A stretch of 64,000 bases of DNA, taken from positions 1 through 64,000 of the IMG/VR virus record IMGVR_UViG_3300024059_000003, one strand, 5' to 3'. Position numbers and translations under genes: made by a program. Every line of letters starts with the position of its first letter. Positions within the stretch are counted from its first letter, which is position 1. The DNA comes from an uncultured virus (IMG/VR IMGVR_UViG_3300024059_000003) (taxonomy: Duplodnaviria; Heunggongvirae; Uroviricota; Caudoviricetes). The notes under the pieces are model-generated. The model was not told where the DNA came from. It saw nothing but the letters and a program-made list of their open reading frames with translations, and ran no database searches. Below, piece after piece: positions 1-64,000 of the stretch.

Positions 1-3000
1 CGGTAGATATACCTGAGGTACCAGGACTACCTGGACTACCACTATTACCAGAGGTTCCACTACTACCAGAGGTTCCACTTGTACCAGATGTACCACTTGT
101 ACCGCTCGTACCAGATGTTCCTGTTGTACCGCTAGTACCAGACGTACCATCATCACCAGAAGAACCACTCGTTCCTGAAGTTCCATCTATCCCAGTAGTA
201 CCACTACTACCAGAGGTACCGGACGTACCAGATGTGCCATCATCACCACTGGATCCAGATGTACCTGACGTTCCAGTATTACCTGAAGTTCCTGACGTGC
301 CAGTCGTTCCTGATGTACCACTTGTACCATCATCACCAGAACTACCTGATGTACCAGCTGTTCCTGATGTACCAGTGGTGCCACTCGTTCCGCTTGTTCC
401 ATCTTCTCCATCTTCTCCTGAAGTTCCACTTGTACCTGACGATCCAGCTGTTCCTGATGTGCCACTAGTACCACTATCTCCACTGCTACCAGATGTTCCT
501 GAGGTTCCATCTTCACCAGTTGTACCAGAGGTACCACTAGTTCCACTTGTACCATCATCACCACTCGTGCCTGATGTTCCATCATCACCACTAGTACCTG
601 ACGTACCGGTTGTCCCTGAAGAGCCACTACTTCCAGCTGTACCAGAAGAACCACTAGTTCCATCATTACCAGAGCTTCCACTAGTTCCACTTGTACCTGA
701 TGAGCCACTTTCTCCACTAGTACCAGATGTTCCACTGCTACCACTTGTACCAGAGGTTCCATCCTCTCCAGTTGTACCACTAGTCCCTGATGTGCCAGTT
801 GTTCCTGAGCTACCACTAGTACCAGCCGTACCAGAGCTACCACTTTCTCCACTAGTACCTGATGTAGCAGAAGAACCTGATGTACCAGAGGTACCAGTTG
901 TTCCACTTGTTCCATCTGTACCAGTTGTACCAGAAGTCCCTGAGCTACCACTAGTTCCAGAGGTGCCAGATGTTCCATCTTGTGCACTTGTACCACTTGT
1001 ACCAGCTGTTCCACTTGTACCACTACTTCCACTATCACCTGAACTTCCAGATGTACCTGAAGTCCCTGAGGATCCAGATGTTCCATCCACACCTGGGTCT
1101 CCTTTATCTCCTGTTAATACAAAACATGCTGTAATATCTTCAAGGTTAGTAAGAGGACTACCACCTTGAGATTCATTTATTACTACTAATGTCCACCAAG
1201 TTCCATTGTCAGTTAATTCATCTATTGCAAATAATATAAAGTCAGATGAATCGTCTTTGTCTGCTAATCTTACGTGTCCTTTTATTGCAGATGTAGATGC
1301 ATCAATACTTTCTAGGAAAGATTGTATATTGTTACCATCATCATCAAACTCACTTATATATAATCTAGTAGCTGAAGTTTGTGTAGCATTATTTAACTGA
1401 ACTTTTCCTGTACCAGGATCTGCTGCAGGATTAGGAACAGTAGTTGAGAATGTATAATCGAAACATGCACCACCAAAACTACCGTCAGCTCCAGATGTAC
1501 CTGCTGTACCAGAACTTCCTGAAGTACCACTAGTTCCACTAGAACCAGTATTACCACTAGATCCACTCGTGCCAGATGTACCACTGGTTCCTGAACTACC
1601 AGAGTTTCCTGAAGATCCACTACTTCCTGAGGTACCACTTGTACCTGAGCTTCCACTGTCTCCACTAGATCCACTAGATCCACTTGTACCGTCTATACCG
1701 GTTGTACCACTGGTACCACTTGTACCACTTGTGCCTGATGTACCATCATTTCCACTACTTCCACTACTTCCAGCAGTACCACTAGATCCAGAAGATCCAC
1801 TCACACCACTTGTACCACTTGTTCCAGAACTACCGTCTTCACCAGTAGTACCTGATGTGCCACTTGAACCAGATGTTCCAGAAGTACCATCCTCTCCACT
1901 AGAGCCACTACTTCCTGCAGTACCACTACTTCCACTTGTACCATCTTCTCCGCTAGAACCACTTGTTCCAGATGTTCCACTAGTTCCGTCTATACCACTA
2001 GACCCTGAAGTACCTGTTGTTCCAGATGTACCACTAGTTCCATCTTCACCGGTTGTTCCTGATGTACCTGATGATCCACTAGTTCCACTACTTCCATTTT
2101 CTCCATCAGTTCCTGAACTACCACTAGTACCGGATGTTCCACTAGTACCACTAGTTGCACTGGTTCCTGAAGTTCCTGCTGTACCTGATGTTCCATTACT
2201 ACCATCCTCACCACTTGTTCCACTTGTACCGGTAGTACCGCTAGTTCCTGATGTACCATCTTCTCCAGCTGTACCACTCGTACCACTTGTAGCAGATGTT
2301 CCAGATGTACCACTGCTTCCGTCTGCTGCAGATGTACCAGAGCTACCTGAACTTCCGGATGTACCAGAGGTTCCAGAGGTACCAGATGTTCCACTGCTAC
2401 CAGAACATAATCCATTAATCCCTATAGATCCACTAGCGTCAAATCTAGGTAAATCTTTAGAACACACATCGATTGCATTTCCTTCGGATATAGTAATAGA
2501 TTGAGCTACGTTTGCACAGTCTGTATATGATGCATCACAATCACCTCCACCATTTGGACATGATAGGTTATAGCTTATACAGCTACCACCAGAAGATCCA
2601 GATGTTCCACTTGTACCACCTGATCCACTAGTGCCACTAGTGCCAGAGGTACCAGAAGTAGCAGATGTACCTGATGTTCCATCAATAGCTGATGTTCCAC
2701 TAGTTCCAGAAGTTGCGGATGTACCAGCTGTCCCACTTGAACCAGACGTTCCAGTTGTCCCACTCGTACCAGATGTACCTGATGTGGTTCCTACAGCTAC
2801 ACCAACTTGTACAGTATTAAATACTACAGAAGGTGCTGCTGGAGTTTGATAAGGGGTTGTTTTACTTGTGAGAGCATCTAATTGAACATTAGGATTACTT
2901 GATGCAATATATAGCTCTAAATAATCTTGAGATTCTAGTTCTATTATATATGATATATATGGTATATCAATTGCATCTTGATGATGTAGAGAATGGATCC

Positions 3001-4385
3001 TGTCTTTTCTTATAAAGTCTGTACCATTCTTTCTCAACCATATATCTATAGTTGTGTGTCCACCACCACCTGTCTTTTCCATTTGTAGAGAATAGCCCAC
3101 TTCATATACACCAGCATGAGGATATCTTACTTGTTGATTAAAGTCTAAGATAATACCATTAGAAAGTTCTGTAGTATTGAATGTAATACCTGTTGGAACA
3201 TCTGCTGCAGCTACCGGTTGTGTTGTGGTGTCTGAAAAGCTAGCATACCAGTTTGCTATACTAGCACCAGATGTTCCATTAATACCACTACTACCAGCTG
3301 TACCGCTTGTGCCTGATGTGCCACTCGTACCACTCGTACCTGTTGTTCCAGAAGAACCACTGGTTCCACTTGTAGCAGATGTTCCGGATGTTCCTGCTGT
3401 TCCACTTGTAGCAGATGTTCCACTAGTCCCTCGTGTTCCAGACGTTCCACTTGTTCCTGTAGTACCTGAAGTCCCTGTTGTACCTGAAGTTCCAGAGGTT
3501 CCTGATGTACCACTTGAACCAGTGTTACCACTAGATCCACTAGTTCCTGTTGTACCAGATGTTCCAGCTGTGCCAGAACTACCAGAAGTACCAGTCGTAC
3601 CACTTGTTCCAGTAGTACCACTTGTGCCACTTGTGCCTGTTGTACCACTTGTGCCAGATGTACCTGTTGTTCCACTAGTACCGCTGGTACCAGAAGACCC
3701 ATCTCCACCAGTTGCTCCATCAAGATTGATACACCACGAAGTGTATGTACCAGATCCTACTACCTTAAAAGGTGGGGTGAAACATAACTGTCCTGTTACT
3801 GGATCATAGGATACTACATCGCATTCTTGATAGTTATTTACATCATGAGCAATAACAATAGATTGACCTGCAGTGTATGCAAGTCCAGTGTCTACAGTTA
3901 AACATTCATTAACAGTATTACCTAAAGTAAATGATGTTCCTGTAATACATGTTTTATACTTATCTCCTTGATCTCCAGACGTTCCACTTGTTCCAGACGT
4001 TGCACTTGTTCCACTAGAGCCTGATGTACCACTCGTACCAGTTGTACCACTTGTACCGGTGGTCCCTGAAGTTCCAGATGTGCCACTTGTACCTGATGTA
4101 CCAGTTGTACCTGAGGTACCAGAAGTACCAACTGAACCAGATGAGCCTGACGAACCTGCTGTACCACTACTCCCACTAGTTCCAGTAGTACCTGATGTAC
4201 CTGACGTACCTGAAGAACCAGAACTTGCTGATGAACCTGAAGTACCTGTGGTACCTGAAGTACCAGATGTACCACTAGTTCCGGAAGTTCCAGATGTTCC
4301 AGATGTAGCAGAAGTACCAGAAGTACCAGCTGTACCTGACGTTCCACTAGTACCAGAAGTGCCACTTGTACCATCAGCTCCAGCA
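1..4385 (-). repeat. Five blocks of degenerate 9-nt repeats encoding Gly-X-Y triplets (GTS/GSS/GED)
   Basis: Blocks at ~1-1100, 1480-2405, 2590-2790, 3265-3720 and 3970-4385; plus-strand units such as accagatgt/accacttgt/tccactagt. Confidence 0.95.
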
Positions 4386-4552
4386 CCACTACAAAGTCTT
4401 TTGTTTATTTCTTCTAGAGCATTTTCTACAGTCATATTTGTTAAGACTCCAGAGCATACGAGGTTTGGGCCCTCATAAAACACACAAGCTGCACTTAGTG
4501 TTATGGGGCAAGGATTAGCTGCACAAACTAACTTGTTACTACTTTTACTCAT
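1..4552 (-). CDS. Collagen-like (Gly-Thr-Ser)n fibre protein with interspersed globular domains, 3'-partial (>=1517 aa)
   Basis: ATG at 4552 ([31 protein letters not shown]...). All Gly-X-Y blocks are in one frame, the non-repeat segments I translated have no stops, and the ORF is absent from the track, consistent with no stop inside the window. A C1q/BclA-CTD-like segment lies at ~2800-3260. Confidence 0.88.
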
Positions 4553-4571
4553 CTAGAATGGGTATATGTTA

Positions 4572-4967
4572 TTAATGTACTATCTTAAGGAAGTCTCCTG
4601 TACGATATACCTGACCTACGGTTAGTCCAGCGAATATAGCAGCTGAATTATTAGAGTGCTCAGGAGCACCTGTTATAGGTACAGTTAAGAGTACTTCCCA
4701 ATCAGAAGCTGTTCCAGCAAGATTAGCAATGTAGACTTTCCCACTTGTTGCACTTTGATCAATGTGTATTTTTCCTACATAAGGTGCAGGACTTACAGGC
4801 GTAGATGTGTTAAACGAAGGAACTAAGTTCTTATCAATGCTTCCTAGGATGTTTTCTAAGTTATCTCCAGGGTTTACTACTGCATTGGGTAAGTAGGGGC
4901 CATTGTATATAATGCATTCTGCATTTTGATAAACAGCACATGTGGGACAAATTTCAGCGGTTCTCAT
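4572..4967 (-). CDS. Small fibre/anchor-domain virion protein (131 aa)
   Basis: N-terminal CxxYxGPxL...GDxL..IL..ID..L domain shared with the ORFs starting at 4552, 45450 and 46601; directly downstream of a TAnnTTTG promoter. Confidence 0.65.
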   Translation of the reverse strand: MRTAEICPTCAVYQNAECIIYNGPYLPNAVVNPGDNLENILGSIDKNLVPSFNTSTPVSPAPYVGKIHIDQSATSGKVYIANLAGTASDWEVLLTVPITGAPEHSNNSAAIFAGLTVGQVYRTGDFLKIVH

Positions 4968-4974
4968 ATTATTA

Positions 4975-5039
4975 CAAATTTATGTTATTATTTTTTATTT
5001 TTAATCATTACTAGTAAAATACCTTCGTATAATATAGCA
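4975..5039 (-). promoter_or_regulatory. Bacteroidota-type -7 promoter (TAAATTTG) with upstream TGCTATATTAT box
   Basis: TAAATTTG at 4982-4975 matches TAnnTTTG; TGCTATATTAT at 5039-5029 also occurs at 61891-61881. Confidence 0.6.
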
Positions 5040-5045
5040 ATTGTA

Positions 5046-8000
5046 TTATCTTCTTCTCTTTTCTTGGATGGTTACATCAAAATCTTTAGCGAATTCAGCA
5101 TCAAACATAGCTATCCACTGTACCATAGACTTAGTTACAGGAAGCATTCTCATTCCCTGTTTTATAGGAAGAGCATCTTCTCTAACTTCTATTGGTCCTT
5201 TATCAAGATTACCAAATTCAATACCTGTAGTTTGTCTACTCATGTGTTGAACAAAAGTACTGAATTCTTTAAGCAAACTTAATGATGGTAATATACCTCC
5301 ACTTAAAGTTGAACTCCACTCTGCTGGATTGTAAAAGAACATAAGTTCTTCATAGAATCTATTAAAAGATTTTCTCATGTATCTATAAGAATTCTTTTCA
5401 GCTCTATCTGCATCATCATCTGGTTCAAAGAACCCTGTTACAAATAGCATTCCTTGGAGTGTCATAAGTATAAGAAGTTCTTGTAGTTGTTTTCTTGTAT
5501 TCTGTCGTACCATTTCTATGAAGTCTTCTCTGGACATGTTTAATCTTTCTCCGGTTGTTTCTTCATAAGACTTAGCGTACTTCTCAAACATTTGATCCAT
5601 TTTTTCTAGACCTGCATCAGTTATATCATTACCAAATGCACCTATAGACATTAACTCCCTTATACTTCTTAGTAGATTAAGATGAAGAAAGTTTCCAGCA
5701 AACAATCTAACTCTTCCTATGTCATACTTCTCTCCGGTAGTCATACCATCTTCTCCTACTCGTGTAGTAAAGTCATCACCTACTTTTCTGAACTCACTAA
5801 AACGTGTGTCTACAAGTTTAGGGATCCAACCTTTAAACACCATCATGGACTTAGTCCAAATATTCATGTTCATTTTAATTTGATCGAAGTCTGTAAAACC
5901 ACCAGTAGCATTTCTAGCTATAGTTCTTGTAAGATTTGTAAGACGTTGAATCTCTTTTCTATTCTTTAAATCTAAACCTGGTACTACAACTTTACCATCT
6001 ACAAGTTTTTGAGTGGCTGTAATAGATTTATTTTTCTTTAGTTCTTCAATCTCTTTCTTTATGGTATCCTTTACTGAATTGTATGTTGCAGCATCCTTAT
6101 ATCTATCTTTATATTTATTTCTTACAAACTCTTTTATATTAATTAAGTTACCATCTATAACCATGGTGTTATCTAAAAGAGTTTTGAATAGAGATCTTTC
6201 TAAGTGTAGTTCTGGTTCTCTAAAGAATGCAAACAATGTATCCTGTGCACCCATATCTAATTTGGCAGACTTGGAGATAACAGAGTCTTTCAACTTTTCA
6301 TAAGTAGGACTCTCTTTCAGTGGCATAAATATCTCTACCAACTGCTCGAACATATCCCTCTCTTCACCTTTACGCCATTTATTTCCTACAAGTTTAAGCT
6401 CATTAGCTGCAAACTCTCTAGCGTTGAAATAGTTACCTGCTTGAGCTGCTACCTGTATGTTAGAACCAAAAATGTTAACAGCACCAGACAGAGGTTCTAG
6501 ACCTAAAGTCTTTGCTTGAAATGCATTATTAAGTGTTTGCATAAACTTAATAATAGAATAGTTACTTCCTTTTTCTCCTACATCAAACAACTCTTTACCT
6601 GTTAATTGTTTAGCGATCTTATTTATTCCTGTTCTTAATCTACCAGTAGGTACACCAAAGTCTTCACCGTCTGCAGGGAACTGATTATCATACATGATTG
6701 TTTCCATAAACAGGTCGAATATCTTTGCATTATTTTCATTACCTTTCTCTATAACTGGTTTACCACCTTCCATAGCAGTTCTTGAAAACCTGCCAGTTTT
6801 GTAGTGATCCTTAGCATGTACTATAGTTTTTACTAGATTCATCTGACCTTCTATATCACTCATGTACTTATACTTATTCATGTGATTGATATACAAGATT
6901 TGATTCTTAAAGAACTCTAACGATACATCAGTCATATCATTTGGTCCACCCTCAGAATCTGCACTAAAATCAAATGTATAGTATTTAGGAATAGCATTCT
7001 CAGTAGCTCCAGTTATTTCATTGATAGAACCGTATCCTATATCGTCTGCTCTTGCAGTTAATCTAGCTCCAAAATTCTTTACAGCACTCAGACTAAAATC
7101 CCATGCCATGCTTTCTGCTGTACCTTTACGTATAAAAGGTAGGAATGTACTTTGTACTCTATTATCTAAATAACCTATGTCTTTAGCTTTTTCATTCATC
7201 TTTGAGATGAAGTTGTACAAATCTAGTAGGTCTGGATTCTTCTTTATTTCTTTATACTCTGTAGATTCCCATTTAGATTGTGGATGTCTTTTAATTACAT
7301 AGTTGTTCCATCCATTAAAATCACTTCTACCTATATCCCACTTACGTTTGGCTTCTAGTATAAGTCTATCTCTTAAAGTTTCATCATCGTATAGTTTGTT
7401 ATACTTGTCTATTTCTCTTTTTAAAAGTTCATTAGCTTCTTTTTTGTAGCCTGCGATATCTATACTTTCTTGTAAAAACTTTTTACTTCTATTGCCCTCT
7501 TCTGCATTTTGATCTATAGCATCATAAAAATCTCTAGAGTATTTATAGATTAATTTATTTACTAAGCCACCCTCTGTGTTTGTTTGATACAAAGGTCTTA
7601 CAATGTCTAATAGGTTACCCCCTTGTTGTTTTAGTTTATCTCTAATTGCAAGAAGTTCATTAACTTCACCAACAGAAGTTGCTTGTGCTTCTGATTGTGC
7701 AACTCTAGCTACCCTCGACAATATTCTTAAAGAAGGTAAAGGCAACTCAGATAAACTTCTAAACGTAGACTTCAATCCTCGTAATAGTGTTTGAGGAGAA
7801 AGTAAACCACTTACATTATTCTTTAATCCTACAAACTTATCTGCAAATTCCCCACTTATCTTCTCTATCTCTCTTAGATTTCTACTTATTTGACGTGCTT
7901 TTTCATCTATGTCTTTTAAGTATGAAGCTTGTTCTTCCTTACTAAGACCAGAGTTTTTAATAAGTGGTTCTAGGTCTAAGTTAATTTGAGAAAATACTTT

Positions 8001-9893
8001 TCCTGTTTCTAGGTATTGAACTATTCTATCTGCATAGTCTGATAACTGTGCGTCCTCAAAGTCTTCAGCAGTAGCAGGCCTGTTCTTATATGTAGTTTCA
8101 AACTCTGCAATAAGGTTTTCACCTTCTGTTTGTTGCACAACCACCGCATCGATTAAAGGTGATAGGTTTTGATTTGCTTGTGCTTGACGTATGGCAGACT
8201 TTAGTATGTTAAGACGATCTCTTTTACTTGATCTATCAACCTCATCTGTAGGCTTTGTTTTTTCTATCTGAGTATAAACTGCGTTTAATTTTTGAATAAG
8301 CTGATCTAAGTCTCTCACACCAGTAGTCTCAGTCTTTTCAGATACAGGAGTTAAAGTTAAAGGCTCAACACTTGAAGGATTAACACTTCCTATACCTATT
8401 CCAACAAACTCTAATGGAGACTTGCGATCTTGAAAGTTTTGTCTCTTTAAATTTAATAGTATAGGAACAGCTCTATTCTTTCCTATTTCTTTTACTCCAT
8501 AGTTATCTTTTAAGATTTGCTTGTATGTACCAAGTTGTATACCATATGCTCCTTGTTTGTACCATGCTACATCTTTTGCACCTTTAGCTACATTCATAAA
8601 CTTCCAGTCATATATATGTGACGTTCCATCTTGATCTACAATCAGTAGGTCAATTGTGCCTGCTTCTTTATTCTGTTCATCATAAATCATGACTTCAGAA
8701 AACACCATAGGGTTTTTATTATTTTTAGAAAACTCTGCTATAAGATCTGTGTAATACTTTTCTAGTTTACTATAGACCTGAGCTTTCTTAACGTCTTGTA
8801 TAGTTGGTGAAGGGTCTGGAACTTCCCTTCTCGTACCATCTGAGTTAAAGAATCTTCCATGTATCTCTTCGAACATATCGTGAAACTCTACGCCCAGTTG
8901 TCTTTTTAATTCATTATCTCTTTTCTCTTCTGCAGTAAATGATTTACCTCTAAACTTACTAGCGTACCATGCCTTTACTCTATCTGTAACTCTTTTTAAT
9001 ACTCGTTGATACTCACCATTTACAAGAACTTCATAATAGTTATTTGCATTCTCGTCATCTAGTAATAAAGGATTAGCTTCTTTTGTACTCTCAACCTTCC
9101 TAAGACTATTCTTAGTAGCTATAAGTTTTTGCTGTATTGCCTTCTGTGCAGGGGTAATTGAAAAGTAAATTTCTTTTGCACTAGCATCAATCAGGTCTCC
9201 TTCTACACCCTCTGTTACTTGTTCTGCAGCTTGTTGAAATATGTCTAGATTAGATTGTGCATACTGTCCTCTAAACCAATCTTTTATAGTGTTCCATATC
9301 TGTCTAAAAAAACTAGTATTTTCTTCTTCTAGTGCAGCTGGATCACTTAGTTCGTTTAAGTTTTCACTTACTAGATATGTAATTAGTTTATCCGCTGCCT
9401 CTTTCTTTATCTTTCTAATATCAGGTCTACCGTTCTCTAACTGATAAACTGGATTGTCTCTATATTGATCTAACGTATCTTTGTATATCTTAAATCTATC
9501 TATCTTAGATATCATCTGAGTAACTAGACTTGGGTTCTGTTGCTCTAGTATAGCCGTAGCAATGTGAACCATTTCCTCTGTAATGTCTATATCTGTTGCT
9601 CCTTCACTTACAGCAATTATCTTTCCGGTAATATCAGCAATTGCATTAGCTGAACTAAAATCTATTTCAGGATTTTCCTTTGCATAATCTTGTAGCTCTA
9701 CAATGTTTACACCCATCTTAGCTATCAACTCTTTTACTCTAGGAGTGATAGAATTAACTCCAGCTACATCTGTATATTCCTGTGCAGGAACATTACCATT
9801 GTAATTATTCCATAAAAAATATGCTCGGTCTTCTCCTTTAGCAGCAACTAATTGTTTCCACTCCGGTAAATTTATGTTAGGACATCTTGCCAT
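5046..9893 (-). CDS. Large cargo/ejection protein with PD-(D/E)xK nuclease-like domain and degenerate zincin-like segment (1615 aa)
   Basis: EVMIYD...AGTIDLLIVDQDG...IYDWK motif (~8600-8700); EEMVH (~9565-9580); C-terminal hydrophobic segment; TAATG-coupled to the RNAP gene. Confidence 0.7.
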   Translation of the reverse strand: MARCPNINLPEWKQLVAAKGEDRAYFLWNNYNGNVPAQEYTDVAGVNSITPRVKELIAKMGVNIVELQDYAKENPEIDFSSANAIADITGKIIAVSEGATDIDITEEMVHIATAILEQQNPSLVTQMISKIDRFKIYKDTLDQYRDNPVYQLENGRPDIRKIKKEAADKLITYLVSENLNELSDPAALEEENTSFFRQIWNTIKDWFRGQYAQSNLDIFQQAAEQVTEGVEGDLIDASAKEIYFSITPAQKAIQQKLIATKNSLRKVESTKEANPLLLDDENANNYYEVLVNGEYQRVLKRVTDRVKAWYASKFRGKSFTAEEKRDNELKRQLGVEFHDMFEEIHGRFFNSDGTRREVPDPSPTIQDVKKAQVYSKLEKYYTDLIAEFSKNNKNPMVFSEVMIYDEQNKEAGTIDLLIVDQDGTSHIYDWKFMNVAKGAKDVAWYKQGAYGIQLGTYKQILKDNYGVKEIGKNRAVPILLNLKRQNFQDRKSPLEFVGIGIGSVNPSSVEPLTLTPVSEKTETTGVRDLDQLIQKLNAVYTQIEKTKPTDEVDRSSKRDRLNILKSAIRQAQANQNLSPLIDAVVVQQTEGENLIAEFETTYKNRPATAEDFEDAQLSDYADRIVQYLETGKVFSQINLDLEPLIKNSGLSKEEQASYLKDIDEKARQISRNLREIEKISGEFADKFVGLKNNVSGLLSPQTLLRGLKSTFRSLSELPLPSLRILSRVARVAQSEAQATSVGEVNELLAIRDKLKQQGGNLLDIVRPLYQTNTEGGLVNKLIYKYSRDFYDAIDQNAEEGNRSKKFLQESIDIAGYKKEANELLKREIDKYNKLYDDETLRDRLILEAKRKWDIGRSDFNGWNNYVIKRHPQSKWESTEYKEIKKNPDLLDLYNFISKMNEKAKDIGYLDNRVQSTFLPFIRKGTAESMAWDFSLSAVKNFGARLTARADDIGYGSINEITGATENAIPKYYTFDFSADSEGGPNDMTDVSLEFFKNQILYINHMNKYKYMSDIEGQMNLVKTIVHAKDHYKTGRFSRTAMEGGKPVIEKGNENNAKIFDLFMETIMYDNQFPADGEDFGVPTGRLRTGINKIAKQLTGKELFDVGEKGSNYSIIKFMQTLNNAFQAKTLGLEPLSGAVNIFGSNIQVAAQAGNYFNAREFAANELKLVGNKWRKGEERDMFEQLVEIFMPLKESPTYEKLKDSVISKSAKLDMGAQDTLFAFFREPELHLERSLFKTLLDNTMVIDGNLINIKEFVRNKYKDRYKDAATYNSVKDTIKKEIEELKKNKSITATQKLVDGKVVVPGLDLKNRKEIQRLTNLTRTIARNATGGFTDFDQIKMNMNIWTKSMMVFKGWIPKLVDTRFSEFRKVGDDFTTRVGEDGMTTGEKYDIGRVRLFAGNFLHLNLLRSIRELMSIGAFGNDITDAGLEKMDQMFEKYAKSYEETTGERLNMSREDFIEMVRQNTRKQLQELLILMTLQGMLFVTGFFEPDDDADRAEKNSYRYMRKSFNRFYEELMFFYNPAEWSSTLSGGILPSLSLLKEFSTFVQHMSRQTTGIEFGNLDKGPIEVREDALPIKQGMRMLPVTKSMVQWIAMFDAEFAKDFDVTIQEKRRR

Positions 9894-12800
9894 TACTTAC
9901 AAATTAGTTTAAATATTTCACCAGCTTGATCTTCTGTGTAACCTAAGTCAAGTAACATTGGCACATTGATTTCAGATATATTAAATTCTTTTGAACCAGT
10001 TCTACCTAGTTGAACCATGTCACCTTTCTTATCAAACATAAGTTTGTTAGGTGCGACAGATTGTGTAGGTGCATTTCTTGTTTTTCCTTTATTATTAAAT
10101 GCTTCTATAATTGATGAGTCATGCTTTTCATCAGCTTTTACTGTACCGTTATCAAATACTGATGGTCTAGGTCCAGTATAATATTCTTTAGCTCTATATC
10201 CATCTCCTAATGCATTGACATGTTTATAAACAAAATAAAGTTTTGGCTCACTCTCACCTTTTTTTGTATAGGAGTGTATAAAAGGGTCAGCAGTTGGAAG
10301 CATACTAATACTATTACCTCTTACCTTTTTAAATAGTCCTTTATTTATGAATGAATAATCTCCTTTGGAGGCCATCTCTTTTCTTTCTTTTGCATCAAAG
10401 TTTGGATTGTTCCAACTAAATGTAACAAGATCTGATTGTGCAGCTCTACTACCTGTACTTAATGTCATCACTTGAGGAATAGCTCCGGATGCTACAGAAG
10501 CTTTTACACCCTTTGGAAGATATGCCATTGCTGGATTATACACATACATACCGTTTTGTTGTTGAATCCATCTTGCTCTTTCTTGAGGTACAATTCCTGT
10601 GCTTGATGCCCAGTTGTTTCTCTCAAACATGTTCAAGGTATAGAAGTCATCTAAGGTATCAATTTTATCTAACCTAGACAAGGTTTGATTGTATATTTCT
10701 TGAAAGTCTTCATACGGCATTAAAGAAGTAAATGATATTTGTGAGTTATCTAGTCCGGACTGCAGTATACCTGTCACTATAATCTTTTTATAAAGAGCAG
10801 GGTCTATGTTTTGTTTAAGTTCACGAAACGCATATATTATGGTGTTCTGCTCATATACCTTTCTATTATTATTCCTAAGCTTTATGTTGTTAGGAGTATC
10901 TCCAGAACGTTTTGATGGATCTGTTTCTAATAACTGAATTACCTGATTACCGTATAGTGGGTGTTTAGGATTTCCAAGTACCTCAGTAACAAGTGATGCC
11001 ACCTCACCTGCTGTACCATCGTTATCCACAAGCATAGTTTTTAGCATCATGTTTAACTGTTGGTCTGTTTGAACAGCATAATCATATAAACTGTTAACAG
11101 CTCTTCTAGACACTTTTATAAATTCACTATCTGGTAAATTTGTATAAGGTAGTAACACATTTTGTAATATATCTCTAGTAGTTGATTGATCTGATGTAAG
11201 CATTAAAGACATAGCTTCTCTTGCCTCTAACAATGATGACACAGTTTCTTTTAAGAATGTATTATCTATAAGAGCCATAGCTGCAGACACTGACTCACCT
11301 TTATTATTCATTGCATAGAACACTGGATCAACCCTTTCTGTAAGAGAAATTGCTTTAGATAATTGTGCTTGTTTCTTAAACACTAAGTAAGGATCATTAA
11401 ATGTTGTTGTATCCCAATTAGTTCCTTGTGTAAGTGTAAACAAGTCACGTGCTTGTTCTGCATAGCTTATAAATTCATCTAATATAAATCTTTGATACGC
11501 TTTTTCTTTATTGCTCATGTTGGGTTTACCAAGTTGAGATCTCAGATAATCTCTGAAAGGGAGTAGTTCAGACTCTTTCTCTGTTAGTTCTGAAGGACTT
11601 CCATATTTGTCTTCTTTCAGTTCATTAGCAAAGTCTTCGATAAATAACCAAGTATATCCACTCTCCTCAATTCTACGTAAATAATCTCTAACGATTGGTT
11701 GATTCATAAAGTAGGATACAGTGTCAACAGGTACACCAGCTTTAATTAAATATAACCAAGTAGATGATGTAGCAGGTGTCATACCTAGTTCTATAATCCA
11801 CGGTCCTGCTGATATGTCTACCATACCATCTATTACCTGTCCATTTATATCAGATATAAAATCACCAGCAGCATTCTTTACACCAGACAAAGACACTGCT
11901 TCTCCAACACCTGGTATATTTACAGTGTTCTTTCTTCTAAACTTTATTTGTTCTGGCTTTACATATAGTAGAGAATGTTGATTAAGAGCTAAGTTAGTTT
12001 GATTAACTGCAGCTATACCAATACCTCTTTTACCTTGAACAAATGCATTACGTAACCTAGACATAAACCTTTTATCAAGTAAGTTTCCTATGTTACTGTA
12101 GTCAAATGCTCCTGTTCTAGTTTTATCCACAATCTCTTCTGACAATGCTTTTAATTGACTAGCATCATTAGGAACAATAAGTCTTTCAAAGTTCTCAGGT
12201 AATGTAATAATATTTTCTGTAGACTTTATATACTGGTTCTCTAAAGATCTAGAATACATTCTATCTACTACTGTTTGTCTGATTCCTTTTTCTTGAAGCT
12301 CAAACATGTAATCATCTATAACGTCTTGATTATCAAAGGTTTCTCCAAAGATAGCTTCTATTAACTCGCCTTCAAGTTCTCCAGACTCAAAGTCTTTTAT
12401 TCTTTGATTTAGTTCTTTCTGTTGAGCTTTATTAAGTAGTGCCCCACTGTCATACAGTTCTTCAAACCTTTTCTTAGCTTGATCACCGTATCCATAAAAA
12501 GGTACTTCTTGTAACTTACCATTAACTACAACTGCATTCTTAAGATACATGAAAAGTTTATCAATATCAAAATCCGATCCCACCTTCTCAACTATTGCTG
12601 CAGGAACTACAACATTATCTCCAAACTCTTTAGGTAAGAATTGTTTTATTCTTATAGCATCTATAGAGTTTTGTTTCTGTGTAGGTATACGGAATGCTAC
12701 ACCGGTCAATAACTCTTGACCTTCTTCAGTGTTATTTAGGTAGTCTAATAGTTCTGCATCTGTCATTCCCATGTTAGAGAACCAGCGACCCACCATAACC

Positions 12801-15800
12801 TCCATAACTCTTTTACCATCTGCATCTTCATAGAACTTAAGGACATCAGAAGCATAACCAGTCTTTCCATTGATAGTAGTCTTAGCTACACGATTAGACT
12901 CAAACAGAGAAGAAGGTATTTGTACCTTTTGTCCACCTGATATTTTAGGACGTATGATATTCTTCTGCACTATAGAGTATAAGATATTTCTAACTTGATT
13001 GTATGCAGGTGTGGCCTCTAATATAACATCACCCACTAAGAATCCATCAAGAGCAGAACTTATGTTATCATTAGTTTCTCTTTTAAATATCTCTTCACGC
13101 AAAGTTTTAGTAGCTGGAGCCATGTCTGTTAATTGAAGACCATTTGCTGTTTGTTTTATACCTAACTTTTTAAACAACTGATCAAGACCTTCCTTGGTCA
13201 TCTCATTAAGTAGCTCTGTGTTGTTGGCAACCTCTGCGTAAATGAGTGAAGCTTTCTGTTTTTGTTCTTCACTTAAACTAAACCATTGATCAAGTGTACC
13301 AGTGTAATCTATAGGTACACCATTATCTAATAAATCTAGAGTTAACAATTTAGTAATTTGACTAGCAAGTGTAACTCTACCATCTTCTTTTGATGGTACC
13401 TCCGATTGTATGCTCATTATATTAAAAGGAACATTTACGATGTTATCATAAACAGCATCATTAAATGACCCATCATCATTGTATGTAGCATGTGTTGGAC
13501 CAGCCCCAACCTTTCTACCAGACTCAAATATAATATAGTCTATGTCTTCCCTGAGCATTTTATCAAATAACTTAACGCCATTAGAGCCAGCGTTTAGTTC
13601 TTTCATAATTCTATAAGACAAAGGATACAGTGCATACTTATCTAACACTACATCGTTTGTATTATTTACATCAAAGTTTTCATTTAATCTAGCTCCAGAC
13701 ACAATAGGTTTTAATGTGGTGTATGCACTTTGTATACTAGGGTTACCTTCTTTTAAAAGATCTTTTTCTCTTTTAGTTAGTGTTTGATTTTTGTCTTTTT
13801 TATAAAAAGCAATATCATAACGGTATTGTTTCTCTTCTGCATCATTCCAATTGTTAGCTCGTATTCTTATTTCTCTATAAGCTTTAAATGTGATAATACC
13901 ACCACCATCGGTTTCTACCATTTCTTTATAATTAGGTAGATCTATAACACCTATAACATCTCCATGAGTTACAGTTCTTAATCCATCTTTGGTAAACTGT
14001 GTAAACCCAGGACTAAATTTATCAAAGTCTCTATTCCATAATCTGTTTGCGGATGCATTCCAATTAGGTGAATTAGATACTAGTGGTTGTCTAGGAGACA
14101 AGAAGCTCTTTGTACGCTTAAGTTCATCCTTATATTTGTATGGATCACCATAAAGAATCTTATGCATCTCTATGTTGGCAATAATATAATTAGCCTGTAG
14201 TACAATAAGTTTTCTATTCATATCTTGAATAGTCATATTAGTCATTCCTTGTACTCCATTTGCTGTGTACTTGTCTATGAGCTCTCCTGTTTTTTCGTTC
14301 TCTTGTTGTGTTATTACACCAAACCTCATTAAATAGTCAGCATACTGATCCTTACTATTTATTACATAACTAAAGGTGCTATCAACAATTTGATCTGCAT
14401 GTAAGTCATACACCTCTTCAGCTGAAAGTGAAGAGTCTAATATATTTACTTTTATATCTTTATGAATTTCTTCCCCCAATATGTCTTTAAAGAATCTAAG
14501 ATCAGTAGCATCTCTATCTCCTACTTTTGCTATAGCACGGTCCTCTCTAGCTAGATTAACTTCAGATATAAAGTATTCTCTCATTATAGTATTGAATACA
14601 ACATTGTTTTGAAGTAAGTCTCTTTCGGTTATAGGGTTACCCATTTCTAAAGTGTGCTCTAAAGAAGAGTCTCCAGGAACAAGGTTCATGTATATACCAC
14701 TAATGTTGTAATTTAGTTCTTGTCGAAGTCTATCAGGAAATTGAAGTCTACCTGATTTTTTAGAAGTGCCTTTTTGAGAGTTTAGTATACCACCAGCATA
14801 TCCAGGTTTAAACAAGTTAAGCTTGTCTGTTCTCAAGTTACCTTCTCTATCATACATTGAGTTTAATATAACAGACCCTTGAGAGAATGCATCTGTAAGT
14901 AAATAAGCATAAGGTGTACTACCTAGTTCTTCTTTATTGCTGACAGATGTCATAAAGTTATGAACTTCAGATGCTGTGTTAGGTCCAATATATGTTTGAG
15001 TTCTCTGTCCTTCTATATTAAAGTATGTACTACTTACCTCCGGATTAGCTATATCTACTTTTAACTCAGCTAAATTCAACAGACGTTTAGATAAATCTAA
15101 TGATTTAGTAGAGAATATTTTTAAATTCTTAGTATCCTGAATACTTTTCTTTATACCATTTACAGAAGAAGCAAATATTTTCTTTTGTGTTTGATTAAGT
15201 AATGCATACTCTTTTGAATTAAAAGGTATACCTAACTCATCTAAGAATCTAAACATATTGTTTAAGGTAGCTAAGGAGTATTTGCCCAACTTAACAGTAT
15301 CAGGATTAAATACACCATCTGTTTCTTTGAATATACCGTTACCTTGTTTAGACTTAGTTACAATAGAGTTTAGATACTGTTGTTGCATTTGTCTAGATGC
15401 TAAAGATAAATTAGCATCTGTCAAAGCAGTTTCACCGTTCTCTAAAACCATCACCATCTTAACTGAAGGATCTTGTAACTTGAAGGTTTTCCAAAGTGCA
15501 GTGGCTAATGTAAGCTCGTGTGTTTCATTAAGTGTTCTAAAATCAAATGTACCTTCATTAGCATTTTGTTTTGTAATACGTTTATAAAGTGCATTGTAAT
15601 TAGGGTCACTGATAGCTATAGATCTAAGTCTTTCTATCATGTCTTCCATGCTAGTGGAAGAAGATAACTGCTCTAGTAATGTAATGTATACTTGTGTAGT
15701 TGGTAAAAGTTTAACACCGTTAATAGCACTAGGACTAAACCTTATGTCACCATTATCGTTGACATTAACTATAGGAAGTGTTCCCATTAACAATCTTAGG

Positions 15801-18800
15801 GCTACATTAGTTTTCTTGAAGTTGTCTATTTGAGTTGCATCTAGATTAAATCCTTTGTTAGACATGTCTTCAGAAGCCATACTCATAGCACCTTCATCAA
15901 AAGTAACTCCAAAGGATCTCATGTACTCTTTGTGTTTCTTTACAATATCAGGCCATGAAGTACTAATGTTCTGCATAAGAGAAACAGTGTCTTGCAGTCT
16001 TACATCTCTTTCTTCGGACTGTGGTAAAGACTCTAGAGTTTTTACTATTTGTGCAGTTGATGCTAATACTTCTCCTTTTAATCTTGTATATAAAACATCT
16101 TCATTAAGTAATGCATTCTTAATATTGAATAAGCTCTGATTGTTTTTGATTAAATCTCTAAGTGTGAGATATGTCATGTGCTGGATAGTGTCATGCGTAA
16201 CAACATCACTTAACCCTGCCACTCTAAACACAGCATTGTTTCCTGGTATTGCAAAGTCAACAGTGTTGTTTGAAATGTCTAGATTAAAAGGACCAAGATC
16301 TTCGTAAGATTCACCAAAGAATTCAAAACCACCTCCATCAATCTTGTTAAACAACTCATCAGTATAAGTTTGTGACTGTGGACTAATAAACCATTTTTCA
16401 ATAAGATCCTTTAATTGTTTAAATAATCTAGAAAAGAAACCACCTTCTGGTTTTTTCTTGTCTTGTATATAATCTCTAAAGTCTTCTGCTAACTGTTCTC
16501 TCATTTGATCCAGTGTAGCATCTTTATGCTTAACTGTTCTGCCGGTTGGTCTATCTACAAAGCTTCCTCTACGAGATTTAAACTCGTTAAATAGTTTCTC
16601 TTTTTCTTGAGGAAATAAGAATTGTGCAAAGACAGCTTCAAATGCTTCATGATAGACTGTACCTACTTCTGCATTTTCATATACATATATACTATTGTTT
16701 TCAAAGAATCCCCATGCTTTTTTTCCACCTTTAGTTTTTATTACATTCTTAACTCTGTTGAAATTAACACCAGGTAAATTCTTAGACATCCATGCTCTTG
16801 CATCTTTCCAGTTTTCCTCACTCATTGCTTCTACAGAATCAGTAATAACCTCACGTAGAACTTCATTGTTCATGTTATTCTGACCACGCTCTAATGCAGC
16901 TTTAACATCATCATCTAGTTGCTGATCTCTAGATTTTTGTAACTCTGCAAATTGTTCAGGAGAAATCTGAACTGACATTTCTGCTTCTTCTTTCTTAAGT
17001 TTTGCAAGAGCAGGACTAATATAATTATATATTGGACCTTTTATTTCATTTTTATCTTTACCACTCTTTTCAAATAACGCTACTATTTCTGCTAAGTCAC
17101 CTCCTTCAATCAACTGTATCTTCTTTTTATAGTTTGATATTGTAGTATCAGCAGGTGCTCTAAAGATTAACTTCTTACCTTCTGGACTAGTATATGTATT
17201 AGCAGTTTGACCATCTAATACAATACGTTCTGCATCAGGAGTCACCTTAATTACTTCACTACTTTGTTGTGCTGTGTCAGCTGGTGGTATTTCAGATATA
17301 AAGTCTCCAGCACTATCTTCATTTACAAAGTATACACCTTTTCTATTAACCTCTTCACTGTCTTTTATAACAGGTTTCATTGTAGTATGTAGAGGAAGTT
17401 CGAAGTCTTCTCTAACACCACCCCCTGGAATATTTTTAGATAGTAGGTAGGTTTGATAGTTTGGCCAAACGATAGACTCTACATTTCCTTCCTCACTAAC
17501 TGATGTGATTTGTTCGAACTCTTGGTCTAGTTTCTGTGTATATGCATTATCTATATTGTTATACATCTGCCCTAGAGTATCAATAATAAGTTGTTTACTT
17601 TTATCTAAACTAGCAGGTCTTAAATCTATTTTTGTGTTAGGTCCTATTTGTAAAACTAACTTACTAAAAGATAAACCTTTTACAGTTGTGCTTTCTTCTC
17701 TTTCAAAGAACACACTATTCTGACCTGTGTCTTTTCTTTTACCCTGAGCATCTTTTGGTATACCCCAATAGGTAACACCTTTTAAGAAGTTCAACATTCT
17801 TACAGACATGTCACTATTAGCACCTTGATCTGGATCAACTATTTGTTTAGATAATGTATACAATGCATCAAATATAGCTTCAGCCTCAGATGTAGTATGT
17901 CTCCTATTTCTAAGTTTTACATAACCATTAGGTAAATCTAAATACACACTACCTAAAGGTTGACTATATGCAACTGTTCCTTTAAATATGTTCTTGTTTG
18001 TAGTAGGAATAAATATGACTTGATCTTTAGATAGATCCTCTTCTGCAATAAGGTCTGCTTCTACAACAGATGTAGCACTAAACACATCATTGTCTTTAGA
18101 ATCTTTCTCATACTGAGGAACACCAAACGATGCTTCAATATTAAAAGGTGCACCTATCATAGTTCTGTCTAGAATACCTTTTCTGAAGACCCCAAACTGT
18201 TTTTTAATTTCAGCTGTTTCTGCATTCTCCTCTCTAAACATACTACCTTTACTGTTTGTGAGATCTGCTTCAGGCAGAACTTGGTATATAGCATTGTCTA
18301 GCTTACTTTGATTTTTACCAATAGCTTGACCGTTCACATCTACTAGATTACCTGCAGCATCTATCATCACCATGATAATAATACTGTCACCAAACTTATC
18401 CATAAGTTCCTGATTACCATCATCAAGTATTCTTTCAACTACACCATCTAGTAATTGATCTTGTGTAGCACGTGTAACATATACACCACGAATTTGATTT
18501 CTGTTTTCAAACTTATTTAAGTTTACTCCAAACCTATTAGCTCTAATATGATGATCTTGTACTTCACCTGCAGGTTGTCCTATACTAGCTCTTGGTACTA
18601 CGTCATTAGACTTTTTAGGAATAGGACTAAATGACTTTGGTTCAGCTTCTATAACAGGACTATTAGTTTGTGTATTTAATAGTTGAGCTTGTAATTTAAG
18701 ATCCTTAGATAGTTTATCTTGCTGTGCCTGTTCTTGTACATACTCATCTATTATTCTTTGAAACCTATCTGCTATTACTTTCTTAGCCTTGTATTCTCCC

Positions 18801-21800
18801 CTTAGACTTTCCAGCTGCTCTTCAAGTTCCTTAATACTTTCCATAGCATCAAACACGCCTCTTTCTCCTACACTGGTATCTAATTGTATATCGTTAGTTA
18901 GATTAAAGTTTGCCAACTCTTGTTTGAGCAAAGGCCAGACATTAACTAAGTCTTCCCCTTTAGCAGCTTTATCTAAAAGCTCTTTCATATAATCACCATA
19001 ATCTTGGTCAAATACATACGTGGTTTCTAGAGCACTTCTAAGTAACTTGCTTGCTTCTTTTGCAGCTTTAATTATTGCTGTTGCTAACTTTTGATTTTCA
19101 GCTATTTCTTTCTTTACAGCCTTTCCGTTTTGTTCTAGTAAATTAATTTGATCTTTTAGTTCCTGTAAAAACTCTCCAGTGTTTCCTGGTAGATCTAATA
19201 AGTCTGTTTCAAATGCTTCGAAATAAGATATGTTAAACTCCTGCTCTTCTTGTTCTTTAGACAACTGTTGAATACGAAGTGCTGTATCATCTTGCATTTC
19301 TGTCAACTTGTTCAGAGCTCTTGTAAAGTTTTTCTGTGCATTAGAATACTTTAATTTGATTCTAGGACCACCTTCACGCATTTCATATATAGCACTTATA
19401 TCTTTGTTGACATCAGCTAACTTCTTCTTATCTTTTTCTAACTGTTTGTTTATCTCCTCTAGCCTTCTTTTAGATTCAACACCTAAGTCATTCATTATCT
19501 TAAGCCTGTTCTCTCTGTTCTGTGCAAGAGTTTGTTCGTTCTTTGCTAACTCTTCTGCAGACAGGAATTGAATAGTTGCATCTTTTTGAGATTGAGTGAC
19601 AGTTCCTACTGGTCTTATTCTAGCTTCATTATATCCTTCTTGAGGTATAAAGAATTTATTTGCTAATTGTTTTTTGAGGACTGTACCATTAGCATCTTTA
19701 TATACAAACAATAACTTACCATTATCATACTGTAATCTTCCTCTTCTTTTACCACCAAAGTTCTTTCCGAAGTTAAATTCAAATATATTGTTTCTGTGTC
19801 TGAAGTAGAAGTTTGCGGTTTTATTATAATTTACTGTTTCAAAAGGTGCCACCTTATAATCTATAAGTACATCAGGAGATATAGTTTTAGTTTCACCAGC
19901 TGGTGTTTTTATTTCTATACTACCATCTTCTTTCTTTCCAATAACAGTGAAGTTAGGAATTACCACTGGCTCATCTAGTGGTGTATCTTTTAAGAAGTTT
20001 ACACCTTGTCCTACAAAATATTGCTGTCCTGCTTGTAGAGTCTTTTCTCCATTCTTTGTTTGAACAACTATGCTTTCAGTTACATCATTAATGTCCTGTG
20101 TTATATCTGTCTCTGCCGGTCTTACATCAAATTCCTTAGGGTTGGTTTTTATATCCTCGTACTCTTGGAGAAGTTCTTCTCTCATTTTAGCTATAGTAGC
20201 TACATCATTTAACTTTTGTCCTAGTGTATCTTTTGTGTCTGAAATTACATCTAGATTACTTATTTCCTCAACTGCTGCGTTAAAGCTTTCAGCCTTATTA
20301 TTTAATACATCTTGAATGATTGTATTAACATCGATATTAGGCAATGCAGTTTGAAGTTCTTGTGTAAGCTGAGGTATACGTGTGTCAAAGTCTGTAATCA
20401 TACTAGCTGTATATAACATCTTATCCATTACAGCTGGTCCGTATACACGTCTTTGTTTTCCATCTGGACCCTCTTCTGTTATACCTCCGTATCTCAAGTT
20501 TAAAGACTGGTAAAGACTTAATGTACTTTCAGCTGTATTTTTAAACCTCTGCATACGTGCAAGAAATGCATCTCTAGTATCACCCTCTTGTATCTTACCT
20601 TCAGCCTGAAGTTGAGCAAACCCTTGTTCTGTTTGTGCTAAGTTTATAACATCTGCAATCTCTTGTTGCACCATGTCGTATCTTCCATACTTTATTCTAG
20701 GAGTTAGATAATTAACTATATACTGTAACTCTAGATTCTTGTAAGCTAACTCATCTCCCATACGAGCTGCTGTTTCTATTTCTTGTCCTATAACCCCTGC
20801 TCTATTTACAGCATCTATAGTACCATTTGTAAAATCAGAGAAGGTGTAAGGCTTACCAGTGATTGGGTTTAATCTATTAAGTGCTTGTAATGCTGCTTGT
20901 GTATTAGATTCTCTTGCACTGTTTCTTCGGTATCTTCCTCTACCAGTCATTATAGAACCAGACAGTCCACCGATTAGTGCATTCTTAGCTCCCTCATCAC
21001 TAAACACACCTTTAGTCACTGCTGCACCAGCTGAGTCTAACCAAGAGGTTGCTTCATTATTATACTTCTTATTATAATAATCTTGAGATCCTACACTAGC
21101 ACCAAACTGTCCCACCTCTTCTGCAGCTTCTGTAGCTGAAAAAAGGTAAGGTCTAATTTTATTTACTCTGGCTAATACAGGATGTATCTTACTTACTTTC
21201 TCAGTATACTTACCACCTTTATATACTATTTCATCTGTTTCTCTTACTAAGCTGTTGATCGCACCTTTGTCTCCTTTATATGTGAAGCGTCCTATACGTG
21301 GAAACATAACGTAGTTACTTGCACTTAAGATTCCTACATTTGTCCAGAATGAAGCATTCCCTGCACCATCAGCAGCATCATTAATTACTTCTAGTGCTTC
21401 AGAGCCTGGTGTTACTCCATACTCATCTTCATATTCTTTTATTAATTTATCTCTAAATTCATTTGAATTATGTAAAGCTTCAATGCCTGCCTCACCGCTT
21501 GTTGCAAGACCTGCAACTACAGCTCGTTGTCCTGGGTTTAATATATTATATTGTGTTAGTAAATTATCAGACAATGCCTTCACCTCACCATACACTCCAG
21601 CTCCTTTACCTGCTGCACTTAATCCTTTTTCTGTGGCTGCAACTGTCTCAGCAGCTTTACCTACACTAACTAATTTAGCTGAAGGTATTACTGATGTCAT
21701 AGCTTTTGTTGCAAGATTTATACCTCTACTAAACACACCACCGGACGCATATGCACCTGCTGCAAATCCTAAGTTTTTAACTACACCATCCCATAAAAAG

Positions 21801-22423
21801 TTTCCTGTTAGCAAATAGTCAGGACTATACCACTTAGCATCTCTTTCTCTTTGTGTATAATAGTTTGGAAACTGATCTTCTGACCATTTATTAACTGAGT
21901 CAAGTTTTCTATTAAATTCATTATCATAGAATGAAGCAAACCTACCATCAGAGATTGCTTTATATGTTCCGTTTACTAGCCCTACGGTACTTTGTAGAAA
22001 TGTATTAACTGCAAGTATGGATCCTTTGGTAACACCATTAACAGCTTTACTACCAAAACTTTGATACTTTGCAGCAAGCTCTTCGTTGTCCACACCCATA
22101 GAAGTTGGTTGAAAATAATCATACCTTCCAGATCCTTCATACTCATCTTGAGTTGTTATCCTACTTCCTGCACCTTTATTACCAGGTCTTGATGTTTCTT
22201 GAATAAGATCGTTAAGTCCACCTTTTCTAGGTGCCATCATTGGACTACTAGGAGTATATTGAGAACGACCTTGAAGATTAGAAAACATATTAGGAGGAGG
22301 GGTATACCCACCAAACTGTGCATCAAATGACCCAAAGTCTAACTGAGGGGTAATAGGACTTGTAGCCATTGGTGGTATGTTAACTCCTTGTTGAGCTTTT
22401 TTAAGATCTTTTTTACTTGCCAT
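9893..22423 (-). CDS. Virion-packaged two-barrel RNA polymerase polyprotein (4176 aa)
   Basis: GSDFDIDK catalytic motif at ~12560-12580 preceded by FRIPTQ; TDGGG and ESGRKVG upstream; N-terminal Gly/Ala-rich hydrophobic helices and coiled coil; position typical of crAss-like vRNAP. Confidence 0.9.
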   Translation of the reverse strand: MASKKDLKKAQQGVNIPPMATSPITPQLDFGSFDAQFGGYTPPPNMFSNLQGRSQYTPSSPMMAPRKGGLNDLIQETSRPGNKGAGSRITTQDEYEGSGRYDYFQPTSMGVDNEELAAKYQSFGSKAVNGVTKGSILAVNTFLQSTVGLVNGTYKAISDGRFASFYDNEFNRKLDSVNKWSEDQFPNYYTQRERDAKWYSPDYLLTGNFLWDGVVKNLGFAAGAYASGGVFSRGINLATKAMTSVIPSAKLVSVGKAAETVAATEKGLSAAGKGAGVYGEVKALSDNLLTQYNILNPGQRAVVAGLATSGEAGIEALHNSNEFRDKLIKEYEDEYGVTPGSEALEVINDAADGAGNASFWTNVGILSASNYVMFPRIGRFTYKGDKGAINSLVRETDEIVYKGGKYTEKVSKIHPVLARVNKIRPYLFSATEAAEEVGQFGASVGSQDYYNKKYNNEATSWLDSAGAAVTKGVFSDEGAKNALIGGLSGSIMTGRGRYRRNSARESNTQAALQALNRLNPITGKPYTFSDFTNGTIDAVNRAGVIGQEIETAARMGDELAYKNLELQYIVNYLTPRIKYGRYDMVQQEIADVINLAQTEQGFAQLQAEGKIQEGDTRDAFLARMQRFKNTAESTLSLYQSLNLRYGGITEEGPDGKQRRVYGPAVMDKMLYTASMITDFDTRIPQLTQELQTALPNIDVNTIIQDVLNNKAESFNAAVEEISNLDVISDTKDTLGQKLNDVATIAKMREELLQEYEDIKTNPKEFDVRPAETDITQDINDVTESIVVQTKNGEKTLQAGQQYFVGQGVNFLKDTPLDEPVVIPNFTVIGKKEDGSIEIKTPAGETKTISPDVLIDYKVAPFETVNYNKTANFYFRHRNNIFEFNFGKNFGGKRRGRLQYDNGKLLFVYKDANGTVLKKQLANKFFIPQEGYNEARIRPVGTVTQSQKDATIQFLSAEELAKNEQTLAQNRENRLKIMNDLGVESKRRLEEINKQLEKDKKKLADVNKDISAIYEMREGGPRIKLKYSNAQKNFTRALNKLTEMQDDTALRIQQLSKEQEEQEFNISYFEAFETDLLDLPGNTGEFLQELKDQINLLEQNGKAVKKEIAENQKLATAIIKAAKEASKLLRSALETTYVFDQDYGDYMKELLDKAAKGEDLVNVWPLLKQELANFNLTNDIQLDTSVGERGVFDAMESIKELEEQLESLRGEYKAKKVIADRFQRIIDEYVQEQAQQDKLSKDLKLQAQLLNTQTNSPVIEAEPKSFSPIPKKSNDVVPRASIGQPAGEVQDHHIRANRFGVNLNKFENRNQIRGVYVTRATQDQLLDGVVERILDDGNQELMDKFGDSIIIMVMIDAAGNLVDVNGQAIGKNQSKLDNAIYQVLPEADLTNSKGSMFREENAETAEIKKQFGVFRKGILDRTMIGAPFNIEASFGVPQYEKDSKDNDVFSATSVVEADLIAEEDLSKDQVIFIPTTNKNIFKGTVAYSQPLGSVYLDLPNGYVKLRNRRHTTSEAEAIFDALYTLSKQIVDPDQGANSDMSVRMLNFLKGVTYWGIPKDAQGKRKDTGQNSVFFEREESTTVKGLSFSKLVLQIGPNTKIDLRPASLDKSKQLIIDTLGQMYNNIDNAYTQKLDQEFEQITSVSEEGNVESIVWPNYQTYLLSKNIPGGGVREDFELPLHTTMKPVIKDSEEVNRKGVYFVNEDSAGDFISEIPPADTAQQSSEVIKVTPDAERIVLDGQTANTYTSPEGKKLIFRAPADTTISNYKKKIQLIEGGDLAEIVALFEKSGKDKNEIKGPIYNYISPALAKLKKEEAEMSVQISPEQFAELQKSRDQQLDDDVKAALERGQNNMNNEVLREVITDSVEAMSEENWKDARAWMSKNLPGVNFNRVKNVIKTKGGKKAWGFFENNSIYVYENAEVGTVYHEAFEAVFAQFLFPQEKEKLFNEFKSRRGSFVDRPTGRTVKHKDATLDQMREQLAEDFRDYIQDKKKPEGGFFSRLFKQLKDLIEKWFISPQSQTYTDELFNKIDGGGFEFFGESYEDLGPFNLDISNNTVDFAIPGNNAVFRVAGLSDVVTHDTIQHMTYLTLRDLIKNNQSLFNIKNALLNEDVLYTRLKGEVLASTAQIVKTLESLPQSEERDVRLQDTVSLMQNISTSWPDIVKKHKEYMRSFGVTFDEGAMSMASEDMSNKGFNLDATQIDNFKKTNVALRLLMGTLPIVNVNDNGDIRFSPSAINGVKLLPTTQVYITLLEQLSSSTSMEDMIERLRSIAISDPNYNALYKRITKQNANEGTFDFRTLNETHELTLATALWKTFKLQDPSVKMVMVLENGETALTDANLSLASRQMQQQYLNSIVTKSKQGNGIFKETDGVFNPDTVKLGKYSLATLNNMFRFLDELGIPFNSKEYALLNQTQKKIFASSVNGIKKSIQDTKNLKIFSTKSLDLSKRLLNLAELKVDIANPEVSSTYFNIEGQRTQTYIGPNTASEVHNFMTSVSNKEELGSTPYAYLLTDAFSQGSVILNSMYDREGNLRTDKLNLFKPGYAGGILNSQKGTSKKSGRLQFPDRLRQELNYNISGIYMNLVPGDSSLEHTLEMGNPITERDLLQNNVVFNTIMREYFISEVNLAREDRAIAKVGDRDATDLRFFKDILGEEIHKDIKVNILDSSLSAEEVYDLHADQIVDSTFSYVINSKDQYADYLMRFGVITQQENEKTGELIDKYTANGVQGMTNMTIQDMNRKLIVLQANYIIANIEMHKILYGDPYKYKDELKRTKSFLSPRQPLVSNSPNWNASANRLWNRDFDKFSPGFTQFTKDGLRTVTHGDVIGVIDLPNYKEMVETDGGGIITFKAYREIRIRANNWNDAEEKQYRYDIAFYKKDKNQTLTKREKDLLKEGNPSIQSAYTTLKPIVSGARLNENFDVNNTNDVVLDKYALYPLSYRIMKELNAGSNGVKLFDKMLREDIDYIIFESGRKVGAGPTHATYNDDGSFNDAVYDNIVNVPFNIMSIQSEVPSKEDGRVTLASQITKLLTLDLLDNGVPIDYTGTLDQWFSLSEEQKQKASLIYAEVANNTELLNEMTKEGLDQLFKKLGIKQTANGLQLTDMAPATKTLREEIFKRETNDNISSALDGFLVGDVILEATPAYNQVRNILYSIVQKNIIRPKISGGQKVQIPSSLFESNRVAKTTINGKTGYASDVLKFYEDADGKRVMEVMVGRWFSNMGMTDAELLDYLNNTEEGQELLTGVAFRIPTQKQNSIDAIRIKQFLPKEFGDNVVVPAAIVEKVGSDFDIDKLFMYLKNAVVVNGKLQEVPFYGYGDQAKKRFEELYDSGALLNKAQQKELNQRIKDFESGELEGELIEAIFGETFDNQDVIDDYMFELQEKGIRQTVVDRMYSRSLENQYIKSTENIITLPENFERLIVPNDASQLKALSEEIVDKTRTGAFDYSNIGNLLDKRFMSRLRNAFVQGKRGIGIAAVNQTNLALNQHSLLYVKPEQIKFRRKNTVNIPGVGEAVSLSGVKNAAGDFISDINGQVIDGMVDISAGPWIIELGMTPATSSTWLYLIKAGVPVDTVSYFMNQPIVRDYLRRIEESGYTWLFIEDFANELKEDKYGSPSELTEKESELLPFRDYLRSQLGKPNMSNKEKAYQRFILDEFISYAEQARDLFTLTQGTNWDTTTFNDPYLVFKKQAQLSKAISLTERVDPVFYAMNNKGESVSAAMALIDNTFLKETVSSLLEAREAMSLMLTSDQSTTRDILQNVLLPYTNLPDSEFIKVSRRAVNSLYDYAVQTDQQLNMMLKTMLVDNDGTAGEVASLVTEVLGNPKHPLYGNQVIQLLETDPSKRSGDTPNNIKLRNNNRKVYEQNTIIYAFRELKQNIDPALYKKIIVTGILQSGLDNSQISFTSLMPYEDFQEIYNQTLSRLDKIDTLDDFYTLNMFERNNWASSTGIVPQERARWIQQQNGMYVYNPAMAYLPKGVKASVASGAIPQVMTLSTGSRAAQSDLVTFSWNNPNFDAKERKEMASKGDYSFINKGLFKKVRGNSISMLPTADPFIHSYTKKGESEPKLYFVYKHVNALGDGYRAKEYYTGPRPSVFDNGTVKADEKHDSSIIEAFNNKGKTRNAPTQSVAPNKLMFDKKGDMVQLGRTGSKEFNISEINVPMLLDLGYTEDQAGEIFKLICK

Positions 22424-22431
22424 AATATCTT

Positions 22432-25188
22432 TTATTGTCCTATTTTACTATCACCATTCAGATCTCTGCCAACAAACTTTTCATAATCTATATTTGTGTT
22501 GGGACTTTGTGCTGCTTTAGCTAACTGTTGGTACTGTCTTGAACTCATTTGAGCACCTGGTTCTACAAGCAGCTCATATATAATCTCATCAGTGAGTTGA
22601 CCTAATAAAGGTGCAATTTGTTCTTTTGGAACCATAGAAGGCCATAATATATTTTTAGATATTCTACCAGATAATGGATCATATATATTAAGTTGTAACC
22701 TGTACATTCCATTCTCTGTTTTTGGACTCATGTCACTCACAACATTTCCACTTGCTTTATAATATTTAAGTGATGGGAAGTCACCTGATTCAGAACTTAA
22801 GAATGCATTTTCCAAACTTGTTTTATATTTACTGTCTGTAGCTGTAGTAAAATAAGCATTTGGATTTCTTCTGAATGATCTTTCTCCATTAGACAATGTA
22901 AATTCCTCTAGAGGTTGTCTAGTGTCTATCATTGCAGGTAATATTCTTTGGTTGAAAGCTCTGACAGCTGGGCTTGGTTCATATCTACCTTGAAAGAATC
23001 TGTCATATTGTTGTTGACTTAAATCTATCTCACTAGGATTACCATCTCCATCCGTTAGAATTAATTGATACTTACCATCAGCTCCAGCAGTTACAACATT
23101 AGCAGATATTATACCTTTTTCAAGAGCAGTTCTAATTTCTGAAGCTACACCACCGCCTCCAAACACTCCCTCATCAACATCTCCTTTATCCATGTCAATA
23201 GCTATTCCTCCTAGTAAACCATCAAACTCTGCTTTCTGTGCTGTGTTAGTTAGAGGAATAGGATAGGCAACTGATTGAGGAATTATATTAGTCTTTCTTA
23301 ATTCTTCTGCAATAAACTTTTCTCTCTGTTCTATAATATTACGTAATGCATTTTGAATAGGTTTGTTTTCACTAAAAGATATAATGTCATCATATACAGC
23401 ACTACCAGAATTCCCACTAATTCCATACGCTACTCCTCTATCCGTATACCCAGGAGCAAACAGTTGTTCGAATACAGCCTTCTCCTGTGCAGACAATTCA
23501 CTCTCTGGACCCATAGCTTTTTGATAATCTCTAGTAAAAATTGTATCAGGTCCCTCTGCATCTGGATCTTCATACACATACTGTTGGAACTTATCACTAT
23601 TGAACATACTAATTAATGATTTGTAGTCAGCAGTGTAAGTAGATGGCATACCATCATCGACATAATCAATTGTTAGTGACTTATTTGCAGCCTTCAGTTG
23701 AGGGGGTTCAGGGTATATTTTTAAAGCATCTTCATTAATAGATGTTACTAGATTACTTATTTGTTTATATTCTGCATCAAGTCTACTTAGAACAGATAGG
23801 TCCGATCTTAGATCATCTGGTAGAGATGCAGGATTACTACTATTTATTGTTATTTCATCCTGTAACTGTTTATCAGTGTATCCGTATTTAGTTTTTAATC
23901 TTTCACGCTCGGTTATTGTTAGTTGCAATGCTTCTTCCATAGCAATTTTTCCAGCAGCTGCTACTTGCGAATCACTAGCATCATCACCCTGATTAATAGG
24001 AACTCCTCCATATGCACCAAATTCAAGTGTATCATTTTCTTGTTTTTTCAACCTAGCCATTTCTGCATTATGTTTTTCAGTCTGATAAAACTTAGCATTA
24101 AAGTTTGCTTGATCTTGTTGCATCTTAGCAACTTTAAGTTCTGTTTCTCTAAATGGATTACTGTGAATTGTTTCAGATACATTTTTATAAGAATAAGAAT
24201 TAGTAAAATTCTTCATCCAATCAGTACTGTATAATTGTCCTTTTGATGTTTCTACATCACTATTTAAAAAGCTTGAAGACACACTTTCGTATTCTGATTT
24301 TAGAGATTCTGCCTGACGTTGAAGAGCATCTATTTGATCCTGAATAGCATTCTTTTCTGCAGCAGTCTTTGAGGAGCCTTGTAAAGACTCCATGTCTTCT
24401 ATCTCCTTCTGAAGTCCTAGGAATGTGTTGTTGTATGACTGATTTACATCTTGAGAAAATACTTCATCATCTATACCGTTGTATTTAAACTGTCCATCAA
24501 TAGCCATTTGCTGATATGCATCTGGTGGAAGAGCAGCTTTTAAAGCAGTTTGAATTTTCTCTGGAGTAAGAGCTTCTATCTTTCTTCTAGTGACAGCATC
24601 ATAATATACAATTTTACCTCTTGAGTCTGTAGTTGCATATATATCATTCTGTGTTGAATCAGCAGCTAAACCTTTTACAACATCCTGAGCCATTTTATTA
24701 TAGTCTACATAAGGTCTGTATGTTGCATTGAATGTAGAGTTTAAATCTCCATCCATCCAAGCTTGTACTTGTTTAGAAAAGAATAAATCATTTGATTGAG
24801 ACCCTTTTCCTTTACCTGTAATTTCTTGTTGTTGTTCTAATTGTTTTCTATATTTAGCTGCAGAACCAACAGCATTTAAAATAACTGGATCATTTACCAA
24901 TTGTTTAGTCATACCATCAACTGAATTAACAAGTTGAAAGTTTGAGAAATCTGATGCAGCAATACTATTGAGCTGTCCTCCTAAAGCATTAAGCTTAGAT
25001 TGAAGATATTCTTTATCTTGTGGTCTAACTACATCAAGACCAGCAATGTTATCAATGCTTTCCTGAATCTTTTGTACTCCCTGGTTATATGCTTGTTGCT
25101 TGAACAAACCAACCTTAAGCATTTCATCCTGAGGACGCTGCTCTACATATTCGTTGAAGGTGGGAATGTTATCTAGATATGATGCCAT
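22432..25188 (-). CDS. Putative cargo/ejection protein (918 aa)
   Basis: Long helical/coiled-coil ORF immediately upstream of the vRNAP gene, with its own promoter; assignment by synteny. Confidence 0.6.
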   Translation of the reverse strand: MASYLDNIPTFNEYVEQRPQDEMLKVGLFKQQAYNQGVQKIQESIDNIAGLDVVRPQDKEYLQSKLNALGGQLNSIAASDFSNFQLVNSVDGMTKQLVNDPVILNAVGSAAKYRKQLEQQQEITGKGKGSQSNDLFFSKQVQAWMDGDLNSTFNATYRPYVDYNKMAQDVVKGLAADSTQNDIYATTDSRGKIVYYDAVTRRKIEALTPEKIQTALKAALPPDAYQQMAIDGQFKYNGIDDEVFSQDVNQSYNNTFLGLQKEIEDMESLQGSSKTAAEKNAIQDQIDALQRQAESLKSEYESVSSSFLNSDVETSKGQLYSTDWMKNFTNSYSYKNVSETIHSNPFRETELKVAKMQQDQANFNAKFYQTEKHNAEMARLKKQENDTLEFGAYGGVPINQGDDASDSQVAAAGKIAMEEALQLTITERERLKTKYGYTDKQLQDEITINSSNPASLPDDLRSDLSVLSRLDAEYKQISNLVTSINEDALKIYPEPPQLKAANKSLTIDYVDDGMPSTYTADYKSLISMFNSDKFQQYVYEDPDAEGPDTIFTRDYQKAMGPESELSAQEKAVFEQLFAPGYTDRGVAYGISGNSGSAVYDDIISFSENKPIQNALRNIIEQREKFIAEELRKTNIIPQSVAYPIPLTNTAQKAEFDGLLGGIAIDMDKGDVDEGVFGGGGVASEIRTALEKGIISANVVTAGADGKYQLILTDGDGNPSEIDLSQQQYDRFFQGRYEPSPAVRAFNQRILPAMIDTRQPLEEFTLSNGERSFRRNPNAYFTTATDSKYKTSLENAFLSSESGDFPSLKYYKASGNVVSDMSPKTENGMYRLQLNIYDPLSGRISKNILWPSMVPKEQIAPLLGQLTDEIIYELLVEPGAQMSSRQYQQLAKAAQSPNTNIDYEKFVGRDLNGDSKIGQ

Positions 25189-25195
25189 AATTTAA

Positions 25196-25271
25196 CAAAT
25201 GTATTATTATTTAAAGACTTATCCAAGATACACTAATCGATTCTGGTAATTCTTTATAATCAGATTAGTTA
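25196..25271 (-). promoter_or_regulatory. Bacteroidota-type -7 promoter (TACATTTG) with upstream conserved box
   Basis: TACATTTG at 25203-25196; TAACTAATCTGATTATAAAGAATTAC ends 42 nt upstream and has a near copy at 42424-42399. Confidence 0.65.
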
Positions 25272-28200
25272 TTATTTTTTGAATTGTCTTAGTATATTAC
25301 TATTCCTGTGGTTCTTTTTTACTTTTTTATTGATAGGTTTTAATTTTGTTCCGTACTTTCCAACTGCTGTACTTGGATCATTTACATAATCGTATATAGG
25401 TTCAGCCTTTGCAGCATCTAACACTTCACCCATTGCGTCTTCATTTATACCTTCATTAGTAGAATTAGTAGTTTGTCCACCTCCAAAACCACCACCAGTT
25501 AAATAATCAAAGATAGTTTGATAAGGTCCAAAAGCAGATGTCTGCCCTTTACCAGGTATATTAAACTGTGCAATTCCTTGATTAAATAAATCTAAATCTT
25601 CACTAAATCTAAAGTTAGGATATAGTTCACGTAGAACTTTCTCTCTTCGGTTCTCTAGTTTATTCTGCTGATACTTATCAGATATAGACTTAACAATTTC
25701 TTGCTGTGTTGCTTTTGTATTAGCTACAGCTTGAGCTTGTCTTTGTTGTTGTTGATCATAAATACCTAAGTTAGTAAGCCTTGCCTGATTAATCGCCTCA
25801 ATGTTGCCAGAGTATACTTGATCTTTCATTGCTTGGTTCTGTCTAAACTCTTCAGCACCGATAGTATTAAGTGCATCAAAGAAAGGAGCTTGTGCAGCAG
25901 CTAGAGCTGCAGGATTATTTGCCAGTATAGGATTTTGAGCCATAGCTCTATACTGTGAGTTAATTACATTTCTTTGATCCTGCAAACTTATATCGTAAGG
26001 AACTCTTAATCTAGGTTGGTATGTCTGTGCGTAAACAGGATCAAGTTGATTGTTTGCAGCTGCATTCATCTCAGGCAGTATCTGGTTATAATCAAGATCA
26101 TTGTCTATAGGTCTTCTAAATAAGGGTCTAAGAAAACTTGCATCAAATGGTGTTTTTGGTTTTACTGTAGTAGTTTCTGTAGTAGTTGCTTCTTCTTCTT
26201 CTACCTCTGCAAATTCATATTCAGCAGGTGCAGCTTCCTTTGATTCTACCTCAGGGGTAAATCTAGCACTAGAAGTTTCTTGACCAATAATACCATCTAC
26301 ATTTACTGACACGTTTATACCTGCATCTTTGTTTCTTTTATTAAATTCTCTTTGGAATCTTTTTACATCTTCTTTCTTTCTACGATCAAAGTTCTCCCAA
26401 TCAAACCAAGAGTTTTCTTTTACAAACGCTTCATAATCTGCTTCAGTTACATTACCAGCTAATCCTGTTTTATCATCATACTTCTGTCCTTTAGGCATAT
26501 CACCTATATCAGAACCAGTTGCATCTTTACGATCAACTTTTTCTTTTGCTGGTGTCTTTTCCTTCTTCCACTTTTTCTGCTCTTCATCCCACACAAAGTC
26601 AGCATCTTCAGCTTCTTTTATTGTTTTAAATTTTGTAGGAAGGTTATTTATTTTAAGACCATCTTGGGCTATAGGTATTTCTGTACCATCTTCAGCATAA
26701 TCCTGTGTGTCTTTAACAGCTTCTATCTCACCTTTAGATAAGAACTTATTACCATCTATACCACGTTCATTAAATGTATCATTTAAGGCTGTTTGAAGAT
26801 CAGCTAACATTTCTTTCTTATTAGCTATATCTTTTAATTTCATGTCACCACCTTGTACAATTGCATCTGAAGTTGATCTTACCAACTCGCCCCATTTAGT
26901 CTTTTGGGTATCTCCAGCATTTTCTACAGCTTTTCCCATTTGTTTATTTATTCTTGCTTCCTCATCATTGAGGTTGTTTACATAGTTTTTAAACTTTTTA
27001 CCTTTTGCATTATCGTCACCTAACTCTGATATAAAATTATTTGGTATTTTTAAATCTCCGAACACTACTAAGTTTTCCTGGTTCCCACCGTCTTGCATAA
27101 TTTGAGCTGGTTCATTTTCTACTTCTACCACTGCTTCATTGTTAGCAACGGACTGTGGACCATACGCAACACCAATACCAGTTTGACCAGTCTTAGGATC
27201 TTTTTTATCATGCGAGTTACCAGAGAAATATAAACTTTCTCCCCCAGCATAAGGGTTATAGGATACAGCATTTACATCTCCACCCCATAGAGTTTTAACA
27301 TTACCATCACCTGCTACCGATCCACCTTTTTTCATATGAGAAGCATATCCTGCGTGGATTTGAGGACCTATCTTCATGTTGTTCATTGTTGATATATTCC
27401 TATCTATTGCCTCTCTTTCGTGTCTTTGTCTTCTATCGTTTCTATCAAGAACATCCCCAATACCACTGCCAATAAAATCACCAATAGCACCACCAAGTGG
27501 TCCACCAACAAGCGTACCTATACCTCTACCAACACCACCACCAATATTGCTTCCTGCATCTCTACTAGCTTTATCTCCATATGCAAAATTTCCTAACGTG
27601 TTTCCTATTGCATCATATGGTACTCCTCCACCATCTTGATATGATTTAACTATGCTAGGATTATTTAGTGGAACATATCCTCCATCCTGAAGAGCACGCA
27701 TACTATTTACGTTTCTTCTATTAAGCATTCTGTTATGTTCTAATTTTTCTTGCATGGTTTTATAGTAAGGTAGACTATAAGTAAATTCTCCTTTACCAAG
27801 AAGATCATCTCCTTTTAGATTTAAGTTTCTAGGACCTCCAGCTCTAAAGTTATTTAGAAAATTACCACCACGTTTAGCAAGTACGTTTGTGCCTACACCA
27901 TAAATAGGGAAGAACTCTTCGCCTGTGTTCTGAATATCTTCAGGACGAACATAGTCTCTTTCTATTTCTTCTGGTTTAGTCAGAGCAGCCTGTAATGCTA
28001 TTCCACTTACCTCCTTCATTTGTTTAAGATCTTTTAGGGCATCCTTCTGACCTTTTATCTTACTGATACCCATCATGATATCTTTTGTAATAGGACTATT
28101 AAGGACTTGACCTAATTCATCTGATTGTAAAAAGCTTCCCACTCTCTGTCCAAAATTCATAGCAGTTCCATCCTCATTGTATTGCCCTTTACTAAATGCT

Positions 28201-29096
28201 TTTCCAAACATACCAGATCCATCAGGATTACCATACTGATCTTGTTGTGGGATCTCAAATCCTAGATCCATACTTTCTATCTGACCCAAACCAGTTTGTG
28301 CTTTAGGTGTTTTCTTTTTTAGTTTTTGTTTTAGTTTTAAAGAATCAATTTTGTTTTTTAACTGTCTAGTTTCAACATCATTAAAAGTTTTTCTTTGTAT
28401 AAGTTCATCAAACATTTTATTCAGATCCTTGTCTGAAACTTTTTCTGTTACATTTTTACCATCTTGTGCTTTAGGTGCTTCATGTCCCCAACCTTTTTTC
28501 TTAAGTGCTAAGTGCTCTTTGTAAGTCATAGCTTTCTTACTCTTCTTAGTCTTAGGATCATACATCATATGAGGTGTAAACTTTTCAACTTTAGCACCCT
28601 TCTTACCAGCCACCATTCCTATTATTTCTGCATCACCAACTTCTACAGATCCTGTTGGACCACCTTCACCTCCACCAAACATACCACTAAGTCCTTCTAG
28701 TGCACCTCCCATGCCTTGTATTTTCCCCAATAAACCATCGTCTTTTTTATTCATGTTAGCATACATAGCATCTATCTTTGCTTTGTATTCATAATCTTCT
28801 TTCTCATCTTCAGTAGTCAAAGAATCAAGGCCCAGCTCATAGGCTCTATCTTTAAACTGATCAAAGTAATCCAAAGTATCTTTATTTACACTCTCTAGAA
28901 GTTCTGTACCGTCAATAACTTTACGGTTATTACCAGCTTCCACATCGGTGTATTCTATAACATCACCTACTTCAGCTTTCTTAAGCTTAGCTAGTTCTTT
29001 TCCATGCTTCTTCATAAAAGCTGCCTCTGTAGGAAACTTCTTGTAGAATTCTTTTTCAGACTTAACGCCTGCTATTTTTAATATTTGAGCTTTCAT
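25272..29096 (-). CDS. Putative internal cargo protein with Gly-rich hydrophobic segment and repeated xQDGG-type motifs (1274 aa)
   Basis: GGGVGRGIGTLVGGPLGGAIGDFIGSGIG glycine-zipper-like segment; Q/N-rich helical C-terminus; lies between muzzle and RNAP genes. Confidence 0.6.
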   Translation of the reverse strand: MKAQILKIAGVKSEKEFYKKFPTEAAFMKKHGKELAKLKKAEVGDVIEYTDVEAGNNRKVIDGTELLESVNKDTLDYFDQFKDRAYELGLDSLTTEDEKEDYEYKAKIDAMYANMNKKDDGLLGKIQGMGGALEGLSGMFGGGEGGPTGSVEVGDAEIIGMVAGKKGAKVEKFTPHMMYDPKTKKSKKAMTYKEHLALKKKGWGHEAPKAQDGKNVTEKVSDKDLNKMFDELIQRKTFNDVETRQLKNKIDSLKLKQKLKKKTPKAQTGLGQIESMDLGFEIPQQDQYGNPDGSGMFGKAFSKGQYNEDGTAMNFGQRVGSFLQSDELGQVLNSPITKDIMMGISKIKGQKDALKDLKQMKEVSGIALQAALTKPEEIERDYVRPEDIQNTGEEFFPIYGVGTNVLAKRGGNFLNNFRAGGPRNLNLKGDDLLGKGEFTYSLPYYKTMQEKLEHNRMLNRRNVNSMRALQDGGYVPLNNPSIVKSYQDGGGVPYDAIGNTLGNFAYGDKASRDAGSNIGGGVGRGIGTLVGGPLGGAIGDFIGSGIGDVLDRNDRRQRHEREAIDRNISTMNNMKIGPQIHAGYASHMKKGGSVAGDGNVKTLWGGDVNAVSYNPYAGGESLYFSGNSHDKKDPKTGQTGIGVAYGPQSVANNEAVVEVENEPAQIMQDGGNQENLVVFGDLKIPNNFISELGDDNAKGKKFKNYVNNLNDEEARINKQMGKAVENAGDTQKTKWGELVRSTSDAIVQGGDMKLKDIANKKEMLADLQTALNDTFNERGIDGNKFLSKGEIEAVKDTQDYAEDGTEIPIAQDGLKINNLPTKFKTIKEAEDADFVWDEEQKKWKKEKTPAKEKVDRKDATGSDIGDMPKGQKYDDKTGLAGNVTEADYEAFVKENSWFDWENFDRRKKEDVKRFQREFNKRNKDAGINVSVNVDGIIGQETSSARFTPEVESKEAAPAEYEFAEVEEEEATTTETTTVKPKTPFDASFLRPLFRRPIDNDLDYNQILPEMNAAANNQLDPVYAQTYQPRLRVPYDISLQDQRNVINSQYRAMAQNPILANNPAALAAAQAPFFDALNTIGAEEFRQNQAMKDQVYSGNIEAINQARLTNLGIYDQQQQRQAQAVANTKATQQEIVKSISDKYQQNKLENRREKVLRELYPNFRFSEDLDLFNQGIAQFNIPGKGQTSAFGPYQTIFDYLTGGGFGGGQTTNSTNEGINEDAMGEVLDAAKAEPIYDYVNDPSTAVGKYGTKLKPINKKVKKNHRNSNILRQFKK

Positions 29097-29100
29097 AGTA

Positions 29101-31152
29101 TTAGTATTTGTCTAACCAGCCTCCTGGTTGTGGTGTATTATAGTTCGTAAAGTTAGTTAATTGATCTAGTTCTACCAAAGACTTTCCATCTTTAGCCATA
29201 GGATACTCTGTAACAGAGTTACCATCAAACTTGTAATCTTTTCCTGGTTGCATCATCTTCTTATCACCAGTGTCAGATATTCCAAGTACAGGGTAGTTAA
29301 CACCCTTCATTGTTATATTGTTGGAGTTTATTTTAGTTATCTTTCCAGGGTATGCCCATTGTCCTCTATTATCTTCTATCACACCACCTTCTTGGAACTT
29401 ATCTAACCATCCACCATCTTCAGCTTTCTGACAACTACCCTTACTAAAAGGTGTCTTACCAGCAACTGTTTTATATCCTGGCCAGCATCTTCCACCATCT
29501 CTTTGTTGAGGTATACTACCAATAGCAATAGGTGCTGCTACAGCAGGAAGAACTTTAAACAGATTCTTAAATGCTTTTTTATCTTTTATCATTTTAAAGA
29601 ACCTTGCATCCACTGAAGTTTTACCTGCTTTACCTTCCAATATTATTTTATTTATCAAGTCATCAGAAACCTCATATTGTTTATCTGTTCCCCAAAACTT
29701 TTTAGGTATGTATTCCATTCTTAACTCATCAATTCTTCCAGCAACTTCTTGTGGTCTAGATAGATATTCTATACTTTCTGCTGTATCATCTCCTAAGTTT
29801 TTTATATTTCCATAAACTTTTTGGATATCCTTTTTGTGACCTCCTGTTAACACCTTTGTGTAATCATCTGTTACCTGAGGAACAGCAGATTGAATTGTTC
29901 TAGCATATTCAGGCTTAGTAGCTCTTGCACCAATATCCATTGCATGTTTATTTTCATGTGCAACAGTTCTTGAAAGTTTCCAATTCCTTTGGGATAAATT
30001 TGGAAATCTTGATTCAAACCTAGGAAGAGAAATAAGTGACCTATTTTCTGAAGCTCTAAAGAACCCTAGTGTGTTAGGGTTATTAGCAAAATAGCTTATA
30101 TCATCAGCACTTGTAGGTGCCATTACTTTTGTAAATCTACCTGTTGCTCCTATTTGATCTACATTCATTCTAGCGTTATTAGCATAGTTGATTTTATTAG
30201 CTCCTTCAACTACCTGATTGTTTAACCTTCTTAGTAACATTGCATCATCAGCAAGTCTTGGGAACATTTTTTGTATTGCATTTAAAGGTACACTTAGTTC
30301 ACCGCTTGGTGTAAATAGATCTGGTGCTTTTGCTTTTAATTGTTCAAGACCTCGTTTGTATAAATTTTGATTATTACGAACTTGTCTGGTTAGACTGGGA
30401 TCATTAAATTGATATGTAAAATCATCAAACCTTGTTTGAAACCCTGGAGCTTTTTGCCAAGTCTTATTAAAGTCAGAAGCTGCTTTAACACCACTTTCAT
30501 TAAAACCTCTAAACTTAGATTTAAACGGTCCTCCCTTTAGTAGTCCCATCAATTCAGTAAGATTTACTCTAGTGTCTGATAAAGGATTAGTAAGGTTAGC
30601 TATTGCACTTGTCTTTTTAGAAGGTTTTGCTGCATCAACTAACTCATCAAGTTTTTGCAACGGTACATTCTTAACTGCAGTTTTTCCTTTTGATAGCCAT
30701 GCAGGTACAATTGGTATTGCACCTAATGTATCAAAACCAGCATCAAGATATTCTCCTTCATCTAAATTACGTTTTGCAGATGTAGCATATTTAGCCCAAG
30801 CAAATGGATTAACCATATCAATTACACTATCAAATGCATTTCTGTTTTCTGCATTAATTGGTATACTATCTGGAAGGTCTTGATTACTAGCAGAATAACT
30901 AAAAGCAGTCATAGGACTTGCTAAATAATCTACCACTTTCTCATACCATGCTGGTTCTTCGTATTGAGATATAGTTGCTTGTTTTTTACCACCATCTTGA
31001 TACTTATCTAACCAACCACCGTTAATTGCTTTCACAGGCGTAGCACCTCCAGCTATAGCACCGAAGTATTTCTTCTGCTTATCAGTCAGACCTCTCCCAT
31101 GGACAGTTCCGTCTTCTAACATCTTTCTCGCTTTGCCTGGTGTTAATGCCAT
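29101..31152 (-). CDS. Putative cargo protein with intact zincin HExxH motif (683 aa)
   Basis: AHENKHA at ~29945-29960 with downstream YLSRPQEVAGR; three GGWLDK(Y/F) repeats. Confidence 0.6.
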   Translation of the reverse strand: MALTPGKARKMLEDGTVHGRGLTDKQKKYFGAIAGGATPVKAINGGWLDKYQDGGKKQATISQYEEPAWYEKVVDYLASPMTAFSYSASNQDLPDSIPINAENRNAFDSVIDMVNPFAWAKYATSAKRNLDEGEYLDAGFDTLGAIPIVPAWLSKGKTAVKNVPLQKLDELVDAAKPSKKTSAIANLTNPLSDTRVNLTELMGLLKGGPFKSKFRGFNESGVKAASDFNKTWQKAPGFQTRFDDFTYQFNDPSLTRQVRNNQNLYKRGLEQLKAKAPDLFTPSGELSVPLNAIQKMFPRLADDAMLLRRLNNQVVEGANKINYANNARMNVDQIGATGRFTKVMAPTSADDISYFANNPNTLGFFRASENRSLISLPRFESRFPNLSQRNWKLSRTVAHENKHAMDIGARATKPEYARTIQSAVPQVTDDYTKVLTGGHKKDIQKVYGNIKNLGDDTAESIEYLSRPQEVAGRIDELRMEYIPKKFWGTDKQYEVSDDLINKIILEGKAGKTSVDARFFKMIKDKKAFKNLFKVLPAVAAPIAIGSIPQQRDGGRCWPGYKTVAGKTPFSKGSCQKAEDGGWLDKFQEGGVIEDNRGQWAYPGKITKINSNNITMKGVNYPVLGISDTGDKKMMQPGKDYKFDGNSVTEYPMAKDGKSLVELDQLTNFTNYNTPQPGGWLDKY

Positions 31153-32018
31153 TACTTATATGATATTTGTGCTGGTGCTACAATAAATTGACTAACTATG
31201 TGTGTAGTAGATGTATTATCTAATATATGTCTTACCTTTAAATCCTTTGCTCTAAGTTGTGACTTCTTAAATGATAGGTCACCATAGTTCATGTTATCTT
31301 GATTTACCTCCTTATCCAAAGATAGTGATGTACACGGTGTTTCAAATAAAGGAACATTACTACTTTTTTGTAATGCCCAAAAAGTATTATACTGATAAAA
31401 GTTATCACTTTTAGTGAATATAATAGTCTTACTGTCACTATTTAATATAGGATATTGTAAGTATGAACTTAGATCATTCATAGGTTTAGGTACAAGTTTT
31501 AGTATACCTGTTGATTGTTGTCCGTTATATAATACAGCTTTATTAAAGTATTTATTATTTGTCTGAACTTTACTGTTGTCATCAAATGCCCCAACAGTAG
31601 AAGGTATATATGTATATGTCTTACTATAATCTTTTATGTTCTGTACTATTTGATCATTGTACTTGTAATCAAATGGATACTCAATGATGTAAGGAGAAAT
31701 GTCCCCATAGTAATAGTTATATAAACTATCATTTCTCAAGTGAGTCCACAAACATCCTGTTCTTTTAGGAACAAATTTAGAATTTCTATAATCAAAGCCA
31801 TTTATCTTTCCTTGTACATCGAAAGATTTTTCAAACTCGCAGTCCCCTGTTGAGGTTAGCGTAATAACTTTCACTGCATTTTGTACATCATAAGACACAC
31901 CTGTTATTAATGTAAACAAAGATACGCCTGTAACTATAGTATTACCTAAGTCATCAGTGATTGTAAACGGTCCTACGTTAGGACTAGCAGATGTTATTTT
32001 TATACTTATTGTTTTCAT
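31152..32018 (-). CDS. Shared N-terminal 'GPF' domain fused to probable C-terminal part of the muzzle/tail stabilisation protein (288 aa)
   Basis: N-terminus ..SPNVGPFTITDD.. resembles five paralogues; LWTH..YNYYYG..PYIIE..FNKAVLYNGQQSTG resembles the C-terminus of crAss-like stabilisation proteins (from recall). Confidence 0.6.
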   Translation of the reverse strand: MKTISIKITSASPNVGPFTITDDLGNTIVTGVSLFTLITGVSYDVQNAVKVITLTSTGDCEFEKSFDVQGKINGFDYRNSKFVPKRTGCLWTHLRNDSLYNYYYGDISPYIIEYPFDYKYNDQIVQNIKDYSKTYTYIPSTVGAFDDNSKVQTNNKYFNKAVLYNGQQSTGILKLVPKPMNDLSSYLQYPILNSDSKTIIFTKSDNFYQYNTFWALQKSSNVPLFETPCTSLSLDKEVNQDNMNYGDLSFKKSQLRAKDLKVRHILDNTSTTHIVSQFIVAPAQISYK

Positions 32019-32020
32019 AC

Positions 32021-35000
32021 TTATATATCACAAGGTCCTATTAATGTTCCTTCTGCACCAGAACTTTCCTTTGTACAGTACTGTTGTGTCGAACCACTAG
32101 GAACTGATAAACTTTGAGGAAGTCCACTACAGTCATCATACCATACTACAATAGGTCCTGTTACTTCCCACTTATAACATGGGTATATTGATGTTGTACT
32201 TGTTGTTGTAGTGAACTCAGTAGTACTTGTTGTACTAGTAGTTATTCCACCAGCCGGACTTATACAAGATTGTTGCTGGGTTATGTTTGTGATACTATAT
32301 GCATCCCAAATCTTATCATCTCCTGACTCATTTGTGGCAGGACCAATATATATAATATCAAATGGAGACAGAGTAGTTAATTGAAACATTGCTTGATTAA
32401 CTGTGTTTCCATCACTAATAATTATAACATCACAATTACATTCATAGATTGCTCTAACAGGACCGACAAACTCAGAAGATGTAATAGTTATATCTACTTC
32501 TGGAGGTATAACTGCATTATCATAATCCCATTGGAAATAGTGGAATGTTCCTGCTCCATCATCTCCTATTGTTATTAGTTTTCCAGATGTAGTATAAAGT
32601 AAATTAGTTGTAAATATATAACCAAGAGGTAAAGCAAACTTAACTGTTGTTGCTCCTGTTGTTGTATCTATCTCTACTACATTACCTAAAGATGTCTCTA
32701 ATGCAATTAGTGTATTATCATCTTTGACTACTACTCCAGCAGTTGTAGCAAATCCAGATACAGTCACGTCAGGTTCTGGTTCTGCATCCCAGTTCGTTGT
32801 ATTTATATTCCACTTCTTAAATACAGATCCATCCCATGCATACAATGTATTTGGTCCAACGGCCAACTTACCAGAACTGTATCCAGGAATGTACAGGGTT
32901 TTCCAATAGTTCTCTCCTTCTTGTGTTCCTTGATTTTGATTTGAGACTAATGCATTCCCTAAATCATCGTTGTATATAAAACCACAACACTCGTCCAATG
33001 TTCCGGTAAATGCTGTTGTTGTAGTTGTTAATGTTGAACAATCACAATCTTGTTCTTCAAGAATTGAACCAGCGTTTACATAATATGCTGTACTATATCC
33101 ATCAGATGCTCTCGTATACCACCCATCAGAAACAAATGTACAATCACCATCAGTTCCCATATACGTAATTGTAGTTATTCCAAATTCAGTATCACTACTT
33201 TGTGTATACTGGAAAGGAAAATCTATGGCACCTATTTCACTAGAAGGATCAGGTTGACCATCAAAATCAACCAGTGCAGCATTTTTTAAACTTGCTGCTA
33301 CAGCACATGCATTTGCAGAACTATCTTTTCCTAATATAGGTGATCCACCTTTAATCATATAACCCTCAGTAAATAGATCTGTACCTAACCCATCAGGTCT
33401 GTTACATATTGTTGTAGTAGTAGGACTAGGAACAGTAATATATCCTACACCATCTATGTTACAATTTATTTCTTCTAATATTGATATATCAAGATCACAA
33501 TCAGGAACATATCCTGTAGTAGTTGTAGTAGTAAATAAAGGATCAGATGAAGTTGTGGTAGTAGTTGTTATAAGTTCTTCAGGTTCTACCTCTCCAAACC
33601 ATCCCTCCAGCTGTGGAGTCTCTTCCCCTATTTCAGATCTATCAGGAGTTTCTAACACTGCTGTAAATTGTGTACAACAGTTATTTATACCAGAATAGTA
33701 AAAGTTGTTTTCACCAATGTAGAAATTAGGTAGATAGGAATGAAAAGATATCCAACTTCTAGTACTAAAGTCAAAAGACATAGTCCAAGATTTGTTACAG
33801 AAATACTCTCTATCAAATAAGTATACTTCTTGTTCTTGTTCTGTTTCTCCTACCGTTACATAAAACTTCTTATTTACAGAATCATACTTTACATCATCGT
33901 TAATAGGAATATAGTCTAACTTAGTAATAATTACTCTATCAAACCTATTATCATATACACCGTGTAATCCAATGCCATTAAAATGATTGTCTGTATAAAC
34001 ATCTGGGAAGTATTCTAGAATCTCAAAAGGTAAATGACTTGTCATAAATCTATTTACACCTGATCCAAACTTAGTCATGTCTATAACTTTTGACCCAGCC
34101 ATTAAGAATATCTGACCTCTTTTTGCATCTGCAGTAACTGCTCCGTATGGAACTTTTAGTAAGAACTTATTTTGAGAACCTACATATCCCAAATCTGTCT
34201 CTGCAAAATCTATAGGAGGTGCTCCATCAAACAATCTAGGATTACCTATATATGCTGCTTGAGGATTACTGGTATCAATAGTTAGTAACTTGTTATATAG
34301 TAAAGCTTTATTTTCAAACCTTGCCAATACAGCCTTATCCATCATTCCATCTAGAGATGTTAGATTACCGTAGTTTTGTGGGAAGTCATGGTAAGAAAGA
34401 GCTCTATATACTAACCAGTTGTTTACTCTATTATCCGCACTGTCCCCTTGTGTATCTGAATAAATTGCTCTGAATGGAAAGAATGTATAACATTCAGCTA
34501 TCCAATCTGGAGGCAGTTGACTAAATACATTTTCTTTGTTCTGTTTAGAGAATGTTACATTATAGTAATACGTATTATCTTGAGCAATTGGTACATTTGT
34601 TTCTTGTAACCAGTCATCAGGAATACCTGAACTTACATGAGGCCAGAAGTCTCCTTCTTTTGTATTAAATGCTTGCCTTAAGTCTGTATTATATACACTC
34701 TCACAATAGAAATTAGGAATACCATATGCCCATAGATACATATATCCATTATAAAATGATCTGTAAGTTCCTGCTATGGGGTTGTCTGAACCTGAAGTGT
34801 AAACAGAAGGATCACTAGGACAGTCTAAATTGTGAGCCTTAGTAGAGATAAGGTTGAACATGTTTTGAGGAGCATTATTACCTGAAGTTACTTGATAATT
34901 ATCTAATATAGATCTTGCCGAATGCCAGTATTTAGGATAAGCAACATTACCTAACTCATCAAAGAATATATCTGAATCATCTGGTGCTTCCACTCTATTA

Positions 35001-38000
35001 TCTATAAAGAATGGTAGTTTGGTTTTAAAAGCAAATCTAGATATAAATATGTCTCCACCAAATATTGTATCTGTTCCTGAAGCTGTAACAAGTTTTTGAT
35101 AACCAGTGTCAATTCTTTGAAATGAGTTTAACTGACCCCATTGATTAGGAATAATATTCTTCATAGAAGCATAGTAGGAAACAACTTTTGTACCTTGCTC
35201 TTTTTCAGGAGTATCACATGCTCCAGACTCTCCTATGTTAAACCTTGAATATTCTATTATACTTGGTTCACCGTCTGTACCTATTAAACTATTTGTATTT
35301 TGTGGTAGAGGTAATGCTAATATATTATCATCAATCTTAGTATCAATAAATACAGAAGATTCTCTGTTCCAGTTATTTATAGGCGACTGGTTATTATTAA
35401 AAGATTGTACACCTGGTATAAGGTATCTTGTAAGTTCTATTTCTCTTTGTTTGATACCACCTTTCGTATTATTGTTGATAGGAAAATGATAATCATAGTT
35501 TGCTCTTGAGTTGAAAGACATTGCATAATTCCTTCTTGTAATACCATTTATATATATAGTAAGATAGGATTGGTATACTGTAAACATTATACCAGCATTA
35601 AATCCTGAACCCATAGAAGCCACTCTCTCAGCACTGTTTAACGCATCTTCTTGAGCTTCTTTACTTAGAAGTTTGTACTTAGCATTGTCTTTAACTTCTA
35701 CAAAGTGAGCCTTTCCTGCTCCAAACATTACACTTTCTAACTTAAGTACGCTACCTAGAAAAGGTTGACCAAATGACGTATCAGGAGAGTTGAATATTTG
35801 TTTAGATAAAATATCTTTTACTTCTTCATAGTCTGAATCATCTAATGGAGTAATAGGAATATCTCTGTTACATCTTAAACAAGATCTTCTGCTCCATCTA
35901 CTGTCAGTACCATTCAAGTCGCCACCACCATTGTTATTAATATTTGTAGCAGGAGTAAAAGTATTTTTTGAATTTGTAGGTGGAGGAAAGTTTGTAATAC
36001 TATCAATCGATGGTAGAGGATTTGTAGGTTGCCCAAAAGCAGGGGCTGGCCAAGGTGTAAGTTCTTCTGGGTTTTCTGTTTTTATACATGAGTCACAAGC
36101 TGTACCAGCACTATCAGTTTGACAAGGATAATTAGGATCAAAACTCCCAGGAGGATATTCGATTATTGGATCACTATAATTAAACTCATCAGTTGAATCT
36201 GGTAACGGTTCTCCAAAACAATTACCTGCTCTTATTGCATTTAAATCAATTCTAGGTTTCTCACAACAACCTCCTGTATCTGTAATGCCTGGTTTATTAA
36301 TATGACCACTTCCACTTATAGTGGTAGTTCCGCCTATTGGAGGACTAAGTTCTGGATCAATATTAGTAATAACAGTACAAGTTTCTCTACCAAACCAACC
36401 AGTGGCATTAAGAAACCTTTTGTTGTAAACTGTTCCGTCAAAATTAAAATTATTAAATGGATTTTGCCATTCGATTGCCCACCCAGACAATATACCAAAG
36501 AGCCCCCTTCCATGATCCCCTCGCCACACATCAAAGTCTGCTGGTCCTATAGTCATTACTCCCTTTAGTGCAACTGGTCTAGTAAGAGAACACACTTCTA
36601 CAATACAATTAGGCTGGATTTTTCTTTGTGTTGGTCTACCGTTGTCAATACTTACATACTGAAACACACCTTCATCTTCCTGTACAGAAATCTCTATGTT
36701 AAACCCTGGAAAGATTTGTCTTGTATCTTGATCTGAATAATATATTAACCATGGTTTAGAATCAATATTCCAAGCATTGTTGTTTTCCTGTAAAAAAGAG
36801 TCTTCTCCAGATACTTGATTATATGGATAGTTAGGATAGTAGTACTCTTGATCTTGTCTAGAATATTTACCTACATTTCTAAGAATACCTTTTGCTATTA
36901 CTGATTTGTTTGTACCACGGTCCCCTCTTACTATTTTAAATGCTACAATATCATCTTTCTGTTCTTGAGTAAGCTTAGAAGCTGCTATTAGTCCTGTTAT
37001 TTGAGTATTGTTAATCTTAACTCCTATAGGATAGATAGCATCAGAGTCTTGCATCGTGGGTACAATACTAGTACCTTCATAAACAATCTGTGGATTTTCT
37101 ACAATAGCACTTACTAATACATCTGGAAACTTATGATGTCGTATAGGTGTATCTGCAAGGCTTCCCCACAACTCAGTATTACATGGATACTTTTCAGTAG
37201 ATTCCCAGTATGCAAAGTTTCCGTATTCAAAAGGTCCTTTATAATTAGCATCTCCATTATACTCAGGTGAAAATCCTAAGTTTGTAGCATTGTTATATAT
37301 CTTCCAATAAGGACTATAACCAATACCACTTTCAAAGTAATCAGGTTCTCCAATAAAGTCATCATTGGTATTAGCAACATCCGGTTGAGGGTTTAGATTA
37401 AGTGGGCCTGGTATGTGAAATGAGTCTGTCTGTTTTCCATTTCTTAAAAGAAATACTATTTCAAATGCATACACTTCATCACGCATGTATCCACGATAAT
37501 TAGTAGCATTCAATTCATCACTATAGTCTTCTCCAGGTGGGAGTCTATGTGTTTCCCATTGTAATGTTATTTGACTAGCAATATTCTGATAATTAATTCT
37601 ATCTACAGAAGCTAAGTCACTCCATATCAGTGTGTCTTGTGCAGAAGTTATATCCTTGGCTACATCATAATATGGATACTTCTCAAAAATATCTGCAATA
37701 GATAATTGTATAGGATTTGCATCTGCACCAGTATATGTAATTATCTGTTGATCTTCAGTAATGTTATATGTACCTACTAACTCTACAGAGGTTATATCAT
37801 TAATAGTTTTTATTACTGCTAAATTGAAGTAGTTATATTGTCCTGATAAGTCCAGGTTTGATACTCTTACTTCTATTGATTTACCTACTGGATAGTTAAA
37901 GTTTACTGTTGTGTTTAACGGATCAGCAATAGGTGTAGGGTTAGTAACTGAATAGTAAGAAGTAAGATCGCTACCAGCTGCATCTGAATACTGTACAGCA

Positions 38001-38683
38001 AATTGATATGTTCCAGCAACCAGTGAGCCTACGTTTAGTATATCGTTTACTTCTAAAAAAGGTATGTCGAAATTAGGTTGTATCTTAAGTTGATTACAAT
38101 CCAATTGATCAGTATATACAGGATCACATCCAGGGTCTGAGTTAGGATCAATAACATATGGAATGTTATCTATATCTAAATATCTCCTAGCATTAAATCC
38201 ATCTGTCCAGTATATCTCTGTACTGCAATTTGTTATTCTATGCACTACTTTATGTATAGGATAATCTATACTAAAGTTTAAACAAGGAGCATTTACTAAT
38301 GTTTGATATTGACAATCATTATTAAACATGAAGCCAATTTCACTATCACCAGTTAAAGGGTTTGTTAGAAAGAATATGTTTTTCTTTTTCTCTGGAATTG
38401 TATATTTTCCAATGAGTTCGTACCCATCAGGAAAACTTAAACAAGGCTCATTACCAGGTTCATTTTGATAGTTGACTGAACTAGAATCAAAGTTCTCTAT
38501 AGTAGCATTCAATGCATAGGTAAGACTTCCTGTCTTTACTTGATTGATAGTGCTATCCATGTTAAGACCAGTAGTAGCTTGATTATATTCAAGTCTAACT
38601 TGGCCTTTCTGAGCTTTGTCATCTTTTTGAGCAGCAGCAGCTTTTTTAGCTTTTGCGTCTTCCATTTCTTTTCTAGTAGCCAT
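32021..38683 (-). CDS. Muzzle / tail stabilisation protein (P22 gp10-like role) with ~550-aa Thr-linked C-terminal extension (2220 aa)
   Basis: GLNMD..ALNA, YWTDG, GTYQFAVQY, GYMRDEVYAF, GGDIFISRF and SWTMSF..WISFHSY motifs; follows the tail-tube gene. Confidence 0.78.
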   Translation of the reverse strand: MATRKEMEDAKAKKAAAAQKDDKAQKGQVRLEYNQATTGLNMDSTINQVKTGSLTYALNATIENFDSSSVNYQNEPGNEPCLSFPDGYELIGKYTIPEKKKNIFFLTNPLTGDSEIGFMFNNDCQYQTLVNAPCLNFSIDYPIHKVVHRITNCSTEIYWTDGFNARRYLDIDNIPYVIDPNSDPGCDPVYTDQLDCNQLKIQPNFDIPFLEVNDILNVGSLVAGTYQFAVQYSDAAGSDLTSYYSVTNPTPIADPLNTTVNFNYPVGKSIEVRVSNLDLSGQYNYFNLAVIKTINDITSVELVGTYNITEDQQIITYTGADANPIQLSIADIFEKYPYYDVAKDITSAQDTLIWSDLASVDRINYQNIASQITLQWETHRLPPGEDYSDELNATNYRGYMRDEVYAFEIVFLLRNGKQTDSFHIPGPLNLNPQPDVANTNDDFIGEPDYFESGIGYSPYWKIYNNATNLGFSPEYNGDANYKGPFEYGNFAYWESTEKYPCNTELWGSLADTPIRHHKFPDVLVSAIVENPQIVYEGTSIVPTMQDSDAIYPIGVKINNTQITGLIAASKLTQEQKDDIVAFKIVRGDRGTNKSVIAKGILRNVGKYSRQDQEYYYPNYPYNQVSGEDSFLQENNNAWNIDSKPWLIYYSDQDTRQIFPGFNIEISVQEDEGVFQYVSIDNGRPTQRKIQPNCIVEVCSLTRPVALKGVMTIGPADFDVWRGDHGRGLFGILSGWAIEWQNPFNNFNFDGTVYNKRFLNATGWFGRETCTVITNIDPELSPPIGGTTTISGSGHINKPGITDTGGCCEKPRIDLNAIRAGNCFGEPLPDSTDEFNYSDPIIEYPPGSFDPNYPCQTDSAGTACDSCIKTENPEELTPWPAPAFGQPTNPLPSIDSITNFPPPTNSKNTFTPATNINNNGGGDLNGTDSRWSRRSCLRCNRDIPITPLDDSDYEEVKDILSKQIFNSPDTSFGQPFLGSVLKLESVMFGAGKAHFVEVKDNAKYKLLSKEAQEDALNSAERVASMGSGFNAGIMFTVYQSYLTIYINGITRRNYAMSFNSRANYDYHFPINNNTKGGIKQREIELTRYLIPGVQSFNNNQSPINNWNRESSVFIDTKIDDNILALPLPQNTNSLIGTDGEPSIIEYSRFNIGESGACDTPEKEQGTKVVSYYASMKNIIPNQWGQLNSFQRIDTGYQKLVTASGTDTIFGGDIFISRFAFKTKLPFFIDNRVEAPDDSDIFFDELGNVAYPKYWHSARSILDNYQVTSGNNAPQNMFNLISTKAHNLDCPSDPSVYTSGSDNPIAGTYRSFYNGYMYLWAYGIPNFYCESVYNTDLRQAFNTKEGDFWPHVSSGIPDDWLQETNVPIAQDNTYYYNVTFSKQNKENVFSQLPPDWIAECYTFFPFRAIYSDTQGDSADNRVNNWLVYRALSYHDFPQNYGNLTSLDGMMDKAVLARFENKALLYNKLLTIDTSNPQAAYIGNPRLFDGAPPIDFAETDLGYVGSQNKFLLKVPYGAVTADAKRGQIFLMAGSKVIDMTKFGSGVNRFMTSHLPFEILEYFPDVYTDNHFNGIGLHGVYDNRFDRVIITKLDYIPINDDVKYDSVNKKFYVTVGETEQEQEVYLFDREYFCNKSWTMSFDFSTRSWISFHSYLPNFYIGENNFYYSGINNCCTQFTAVLETPDRSEIGEETPQLEGWFGEVEPEELITTTTTTSSDPLFTTTTTTGYVPDCDLDISILEEINCNIDGVGYITVPSPTTTTICNRPDGLGTDLFTEGYMIKGGSPILGKDSSANACAVAASLKNAALVDFDGQPDPSSEIGAIDFPFQYTQSSDTEFGITTITYMGTDGDCTFVSDGWYTRASDGYSTAYYVNAGSILEEQDCDCSTLTTTTTAFTGTLDECCGFIYNDDLGNALVSNQNQGTQEGENYWKTLYIPGYSSGKLAVGPNTLYAWDGSVFKKWNINTTNWDAEPEPDVTVSGFATTAGVVVKDDNTLIALETSLGNVVEIDTTTGATTVKFALPLGYIFTTNLLYTTSGKLITIGDDGAGTFHYFQWDYDNAVIPPEVDITITSSEFVGPVRAIYECNCDVIIISDGNTVNQAMFQLTTLSPFDIIYIGPATNESGDDKIWDAYSITNITQQQSCISPAGGITTSTTSTTEFTTTTSTTSIYPCYKWEVTGPIVVWYDDCSGLPQSLSVPSGSTQQYCTKESSGAEGTLIGPCDI

Positions 38684-38693
38684 ATGCTATTTG

Positions 38694-39710
38694 TTAACTC
38701 CTACCGTTACCTTTCCACAAACCATATCCATATCTGTTTGAATATCTTCCTGAAACTTGAGATTTTGCATCAGGTAATTCATACATATTATTACGATTGA
38801 GATCAGTAATAACTCTTCTTTGTTTTTGATATACTGTTTCTTTCTTAAGTTCTGTTTCTGCCATAATCCAAGACTCATCAGACATTTGTTTATAATAAAC
38901 TAGTTTTTGTTGTAGTTGATTAAATGTTTCATCATTCGTCTGATTTGTTAGAGTTTCAAATACCTTAAACTTAATAAACGATTCTATATATTCTCTTACA
39001 CGATAATTATCTGGAATCAATTGATTTCCTATCTTGTCATAGTCTGTAGAATAGAATACTAAATGAACTACTCCTTTTCTAAAGTTAGTAACAAACTTAT
39101 TGTCTCTTACATCAAAAGAATCGTAAGAAGAAGATCCTGGAGTGAACTCACGTCCTGATAAAGCTAACTGATTGTATTGGTCCCAAGAATCTGTATATGC
39201 TAAATTACAACTCTTTCTAGCTGAGATGTTACCTGGTTTAAGTAGGTATGTTCTTCTATATGCTCTAGGTATTTCACTGTTTGTTTTATATACAGCTTGT
39301 ACTATCTCAGGCATACATGTCCCATCGCAACTAGGATGTTGACAATCAGGATTATTACAGGGAGTACCACCAATAGTTAAAGGAGCAATTTGAATAGTTG
39401 TAGCATTTGCAGCCTGACTATAAAAAGAAGATGCTGCAGGATAAGGGTTTCCTGGAATAACTGCACACATCCAAGCTTCTCTCACAGCATGAAAGTTGTC
39501 TGGTAACCTTGCTTCAAAGTCTTCTATAAATAGAGCCTCTGTAGTAATCTTATATGTTGTTCTTCCCATTTTCCTAAGACACTTATCTAAGTATGTAGGA
39601 AATAGTAAATCATCTACAGCACCAGTATCGAAGTAACTTTTAAGCTCTTCTTTTACTGTAGCGTATAGTGGTTCTGGGGATACAAAATCGTATTTATAAT
39701 AGTATGACAT
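38694..39710 (-). CDS. Tail tubular / ring protein (P22 gp4-like role, 338 aa)
   Basis: Position between IHF-like and muzzle genes; ARLPDNF and G..LIPDN..EYIE..IK.K motifs typical of crAss-like ring proteins. Confidence 0.65.
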   Translation of the reverse strand: MSYYYKYDFVSPEPLYATVKEELKSYFDTGAVDDLLFPTYLDKCLRKMGRTTYKITTEALFIEDFEARLPDNFHAVREAWMCAVIPGNPYPAASSFYSQAANATTIQIAPLTIGGTPCNNPDCQHPSCDGTCMPEIVQAVYKTNSEIPRAYRRTYLLKPGNISARKSCNLAYTDSWDQYNQLALSGREFTPGSSSYDSFDVRDNKFVTNFRKGVVHLVFYSTDYDKIGNQLIPDNYRVREYIESFIKFKVFETLTNQTNDETFNQLQQKLVYYKQMSDESWIMAETELKKETVYQKQRRVITDLNRNNMYELPDAKSQVSGRYSNRYGYGLWKGNGRS

Positions 39711-39713
39711 AAC

Positions 39714-40193
39714 TTATTTTTTCCATTCGTGATAGGTCTGTTGATATTTAGGATCTGCTTTTATATAATGAGAAAGGTCTCTGGAAGTTCTTCTAGATGG
39801 TTTAAAATACCATAAGTCTGAGTTTCTAAATCTTGCTGTAGATTTAAACCACATCCAACCAAAAAAATAACCTTCTGTATGATAGTTAAAGTTATATACA
39901 ACTTTTCCTTTCTTTCGTGTCTTCTGCCAATCAATAGGAAGATTTACAAACTCCTTTCCATTGATGTCTTTAGTTTTTCTTCTTTTCTTCTTATTAATTG
40001 AAAACTCTCCAAAACCAGTTGGAAGCTTTTCTTTCTCTCCTGTTTCTAAAATATAGTGTTTGAATGACTCATTGAAACCATACAGGATATTTCTCCACTC
40101 ATCAAAAGTTAGAGATATTAAAGGGTGCTTCTTACAGAAGTCCTCGTAATTCTTTTTACTTGCACTTCGCCAGTCAACTGCTACTCTTGACAT
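39714..40193 (-). CDS. Basic IHF/HU-like DNA-binding protein
   Basis: KLPTGFGEFSINKKKRRK resembles the HU/IHF GFGxF arm; probable start MSRVAV at 40193 avoids overlap with the upstream gene; conserved position in crAss-like tail modules. Confidence 0.65.
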   Translation of the reverse strand: MSRVAVDWRSASKKNYEDFCKKHPLISLTFDEWRNILYGFNESFKHYILETGEKEKLPTGFGEFSINKKKRRKTKDINGKEFVNLPIDWQKTRKKGKVVYNFNYHTEGYFFGWMWFKSTARFRNSDLWYFKPSRRTSRDLSHYIKADPKYQQTYHEWKK

Positions 40194-40203
40194 ATATAAT
40201 TTA

Positions 40204-40932
40204 TTACTGAGTTGGTTGGGCATTTGGAGCTTGTCCATCTATGCCTTCGTTACTCATGTCGGTTTTAATTTGGAAATATGTAGCTAAGAGTTTTTGTGAT
40301 ACTAATCCTAAAGCTGAAGACTCTAAATAACCTGGTAGAGCATACTCTTTATCCAAAGGGTTTTTACAATATTCTTCATCTGTAACATCCACACCACCAC
40401 AATCACAATCTGGATACATAATTTCACTAGGTACATCTTCTTCAAAAAATGCAGATAGTCTGATTGCTTTTAGTAAAGGATTGTTTACATATAAGTATCC
40501 ATTAGATATCCAGAAGTAATAATCATTTTTTACTATTGGTAGTTTCAATAAATTCAAATATCTATTTATAGTTATCTCCTTTAATTTAGTTCCTCTTCCT
40601 CCCATAGCATCTACAGAATATACACCCTGTATTACATATTGGTAGTTACCTTCCGATATTCTAGGTAGTTTATGTGCAGTTCTGGATACATTACACTCGT
40701 CTGCATACTCACAACATTCTGAGATGGGAACTTCTTTCATCTCTAGACAAGGAATAGTGGTATATAATGTATCACTAGCCCATAGTTTTCTTAAATTGGT
40801 TTCTCTTTTTATCAACATTTGAGATGTGTTTCTTATCTCAGAAGCAATAACTCTATCTGTTATCAAAGCATCTGTTGATAAAATCTTATGTGTACCTCTC
40901 ACATCCGAAACCAATTTTCTTAATGTTGCCAT
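40204..40932 (-). CDS. Putative tail ring protein (242 aa)
   Basis: Size, synteny and motifs (TIPCLEM, NGYLYV, D.EYALP). Confidence 0.55.
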   Translation of the reverse strand: MATLRKLVSDVRGTHKILSTDALITDRVIASEIRNTSQMLIKRETNLRKLWASDTLYTTIPCLEMKEVPISECCEYADECNVSRTAHKLPRISEGNYQYVIQGVYSVDAMGGRGTKLKEITINRYLNLLKLPIVKNDYYFWISNGYLYVNNPLLKAIRLSAFFEEDVPSEIMYPDCDCGGVDVTDEEYCKNPLDKEYALPGYLESSALGLVSQKLLATYFQIKTDMSNEGIDGQAPNAQPTQ

Positions 40933-40936
40933 TGTT

Positions 40937-41077
40937 TTATTTTTTATAATTACCGAAGCCTTTTATTCCTCCCTCTTGGTCAGCCTCTCTCATATAATTC
41001 TTTTTCATATTATAAGGACGCACCTTGGGAGCTTTTACATTCTTGCCTGGTGTAGGCTTTCCATACTTTGTTGCCAT
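40937..41077 (-). CDS. Small basic protein, 46 aa (MATKYGKPTPGKNVKAPKVRP...)
   Basis: ATG-TAA ORF that almost exactly fills the gap between two co-oriented genes; below the ORF-track cutoff. Confidence 0.6.
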   Translation of the reverse strand: MATKYGKPTPGKNVKAPKVRPYNMKKNYMREADQEGGIKGFGNYKK

Positions 41078-41079
41078 AA

Positions 41080-42321
41080 TTATATTCTTTCTTCAAATTC
41101 AGCAACCTTGCCAACTTTACTATCGTAAACTAAAGCTAAGGCAGCTCGTACACTATGTACAAAATTATTATCTTTATGCCACCTATCTGTTCCAGATAAA
41201 CTAGGCATTTGTTGTATCCTAACTCCTTTTATCTCTTTGGCCATATAGTGATGTTTATCACCTGTATGAACTTCTCTATATGTAGCATCACCAAACCACT
41301 TACTATATTTTGGATGCGTTGCAAACAATAATGGTAATGCATCAATTTTACAATTACCATGATGGAAGCCAATAAACGTATTACCTACTACAGTAGCTTT
41401 TACTAAACCTTCTTCTCTTACAAAAGATATATTCTTATCTTCCTTAAAATATATGTCTAACGCATGGGCTAAGTAATATGATTTAGTTCTATCGTGATTA
41501 CCTTGTACTAAAATAACCTCAACATGTTTAGAATTAGTCTTTAACATTTTAATAGTATCTACTAAAAGATCAAATCCCATCTCGTACTCTGACGCATAAT
41601 CTAATATTATATCTTGAGGAGTACCATTAGTTGTAGTGTTCTGATAATTATCTGTATGAAAGAAATCATTAGATATAGGAAACACTACTTTATTTATATT
41701 GTAAATAGATCTAACTTTATGAGTTAAAGCTTCTGCTATTTTTACAAATCTATTAGCCCTAGTTTGTGGATCATTATCTCCATCAACATATCTTTTAGCT
41801 AAGTGGTAATCTGATAAAGATAACTCAATATCTACCAGAGGTTTCAGCTCCATCTGAGGAGCAGGAATAGGAATGTAGTTTGACTTATAATTCTCTAGGA
41901 ACTTGCTGAAGTCATCAGCTGTATAATCTTTTGGACCTTTTCTTTTAGAAAAGATTGAAGATGTAAACTTCCCAGTGGGAAGAACTTTAGACCAATAGTT
42001 AGTAATTATATACTTTTCTAGATCTATCTTGTGTAATTGTGCTAACTCTATATCACTTTTTGGTTCGAAGTCTAGAGTTATTGTACTTTCAATTGTGCCC
42101 TGTTCATTGCTAACTTTTCTTACTGCTTCCTCAAGCTGTTTACTGTTTGTTGCCCCATCTAGAAATTTATTACTGTCGTCATATTTCTTTCCTTTTAGTT
42201 CCTTTTTCAGCTCTTTTACTTCATTAACTGTAACGTTTAGCTTTTCTGCATACCACTCTTCACTTCTTTTTCTTGTTAACAACTCTTTAAGTTGATTAAG
42301 AAGACTCTGATTCTCAGACAT
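41080..42321 (-). CDS. Calcineurin-like metallophosphoesterase with N-terminal HTH-like segment (413 aa)
   Basis: SDYH, NDFFH, GNHD, HHG and GDKHH metal-binding motifs in canonical order. Confidence 0.85.
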   Translation of the reverse strand: MSENQSLLNQLKELLTRKRSEEWYAEKLNVTVNEVKELKKELKGKKYDDSNKFLDGATNSKQLEEAVRKVSNEQGTIESTITLDFEPKSDIELAQLHKIDLEKYIITNYWSKVLPTGKFTSSIFSKRKGPKDYTADDFSKFLENYKSNYIPIPAPQMELKPLVDIELSLSDYHLAKRYVDGDNDPQTRANRFVKIAEALTHKVRSIYNINKVVFPISNDFFHTDNYQNTTTNGTPQDIILDYASEYEMGFDLLVDTIKMLKTNSKHVEVILVQGNHDRTKSYYLAHALDIYFKEDKNISFVREEGLVKATVVGNTFIGFHHGNCKIDALPLLFATHPKYSKWFGDATYREVHTGDKHHYMAKEIKGVRIQQMPSLSGTDRWHKDNNFVHSVRAALALVYDSKVGKVAEFEERI

Positions 42322-42349
42322 ATGTATCGTATTTAATTAGAAAATATCT

Positions 42350-42424
42350 CAAAGATAGATAAATTATTTAACTTAACATAAAAAACTTAACCATGAGAGT
42401 TATTCTTTATAACTAATTTGGTTA
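42350..42424 (-). promoter_or_regulatory. Bacteroidota-type -7 promoter (TATCTTTG) with upstream conserved box
   Basis: TATCTTTG at 42357-42350; TAACCAAATTAGTTATAAAGAATAAC ends 41 nt upstream. Confidence 0.65.
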
Positions 42425-42429
42425 TATAT

Positions 42430-42491
42430 AAAACTCCCTAGGGGCGTTTTGCCCCTGGGAGAAGTTCTCTAAAACCAACAAAAGAGAACTT
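42430..42491 (-). terminator. Double hairpin ending in a probable intrinsic terminator
   Basis: AAGTTCTCT-N12-AGAGAACTT followed by CTCCCAGGGGC-AAAAC-GCCCCTAGGGAG-TTTT directly after the stop at 42493. Confidence 0.7.
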
Positions 42492-42492
42492 T

Positions 42493-43164
42493 TTATTCTA
42501 TCTCAACATCACTTCCACAACATGCGTCATAGATCCATGAAAACTCAAAGTCTACTCCAGACGATCCTACCCACTCAAGATCTTCAATAACACATGGGTT
42601 TATTAATGTATTCCCTGATATCTCGTAGTTGCGTATTGATAATGTACCTTGATTATCGTTTCCATTATTTTGTGTGTTTATCATTTGTACAGTGTTTCTT
42701 AGAGTTATTATATCTGGATCAAAAAAGAACAACTGCATGTTGCTCAAGGGACAAGGAAAGTCTGGTTCAGTTATCACTAACGGTGTATTGCTAGCAATAA
42801 ATATCGATCCTACTTGAGCATCTTGATTTAGATCTAAATTCCCTATTAAGCTCCCATTTAGAAATACATCAAAATTGTCATCCCTGGATGCGTTTTCATT
42901 ACAAACCTGAAAGACAGTGACATTATTTGGACAATTTGGAGCTGCGTCTAGTTCTTTATCTATATAAGTATTACAGTCAGGACTATTAGATATAATTCTA
43001 ACTACAGCAGTTCCAAAAGGAACGTTATATGAAACAAATCCTGCAAGTAGTTGATTACTTGTTACATCTATTTCAAAAGCTTCAGTAAAACCATCAACCT
43101 GAGAAAACAAGTTAAAAGGTCCAGCATCTGCTCCTATGTTACTAGCTTGTATTAGTATTGCCAT
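42493..43164 (-). CDS. 'GPF' N-terminal domain protein plus beta-rich domain (223 aa)
   Basis: GADAGPFNLFSQVDGFTEAFE...VPFGTAVVRI shared domain. Confidence 0.7.
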   Translation of the reverse strand: MAILIQASNIGADAGPFNLFSQVDGFTEAFEIDVTSNQLLAGFVSYNVPFGTAVVRIISNSPDCNTYIDKELDAAPNCPNNVTVFQVCNENASRDDNFDVFLNGSLIGNLDLNQDAQVGSIFIASNTPLVITEPDFPCPLSNMQLFFFDPDIITLRNTVQMINTQNNGNDNQGTLSIRNYEISGNTLINPCVIEDLEWVGSSGVDFEFSWIYDACCGSDVEIE

Positions 43165-43175
43165 TTTATATTTTT

Positions 43176-43727
43176 TTAGGATACAGAAGGACTACAAAGA
43201 GTAGTACAACATAAAACTTCATATCCATTTAAAGCTATCTGAACTGCTGCTACACTTGTGTTAGTTGTACTCGGTCCTATTTTATACCACCCTGCATCCA
43301 ATGCTAATAGACTTGCTGTTGCTGGGTCTGGATCATCATATAAAAAAGACCCAACAGGTGGAATATAATTAAAACTATCACCATTGTGCCAGTACTCAGT
43401 TACCGGTGTTGTAGATATATCTGAACATGCATCTGTAGCATTATTATGAGGTGCTGGAGCACCAAAAAGTCCAAATCCAGATGTATACTGTGAAACAATT
43501 GATGCTTCAACATAATTATCACAGTTAGCATTATTATTTTTTATTCTCACAATAGTAGTTCCAGTAGGAACAAGACTTGTAGATATGTTATAACCTAATG
43601 TACTTGTTAGAATAGTTATAGAAACATTCGTAGCAAAGGGCGTTGTATAAAAATTTGCATTTGAATATAGATCAACTGGTCCTGAACAACTGCCTGCGGA
43701 TTCTAGTTTTATTGTTAGTGTTGCCAT
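43176..43727 (-). CDS. 'GPF' N-terminal domain protein plus small beta domain
   Basis: AGSCSGPVDLYSNANFYTTPF; probable start MATLTIK at 43727. Confidence 0.7.
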   Translation of the reverse strand: MATLTIKLESAGSCSGPVDLYSNANFYTTPFATNVSITILTSTLGYNISTSLVPTGTTIVRIKNNNANCDNYVEASIVSQYTSGFGLFGAPAPHNNATDACSDISTTPVTEYWHNGDSFNYIPPVGSFLYDDPDPATASLLALDAGWYKIGPSTTNTSVAAVQIALNGYEVLCCTTLCSPSVS

Positions 43728-43741
43728 TTTATAATTTTGTT

Positions 43742-44884
43742 TTATGGATCTGGACAATCCTCAACGTTAGTAATACGTCCATTTGTATCAATTTTTATAA
43801 GCCAACTTCCTGGATTGGGTGTAGATAGAGACAGTTGAAACCTGTACCATTTGTTGTCTCCGTTAAATGTTTGAGATGCTGGAAATATTACATCATATGT
43901 AAAATCATTTATTTGTGGTTCAACAAGTGATCCATTTTTCCATAGGAATGCAGCAAGGTCAGCACTACATAAACCAATATTTAGATTTGAACTACTAGTT
44001 ATTGATCTTATACCAGCTGCAAGAGATGGACTAGATTTTGTAGTAGTAGTTGTCGTAAGTGGAATTTGAGTTGTTGTAGTACCAGTAAGTGTTATAGTAG
44101 GATTATTTAAGGAACAATCACATGTAGTAGTAGTAGTTGTTGTTGAAGAAGAGCTGGTACTGGTTGTAGTGCTAGTAGAACTAGTAGAACTAGTAGTTGT
44201 TGTTGTAACTTCTTTATAAGTGTCAGCTATAAAGGAGAAGTCTACATCAACCCCTGCTCCAGTATAATTAGGACTTAGGGCAGTTACAAAATTATCAGTA
44301 CAGAAAGTACATATATCCTGTCCTTGATATAGTATTCCGTCTTTTTGAATTGTATTGATAAAATTGTAAACTCCTGTTCTGTTACTATCTATTGTAGCAG
44401 AAACTACATCTCCTGGTAAGATTTGAATAGTTCCACTTTGTGAAGATGCATTACCTGTAATAGTTGCATCTACAACATTATTTCCATTAACATCTATTTT
44501 TAAGTTGCTGCTCTGTGGTTCTGGTGCAATTAAAGAATTTGGAGTATTAGTTATAAGCTCCCAGTTAAGTCTGTTAGGAGGCTGTTGTGTTGTAGTGGTT
44601 GATGTAGATGTTGAAGTACTTGTAGTAGTTGACGTACTAGAACTACTTGTTGTAGTTGTTGTAGGACAATTAGTTGGTAGGTCAATACAATTATCACATG
44701 TACCAACAGAGCAGACTCTTATAATAGTTGCTCCTGTAGGAAGTTCAATAACATATCCATTAGTTAAAGTTAAAGCAGGAACTTGTGTTTGAAATGGAGT
44801 AGTATATCCATTTGCATCTGAGTATAAATCAAAAGGTCCAGCAGAGCCTCCTGGGGGTATGGTTATGTTTATTTGTATCAACAT
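43742..44884 (-). CDS. 'GPF' domain modular protein with Thr/Ser linkers (380 aa)
   Basis: GSAGPFDLYSDANGYTTPF; three Thr/Ser tracts separating domains shared with neighbouring genes. Confidence 0.72.
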   Translation of the reverse strand: MLIQINITIPPGGSAGPFDLYSDANGYTTPFQTQVPALTLTNGYVIELPTGATIIRVCSVGTCDNCIDLPTNCPTTTTTSSSSTSTTTSTSTSTSTTTTQQPPNRLNWELITNTPNSLIAPEPQSSNLKIDVNGNNVVDATITGNASSQSGTIQILPGDVVSATIDSNRTGVYNFINTIQKDGILYQGQDICTFCTDNFVTALSPNYTGAGVDVDFSFIADTYKEVTTTTTSSTSSTSTTTSTSSSSTTTTTTTCDCSLNNPTITLTGTTTTQIPLTTTTTTKSSPSLAAGIRSITSSSNLNIGLCSADLAAFLWKNGSLVEPQINDFTYDVIFPASQTFNGDNKWYRFQLSLSTPNPGSWLIKIDTNGRITNVEDCPDP

Positions 44885-44887
44885 ATC

Positions 44888-45139
44888 TTATGGTGTTGTT
44901 GTTGTTGTGGTAGTTGTAGTTTGTTCTAATACAATATCAAAACTATTTTCACATAATGAATCTGACGTTACTCTTATTATAGTAGTAAAATCAGGAACTA
45001 CAGTACTAGTATAGCCAGCTAATAAATTAACTTTAGTTACACCAGTTTCAAAAGCAGCAGTGAACCCATCTACATCTGAGAACAGATCGAAGGGTCCAGT
45101 ATTGTTTCCTGCAGTTGTTAGTTTAATAAATGCTTCCAT
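44888..45139 (-). CDS. Stand-alone 'GPF' domain with terminal poly-Thr tail (83 aa)
   Basis: AGNNTGPFDLFSDVDGFTAAFE; ends in a Thr run plus Pro; probable start at 45139 via TAATG coupling. Confidence 0.7.
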   Translation of the reverse strand: MEAFIKLTTAGNNTGPFDLFSDVDGFTAAFETGVTKVNLLAGYTSTVVPDFTTIIRVTSDSLCENSFDIVLEQTTTTTTTTTP

Positions 45140-45450
45140 TATGATCCGCAACAAGTATTTAGTGTGTTATTTATATTTATAACTTGCTCTTTTATAGCAG
45201 AAATATCTGATGTATTAGTTGCTTGTTGAGTCTTCAATATACAAAGAAGTTCGTCAATTTTAGACAAAGCAACGTTTAAATCATCACAAGGTTCTACATT
45301 AGAACAAGGTAATATTGGTCCATTGTATGTAATAGATTTTGAATAATGTATTCCAGTTTGACATGGATCATTACTTACAGAAGTAGAACAACCACAAGTA
45401 GTGTTCACTGCTATATTTGTACAACAAGGATTAGTGGGTAAGTATGCCAT
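45139..45450 (-). CDS. Cys-rich anchor-domain / coiled-coil protein (103 aa)
   Basis: ITYNGPILPC..V.PCDDL..AL.KID..LC domain followed by a heptad segment. Confidence 0.65.
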   Translation of the reverse strand: MAYLPTNPCCTNIAVNTTCGCSTSVSNDPCQTGIHYSKSITYNGPILPCSNVEPCDDLNVALSKIDELLCILKTQQATNTSDISAIKEQVININNTLNTCCGS

Positions 45451-45461
45451 TGTTTTTAGTA

Positions 45462-46601
45462 TTAAGGTATGTAAATTATATAATATGATCCAATTCCAGG
45501 TTGATAATTATTATGTGGTAATCCTCCACCAGTAGGATTTATTGTAACAGTTGTAGCTACAGTTTGACTAACATCAGTAGTTTTTCCTACAGTAGATGTA
45601 GTACTTGTTCCTCTAAGTGCATATCCTAAGTTACCACCTGTGCCTTTTGCCTGGCGAATATAGTTACTGCTTGTAGGAGGATCTGTTTCATTTGAACTTC
45701 CCATACTTGCAACAAGGTGGCTGTGAGAAGCTGGACTAAGTGAAGCTGCTACAGTATTAGTGTGTGTATGTGAAGGTATTTGTGCTGTTGTTAATACAAC
45801 TTGATTTGTTCCAGTAAGGTCATTTAGGTTATATGTAGGATTTCCACTAACAGACGGATCAACTATGTTATCCATACTTTGACCTGGCATATCAGTAGCT
45901 CCAACAGCTACTCTTCCTCTCATATCTGGTGTACCATTGTTTCCATTACATAGAAATATTCTATCCCAAATACCTATTCCTGCACCTGATGCATCAAATG
46001 GTGTTAAGTCTCCAAAGTATGGCTGTGCAGAAAATGGAACCATTCGATTACTAATAAGCTGTTGCTGAGGATTAGTGTTTAAATAGTTTTCTATATACGT
46101 ATTAATATCAACAATTTGTACGTAGTTGTTTGTAACATCAGTAATAAAAGTGTTCAGTGACTGCTCAACTTCACACAACTTATTTATAGTTTGTTGTAAT
46201 ACATCTGATGTGCTTGTAGTATCTGTTACTCCAGATACACAGCCTACATCATAGTTTACAACTCTTGATCCTGAACCACCTTCTATCTCACTTACTTCTT
46301 CCTGTAATTTACAGATAGTTTTGATTATACCTACTAGGTAGTTATTTAAAGTTAATGGGTTACAGTCATCTAGATTAGCCTGCACTGCAGGGCATATATC
46401 TGATGGGGGAACTACAGGTGTTATACCTGTTCCGTCTAGTGTAGATCCTAAAAAGGTAATAAGAGCTTGCTCCACAAATGATAGGGAGTCTCCATTCTTT
46501 ATTCCTAGTATAGGAACGTCTACACCTGTATATTTAACGCACTTGTCTGAAGTAATTTCAGTACATCCGTTATAACAATTTGAGCAATTTTGTGTTGACA
46601 T
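45462..46601 (-). CDS. Tail fibre with phage tail-collar domain (379 aa)
   Basis: FLCNGNNGTPDMRGRVAVG, LTTAQIPSHTH, HSH and TGGGLPHNNYQP are hallmarks of collar/short-fibre domains; N-terminal anchor domain. Confidence 0.8.
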   Translation of the reverse strand: MSTQNCSNCYNGCTEITSDKCVKYTGVDVPILGIKNGDSLSFVEQALITFLGSTLDGTGITPVVPPSDICPAVQANLDDCNPLTLNNYLVGIIKTICKLQEEVSEIEGGSGSRVVNYDVGCVSGVTDTTSTSDVLQQTINKLCEVEQSLNTFITDVTNNYVQIVDINTYIENYLNTNPQQQLISNRMVPFSAQPYFGDLTPFDASGAGIGIWDRIFLCNGNNGTPDMRGRVAVGATDMPGQSMDNIVDPSVSGNPTYNLNDLTGTNQVVLTTAQIPSHTHTNTVAASLSPASHSHLVASMGSSNETDPPTSSNYIRQAKGTGGNLGYALRGTSTTSTVGKTTDVSQTVATTVTINPTGGGLPHNNYQPGIGSYYIIYIP

Positions 46602-46625
46602 AATTTTATTTATTTGTTTATCACA

Positions 46626-49600
46626 CTATGGTGATGTTTGTGTTGCGTTTAGAGAAATAGCACCTGTTCCTGTTACTGTAAAGTTTCCAGCTACTGGACC
46701 TATTACTGTTTGAGCAGCTCCAGTAGCGACATCACTAAAACTAGTAAATCCACTAACTTGAAGACCACTTACTGTTAAAGTGTCATTTTGTCCTGGGTTA
46801 AGTGATTTATAAGTTGCTAGTAGGTCATAATTCTCTCCGTTTACTAAAGTAAAGTTGTAAGTTCCATTACTGCTTGGATCAGCAAGATAAGTCTCCGAAA
46901 ACTGGCCGTTTTCACCGTCAAGAGTTACAAAGTTAGTTCCGTCTCCAGTGTCATCAAAGTCTATTATAAGACTTGCAGGTGTAGTTGCAGTACTAATAGT
47001 ATCATAATTCCAAACACTATTACTTACACCTGTTTGAGTCCAGTTGTTAAATACATATGTATAGTTACTAGATGCAGATACAAGACTTTTTTGAATTGTA
47101 GGTGTAGTAGGTGCTACACTAGTAAATAGTTTGTGTTCAACAAAAAGAGTATCGCTTGTTAAATTTTCAGTTGTCATTGTTGCACTAATAACGTCACCTA
47201 TTGCTGTCATTATTGTGCCACCGTCTGATGTATTAGTTTTGTTTATAACAGAATTTACAACTGCTACGCTATTAACTAATATCTTAAGATTCGCACTCTC
47301 AAATAGACCTGCTCCACTTGGATTACTCTTACCACTAAACACCCAATTAAATGCATACTGTTTAGGATCAGCAGTGGTAGTTGTTGTAGTTGTTGGTACT
47401 GCAGTGGTGGTAGTTGTTGTTGTCGTAGGTGCTACAGTGGTGGTAGTTGTAGTTGTTGGTGCTACAGTAGTTGTTGTAGTTGTCGTGGGTGCTACAGTTG
47501 TTGTAGTAGTTGTTGTTGGAGCAACAGTTGTAGTTGTTGTTGTTGTAGGTGCTACAGTTGTAGTTGTTGTTGTTGTTGGTGTTGTACAATCTCCAAATGC
47601 AGTAACTTTATAACTATCTCCAGTTGTATGATCAAAGGTAGAAAGTATTGATGATAAGTCATTACCATTTGCATCTATCTTTGAAAATTGGAATGCATTT
47701 GTAGATGATAACGGACCTGAAGAAGCGTTACTGCTAACTTTACCATAAGGAACAGTAACTGCTCCAACTCCAACATCAACAAGTTGATACACTGCTGTAT
47801 AGTCTACTCCTCCTATATTAAATACTACATCATAGTTGGTATTTGGAACTTGAGACCAGTTGGTATAACTTGTTGTGTTTGTAGTTGGTCCAACGAAAGA
47901 TGATCGAGCATATAGAGAGGGGGTATTCACACCTACAGGACTTGGTGGGTCTGTATACCAGAAGCTATTATCTGTAGTAGTTAAATAGTCAAACTCTAGA
48001 CATCCAACTAATGGTGCAAGAGTTGTTGTTGTAGTTGTAGTAGGTGTTACCGTTGTGGTTGTAGTTGTTGTTGGTGCCACTGTAGTTGTAGTAGTGGTAG
48101 TAGGAGCAACAGTTGTTGTAGTTGTAGTTGTTGGTGTTGTACCAGTTGCTGCAACAGCACAACCAGTACCAGATCCTGAGTTACTATATCCTGAAGGAAC
48201 AATAAATGCAAGCGTATAAGAAACTGTTCCAGCAATATATACAGTTGTAATACCCCCACTATAATTGTAACTAGTTATAGCTAGATTGAGTCCATCATAT
48301 ACAACACTTCCATTCAGTGGATCTCCTACAATTCCATCAGGTAAAGATACTGTTAGTAGTGGATCTGTACAAAGGAAAACAGGTAAGGTTGTGGTTGTTG
48401 TAGTTGTAGGAGCTACAGTAGTTGTTGTAGTTGTAGTAGTAGGAGCTACAGTTGTGGTTGTAGTAGTAGTAGGTGCTACAGTAGTTGTGGTTGTAGTAGT
48501 TGTATTTTGATCATCTGGACATAGATAAAAATCAAGAATACAACCTGCTAACCTAGCTCCTATATGTGTAAATGTTAGTTCATTAATTCTATCACCATTG
48601 TTTTTAGGGAATATATTAAATAAACCACGATTTCCTATATCTCCTGCATAAAGCCTTCCTTTAAATATCACACTACCATCTGTCTCATTAGAAACTATAA
48701 AACTATCAGCATTTTCTCTACACACCTGTATAAATTCTATATTAAGATCTACGTCAGCTGTTACTCTTACTGTTTCATATATTCCTGGATTAGGATAATA
48801 CCCTATACCAGTACAGAAAAATGCTATAGACGATATTGAGTTATCAAATGACATTGTGGATGAAGAACAAGATCCACTACCTAATGCATAACGCCCTTTA
48901 TTATTATATTGCCTATTGCTGAAACCAATCAAGTCACAAGTTCCAATTCCTTCATTATTGGGAATAAGTTCTGGAGCTGGACCTGGAACATACGTAGCAC
49001 CACAATCACCACTTGATGATGTCAAAGTTAAGATAGTCCCATTACTTAATGTTTTAGTTCCATTTCCAGTACTAATTCCTGGGAATCCCTCTGGAGCATC
49101 AAAGTCATAAGGTTGGCTACATCCACTAGAAGGAGTTAAAGTAGTACTAGTAGTAGTTGTAGTATTACCACCACAATTAGCTTCTAGTGAACCTGTAAAT
49201 CCTACTTGCCAGTACGCTTCACTTTCACAATATATTATTTTCTGGTCACTTTGTCCATCTATAGTTATATACTCAATTGTATCTGGATCTACTAGTGGAC
49301 CAGGAGTAATAAACTGCTGTATACCCATTTGTTCTGCAACCATATCTATTCTACAGGCATAACCATATAGATAACAACCAGCTACCACTTGAGCTCCACC
49401 AGCATAACATAGTCCTATTATCTTGATAGTTCCATTTATATCTGCGAGGAGGAATGATCCTGAATCTCCTGAATATATAGGATTACAACAATATTCTGTT
49501 GTACTCGCATTATCAGGATCTTCTTGAGGAGGTTTAATAAATCTAATAGCATCAGTAAACTTACAATTTACACTAGTTGCTTGTGAACTAGGATAAGCTA

Positions 49601-50474
49601 TATTTTCAAGCGTAGCACCTATTGATTGAATTAACATAGGACAATCTGGTACAATACCTTTAGGTCCAGTAGTTCTTCCAGTACTATATACACGAGGGTT
49701 TGTAGCTAATAGATTATCTATTTCTAATGTAGAAGCAAACGGTGGTGGGTTACTACCTAGTATAGACTCTAGTCCTACTTGATTCCATGCAATTGTTGGA
49801 TTCCATCTTGTCGGATCAATAGAAATTATAGCTGCATCTACCTGATTAAGTAAACCTGTAGACTTTGCATGAATAGGAACATACTGTAAACTTACACCAC
49901 AGTTATAACTTGCAGGTTTGGATGCACTTCCACCTTCTCCTTGTTGGTATACATAATCTACTGGACTATATTCATTTACAAGAGCTCCAGTAACACTTCT
50001 ATCAGATGTATAAAATGCATCTTGAATAGTAACGTGATTATTTGTTAAACCAACTGAACAGCCTGTTTCTGAATGTATAACTACACCTCCAAGAGTACCT
50101 ACACTAGTTCCATTATTTCTACTAGAAAAAGAAATACCACCTTGTAAATGTTGAAAGAACTGTCTGTTTGCTAGTGAAGTGTTATTTGTTTGTCCACAAG
50201 TTGTAGAACACGTACCTATAACTTCATGCTTCGCTATTTCTATTACATCTGTTTTTATACTTTTTCCAGATACTATAACACGTGATGGAATATGTTCATT
50301 TATTGAAATCTCAGAAAGAGGCTTCTTTTTTTCTACAGCTATAACTATAGCAAAGTCACCTGTCCACGTTCCATTAACAACTTTTCTTCCCCAAGCAACA
50401 CTAGTTACATTAGGAAGTTGCTGAGACAACTCTAATATTCTATCTTTTATTTCTTGTGTTAATAGTCCTTTCAT
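46626..50474 (-). CDS. Trypsin-like (S1/Nal1-type) serine protease fused to Thr-linked beta domains (1282 aa)
   Basis: GTLG, LTNNHV, VDAA, GRTTG and GDSGS in order; TTTTTTTVAP repeats between later domains. Confidence 0.8.
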   Translation of the reverse strand: MKGLLTQEIKDRILELSQQLPNVTSVAWGRKVVNGTWTGDFAIVIAVEKKKPLSEISINEHIPSRVIVSGKSIKTDVIEIAKHEVIGTCSTTCGQTNNTSLANRQFFQHLQGGISFSSRNNGTSVGTLGGVVIHSETGCSVGLTNNHVTIQDAFYTSDRSVTGALVNEYSPVDYVYQQGEGGSASKPASYNCGVSLQYVPIHAKSTGLLNQVDAAIISIDPTRWNPTIAWNQVGLESILGSNPPPFASTLEIDNLLATNPRVYSTGRTTGPKGIVPDCPMLIQSIGATLENIAYPSSQATSVNCKFTDAIRFIKPPQEDPDNASTTEYCCNPIYSGDSGSFLLADINGTIKIIGLCYAGGAQVVAGCYLYGYACRIDMVAEQMGIQQFITPGPLVDPDTIEYITIDGQSDQKIIYCESEAYWQVGFTGSLEANCGGNTTTTTSTTLTPSSGCSQPYDFDAPEGFPGISTGNGTKTLSNGTILTLTSSSGDCGATYVPGPAPELIPNNEGIGTCDLIGFSNRQYNNKGRYALGSGSCSSSTMSFDNSISSIAFFCTGIGYYPNPGIYETVRVTADVDLNIEFIQVCRENADSFIVSNETDGSVIFKGRLYAGDIGNRGLFNIFPKNNGDRINELTFTHIGARLAGCILDFYLCPDDQNTTTTTTTTVAPTTTTTTTVAPTTTTTTTTVAPTTTTTTTLPVFLCTDPLLTVSLPDGIVGDPLNGSVVYDGLNLAITSYNYSGGITTVYIAGTVSYTLAFIVPSGYSNSGSGTGCAVAATGTTPTTTTTTTVAPTTTTTTTVAPTTTTTTTVTPTTTTTTTLAPLVGCLEFDYLTTTDNSFWYTDPPSPVGVNTPSLYARSSFVGPTTNTTSYTNWSQVPNTNYDVVFNIGGVDYTAVYQLVDVGVGAVTVPYGKVSSNASSGPLSSTNAFQFSKIDANGNDLSSILSTFDHTTGDSYKVTAFGDCTTPTTTTTTTVAPTTTTTTTVAPTTTTTTTVAPTTTTTTTVAPTTTTTTTVAPTTTTTTTTAVPTTTTTTTADPKQYAFNWVFSGKSNPSGAGLFESANLKILVNSVAVVNSVINKTNTSDGGTIMTAIGDVISATMTTENLTSDTLFVEHKLFTSVAPTTPTIQKSLVSASSNYTYVFNNWTQTGVSNSVWNYDTISTATTPASLIIDFDDTGDGTNFVTLDGENGQFSETYLADPSSNGTYNFTLVNGENYDLLATYKSLNPGQNDTLTVSGLQVSGFTSFSDVATGAAQTVIGPVAGNFTVTGTGAISLNATQTSP
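47370..48505 (-). repeat. Three arrays of ~30-nt repeats encoding TTTTTTTVAP
   Basis: Arrays at ~47370-47585, ~48020-48140 and ~48390-48505. Confidence 0.9.
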
Positions 50475-50483
50475 ATCTATGTG

Positions 50484-53258
50484 TTATGCTGGTACTGACC
50501 CTGCACTAAATTTAGTAAATATTGTTCTTACACCAGGCGTAGATGTAGTAGTGGTAGTTGTTGTTGATATATCAGGATCTGTTGTAGTAGTGGTAGTTGT
50601 ACCAACTATAGCAAATCCATCATTTGTTCTACATAATGGTAAACTTCCTGAACTTCCACCAAAGTATTCAGATTCGTTTGCTACTTCTTCCCAAACATGT
50701 GTTTGTAGATTAACTCTATATAATCTATAAAATCTAAAAACTCCTTCTGTATTACTACCTAAAGTTACATATAAATAATCATCAACTACAGCCATGTCTC
50801 CACCACTGTTCCAATTACCAACTGGTCCTGGAATCTCTACTTCTAGATTACCTGTGTCATAATCAAACTGAGCAAGTATATATGGTTGAGTTCCATAATC
50901 AGATTTGACTGCTATAAATTTATTTGGTGTTCCATCTTCTTTAAGGGTAACCACATGTTCACCAGAACCATTAAATGGTTCAGGTATAAGGAATTTAAGT
51001 GTAACTGCTAATGTTGTAGATCCCTCTACAAATTCAGCTTCAAACACTTGTTGACCTCCTCCATCAAAGGAAGAGATACCGTACGATAGTACCATTAAGT
51101 TGTCATTAACCGTACTTACTCCAAAGTAAGTAGGAGGAAATATATTAGGTAACTCACTTTGATTTATAGTATAAAGTATACCCTCCCATGTAAAGTTTGA
51201 AGGTGTACCACTTGGTAATGTGGTATCATAACTCCATCTTGTAAATTGTGAAATTGCATCTCCTTCTGCATCTTTATTGTTAACTTGACCAATAAAATAA
51301 TTATTAGTAATATCTGAATTAGGTAGTTGGAAATAGCTACCTCCTGGAAGAGCAATTTCCTCTATGGTATTTGTTACAATATTTTGTGAATAAACTCTAT
51401 TATAGCTTCCCTTCAAATTCTCAGGGGCACATATTCCATCACTACAGCTCTCTGTAACGTTACGAGTAAATATTCTTGAGCAACTTAAAGGAGGAGTGAC
51501 ACAACCAAGCAGAATTGGTCCCCCAGTTGGTGCATTACCGGATATAGTTATAACAGTAAAGTTGGTAGGAGTTGTTACAATAAACTCTCCATCACCTTCT
51601 GTATTGTAATCTGGCACACCTCCACCTATTCTATTTCCTTGTACTTGTACATTACATCCATTACTTATTGATATAGAAGGTGTTCCTGCATTTGTAGTAA
51701 TTTCATAAACGTCCCCAGCACTAAAGTCAGGTTGAGTATTAAGTACAGCAGCTCTAATAGGAAGATTATTAATAGGACTTTCAAAAGTTAGAGTAATATT
51801 AAAATCATTACCTTGAACAGTTTTTAACTTATTAGTTGCAGCTGGATTAGATAATCCACTACATCCGCCATTAGGCACACCTCCAACTGGATCTCCTGGT
51901 AGTAATGCTAAGTAGTTATCGTCAGCAGTAGCTGTAACCTGAATTCCCTGATATGTAAAAGTAACAGGCCCAATGTAGAAGAGGTTATTTCTATCATCTC
52001 GTTCAGTTAGTGCAGGTATCCAAGTAGCCTCACAATCAGGATCTGTTAATTTAATACCAACATTTGCACAACCAGTTGATGTATGTATCCAAACACTATC
52101 GTCAGCCACTGTAGTTTCTAATGTAGCATTATATGGTGCTGTTTGACTTATGTTATATACTTCAAGTGTTTCTGGTTGAATTACTTGTATTAATCCATTT
52201 ACACCCCATACAGGCATAGCTTTAGTTGAACCAGTCCATGTAGATGTAAATTCAGGAACACCAGAATTCTGTAAGTTGATTATAGGAGTGAGAGGATTTG
52301 GCGACCAACTACCAGAAGAAGGTAAACCTGGATATTGTTTAATTCGATTTGAGGCATTGAAATCACTTTGGTTTTCATAATATCTACTAGAAAGAATAAC
52401 ATCACCATCATTAGTAATAAACATACCTGTAAGCTCTGTTGTGTGTCCAGAGGCATTACCAAAGCTAACAGTGGCTTCATCACTATTATTAGATTCAGTT
52501 AATTCAATATCTCCAACTGTAGAAATGTCCCATTCGTAAACACCCATAGCAACATTTCCATTAAATCTATCACTAAACCCTACAAGTAATGTGTTATTAT
52601 CAGAGGTTGTAGCTATTGTAGATATTTTAGTTCCCCATATACTTTTGTAATTAAGTGAACTTACAGCAATCGTTATTTCTCTAACATAAGATAAAGTTGG
52701 TACAGGACCAGATATAACTATGTCCCACTCTCTAATGTATGCCACTGTATTATCAGTTGTAACACTAGCCAACCATAACTTATCTTCTGTAGAGCAGATA
52801 GGTCTGTTGATTCCTACAGTAGTTGTAAAGTCATTAGGTACAAGCACAGGACTTGAGGAATTAGTATTAAAGTCATATACAGCTATTTCTCCAGGGTTAC
52901 CTCCATAAGTTGACCATGTACATGGTGAGAATGCTGGATAATTAGTACTTGTTGTAGTACTTGTTGATGATGACGTGGTTGTTGTTGTTGTAACATCACA
53001 AAGAATAGATCCAGAAAAATCGCAATTTGGTATAGCACAAGAATAAATATCTGTTGTATTAGGTGTACACAATGCACCTAAGTCCAACAGTCTAACAGTT
53101 ATAGTTCCATCAGGGGCTAATGATGTTTCATACCCAGACAATAGATCCGCTTTAGTCACACCTGTCTCAAATGGAGTAGTAAACCCATCTACGTTCGAGT
53201 ATAGATCAAAAGGACCTGTATCTGCACCTGCAAAACTTAATGTTATTATTATTGTCAT
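50484..53258 (-). CDS. 'GPF' domain modular protein with two propeller-like regions and Thr linkers (924 aa)
   Basis: AGADTGPFDLYSNVDGFTTPFE; beta-rich regions resembling the muzzle extension. Confidence 0.7.
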   Translation of the reverse strand: MTIIITLSFAGADTGPFDLYSNVDGFTTPFETGVTKADLLSGYETSLAPDGTITVRLLDLGALCTPNTTDIYSCAIPNCDFSGSILCDVTTTTTTSSSTSTTTSTNYPAFSPCTWSTYGGNPGEIAVYDFNTNSSSPVLVPNDFTTTVGINRPICSTEDKLWLASVTTDNTVAYIREWDIVISGPVPTLSYVREITIAVSSLNYKSIWGTKISTIATTSDNNTLLVGFSDRFNGNVAMGVYEWDISTVGDIELTESNNSDEATVSFGNASGHTTELTGMFITNDGDVILSSRYYENQSDFNASNRIKQYPGLPSSGSWSPNPLTPIINLQNSGVPEFTSTWTGSTKAMPVWGVNGLIQVIQPETLEVYNISQTAPYNATLETTVADDSVWIHTSTGCANVGIKLTDPDCEATWIPALTERDDRNNLFYIGPVTFTYQGIQVTATADDNYLALLPGDPVGGVPNGGCSGLSNPAATNKLKTVQGNDFNITLTFESPINNLPIRAAVLNTQPDFSAGDVYEITTNAGTPSISISNGCNVQVQGNRIGGGVPDYNTEGDGEFIVTTPTNFTVITISGNAPTGGPILLGCVTPPLSCSRIFTRNVTESCSDGICAPENLKGSYNRVYSQNIVTNTIEEIALPGGSYFQLPNSDITNNYFIGQVNNKDAEGDAISQFTRWSYDTTLPSGTPSNFTWEGILYTINQSELPNIFPPTYFGVSTVNDNLMVLSYGISSFDGGGQQVFEAEFVEGSTTLAVTLKFLIPEPFNGSGEHVVTLKEDGTPNKFIAVKSDYGTQPYILAQFDYDTGNLEVEIPGPVGNWNSGGDMAVVDDYLYVTLGSNTEGVFRFYRLYRVNLQTHVWEEVANESEYFGGSSGSLPLCRTNDGFAIVGTTTTTTTDPDISTTTTTTTSTPGVRTIFTKFSAGSVPA

Positions 53259-53282
53259 CTTTATCTACAATTTTTGATTTTA

Positions 53283-55028
53283 CTAAACTCCATATCCAAA
53301 GCTTATTAATGTATTTCTTATTTCATCATACCAGTACTGCTCTGGGTTAGCAGGATTATTATCTAGATCCTCTGACCATGCAAATCTTGTAGGACTTGCA
53401 CTTGGGTAGTTTATTAGATTATCTGTAGAACTGTTGTAAGCACTAGCAGGAACATTACCAATACTTGCAACTACAGCTACACCATTATTTCCTGCATTAA
53501 GAAGTCCTTCAGGTGAAACTAGAGGTTTTATTGTTGAATCTGTATATATAGGTGTAGCTTCAGGATGGAAAAACTTAGCTCTATATATATTAGTGTTTCC
53601 TGCTGCAGCTTCTATATTCGTAACAAAAGTTCTTACACTTGATATATCATCTACTATTCTTGAATTTGTTTGACTCGCTCGAGTTGACCAGGCAGGTCCT
53701 GAACTTCCGAACTTACCATCCATATTATATCCTATACCTGACTCATCACCAAATGCCATAATTACTAAATTATCTGCATCAGGAAAATATCCTGTTGGGC
53801 CTATAGTGTCCCCAAAACCTTTGTTTGAGAGCATTTGAATTTGTCTCTCTTCACCACTGTGACACCAGTATACACGAGCTTCAAACTCATCACTACCGTT
53901 AGTAGCTCTGTCTGTATTTCCACTTGCTTCAGTTCCACCTGTTGCATAAAAATCTTGAAGTAAGTTTCTTAAATTAGATGGGTTTTGGTAATCAGTAGTT
54001 TTCTGAGCATCTGTTAAATTAAAAGTAATAATACCATTAGGTCCCTGGAGAATGTCCGCTGTTGTTGCAACAGGGCTTCCATTAATGTCTACAAGATTAA
54101 ATGTGATAACATTTGATCCTGTAGCAATAAAAGTTCCTGCAGGTATTGCAGGATGTATAGCTTCCATACCAGGTACAAGACATAAATATGCCTTACTTGT
54201 AGTGTCTCCACTAACAGCTGACACAGTAACTTTATTAGCCTGATTACCTTGTGATAGTTGGATTGTTGTTGATCCTGCTGTTAAACTAGGTGAAACTAGA
54301 CACTTTACACCTGTAACACTAGCTATTTGTGCTGTCACTGAAATTGTATCATCCATAGAACCTGAAACATCACTCCAGAAAGTAAAGTATGAGTTTCCTG
54401 TGACTTTTATTAGAGTAGTAGTAGTTGTAGTGGTAATAGGATTGGTAGTGGTAGTTGTTGTTGTGCTTGACGTACTTGTACTAGTTGTACTAGTTGTACT
54501 AGTTGTACTAGTTGTACTTGTACTTGTACTTGTACTAGTAGAACTAGTTGTGGTAGTAGTTGGTGTTGTAAAACATCCTTCCACTCTACAGTCTGGATAG
54601 ATTGTACTAGTTGTAGTAGTAGTTGATGATGTACTAGTTGTAGTAGTACTAGTAGTACTAGAGGTACTAGTTGTAGTTGTTGTTGGATTAGGACAAGGTT
54701 TGATTGCACATGTAGTTATTTCACATACAGTTGGTTCGTTACAGAATGGTACACAACCAGCTGTAAGACGTATTACCTTACTTGCAATGTCTTCTGTAGA
54801 TACACTGTTGCAACCTTTTGCATAATGACTGTCACAAAATCTATGTTGTAATATACGTTTATAGACTAACAGTTCTGAAATCTCACTAACAGCTATGGGT
54901 CTGTTTAACATAAATACAATATTGTTGTATAAGTTATTCCCTAGCTCTGCAAGTTTACAGTCTATTTTTCGTAATAGATCAGGAATGTTTGCACACTCCT
55001 TACAATTCGTTAGTCTTGGTGAGATCAT
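53283..55028 (-). CDS. Cys-rich helical N-terminus, Thr/Ser linkers and vWA-like domain (581 aa)
   Basis: FWSDVSGSM (DxSxS MIDAS-like) and later LVIMAFGDE. Confidence 0.6.
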   Translation of the reverse strand: MISPRLTNCKECANIPDLLRKIDCKLAELGNNLYNNIVFMLNRPIAVSEISELLVYKRILQHRFCDSHYAKGCNSVSTEDIASKVIRLTAGCVPFCNEPTVCEITTCAIKPCPNPTTTTTSTSSTTSTTTTSTSSTTTTTSTIYPDCRVEGCFTTPTTTTTSSTSTSTSTSTTSTTSTTSTTSTSTSSTTTTTTTNPITTTTTTTLIKVTGNSYFTFWSDVSGSMDDTISVTAQIASVTGVKCLVSPSLTAGSTTIQLSQGNQANKVTVSAVSGDTTSKAYLCLVPGMEAIHPAIPAGTFIATGSNVITFNLVDINGSPVATTADILQGPNGIITFNLTDAQKTTDYQNPSNLRNLLQDFYATGGTEASGNTDRATNGSDEFEARVYWCHSGEERQIQMLSNKGFGDTIGPTGYFPDADNLVIMAFGDESGIGYNMDGKFGSSGPAWSTRASQTNSRIVDDISSVRTFVTNIEAAAGNTNIYRAKFFHPEATPIYTDSTIKPLVSPEGLLNAGNNGVAVVASIGNVPASAYNSSTDNLINYPSASPTRFAWSEDLDNNPANPEQYWYDEIRNTLISFGYGV

Positions 55029-55033
55029 ATGTC

Positions 55034-55144
55034 TTACTTTTTACCTTGCTGTTTTTCTAACTTAGCTTTACAGGTAGCACATAGACCATTTGAAAGTCTA
55101 CAGCCACATCCCACTTTTGCTCCACATCCTGCACACTGTGCCAT
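55034..55144 (-). CDS. 36-aa Cys-rich peptide (MAQCAGCGAKVGCGCRLSNGLCATCKAK...)
   Basis: ATG-TAA ORF filling the gap between co-oriented genes; CxxC, CxC, CxxC. Confidence 0.65.
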   Translation of the reverse strand: MAQCAGCGAKVGCGCRLSNGLCATCKAKLEKQQGKK

Positions 55145-55146
55145 AA

Positions 55147-55713
55147 TTAAATAAAGTTTATTTGGTAGTTGTTTCCAGTACAACCACAATTTGATTTTAT
55201 AAATGTATCAAGCATATTACTAGCTTGATTGTATAGTTTTAAAGCTTCTTTCTCAGCACAGTTATTAGCAGCAGCTAATGACCCTTGAATAAAGAAGTTA
55301 ATTGTATTTAAAGTAACGTTAGACTGTGTTCTCAGAGCACTGTCACACTCCATCATATTTAACTTTAAAAACGCATCGTCAAACTTTTGTTGAAGTTTAT
55401 CAATACGCATTATAGTCTTTTCTACATAATTCTTGTAGGCAGGTGCCACAGAGTATTTCAGATAGTATATACCATCTGGAATAGGTTGTTTGCATCCAGC
55501 TTCAGTAATTCCTAAAGTATCTGACGCAAAAATATTTGTTTCTAAAGGTTTGAAAGGTAAGACTTTTGTTCCAAATCCAGGTATCTCTATTTCAATCGTA
55601 GGTGATGAGACCAACGGTGGATCATCTGGATACACTGATGCATCAGTAACTGCTAATAAATTAACACTATAACTAGGAGGAACAATAATATCTAACTGTA
55701 AAATAGCTGACAT
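55147..55713 (-). CDS. Putative structural protein, possibly tail hub (188 aa)
   Basis: IPDGIYYLKYS beta domain plus helical C-terminus; synteny after the auxiliary capsid gene. Confidence 0.5.
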   Translation of the reverse strand: MSAILQLDIIVPPSYSVNLLAVTDASVYPDDPPLVSSPTIEIEIPGFGTKVLPFKPLETNIFASDTLGITEAGCKQPIPDGIYYLKYSVAPAYKNYVEKTIMRIDKLQQKFDDAFLKLNMMECDSALRTQSNVTLNTINFFIQGSLAAANNCAEKEALKLYNQASNMLDTFIKSNCGCTGNNYQINFI

Positions 55714-55724
55714 AAGAATTATTT

Positions 55725-55773
55725 AAAAAAAATACCAGAGGATTGAGTATTTAATCCTCTCACCTCTGGTATT
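55725..55773 (-). terminator. Intrinsic terminator after the auxiliary capsid gene
   Basis: ATACCAGAGG...CCTCTGGTAT stem followed by a T run of 7-8 nt. Confidence 0.75.
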
Positions 55774-55806
55774 ATAGGTTAGTATTGTTTTATGTAACTC
55801 TGTTTA

Positions 55807-56946
55807 TTAGGCAGTAGTGGTTGTAGTTGTAGTTGTAATACAAACATTATTATCAACAACAGTTCCAAGAGCAGCCACTAGGACAGCAGATACAGCTGTA
55901 GATAGTCCAGCAGAAGAATCTTCATTAGGTACAGCAATTATTACAATATTGTCCATGTGGATATAATCACCCCATTGGTAAGCAGCTTTGTCATATTCAT
56001 TGAATCTGATTGTGTAGCTATCGTACACAGCTCCATCAGTTACATAAGACTCAAAGTTCTCATTGTAACCACCCATTCTATAAAGAGATTTTAAATACCC
56101 AGCTTGGTAGCTATAGTAGTTAATTTCTGCTTGCTTCCATTCAGTAGATAATCCTGAAGGGTAAGTAGAATTTTGGATGATAGAAGAAGTTGCAACAATG
56201 TTACATGCATCAGCTACGATAAAGTCAGCAGTAGTAGCTGGTCCTTCGTATACAAATGCATTAAAATACATTCTGTCATATTCAAATGGGAATGCAGCGA
56301 TATCACATGGTTGACCATATTGTGTTAATGGTTTTCCGTGGATTCTAAGTTTAGTTCCACCTACATTTTCAAAAGTATAGAAACTGCTGAAAGAAATATT
56401 GTCTGGATTGTTACCAGGAGCTTTCTTGTTAAAAGCAGCAATAAGTGAATTGATTAATGCATTAGTGTCAACATCAGTACATACATCACCACCACACTCA
56501 CAACATGGAGCTTGGACAGTTACCGAACGTGTAAATCCGTTGAAGTATAACGTATTAATATAATTTGAAAAAGCTCTAAGCGTTACAGTTAGTATTTCAC
56601 CACATTGTACTTTGAAGTCTGTGATGTCAGTAATCTGATTAGCTGCAGTTGCACAACCAGAAACTTTATACCATTCTGTTACGTTAGAGTTACAAGATGC
56701 ACCAGCTGTTGGGCATCCTTTAATTTTGTCAGATCTTTTAGATCCTTGCAAATAAGTATTTGCTCTACCTTGTGCGACATAGAAATATGGTGAAGCAGCA
56801 ATATCTGAAGCATCAACTGCTGCATATGTATTGCTAAAAAAACCAACTTCACCAGCGGTCAAGTCTTGGGTAGATTTCGAACCAGAGCTAGGTATTGTAG
56901 AACCTACTGGCACCACGAATAACGTGGTTAATGCGAATGTACTCAT
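55807..56946 (-). CDS. Probable auxiliary capsid / decoration protein with terminal poly-Thr (379 aa)
   Basis: Synteny in the capsid module, followed by a terminator; ends CITTTTTTTTA. Confidence 0.6.
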   Translation of the reverse strand: MSTFALTTLFVVPVGSTIPSSGSKSTQDLTAGEVGFFSNTYAAVDASDIAASPYFYVAQGRANTYLQGSKRSDKIKGCPTAGASCNSNVTEWYKVSGCATAANQITDITDFKVQCGEILTVTLRAFSNYINTLYFNGFTRSVTVQAPCCECGGDVCTDVDTNALINSLIAAFNKKAPGNNPDNISFSSFYTFENVGGTKLRIHGKPLTQYGQPCDIAAFPFEYDRMYFNAFVYEGPATTADFIVADACNIVATSSIIQNSTYPSGLSTEWKQAEINYYSYQAGYLKSLYRMGGYNENFESYVTDGAVYDSYTIRFNEYDKAAYQWGDYIHMDNIVIIAVPNEDSSAGLSTAVSAVLVAALGTVVDNNVCITTTTTTTTA

Positions 56947-56974
56947 AATTTAATTTATATTTAAGGGTTAATAA

Positions 56975-57706
56975 TTATTCATTTGTTTGAATTCTAAATT
57001 GTGCACTTTGTACAGCAGCAGCATTCTCTGTGTACATAGCTAGATTCTGAACTGTTAAATCTACAACTTCATCCTCTAGATATTCTTCTAGTTCACAATT
57101 TACGTCTGTAGATGGTGTACCATCTAACATAATATATCCTGATTTATTTATATATACAGGATATCTCATATACATTATATATATCATTGTGGGGGTAAAT
57201 GTACCGTCCGTATAGACACTTAGACTATTAGAAGACAATGAATTCATTGTTTCCTGATACTCAAAGCTTGGTTTATAATGATCATTGTTAAGTAATAAGG
57301 AGATGTCTCCATGTTTACTTAGATCTTTATTAATCCAAATCTTACGATCTTTGCATCTTCCTTTATCAGCTAGCAAATAACTATCTACATAGAACATGTA
57401 TTTAGGCTTGAGTTGTGTAAGGTCAGCATCCCACTGATGTAATTGTGTATTAGTTTCTACTAATTGTAATGGTTGATTTGTAAAATCTACAACCAAGTTT
57501 TGTAAATCCTCATACCTTTTTTTAAACGCATCAAAACCTAACCTGTTAGGAATTGGAAAACCATCAACTTTTTGTTTTATCAACTTAATCTGAGCTTCAT
57601 TCAAACTCAAGATTTTGTCTTCTAGTGCAATTTGTTGATGCTCGTTAGTTGATAGTTTATTTAGTTTTTGATCAATCTTATATAATAAACTATCGACTGG
57701 TATCAT
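56975..57706 (-). CDS. Putative head-tail ring protein (243 aa)
   Basis: LNEAQ..IK, KR..DLQ.LV, Y.RYP and CEL...L..E.VD motifs typical of crAss-like ring proteins. Confidence 0.65.
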   Translation of the reverse strand: MIPVDSLLYKIDQKLNKLSTNEHQQIALEDKILSLNEAQIKLIKQKVDGFPIPNRLGFDAFKKRYEDLQNLVVDFTNQPLQLVETNTQLHQWDADLTQLKPKYMFYVDSYLLADKGRCKDRKIWINKDLSKHGDISLLLNNDHYKPSFEYQETMNSLSSNSLSVYTDGTFTPTMIYIMYMRYPVYINKSGYIMLDGTPSTDVNCELEEYLEDEVVDLTVQNLAMYTENAAAVQSAQFRIQTNE

Positions 57707-57736
57707 ATTTAACTAGTTTTATAAAAAACTAGCTAC

Positions 57737-58705
57737 TTATACTGCAGCTAGTTTCTTAGATTTTAATTTCTTTTCGAGTACTAGTAAGTCATCTTGGTGA
57801 TCTTCATCAATTAGATACTTAACTAATTCATCTTCATCCATTGCTACTTCATACTCTCCTTCGTATATCTTACCGCTCGGTTTGATTCTATAGATAGAAT
57901 GTTGAATAGCTTGTTTAACTAAATCTTTAATATGTAGTAAATTATCTTTCATGTCTGCAAATCTGCCAAACACTTCTACAGGATTTAATCCTTTGAAAGA
58001 ACCACTTTTAACTTCAGATTGTTTTAACATGTTATCAACTAAATTATAAACAACTTCCTCTTTGGAATCTGATGTAACTGGTAATCCGAGTAGTCTTGCA
58101 ACTTTTCTCTTCTTCTCCATACTCATGCCATCGAACTTAATGATAGCTTTATTAATTTGTTGTTTCTTTTTATAAACTATTTGACTTTCAATCTCATCAT
58201 TTACAACATAAAACTGTGTATCTGCTGGAAACTCACCTCTTTCCCATGCTTGGTAAGAAGATGCAATAGTTGGATGCACTCTTAACCATGAAAAAGAAAG
58301 TTCTTGAATAGGTACAGTTAAATCGTAAAGATTATCTCCATCTAAAAGTTTAATTGCTTTTACATGTAAGAGATCTTGTGATCCACTTGATAGTCCGTAG
58401 TTCCAAAACTTTGATCTTGGTCCTAAATCTATATCTCCTAGAGCAGCTTGAAGTTTATCTTTAAGCTCAGTAACTCTCTCTATCTCCAGTTCTTTTTCAA
58501 GAGGATCTTGAATCCTTTTAATATACCCAGCTTCAGGATCTAAACCTGTTCGGTACTTACCATCTAATTCCTTGTAAGGGTACTTAAATACCCCTGTTCC
58601 AGGAATCCTTGTCATACCTTGTTTAGATAGACCACTTTGAAGGGTCTGTAGTTGACTGCTATTATACTCTTTCTTAATCGTAGAGATTTTTCCTAATTTA
58701 CCCAT
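57737..58705 (-). CDS. Conserved capsid-module protein downstream of MCP (322 aa)
   Basis: Synteny; long ORF with TGL, FW and HPTIA motifs. Confidence 0.55.
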   Translation of the reverse strand: MGKLGKISTIKKEYNSSQLQTLQSGLSKQGMTRIPGTGVFKYPYKELDGKYRTGLDPEAGYIKRIQDPLEKELEIERVTELKDKLQAALGDIDLGPRSKFWNYGLSSGSQDLLHVKAIKLLDGDNLYDLTVPIQELSFSWLRVHPTIASSYQAWERGEFPADTQFYVVNDEIESQIVYKKKQQINKAIIKFDGMSMEKKRKVARLLGLPVTSDSKEEVVYNLVDNMLKQSEVKSGSFKGLNPVEVFGRFADMKDNLLHIKDLVKQAIQHSIYRIKPSGKIYEGEYEVAMDEDELVKYLIDEDHQDDLLVLEKKLKSKKLAAV

Positions 58706-58750
58706 AATGTAGTTTAATTAATTATTCTTTTTGGTTTTATTTTACTTAGT

Positions 58751-58886
58751 AGAGTGATCCAATTGAATGGGTAGAAACTTAATTCGTCACTCTGATTGAG
58801 AAGCCTGTCCCCTCTGAGGAGGGACAGTGTGGGTGAGGGGACTACTTCTCTGTGAAGGGTGAGTATTACGCTAGCAATAAGTCACC
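58751..58886 (-). ncRNA. Putative structured RNA element in the MCP 3' intergenic region
   Basis: Three consecutive stems (GGTGA/TCACC, GAGAAG/CTTCTC enclosing CTGTCCC/GGGACAG, AGAGTGA/TCACTCT); GC-rich relative to flanks. Confidence 0.45.
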
Positions 58887-58896
58887 TATTCTGTTT

Positions 58897-60462
58897 TTAG
58901 AACTGTGGAATTTCTTCAATAAGTACAGTTCTTGATAAATCCTCGATAAATACATCGCATCTATCTTTCATCCAGATTTCGTATCCTGGGAATTTATTAG
59001 CAGACTGCATTCCTTGAGACTTAGCAAAGCCTAGGTGGGAACGAGTTCCGTCAATATAACCCCAAGTCATAGAAGGAGCACCCTTCATACGAACTTCTCG
59101 GATGTTGTTTACCATTGCACCATCAGATAGTGGAGAAACATCAAACACCATAAATACTGGAGTAGATTTCATGTTTTGTCCAAACTCTAAATTAGTTTGT
59201 GGTAAATCAAGTTCTTTCAAGTGAATTAATTCAACTCGACCTGTCTCTCTTGTAACCATTGCATCAAATGCAAAGTTATAAGTGATATTTTGTCCTTCTC
59301 CTTGCATGTATCTGTTTCCAGAATCTGCAACGAAAGTAAGACCTGAATTAAGTGCATCGTCTTTAAGAGCTTGTTGGAATACATCGAATCCAGCCTCATT
59401 AGTATACATCTTAACTCGTCTATCTTTAACATCCACTCGTCTATAGAACAAGTCTCCAAATACTGAACGAATCAGGTTTGCAGAGAACTCACCTCTATTG
59501 TATTGTACTAAGTTTCCGTTATTTCTCATTCTGTGGTATACACCAGCAGAAGTTCTTTTTAAGTTTTGTTGTGAACCATTAGTTTTAACAGTACCTGGAG
59601 AAGCCCAGATCATTCTTTTAACTTTTAGTTCTAGCATAGACTTACGCATCCAGAACTCAATAAATGGCTCCCACTTAACATCTTCTCTTCTTAAAGGAAG
59701 TTGATTACGTCTTTGTGGAGCATATACTAAGATATCTAGTGGCTTACCAGCAGAATCACGCAACATTTTGTCATCAGCCCATTCTGTAATTTTGTGCTCA
59801 TATCCATATGCAGAACCTAGTGATTCAAACATAGTGATTTCTTCACCTAATTTAGGAAGGCCTAATAGATCTTGATCAAATTCACCGATAGCAGCATCTA
59901 CTAATTCTAATTCAACACCTTGTGTTAAGAATGTAGGATTAACAAAGTCTACAATTGGATTATCACTTACTAGTGTGAATTTGTAAATCCATCCCATGTT
60001 CCATGGTTGTGGATCTTTAATTACGTAGAAACGTGGTCCATATTGACGTGTTCCTACAGAGATGATAGCATTCTTGGAGAATTCGTTAGAACTTAAGATA
60101 AGCTCAAACTCTTGTCCATCAACACCAACTTTACCTCCAGCATCAATCACATCTTGTGTAGATTTTGGAATGTCAATAATTTTAGGGAATTTGTAAGGAA
60201 CTGCGATATTCCATTTCCATGCATCGCTGTTATTATCAATAAAGTAAGGTGTACTCTTATTGATCATGTCTAGAAAATCATTGCTATACAATGAAGATTG
60301 AGTATACAGACTGATAATCTTTTTATCATAGTCTGCAGGCTCAGTAGAGTGAAAAGACTCTAGGTGGTTTGCATCTGTAAGTTTACCTACAGCACGTGCG
60401 TCCATAGACGCTACACGAGCATAAGTAAAACCAGTTAAACCTGGGATTGTTTGAATTGCCAT
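58897..60462 (-). CDS. Major capsid protein (521 aa)
   Basis: Size, position two genes after portal, codon usage visibly shifted towards TTC/ATC/AAC/CGT; WxW near the N-terminus, YTNEAG and YIDG motifs of crAss-like MCPs. Confidence 0.82.
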   Translation of the reverse strand: MAIQTIPGLTGFTYARVASMDARAVGKLTDANHLESFHSTEPADYDKKIISLYTQSSLYSNDFLDMINKSTPYFIDNNSDAWKWNIAVPYKFPKIIDIPKSTQDVIDAGGKVGVDGQEFELILSSNEFSKNAIISVGTRQYGPRFYVIKDPQPWNMGWIYKFTLVSDNPIVDFVNPTFLTQGVELELVDAAIGEFDQDLLGLPKLGEEITMFESLGSAYGYEHKITEWADDKMLRDSAGKPLDILVYAPQRRNQLPLRREDVKWEPFIEFWMRKSMLELKVKRMIWASPGTVKTNGSQQNLKRTSAGVYHRMRNNGNLVQYNRGEFSANLIRSVFGDLFYRRVDVKDRRVKMYTNEAGFDVFQQALKDDALNSGLTFVADSGNRYMQGEGQNITYNFAFDAMVTRETGRVELIHLKELDLPQTNLEFGQNMKSTPVFMVFDVSPLSDGAMVNNIREVRMKGAPSMTWGYIDGTRSHLGFAKSQGMQSANKFPGYEIWMKDRCDVFIEDLSRTVLIEEIPQF

Positions 60463-60492
60463 TTTTATTTGTTTTTTATTATTAATTTAAAT

Positions 60493-61770
60493 TTACAAGA
60501 ACCATGAATTAGGTTTCTTATTGTTACTACTTTGTTTTTGAGAAGCAACAGTTTTAGCTTTTGTAACTTGTCTTGCAACTTCTCCAAATAACTGGTTAGA
60601 CTTTTTAGTCACACCTGCTCTTTGTATCGTAGATAACGTTGGATCTTTTTCTAACACCTTTAGTAGTAATCCCACTTTTACTTTTAATTCATGATTCTCT
60701 GGTCTTTTCAAATCTAAGATAGAACGATCAAAATCTGTTAGGGTATCTCCACTTGGTGTTTTCCATTTATCCACTAGTAAGAAGTCTTGTAGTTCGTTTG
60801 CTAAATTAGAGTTGATAGGTATACCATCGAACTCTTTTTCTTTTACTTTATCTGAAAGTATAGTCTGAACATTAGTAACATACTCTTGCTTAATAGCATT
60901 TTTTGTTTGTAACTCTTGTTGAGACTGTGCCTCTAGTTGTTGAAGCTTTTTAGCTTCCTTTTTTACTAGTACCTTATGGTGTCTAGTTGATACGGATTCT
61001 AGATCACCGTAATTTTGTAATCTTTCAATTTCTTTATCTATGTCTTCTGTTTCGAACCCTTGATCAGAAAGTGCTTGTTTCATCACTTGTTTTTGATTGT
61101 TTTCTTTGCTCAAGTCCATTTCAGAAAAGTTAACAATATTATTGTAAGTTCCGAAATATTCTTTTGGGTTTACACCTTTTACAAAGATTGATTCAAACGC
61201 TTGTTGATAATCTTCACCAAATTGACCTATGAATTGTTGAACTAAATCTTGTGCTCCCTTTTTCTTTTCAGATTCAAAACGAGCTAAGAAGTCTTCTGGT
61301 GATTCTATGTTTACCTCTTCATCTTCTTCCTTGTTAAATACTCCTAGTTCAAATAGGTCATTTGCTAAAGCTTCAAAATTAGGGGCAGTTGCATCAGATT
61401 CGTCATCTTCCACCTTATCTAGAACATCAGGTTCTGGTTCAACCACTGGAGTTTCCTCTGTAGTTATTTCTTCCTCTTCTGTATCCGGAATATCACTTAA
61501 GAAGTCAGCAATTAGAGATTCTCCAGTTTGCTTTTCTTCTTCAGTCTTTCCGTGTACACTTTTAGGAGGAACAATATCTTTACCTTTGGGAGCTGTCTTT
61601 TCAGGGACAGCATCTTCTACCTCTTTGACTATTGGCTCTACTGCTTCTGGATCTGCTTGAGCAGTCTCAGGAGCTAATAAATCGTTTAGTAACTGGGTAT
61701 CACCAGCTCCACCAACAGACATGGTATCTTGTATGCCAAAGTTACCTTGTGCTTGCATATTATCAGACAT
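60493..61770 (-). CDS. Acidic putative scaffold protein (425 aa)
   Basis: Very acidic low-complexity N-terminus and coiled-coil C-terminus, located between portal and MCP. Confidence 0.6.
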   Translation of the reverse strand: MSDNMQAQGNFGIQDTMSVGGAGDTQLLNDLLAPETAQADPEAVEPIVKEVEDAVPEKTAPKGKDIVPPKSVHGKTEEEKQTGESLIADFLSDIPDTEEEEITTEETPVVEPEPDVLDKVEDDESDATAPNFEALANDLFELGVFNKEEDEEVNIESPEDFLARFESEKKKGAQDLVQQFIGQFGEDYQQAFESIFVKGVNPKEYFGTYNNIVNFSEMDLSKENNQKQVMKQALSDQGFETEDIDKEIERLQNYGDLESVSTRHHKVLVKKEAKKLQQLEAQSQQELQTKNAIKQEYVTNVQTILSDKVKEKEFDGIPINSNLANELQDFLLVDKWKTPSGDTLTDFDRSILDLKRPENHELKVKVGLLLKVLEKDPTLSTIQRAGVTKKSNQLFGEVARQVTKAKTVASQKQSSNNKKPNSWFL

Positions 61771-61817
61771 ATGTAGTTATTTTTATTATAAATTGGTTTT
61801 ACTTCCGTATTTTACTG

Positions 61818-61891
61818 TAAATTTAATTCAGTCAGTTCGAATTACAAAACTTTATTTATCTATTTTTGTAAATTCTTGAAATAATATAGCA
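61818..61891 (-). promoter_or_regulatory. Bacteroidota-type -33/-7 promoter with upstream TGCTATATTAT box
   Basis: TTTG (61848-61845)-N19-TAAATTTA (61825-61818); TGCTATATTAT at 61891-61881. Confidence 0.6.
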
Positions 61892-61925
61892 TTAATATTT
61901 TCTCTTCTATAATGAAGATAATTAT

Positions 61926-64000
61926 TTAGCTTTTCTTTCTTCCTTTTGCGTTCTCTTTTGCTACAGCTAGATCATTTGCTTGATTGTCACGAGCTAGTTT
62001 TATTTTGTCTCGTTCAAGTTGTAGTTTCTGCTGTGATAAAGAGTTTCTATTGTTAATCTCTGCCATCTTTCCTTCAAACTCTTTATTTGCTTTGTTTGTT
62101 TCTGCTGACAGTTTAGATAGTTCTATTATATCAGGAGCACCTGAGTTATCAATGTCAGCCCCTACACCTTGTGGATCTTTAGCCATAGCATTAATAAGAG
62201 CTATCTCTTTTTTATTAACTCTATCAAGTTCATTTTGTCTATCTGCATTAGCTTGATCTTGCAACTTCATTTGGGCAGCTTGTTGTAATGCAGCCTGGGC
62301 TTGTTGTTGTTGAGCCTCTTGCTGTTGTTGCTGCAATTGAAGTTGTTGTTGTTGTTGAGCATCCATCTTATCTCTGAGATCCTTAAATGTTTTCTTCATC
62401 TCTCTCATTGATTTGGTGCTGTATAATTCTATTACATCATAAAGCGTACCACCGTTTTGAATAACTGCTTGTGATAATTGTCTAAGCTCATTAAACATTT
62501 GAGTGTCTTCAGGTCTATTAGTTAAGAATACTTGAAGATCACGTAATGATAGGTCTGTACCGTTAACTTGCACAAATGCAGACTCACCTTCATTAGTTAT
62601 ATATGATAATGTAGATTGTGGTTTCTGACTTTCTATATATAGAGCTGAATCTACAATTGCTTGATATAATTGTCCTGTTACATACTCATGAGCAACGAAT
62701 AGAGGCTCTGTCTGAGAGTAACTCTGTTGCATTGCTGTGTTTGTAGCTGTAGCTGTTTCTGATGCAGCTATAGATCCCATACGTTGTTTTGACATACCAA
62801 TGAGCTCCCAACATTCTACTTTCATTTGTTGTGCTAGGGTATATCTTGATTGTATTTCCTGTGTACGTGTAAGATCTAGTGATGTGAACTGGTTAAATGA
62901 ACTTGGAGCTTTTAAGTTCTCTGGACTATCATCTACAAATACTACACCCCTATTTCTTGCTTCCATTTCCCACATCTCTAATGCATCTTGTGAGTCTCCA
63001 TCTTTAGGAATAGGAATGTGGCGTAAAGACATAAGCTGAACTTTACCCATCTCCTTCTCTAGTAACTTATATAATTGATTCATGCAAACATTATAGATAA
63101 CCTGAAAAGGTTTCATTAAGTCTACTAAAGATTTAGCTTCTGTATTCTTCTGCTCATAAACTGTACCTATAATAGGACAGTAGTCTAGTAGTTTATAAGG
63201 TTTAACATGATAGATGTCTGCACCTATTTTAATTCCTTGATACCATTGATTTACCCATCCCCACTCTAGTGAGATTTGTGTAGGCATCATACCATTCTTG
63301 TAATTTTCATCTACAAGTGTAGATTGTTCATTACCTAGTTCGTCTAAATATATAAGTCTACCAATTTTCTTTTTAGAAACCCAATAGCTTCTGAGAACTA
63401 CATACTTGTATCCAAACGCTGACACATTATTAGTTAGACCTAAAAAGTCTCTCAACCCATCATCGTTCTCCTTCATTTCAGACTCTATAATCATACGTGT
63501 CTGTAATACTAAAGGATCATAAGTATCGTAAGTAATAGAATCAGCACCTGGTGTAACATCTGGATTAGTAAGGTTAGATTCTGAAACATTTAACAGTCCA
63601 TAGTTTTCAAGAGATGATCTTAAGTGATCAATCTCTTCTTTAGTTAGTTCTGGAACTGCTTCAATTATTTCTGATAGCTCCATTACTTCTACTGTACCTG
63701 CAGCATATGCTCCTTGTTTTCTACCTGTAGGATCAGATATATACTTCTTATTGGGTGTAGTTAAATACCAAGTATTTCTAGGATTACATACTTCTATGTT
63801 ATATCCTGCCTTAGAGTTATCTTCATAAATGTGATAGAATTGACGTGCAGATATTAGAAGGTCTCTAAATGCTTCCTCTGACTTTTCTTTCATATTAAAG
63901 TCTGCTTTCTGTGCAGTAAGGACATGGTTGGCCCACTTTTCTGCTACAGAGGTGTAACTATCAAGTTGATCTTTTACTTGATCAAATGTAAGTTTCTCTA
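61926..64000 (-). CDS. Portal protein, 5'-partial
   Basis: Frame stays open from 63893 to the window edge; SLVDLMKPFQ..YN, R.G.I..SETAT and Q-rich C-terminal coiled coil typical of P22-like/crAss portals. Confidence 0.82.
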   Translation of the reverse strand, partial: EKLTFDQVKDQLDSYTSVAEKWANHVLTAQKADFNMKEKSEEAFRDLLISARQFYHIYEDNSKAGYNIEVCNPRNTWYLTTPNKKYISDPTGRKQGAYAAGTVEVMELSEIIEAVPELTKEEIDHLRSSLENYGLLNVSESNLTNPDVTPGADSITYDTYDPLVLQTRMIIESEMKENDDGLRDFLGLTNNVSAFGYKYVVLRSYWVSKKKIGRLIYLDELGNEQSTLVDENYKNGMMPTQISLEWGWVNQWYQGIKIGADIYHVKPYKLLDYCPIIGTVYEQKNTEAKSLVDLMKPFQVIYNVCMNQLYKLLEKEMGKVQLMSLRHIPIPKDGDSQDALEMWEMEARNRGVVFVDDSPENLKAPSSFNQFTSLDLTRTQEIQSRYTLAQQMKVECWELIGMSKQRMGSIAASETATATNTAMQQSYSQTEPLFVAHEYVTGQLYQAIVDSALYIESQKPQSTLSYITNEGESAFVQVNGTDLSLRDLQVFLTNRPEDTQMFNELRQLSQAVIQNGGTLYDVIELYSTKSMREMKKTFKDLRDKMDAQQQQQLQLQQQQQEAQQQQAQAALQQAAQMKLQDQANADRQNELDRVNKKEIALINAMAKDPQGVGADIDNSGAPDIIELSKLSAETNKANKEFEGKMAEINNRNSLSQQKLQLERDKIKLARDNQANDLAVAKENAKGRKKS

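Follow-up and report, generated by a model that had tools for sequence, protein, structure and literature searches.

A conserved N-terminal domain on six virion-region proteins of an uncultured crAss-like phage, a candidate attachment module for exchangeable appendages

The stretch of DNA analyzed here (the window, 64,000 nt of a full virus record of 76,268 bases) carries a Crassvirales-like virion module in which the capsid, ring 1, ring 2, and muzzle genes match Pfam families (Crass_capsid and others) and the portal and tail-fiber-like genes match PHROGs families. Among these virion genes, all on one strand, lie six open reading frames (ORFs) whose products begin with a common domain of about 70 amino acids, for which we use the label GPF. 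Translation of the window verified the six ORFs at their predicted starts, all on the minus strand. The original prediction had described the domain as being followed by nothing, by a single domain, by multidomain chains, or by a core tail fragment, and the translations bear this out: what follows is a Thr linker alone (the 83-aa protein), a single domain (183 and 223 aa), multidomain chains (380 and 924 aa), and a core tail fragment (288 aa).

The largest of the six, GPF1 (924 aa; 50484..53258, minus strand), has its GPF domain at residues 1 to 73 (53040-53258), followed by a Cys-rich stretch, a Thr/Ser linker, and a large probable beta-propeller region; residues 816 to 860 give a Kelch_6 match below the cutoff, and a second poly-Thr run lies close to the C terminus. 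The GPF1 tail had no match in the ESM Atlas. GPF3 (380 aa; 43742..44884, minus strand) has the domain at residues 1 to 70 (44675-44884) and, past it, Thr/Ser linkers and at least two more domains. GPF4 (183 aa from the ATG at 43727; 43176..43727, minus strand) has the domain at residues 1 to 76 (43500-43727) and a single Cys-containing C-terminal domain without a poly-Thr linker. GPF5 (223 aa; 42493..43164, minus strand) likewise joins the domain (residues 1 to 71; 42952-43164) to one C-terminal domain; orthologues of 220 to 222 aa occur in public metagenome sources, and its ESM Atlas matches are viral clusters without names (scores of 0.79 to 0.81).

GPF2 (83 aa from the ATG at 45139; 44888..45139, minus strand) comprises the domain (residues 1 to 70; 44930-45139) and a 13-aa poly-Thr tail with no payload, and its sole Cys is C63. 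Orthologous frames of 77 to 102 aa are present in related loci, and this payload-less protein is under purifying selection (median dN/dS of 0.27 over 76 pairs from 13 sequences, with dS often saturated). Conserved genes that encode nothing but the domain show it to have a role even when no payload is attached, which counts against reading it as an anchor for payloads. A TAA stop separates the in-frame GPF2 and GPF3 in the window, as it does in 14/14 related loci, six of which have a second TAA; read-through or recoding that would join the two was accordingly rejected.

GPF6 (288 aa; 31152..32018, minus strand) carries a diverged GPF domain at residues 1 to 68 (31815-32018). Its gene lies immediately after the muzzle gene, its upstream neighbor, and its tail is a highly conserved core tail fragment. 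In a GPF6 orthologue (L064:6627-7490), this tail matches positions 1588 to 1776 of the 1,783 positions of phrog_15100, a muzzle-like family, and thus the C-terminal end of that family. A frame of 291 to 305 aa with the diverged domain was present in 5/5 related genomes searched.

The neighboring genes, also on the minus strand, place these ORFs in a tail and fiber region. GPF1 adjoins p581 (53283..55028) on its upstream side, a protein with a conserved 85-aa helical, Cys-rich N-terminal module followed by Thr/Ser linkers and then a payload; these 85 residues correspond to a free-standing protein of ~89 aa in many relatives. Downstream of GPF1 lies p1282 (46626..50474; phrog_20754, E 7e-12), a multidomain protein that resembles an appendage and contains many poly-Thr linkers; its N-terminal region is protease-like, and it lacks a GPF domain. 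The tail-fiber-like fibre379 (45462..46601) matches phrog_8763 (E 1e-19) and phrog_8469 (E 9e-18), both tail or tail fiber families, and has a Pfam Gp10_C match below the cutoff (E 0.0028). Directly upstream of GPF2 is the small, Cys-rich p103 (45139..45450), whose stop codon shares one base with the start of GPF2; p103-like N termini head proteins of 323 to 768 aa in relatives, and no significant similarity was detected between p103 and the fibre379 N terminus. Beyond GPF5 lie p413 (41080..42321; phrog_704, E 2e-53), tail ring protein 2 (40204..40932; Pfam CrAss_Ring_2, E 3e-20), tail ring protein 1 (38694..39710; Pfam CrAss_Ring_1, E 7e-8), and the 2,220-aa muzzle protein (32021..38683; Pfam crAss_MUZ, E 3e-31; phrog_37948 and phrog_15100).

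All six N termini align with the motif given in the original prediction, with identities to the GPF1 domain of 46, 36, 43, and 44% for GPF2 to GPF5 and 22% for GPF6. Homology was tested with HMMs of the N termini in leave-one-out form, each HMM being made without the tested copy and run on the 748 stop-to-stop frames of the window. Each strong copy was recovered by the HMM of the others (E values of 2.5e-24 for GPF1, 5e-26 for GPF2, 1.1e-18 for GPF3, 1.2e-17 for GPF4, and 2.2e-21 for GPF5), and the top unrelated frame among the 748 had an E value of at least 0.05. Because these E values run from 1e-17 to 5e-26, chance is ruled out for GPF1 to GPF5. With the leave-one-out HMMs, GPF6 reached E values of only 0.0003 to 0.04, always as the best nonmember and in the N-terminal register. 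Its orthologues in five related genomes reached E values of 1e-12 to 1e-18 with a 94-row profile, and a 287-aa protein of Virus NIOZ-UU157 (BFVD) matched the domain model with a TM score of 0.85 and an rmsd of 1.6 A. An alignment of GPF6 orthologues compared with the five copies gave an hhalign probability of 96.2% (E 2.1e-9, 60 columns); this copy is the most diverged, as had been predicted, yet genuine. A seventh copy was found neither in the window nor elsewhere in the 76,268-base record.

The idea that the similarity is due to chance or low-complexity composition, or that the small ORFs are not genes, has practically nothing left to recommend it. Thr/Ser-rich linkers do inflate uncorrected BLAST scores, as in a match of the GPF3 tail to p1282 obtained without composition correction; the E value is 0.16 with correction, and a payload common to the two was rejected. 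However, the leave-one-out E values rest on the nonrepetitive domain itself, the family is large, the fold model is confident, and the dN/dS of the 83-aa ORF speaks against a nongene; together these refute that idea.

At a cutoff of E<=1e-3, the GPF family comprises 1,609 cluster representatives, of which 1,243 also pass E<=1e-10; in IMG/VR, at least 613 stretches were confirmed to contain the domain. It sits strictly at the N terminus: among the best 150 of the 1,609 representatives, the domain starts within residues 1 to 5 in 147 and at residues 11, 23, and 24 in the remaining 3, and 129/129 hits at 80 loci have it at the 5' end of the frame. No tandem copies were seen in the window or at these 80 loci. 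A typical GPF protein is small (median of 182 aa). The original prediction did not recognize the domain as a described family, and our searches agree: Pfam-A 2025, PHROGs v4, and NCBIfam 20 gave no significant profile match (the best PHROGs E value for isolated domains was 0.066, spanning 12 residues), and searching the PDB with the 94-row alignment as a profile brought up nothing relevant at E<=10. A tblastn search of cultured phages (INPHARED) with one representative, P0008, gave no match, and the sole INPHARED match to the window capsid protein is 25.6% identical.

A GTDB scan returned only eight GPF loci, every one of them in a metagenome-assembled bin, and the taxa assigned to these bins disagree with one another. 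Seven of the eight show the same synteny as the phage loci, so that they are mis-binned phage contigs, and a cellular origin was rejected. Virus NIOZ-UU157 encodes five true family members in BFVD/UniProt (A0A7S9XH99, A0A7S9SU37, A0A7S9STY0, A0A7S9SU94, and A0A7S9XFL2, of 417, 287, 939, 77, and 77 aa), with TM scores of 0.85 to 0.92 and 29 to 49% identity to the model. This unannotated set parallels that of the window in having large, muzzle-fragment, and domain-only forms. The titles and abstracts of published work mentioning NIOZ-UU157 do not appear to concern GPF proteins, and full-text literature searches turned up no title or abstract on the domain.

GPF genes occupy one syntenic backbone with three fixed slots at all 80 loci. 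Slot A has the order p581, GPF, p1282; slot B begins with fibre379 and p103, continues with one to three GPF genes (four in the window), and ends with p413; the third slot has the order muzzle, GPF, GPF6-like. Across 95 GPF gene runs, the upstream neighbor was p103 in 39, p581 in 22, and the muzzle gene in 8, and the downstream neighbor was p413 in 32, p1282 in 26, and p683 in 6. GPF1 orthologues of 918 to 1437 aa hold slot A at 22 or more loci. Four genomes that are at least 98% complete have from two to six copies, and none of these genomes lacks a GPF6-like protein.

While the N-terminal module is constant, what follows it is not. The tails are Cys-rich, mutually unrelated, and carried behind Thr-rich linkers, and 146 tails of at least 40 aa fell into 68 BLAST clusters. 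For 208 pairs with N-domains at least 80% identical, the tails had no detectable similarity in 192, a proportion inflated by the clustering of representatives at 50% identity, which removes pairs alike in both parts; examples of pairs with unrelated tails included N-domain identities of up to 95.7%. At E<=1e-4, Pfam families were matched by only 3 of 150 representatives; the matches were to Ice_binding, a beta-propeller, and DUF6801. A comparison with the related genome G002 shows the same pattern, with identities of 75% in the N-domain and 45% in the tail for GPF1 and of 79% and 29% for GPF3. G002 lacks the GPF4 and GPF5 tails and has domain-only ORFs in the place of the former. The relation is reversed in GPF6, with 50% in the N-domain and 72% in the tail.

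Cysteine counts separate the two parts of these proteins further. Exactly one Cys is found in the domain in 143/150 representatives, at one of just three invariant columns of the 94-row alignment. The tail count is even in 117/150 (binomial p of 3e-12) and the total odd in 114/150, with even totals in the other 36 and in two of the six window proteins (GPF3 and GPF4). This pattern is consistent with payloads that are internally disulfide bonded, and hence extracellular, together with one free Cys in the anchor. The argument is statistical, and the invariant domain Cys is, judging from these counts, apparently unpaired.

An AlphaFold model of the domain made from the 94-row alignment (pLDDT of 91) is a small beta-sandwich of seven strands, all-beta except for one six-residue helix; it replaced a model from the five window copies alone, for which the pLDDT was 52. 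The domain is thus predicted to be an FN3/Ig-like beta-sandwich, a statement of fold class and not of homology. FN3 domains superposed with Z scores of 5.0 to 5.8, values such as widespread fold arrangements also give, and rmsd values of 2.4 to 2.9 A over 65 to 70 of 73 residues, and the best PDB structural match reached a Z of 6.1, FN3/Ig-like matches as a whole spanning Z scores of 5 to 6.1 over 62 to 70 aligned residues. There was no match to Pfam fn3. Foldseek, a check named in the original prediction, gave no PDB match to the model at E<=1e-3. With a best Z of 6.1 and no Foldseek match in the PDB, the fold is generic and therefore uninformative about function.

A conserved N-terminal module, unrelated tails, and a location among fiber genes are what one would expect if proteins with exchangeable payloads had an attachment module in common. 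The module is present on six proteins of one phage; its C-terminal partners are unrelated and, GPF6 excepted, less well conserved than the module itself; and the flanking Pfam and PHROGs matches place the genes in the virion (tail/fiber) module at 80/80 loci. With moderate confidence, we prefer the reading that GPF is a module by which exchangeable surface appendages are all attached to the virion, perhaps with a disulfide as a lock. It would stand unvarying at the N terminus of the many virion appendage proteins that make up this family in one aquatic crAss-like (Crassvirales-type) lineage, and it would most likely tether them to one shared site on the particle, probably in the fiber or muzzle region of the tail rather than on the capsid. 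The lone invariant Cys may form a disulfide with a partner or with a second GPF copy. Beyond the Thr-rich linker would extend the exchangeable C-terminal domain, rich in disulfides and probably in contact with the surface of the host, itself probably one of the Bacteroidota; payloads may be swapped by recombination at the linker while the anchor is retained. As for the "interchangeable docking module" of the original prediction, the module itself is real, has many unrelated tails, lies among crassvirus tail and fiber genes, and is better conserved than the tails in the canonical copies; docking is how we would explain this, and the likeness to dockerin and cohesin holds in logic only.

A covalent form of this scheme, in which the lone invariant Cys is disulfide bonded to a fixed acceptor at the tail tip, seems unlikely to us. 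The candidate acceptor would be the universal GPF6-like muzzle fragment, which has a diverged GPF domain and the same Cys. If it were true, any payload behind a GPF domain and Thr linker would be locked onto the virion, and abundant aquatic crassviruses would possess a natural portable dockerin-like (or SpyTag-like) system for retooling host recognition. For docking partners of the GPF domain in general, a mirror-tree screen of 10 neighboring proteins (16 to 38 loci each) singled out none, with Spearman r values of 0.01 to 0.52; an eleventh candidate, p103, with only nine loci, was left unscored. As a docking hub, p413 was rejected: it has metallophosphoesterase-like motifs (conserved DxH, GNHD, HG, and GDxHH columns), does not lie beside GPF at loci L089 and L091, and had a mirror-tree r of 0.01. 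PDB sequence searches with the single sequences of p413, p581, and p188 and profile searches with p413, p188, and p379a gave nothing relevant, and no homologues of the PhiCrAss001 hub were found.

Phage fibers and spikes have long been known to pair a conserved anchor at the N terminus with a receptor-binding end that varies, which makes the GPF system less novel as a principle than the original prediction implied; what is new is the domain family and the disulfide hypothesis. The N-domain of T7 gp17 is one modular anchor of receptor-binding proteins (RBPs), and CBA120 and G7C have branched sets of tailspikes whose docking domains are like T4 gp10. These systems resemble the GPF proteins in having a conserved N terminus and a variable C terminus, several RBPs per genome that share an attachment logic, and recombination at the domain boundary, and fibre379, with its subthreshold Gp10_C match, lies near the GPF genes. 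However, those anchors belong to trimeric fibers or spikes, whereas GPF is modeled as a single-chain sandwich, with a flexible poly-Thr linker and small Cys-rich domains after it, and no homology was detected in Pfam or PHROGs. The cellulosomal dockerin-cohesin pair shares with GPF the logic of one small module that could direct many payloads to a single scaffold. A dockerin is a helical calcium-binding module; the predicted GPF fold is all-beta, the domain had no dockerin or cohesin match in Pfam at E<=1, and no scaffold with repeated, cohesin-like acceptor modules was found. The C-terminal domains (CTDs) of Bacteroidota Type IX secretion are similar in size and, like GPF, are seven-stranded sandwiches, and those of RemZ, NucA, RemA, and RgpB gave Z scores of 4.8 to 5.9 over 63 to 65 residues of the model. 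These scores are tied with those of generic FN3 domains and unrelated sandwiches, there is no sequence match, and Type IX CTDs are C-terminal on Sec-exported proteins, whereas GPF is strictly N-terminal on phage proteins.

A structural precedent in the same virus order is PhiCrAss001, in which, as described in PMC10172136 (Bayfield et al. 2023), head fibers gp21 and gp29 are held by N-terminal residues 1 to 38 and 1 to 58, respectively, tail fiber gp22 is held by residues 1 to 26 on the THA2-THB hub, and the fiber hubs are stabilized by disulfides; uncharacterized fiber analogues are expected there in other crassviruses. The proposed attachment of the GPF proteins would resemble that of these fibers in being N-terminal, and the C-terminal parts of the fibers are described as flexible or Ig-like. 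The anchors differ: those of PhiCrAss001 are described as short arms, whereas GPF is a complete folded 70-aa sandwich, one domain carried by up to six proteins per genome. No sequence relation was detectable in the PDB profile search at E<=10, and no crassvirus chain was among the fold matches listed, although short extended anchors may not be comparable in this way.

This precedent raises the question of whether the anchor sits on the capsid, with the GPF proteins acting as head fibers or decoration in hexon pockets and the payloads providing weak adhesion, a reading that we regard as possible but on the unlikely side. PhiCrAss001 gp29 (118 aa) is described as a dimer with residues 1 to 58 on the hexons and an Ig-like end, and its authors consider uncharacterized analogues in other crassviruses possible (PMC10172136). 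The GPF proteins are themselves small, apparently monomeric, and flexibly linked, unlike classical trimeric fibers such as fibre379, and an unpaired Cys would suit a disulfide dimer. However, the GPF genes lie 3.7 to 27 kb downstream of the capsid gene, amid fiber-like, ring, and muzzle genes; one slot directly follows the muzzle gene, and it is a muzzle fragment that carries the universal diverged copy. The PDB profile search also found no sequence match to gp21 or gp29. It is quite improbable, in our judgment, that the N-domain is instead the working part or a spacer, an Ig/FN3-like adhesion domain or stalk such as phage surfaces often display, with the C-terminal parts attaching the protein or acting alone. 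The FN3/Ig-like fold and the selection on conserved domain-only genes, which shows that the domain does something by itself, would fit such a role, but 68 unrelated tail clusters cannot share a single virion site, and the tails are the rapidly changing, exchanged part. Ig-like spacers are usually internal and repeated, so that the strict position at residue 1 and the lack of tandem copies are unexpected for a spacer.

Targeting signals are typically N-terminal, as is GPF, and the domain might accordingly be a signal for assembly, folding, or sorting (targeting of ejected cargo, or an intramolecular chaperone) and not a permanent dock; we think this very improbable. Crassviruses are described as packaging many cargo proteins (PMC10172136), but the PhiCrAss001 cargo is predicted there to be alpha-helical and in some cases related to RNA polymerase, whereas the GPF tails are small and Cys-rich. 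Poly-Thr linkers and even numbers of tail Cys residues suggest exposed, oxidized proteins, and a folded 70-residue sandwich modeled at this confidence exceeds a signal peptide. On the evidence set out above, attachment to a common site on the virion remains the reading that we prefer.

Crassviruses are among the most abundant phages, and their fiber proteins are largely unannotated; we know of no described mechanism of host recognition for most of them. In an uncultured aquatic lineage, GPF marks proteins that are probably surface appendages, with more than 1,600 cluster representatives, and offers a sequence handle on what may be exchangeable host-contact domains; in 147 of 150, Pfam recognizes nothing at E<=1e-4. 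Once anchor and partner were defined, they would explain how the number of appendage types on one chassis varies from two to six among these phages. The domain could also serve as a small natural display scaffold.

All long open reading frames (ORFs) of the window lie on the minus strand, and Pfam matches identify four of them as members of crassvirus families: a capsid protein (Crass_capsid, 58897-60462, E 4e-31), ring 2 (CrAss_Ring_2, 40204-40932, E 3e-20), ring 1 (CrAss_Ring_1, 38694-39710, E 7e-8), and the muzzle (crAss_MUZ, at the N terminus of a 2220-amino-acid ORF, 32021-38683, E 3e-31). PHROGs added a portal (61926-63893) and a tail-fiber-like C terminus on a 379-amino-acid ORF, fibre379 (45462-46601). 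The window makes up the first 64 kb of a virus record of 76,268 bases, whose completeness is estimated at 67%. No close cultured phage was found, the sole match of the capsid protein in the phage collection being 25.6% identical.

Six ORFs sharing an N-terminal "GPF" domain (GPF1 to GPF6) start at 53258, 45139, 44884, 43727, 43164, and 32018, as originally noted, and their N termini align with one another. Five strong copies are homologous, since profile hidden Markov models (HMMs) built without the tested copy recovered each at E 1e-17 to 5e-26 against a background of 748 frames of the window, in which the best unrelated frames had E values of at least 0.05. GPF6, already described as the diverged copy, was weak in this test (E 0.0003 to 0.04). 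Profile-profile comparison with the five others (96.2%, E 2.1e-9, 60 columns) confirmed that its N terminus is a genuine copy, and its orthologues in five related genomes scored E 1e-12 to 1e-18. The whole record contains exactly six copies.

The five-copy profile retrieved 1,609 representatives (clusters at 50% identity) at E≤1e-3 and 1,243 at E≤1e-10, and at least 613 stretches in IMG/VR were confirmed to carry the domain. It starts at residues 1 to 5 in 147 of the best 150 of the 1,609 representatives. The proposal that this is no described family held in Pfam, PHROGs, and NCBIfam, none of which gave a match; PDB sequences gave none either, and tblastn with a single family representative (P0008) found no cultured phage. 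GPF is a real, large, unnamed domain family. A scan of GTDB genomes yielded only eight loci, all of them in bins assembled from metagenomes and assigned to mutually inconsistent taxa; seven show the same phage synteny, and the family is in effect viral. These seven contigs (L087 to L093), deposited in publicly available metagenome-assembled genomes whose taxa are unrelated and whose bins are labeled bacterial and archaeal, carry the tail-gene synteny of the present phage lineage and are, judging by that synteny, phage contigs misbinned into cellular genomes.

An AlphaFold model built on a 94-row alignment (pLDDT 91, pTM 0.78) is a sandwich of seven strands plus a single short helix. Foldseek found no PDB match to it at E≤1e-3. 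In VIA-align the top match reached Z 6.1, and the list consisted of FN3/Ig-like domains and type IX secretion C-terminal domains (CTDs) at Z 4.8 to 5.9; these values are within the range of common arrangements, and therefore only the fold class was taken from them. The sole clear matches in BFVD all came from Virus NIOZ-UU157: five proteins without annotation (417, 287, 939, 77, and 77 amino acids), which are members of the family; the predicted structure of the 287-amino-acid protein superposes on the GPF model with a TM score of 0.85. A dockerin or cohesin identity was rejected, as there was no Pfam match and the predicted fold is of another kind. The type IX CTDs of RemZ, NucA, RemA, and RgpB align to the GPF model (window 44921-45139, minus strand) over nearly the whole length of the CTDs, at Z 4.8 to 5.9, tied with generic FN3 domains; the likeness is curious in view of the presumed Bacteroidota hosts but probably reflects a common fold only.

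The tails behind the domain are diverse. Among the 150 representatives the median tail is 112 amino acids, a run of at least four Thr/Ser lies within 40 residues of the domain end in 121, and a Pfam match at E≤1e-4 was obtained in only three (Ice_binding, NHL/SBBP beta-propeller, and DUF6801); the 146 tails of at least 40 amino acids formed 68 BLAST clusters. Where N-domains were at least 80% identical, tails had no detectable similarity in 192 of 208 pairs, a proportion inflated because the representatives were preclustered at 50% identity; individual examples stand, with unrelated tails behind N-domains up to 95.7% identical. Relative to a close genome (G001), GPF1 to GPF5 have N-domains 92 to 100% and tails 88 to 93% identical. 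Relative to a second related genome (G002), identity is 75% in the N-domain versus 45% in the tail for GPF1 and 79% versus 29% for GPF3, with the pattern reversed in GPF6 (50% versus 72%); G002 lacks the GPF4 and GPF5 tails and has domain-only frames of 76 and 82 amino acids instead. Orthologues of GPF2, which has no payload, occur in many loci; their median dN/dS of 0.27 is approximate, as dS often exceeded 1 (76 of 78 pairs usable). GPF2 and GPF3 share a frame, separated only by TAA and one codon (window 44882-44890, minus strand), an arrangement retained in 8 of 14 related loci (L011 to L033). There was no sign of read-through or recoding, because all 14 loci, like the window, have TAA as the separating stop.

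A single backbone is shared by all 80 retained loci, which hold 129 domain matches, all at the 5' end of a frame (one match in 48 loci, two in 15, and three in 17). Its order is MCP, p322, p243, p379a, p188, p581 (N terminus), a large GPF gene, p1282, fibre379, and p103; then one to three GPF genes (four in the window), p413, ring 2, p174, ring 1, and the muzzle; and finally a GPF gene, a GPF6-like gene, p683, and p1274. There are three slots for GPF genes. Of 95 GPF gene runs, the upstream neighbor was p103 in 39, p581 in 22, and the muzzle in 8, and the downstream neighbor was p413 in 32, p1282 in 26, and p683 in 6, the others being contig ends or unlabeled frames. Five related genomes, four of them at least 98% complete and three with terminal repeats, carry 2, 2, 2, 6, and 6 copies, the minimal set being one canonical GPF protein and a GPF6-like protein, which is present in all five. 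The GPF6 tail is highly conserved among orthologues. The muzzle appears from these matches to be split in this lineage, with its C-terminal fragment headed by a GPF-type domain, because the muzzle ORF matches the N-terminal part of phrog_15100, a 1,783-position family, and the tail of a GPF6 orthologue (L064:6627-7490) matches its final ~190 positions. A canonical GPF gene sits exactly at the split in 10 of the 80 loci (window 31152-38683, minus strand; L064:543-7490).

Exactly one cysteine occurs in the domain in 143 of the 150 representatives. In the 94-row alignment, which covers the diverged GPF6 type as well, only three columns are invariant, and this cysteine is one of them. The cysteine count is even in 117 of 150 tails (p 3e-12) and in 104 of the 137 tails with any cysteine (p 9e-10), and the total is odd in 114 of 150 representatives; the six window proteins have 15, 1, 10, 6, 7, and 3 (odd in four). 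The most economical interpretation is that the tails would form internal disulfides, and therefore be exposed outside the cell, with the anchor cysteine left free. It could then be available for an intermolecular bond, with a partner or a second GPF copy. In PhiCrAss001, disulfides are reported to link hub proteins to one another, hub to ring proteins, and ring 1 to ring 2 (PMC10172136).

Comparative evidence gives good support to the prediction that the domain acts as a shared anchor. In the proposed mechanism, GPF would provide the attachment that all these proteins have in common, the Thr linker would serve as a flexible stalk, and the tails would be interchangeable domains that contact the host. 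We favor a putative location on the tail, because the slots adjoin fiber, ring, and muzzle genes and the domain is found on a muzzle fragment. A capsid site, by analogy with the head fibers of PhiCrAss001, is a serious rival. The search for a binding partner singled out no protein. PDB sequence searches of the neighbors gave no mapping to PhiCrAss001 hub proteins. Distance-matrix correlations of GPF with 10 neighbors were modest throughout (0.01 to 0.52), with no outlier, and p413 was rejected as a partner, being enzyme-like and dispensable in two loci.

Modular receptor-binding proteins with conserved N-terminal anchors are an established principle, and PhiCrAss001 fibers are also held N-terminally. 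GPF differs from both: it is a complete small sandwich domain unrelated to either, it has one invariant cysteine, it is followed by poly-Thr stalks, as many as six proteins of a genome use it, some members stably lack a payload, and one copy lies on a split muzzle.

Several neighboring minus-strand genes have features of their own. p581 (53283-55028) has the same design with an anchor unrelated to GPF: its first ~85 residues are helical and Cys rich, form a stand-alone ~89-amino-acid protein in many relatives, and in the window and near relatives precede long Thr/Ser linkers and a payload in proteins of ~500 to 960 amino acids. p103 (45139-45450), a small protein with 10 cysteines whose stop codon shares one base with the GPF2 start, heads 323- to 768-amino-acid proteins in related loci (44 to 50% identity over at least 70% of p103) and would add a third shared N-terminal module to this gene block. 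p413 (41080-42321; 413 amino acids) has conserved metallophosphoesterase-type motifs (DxH, GNHD, HG, and GDxHH) and a possible N-terminal helix-turn-helix, and it lies among tail genes directly before ring 2; its family is "DNA repair exonuclease" in PHROGs, neither Pfam nor PDB sequences gave a match, and loci L089 and L091 lack it at its usual place. p379a (55807-56946), for which no family or PDB sequence match was found, is among the best-conserved proteins of the block (77% identity per column on average, 21 sequences), ends in a cysteine followed by a poly-Thr tail, and might be an auxiliary capsid or ring protein. p1282 (46626-50474; 1282 amino acids) lacks a GPF domain; its N-terminal region is protease-like (phrog_20754, E 7e-12), and its further domains are separated by "TTTTTTTVAP" linker arrays, of which there are at least four, all long and nearly identical.
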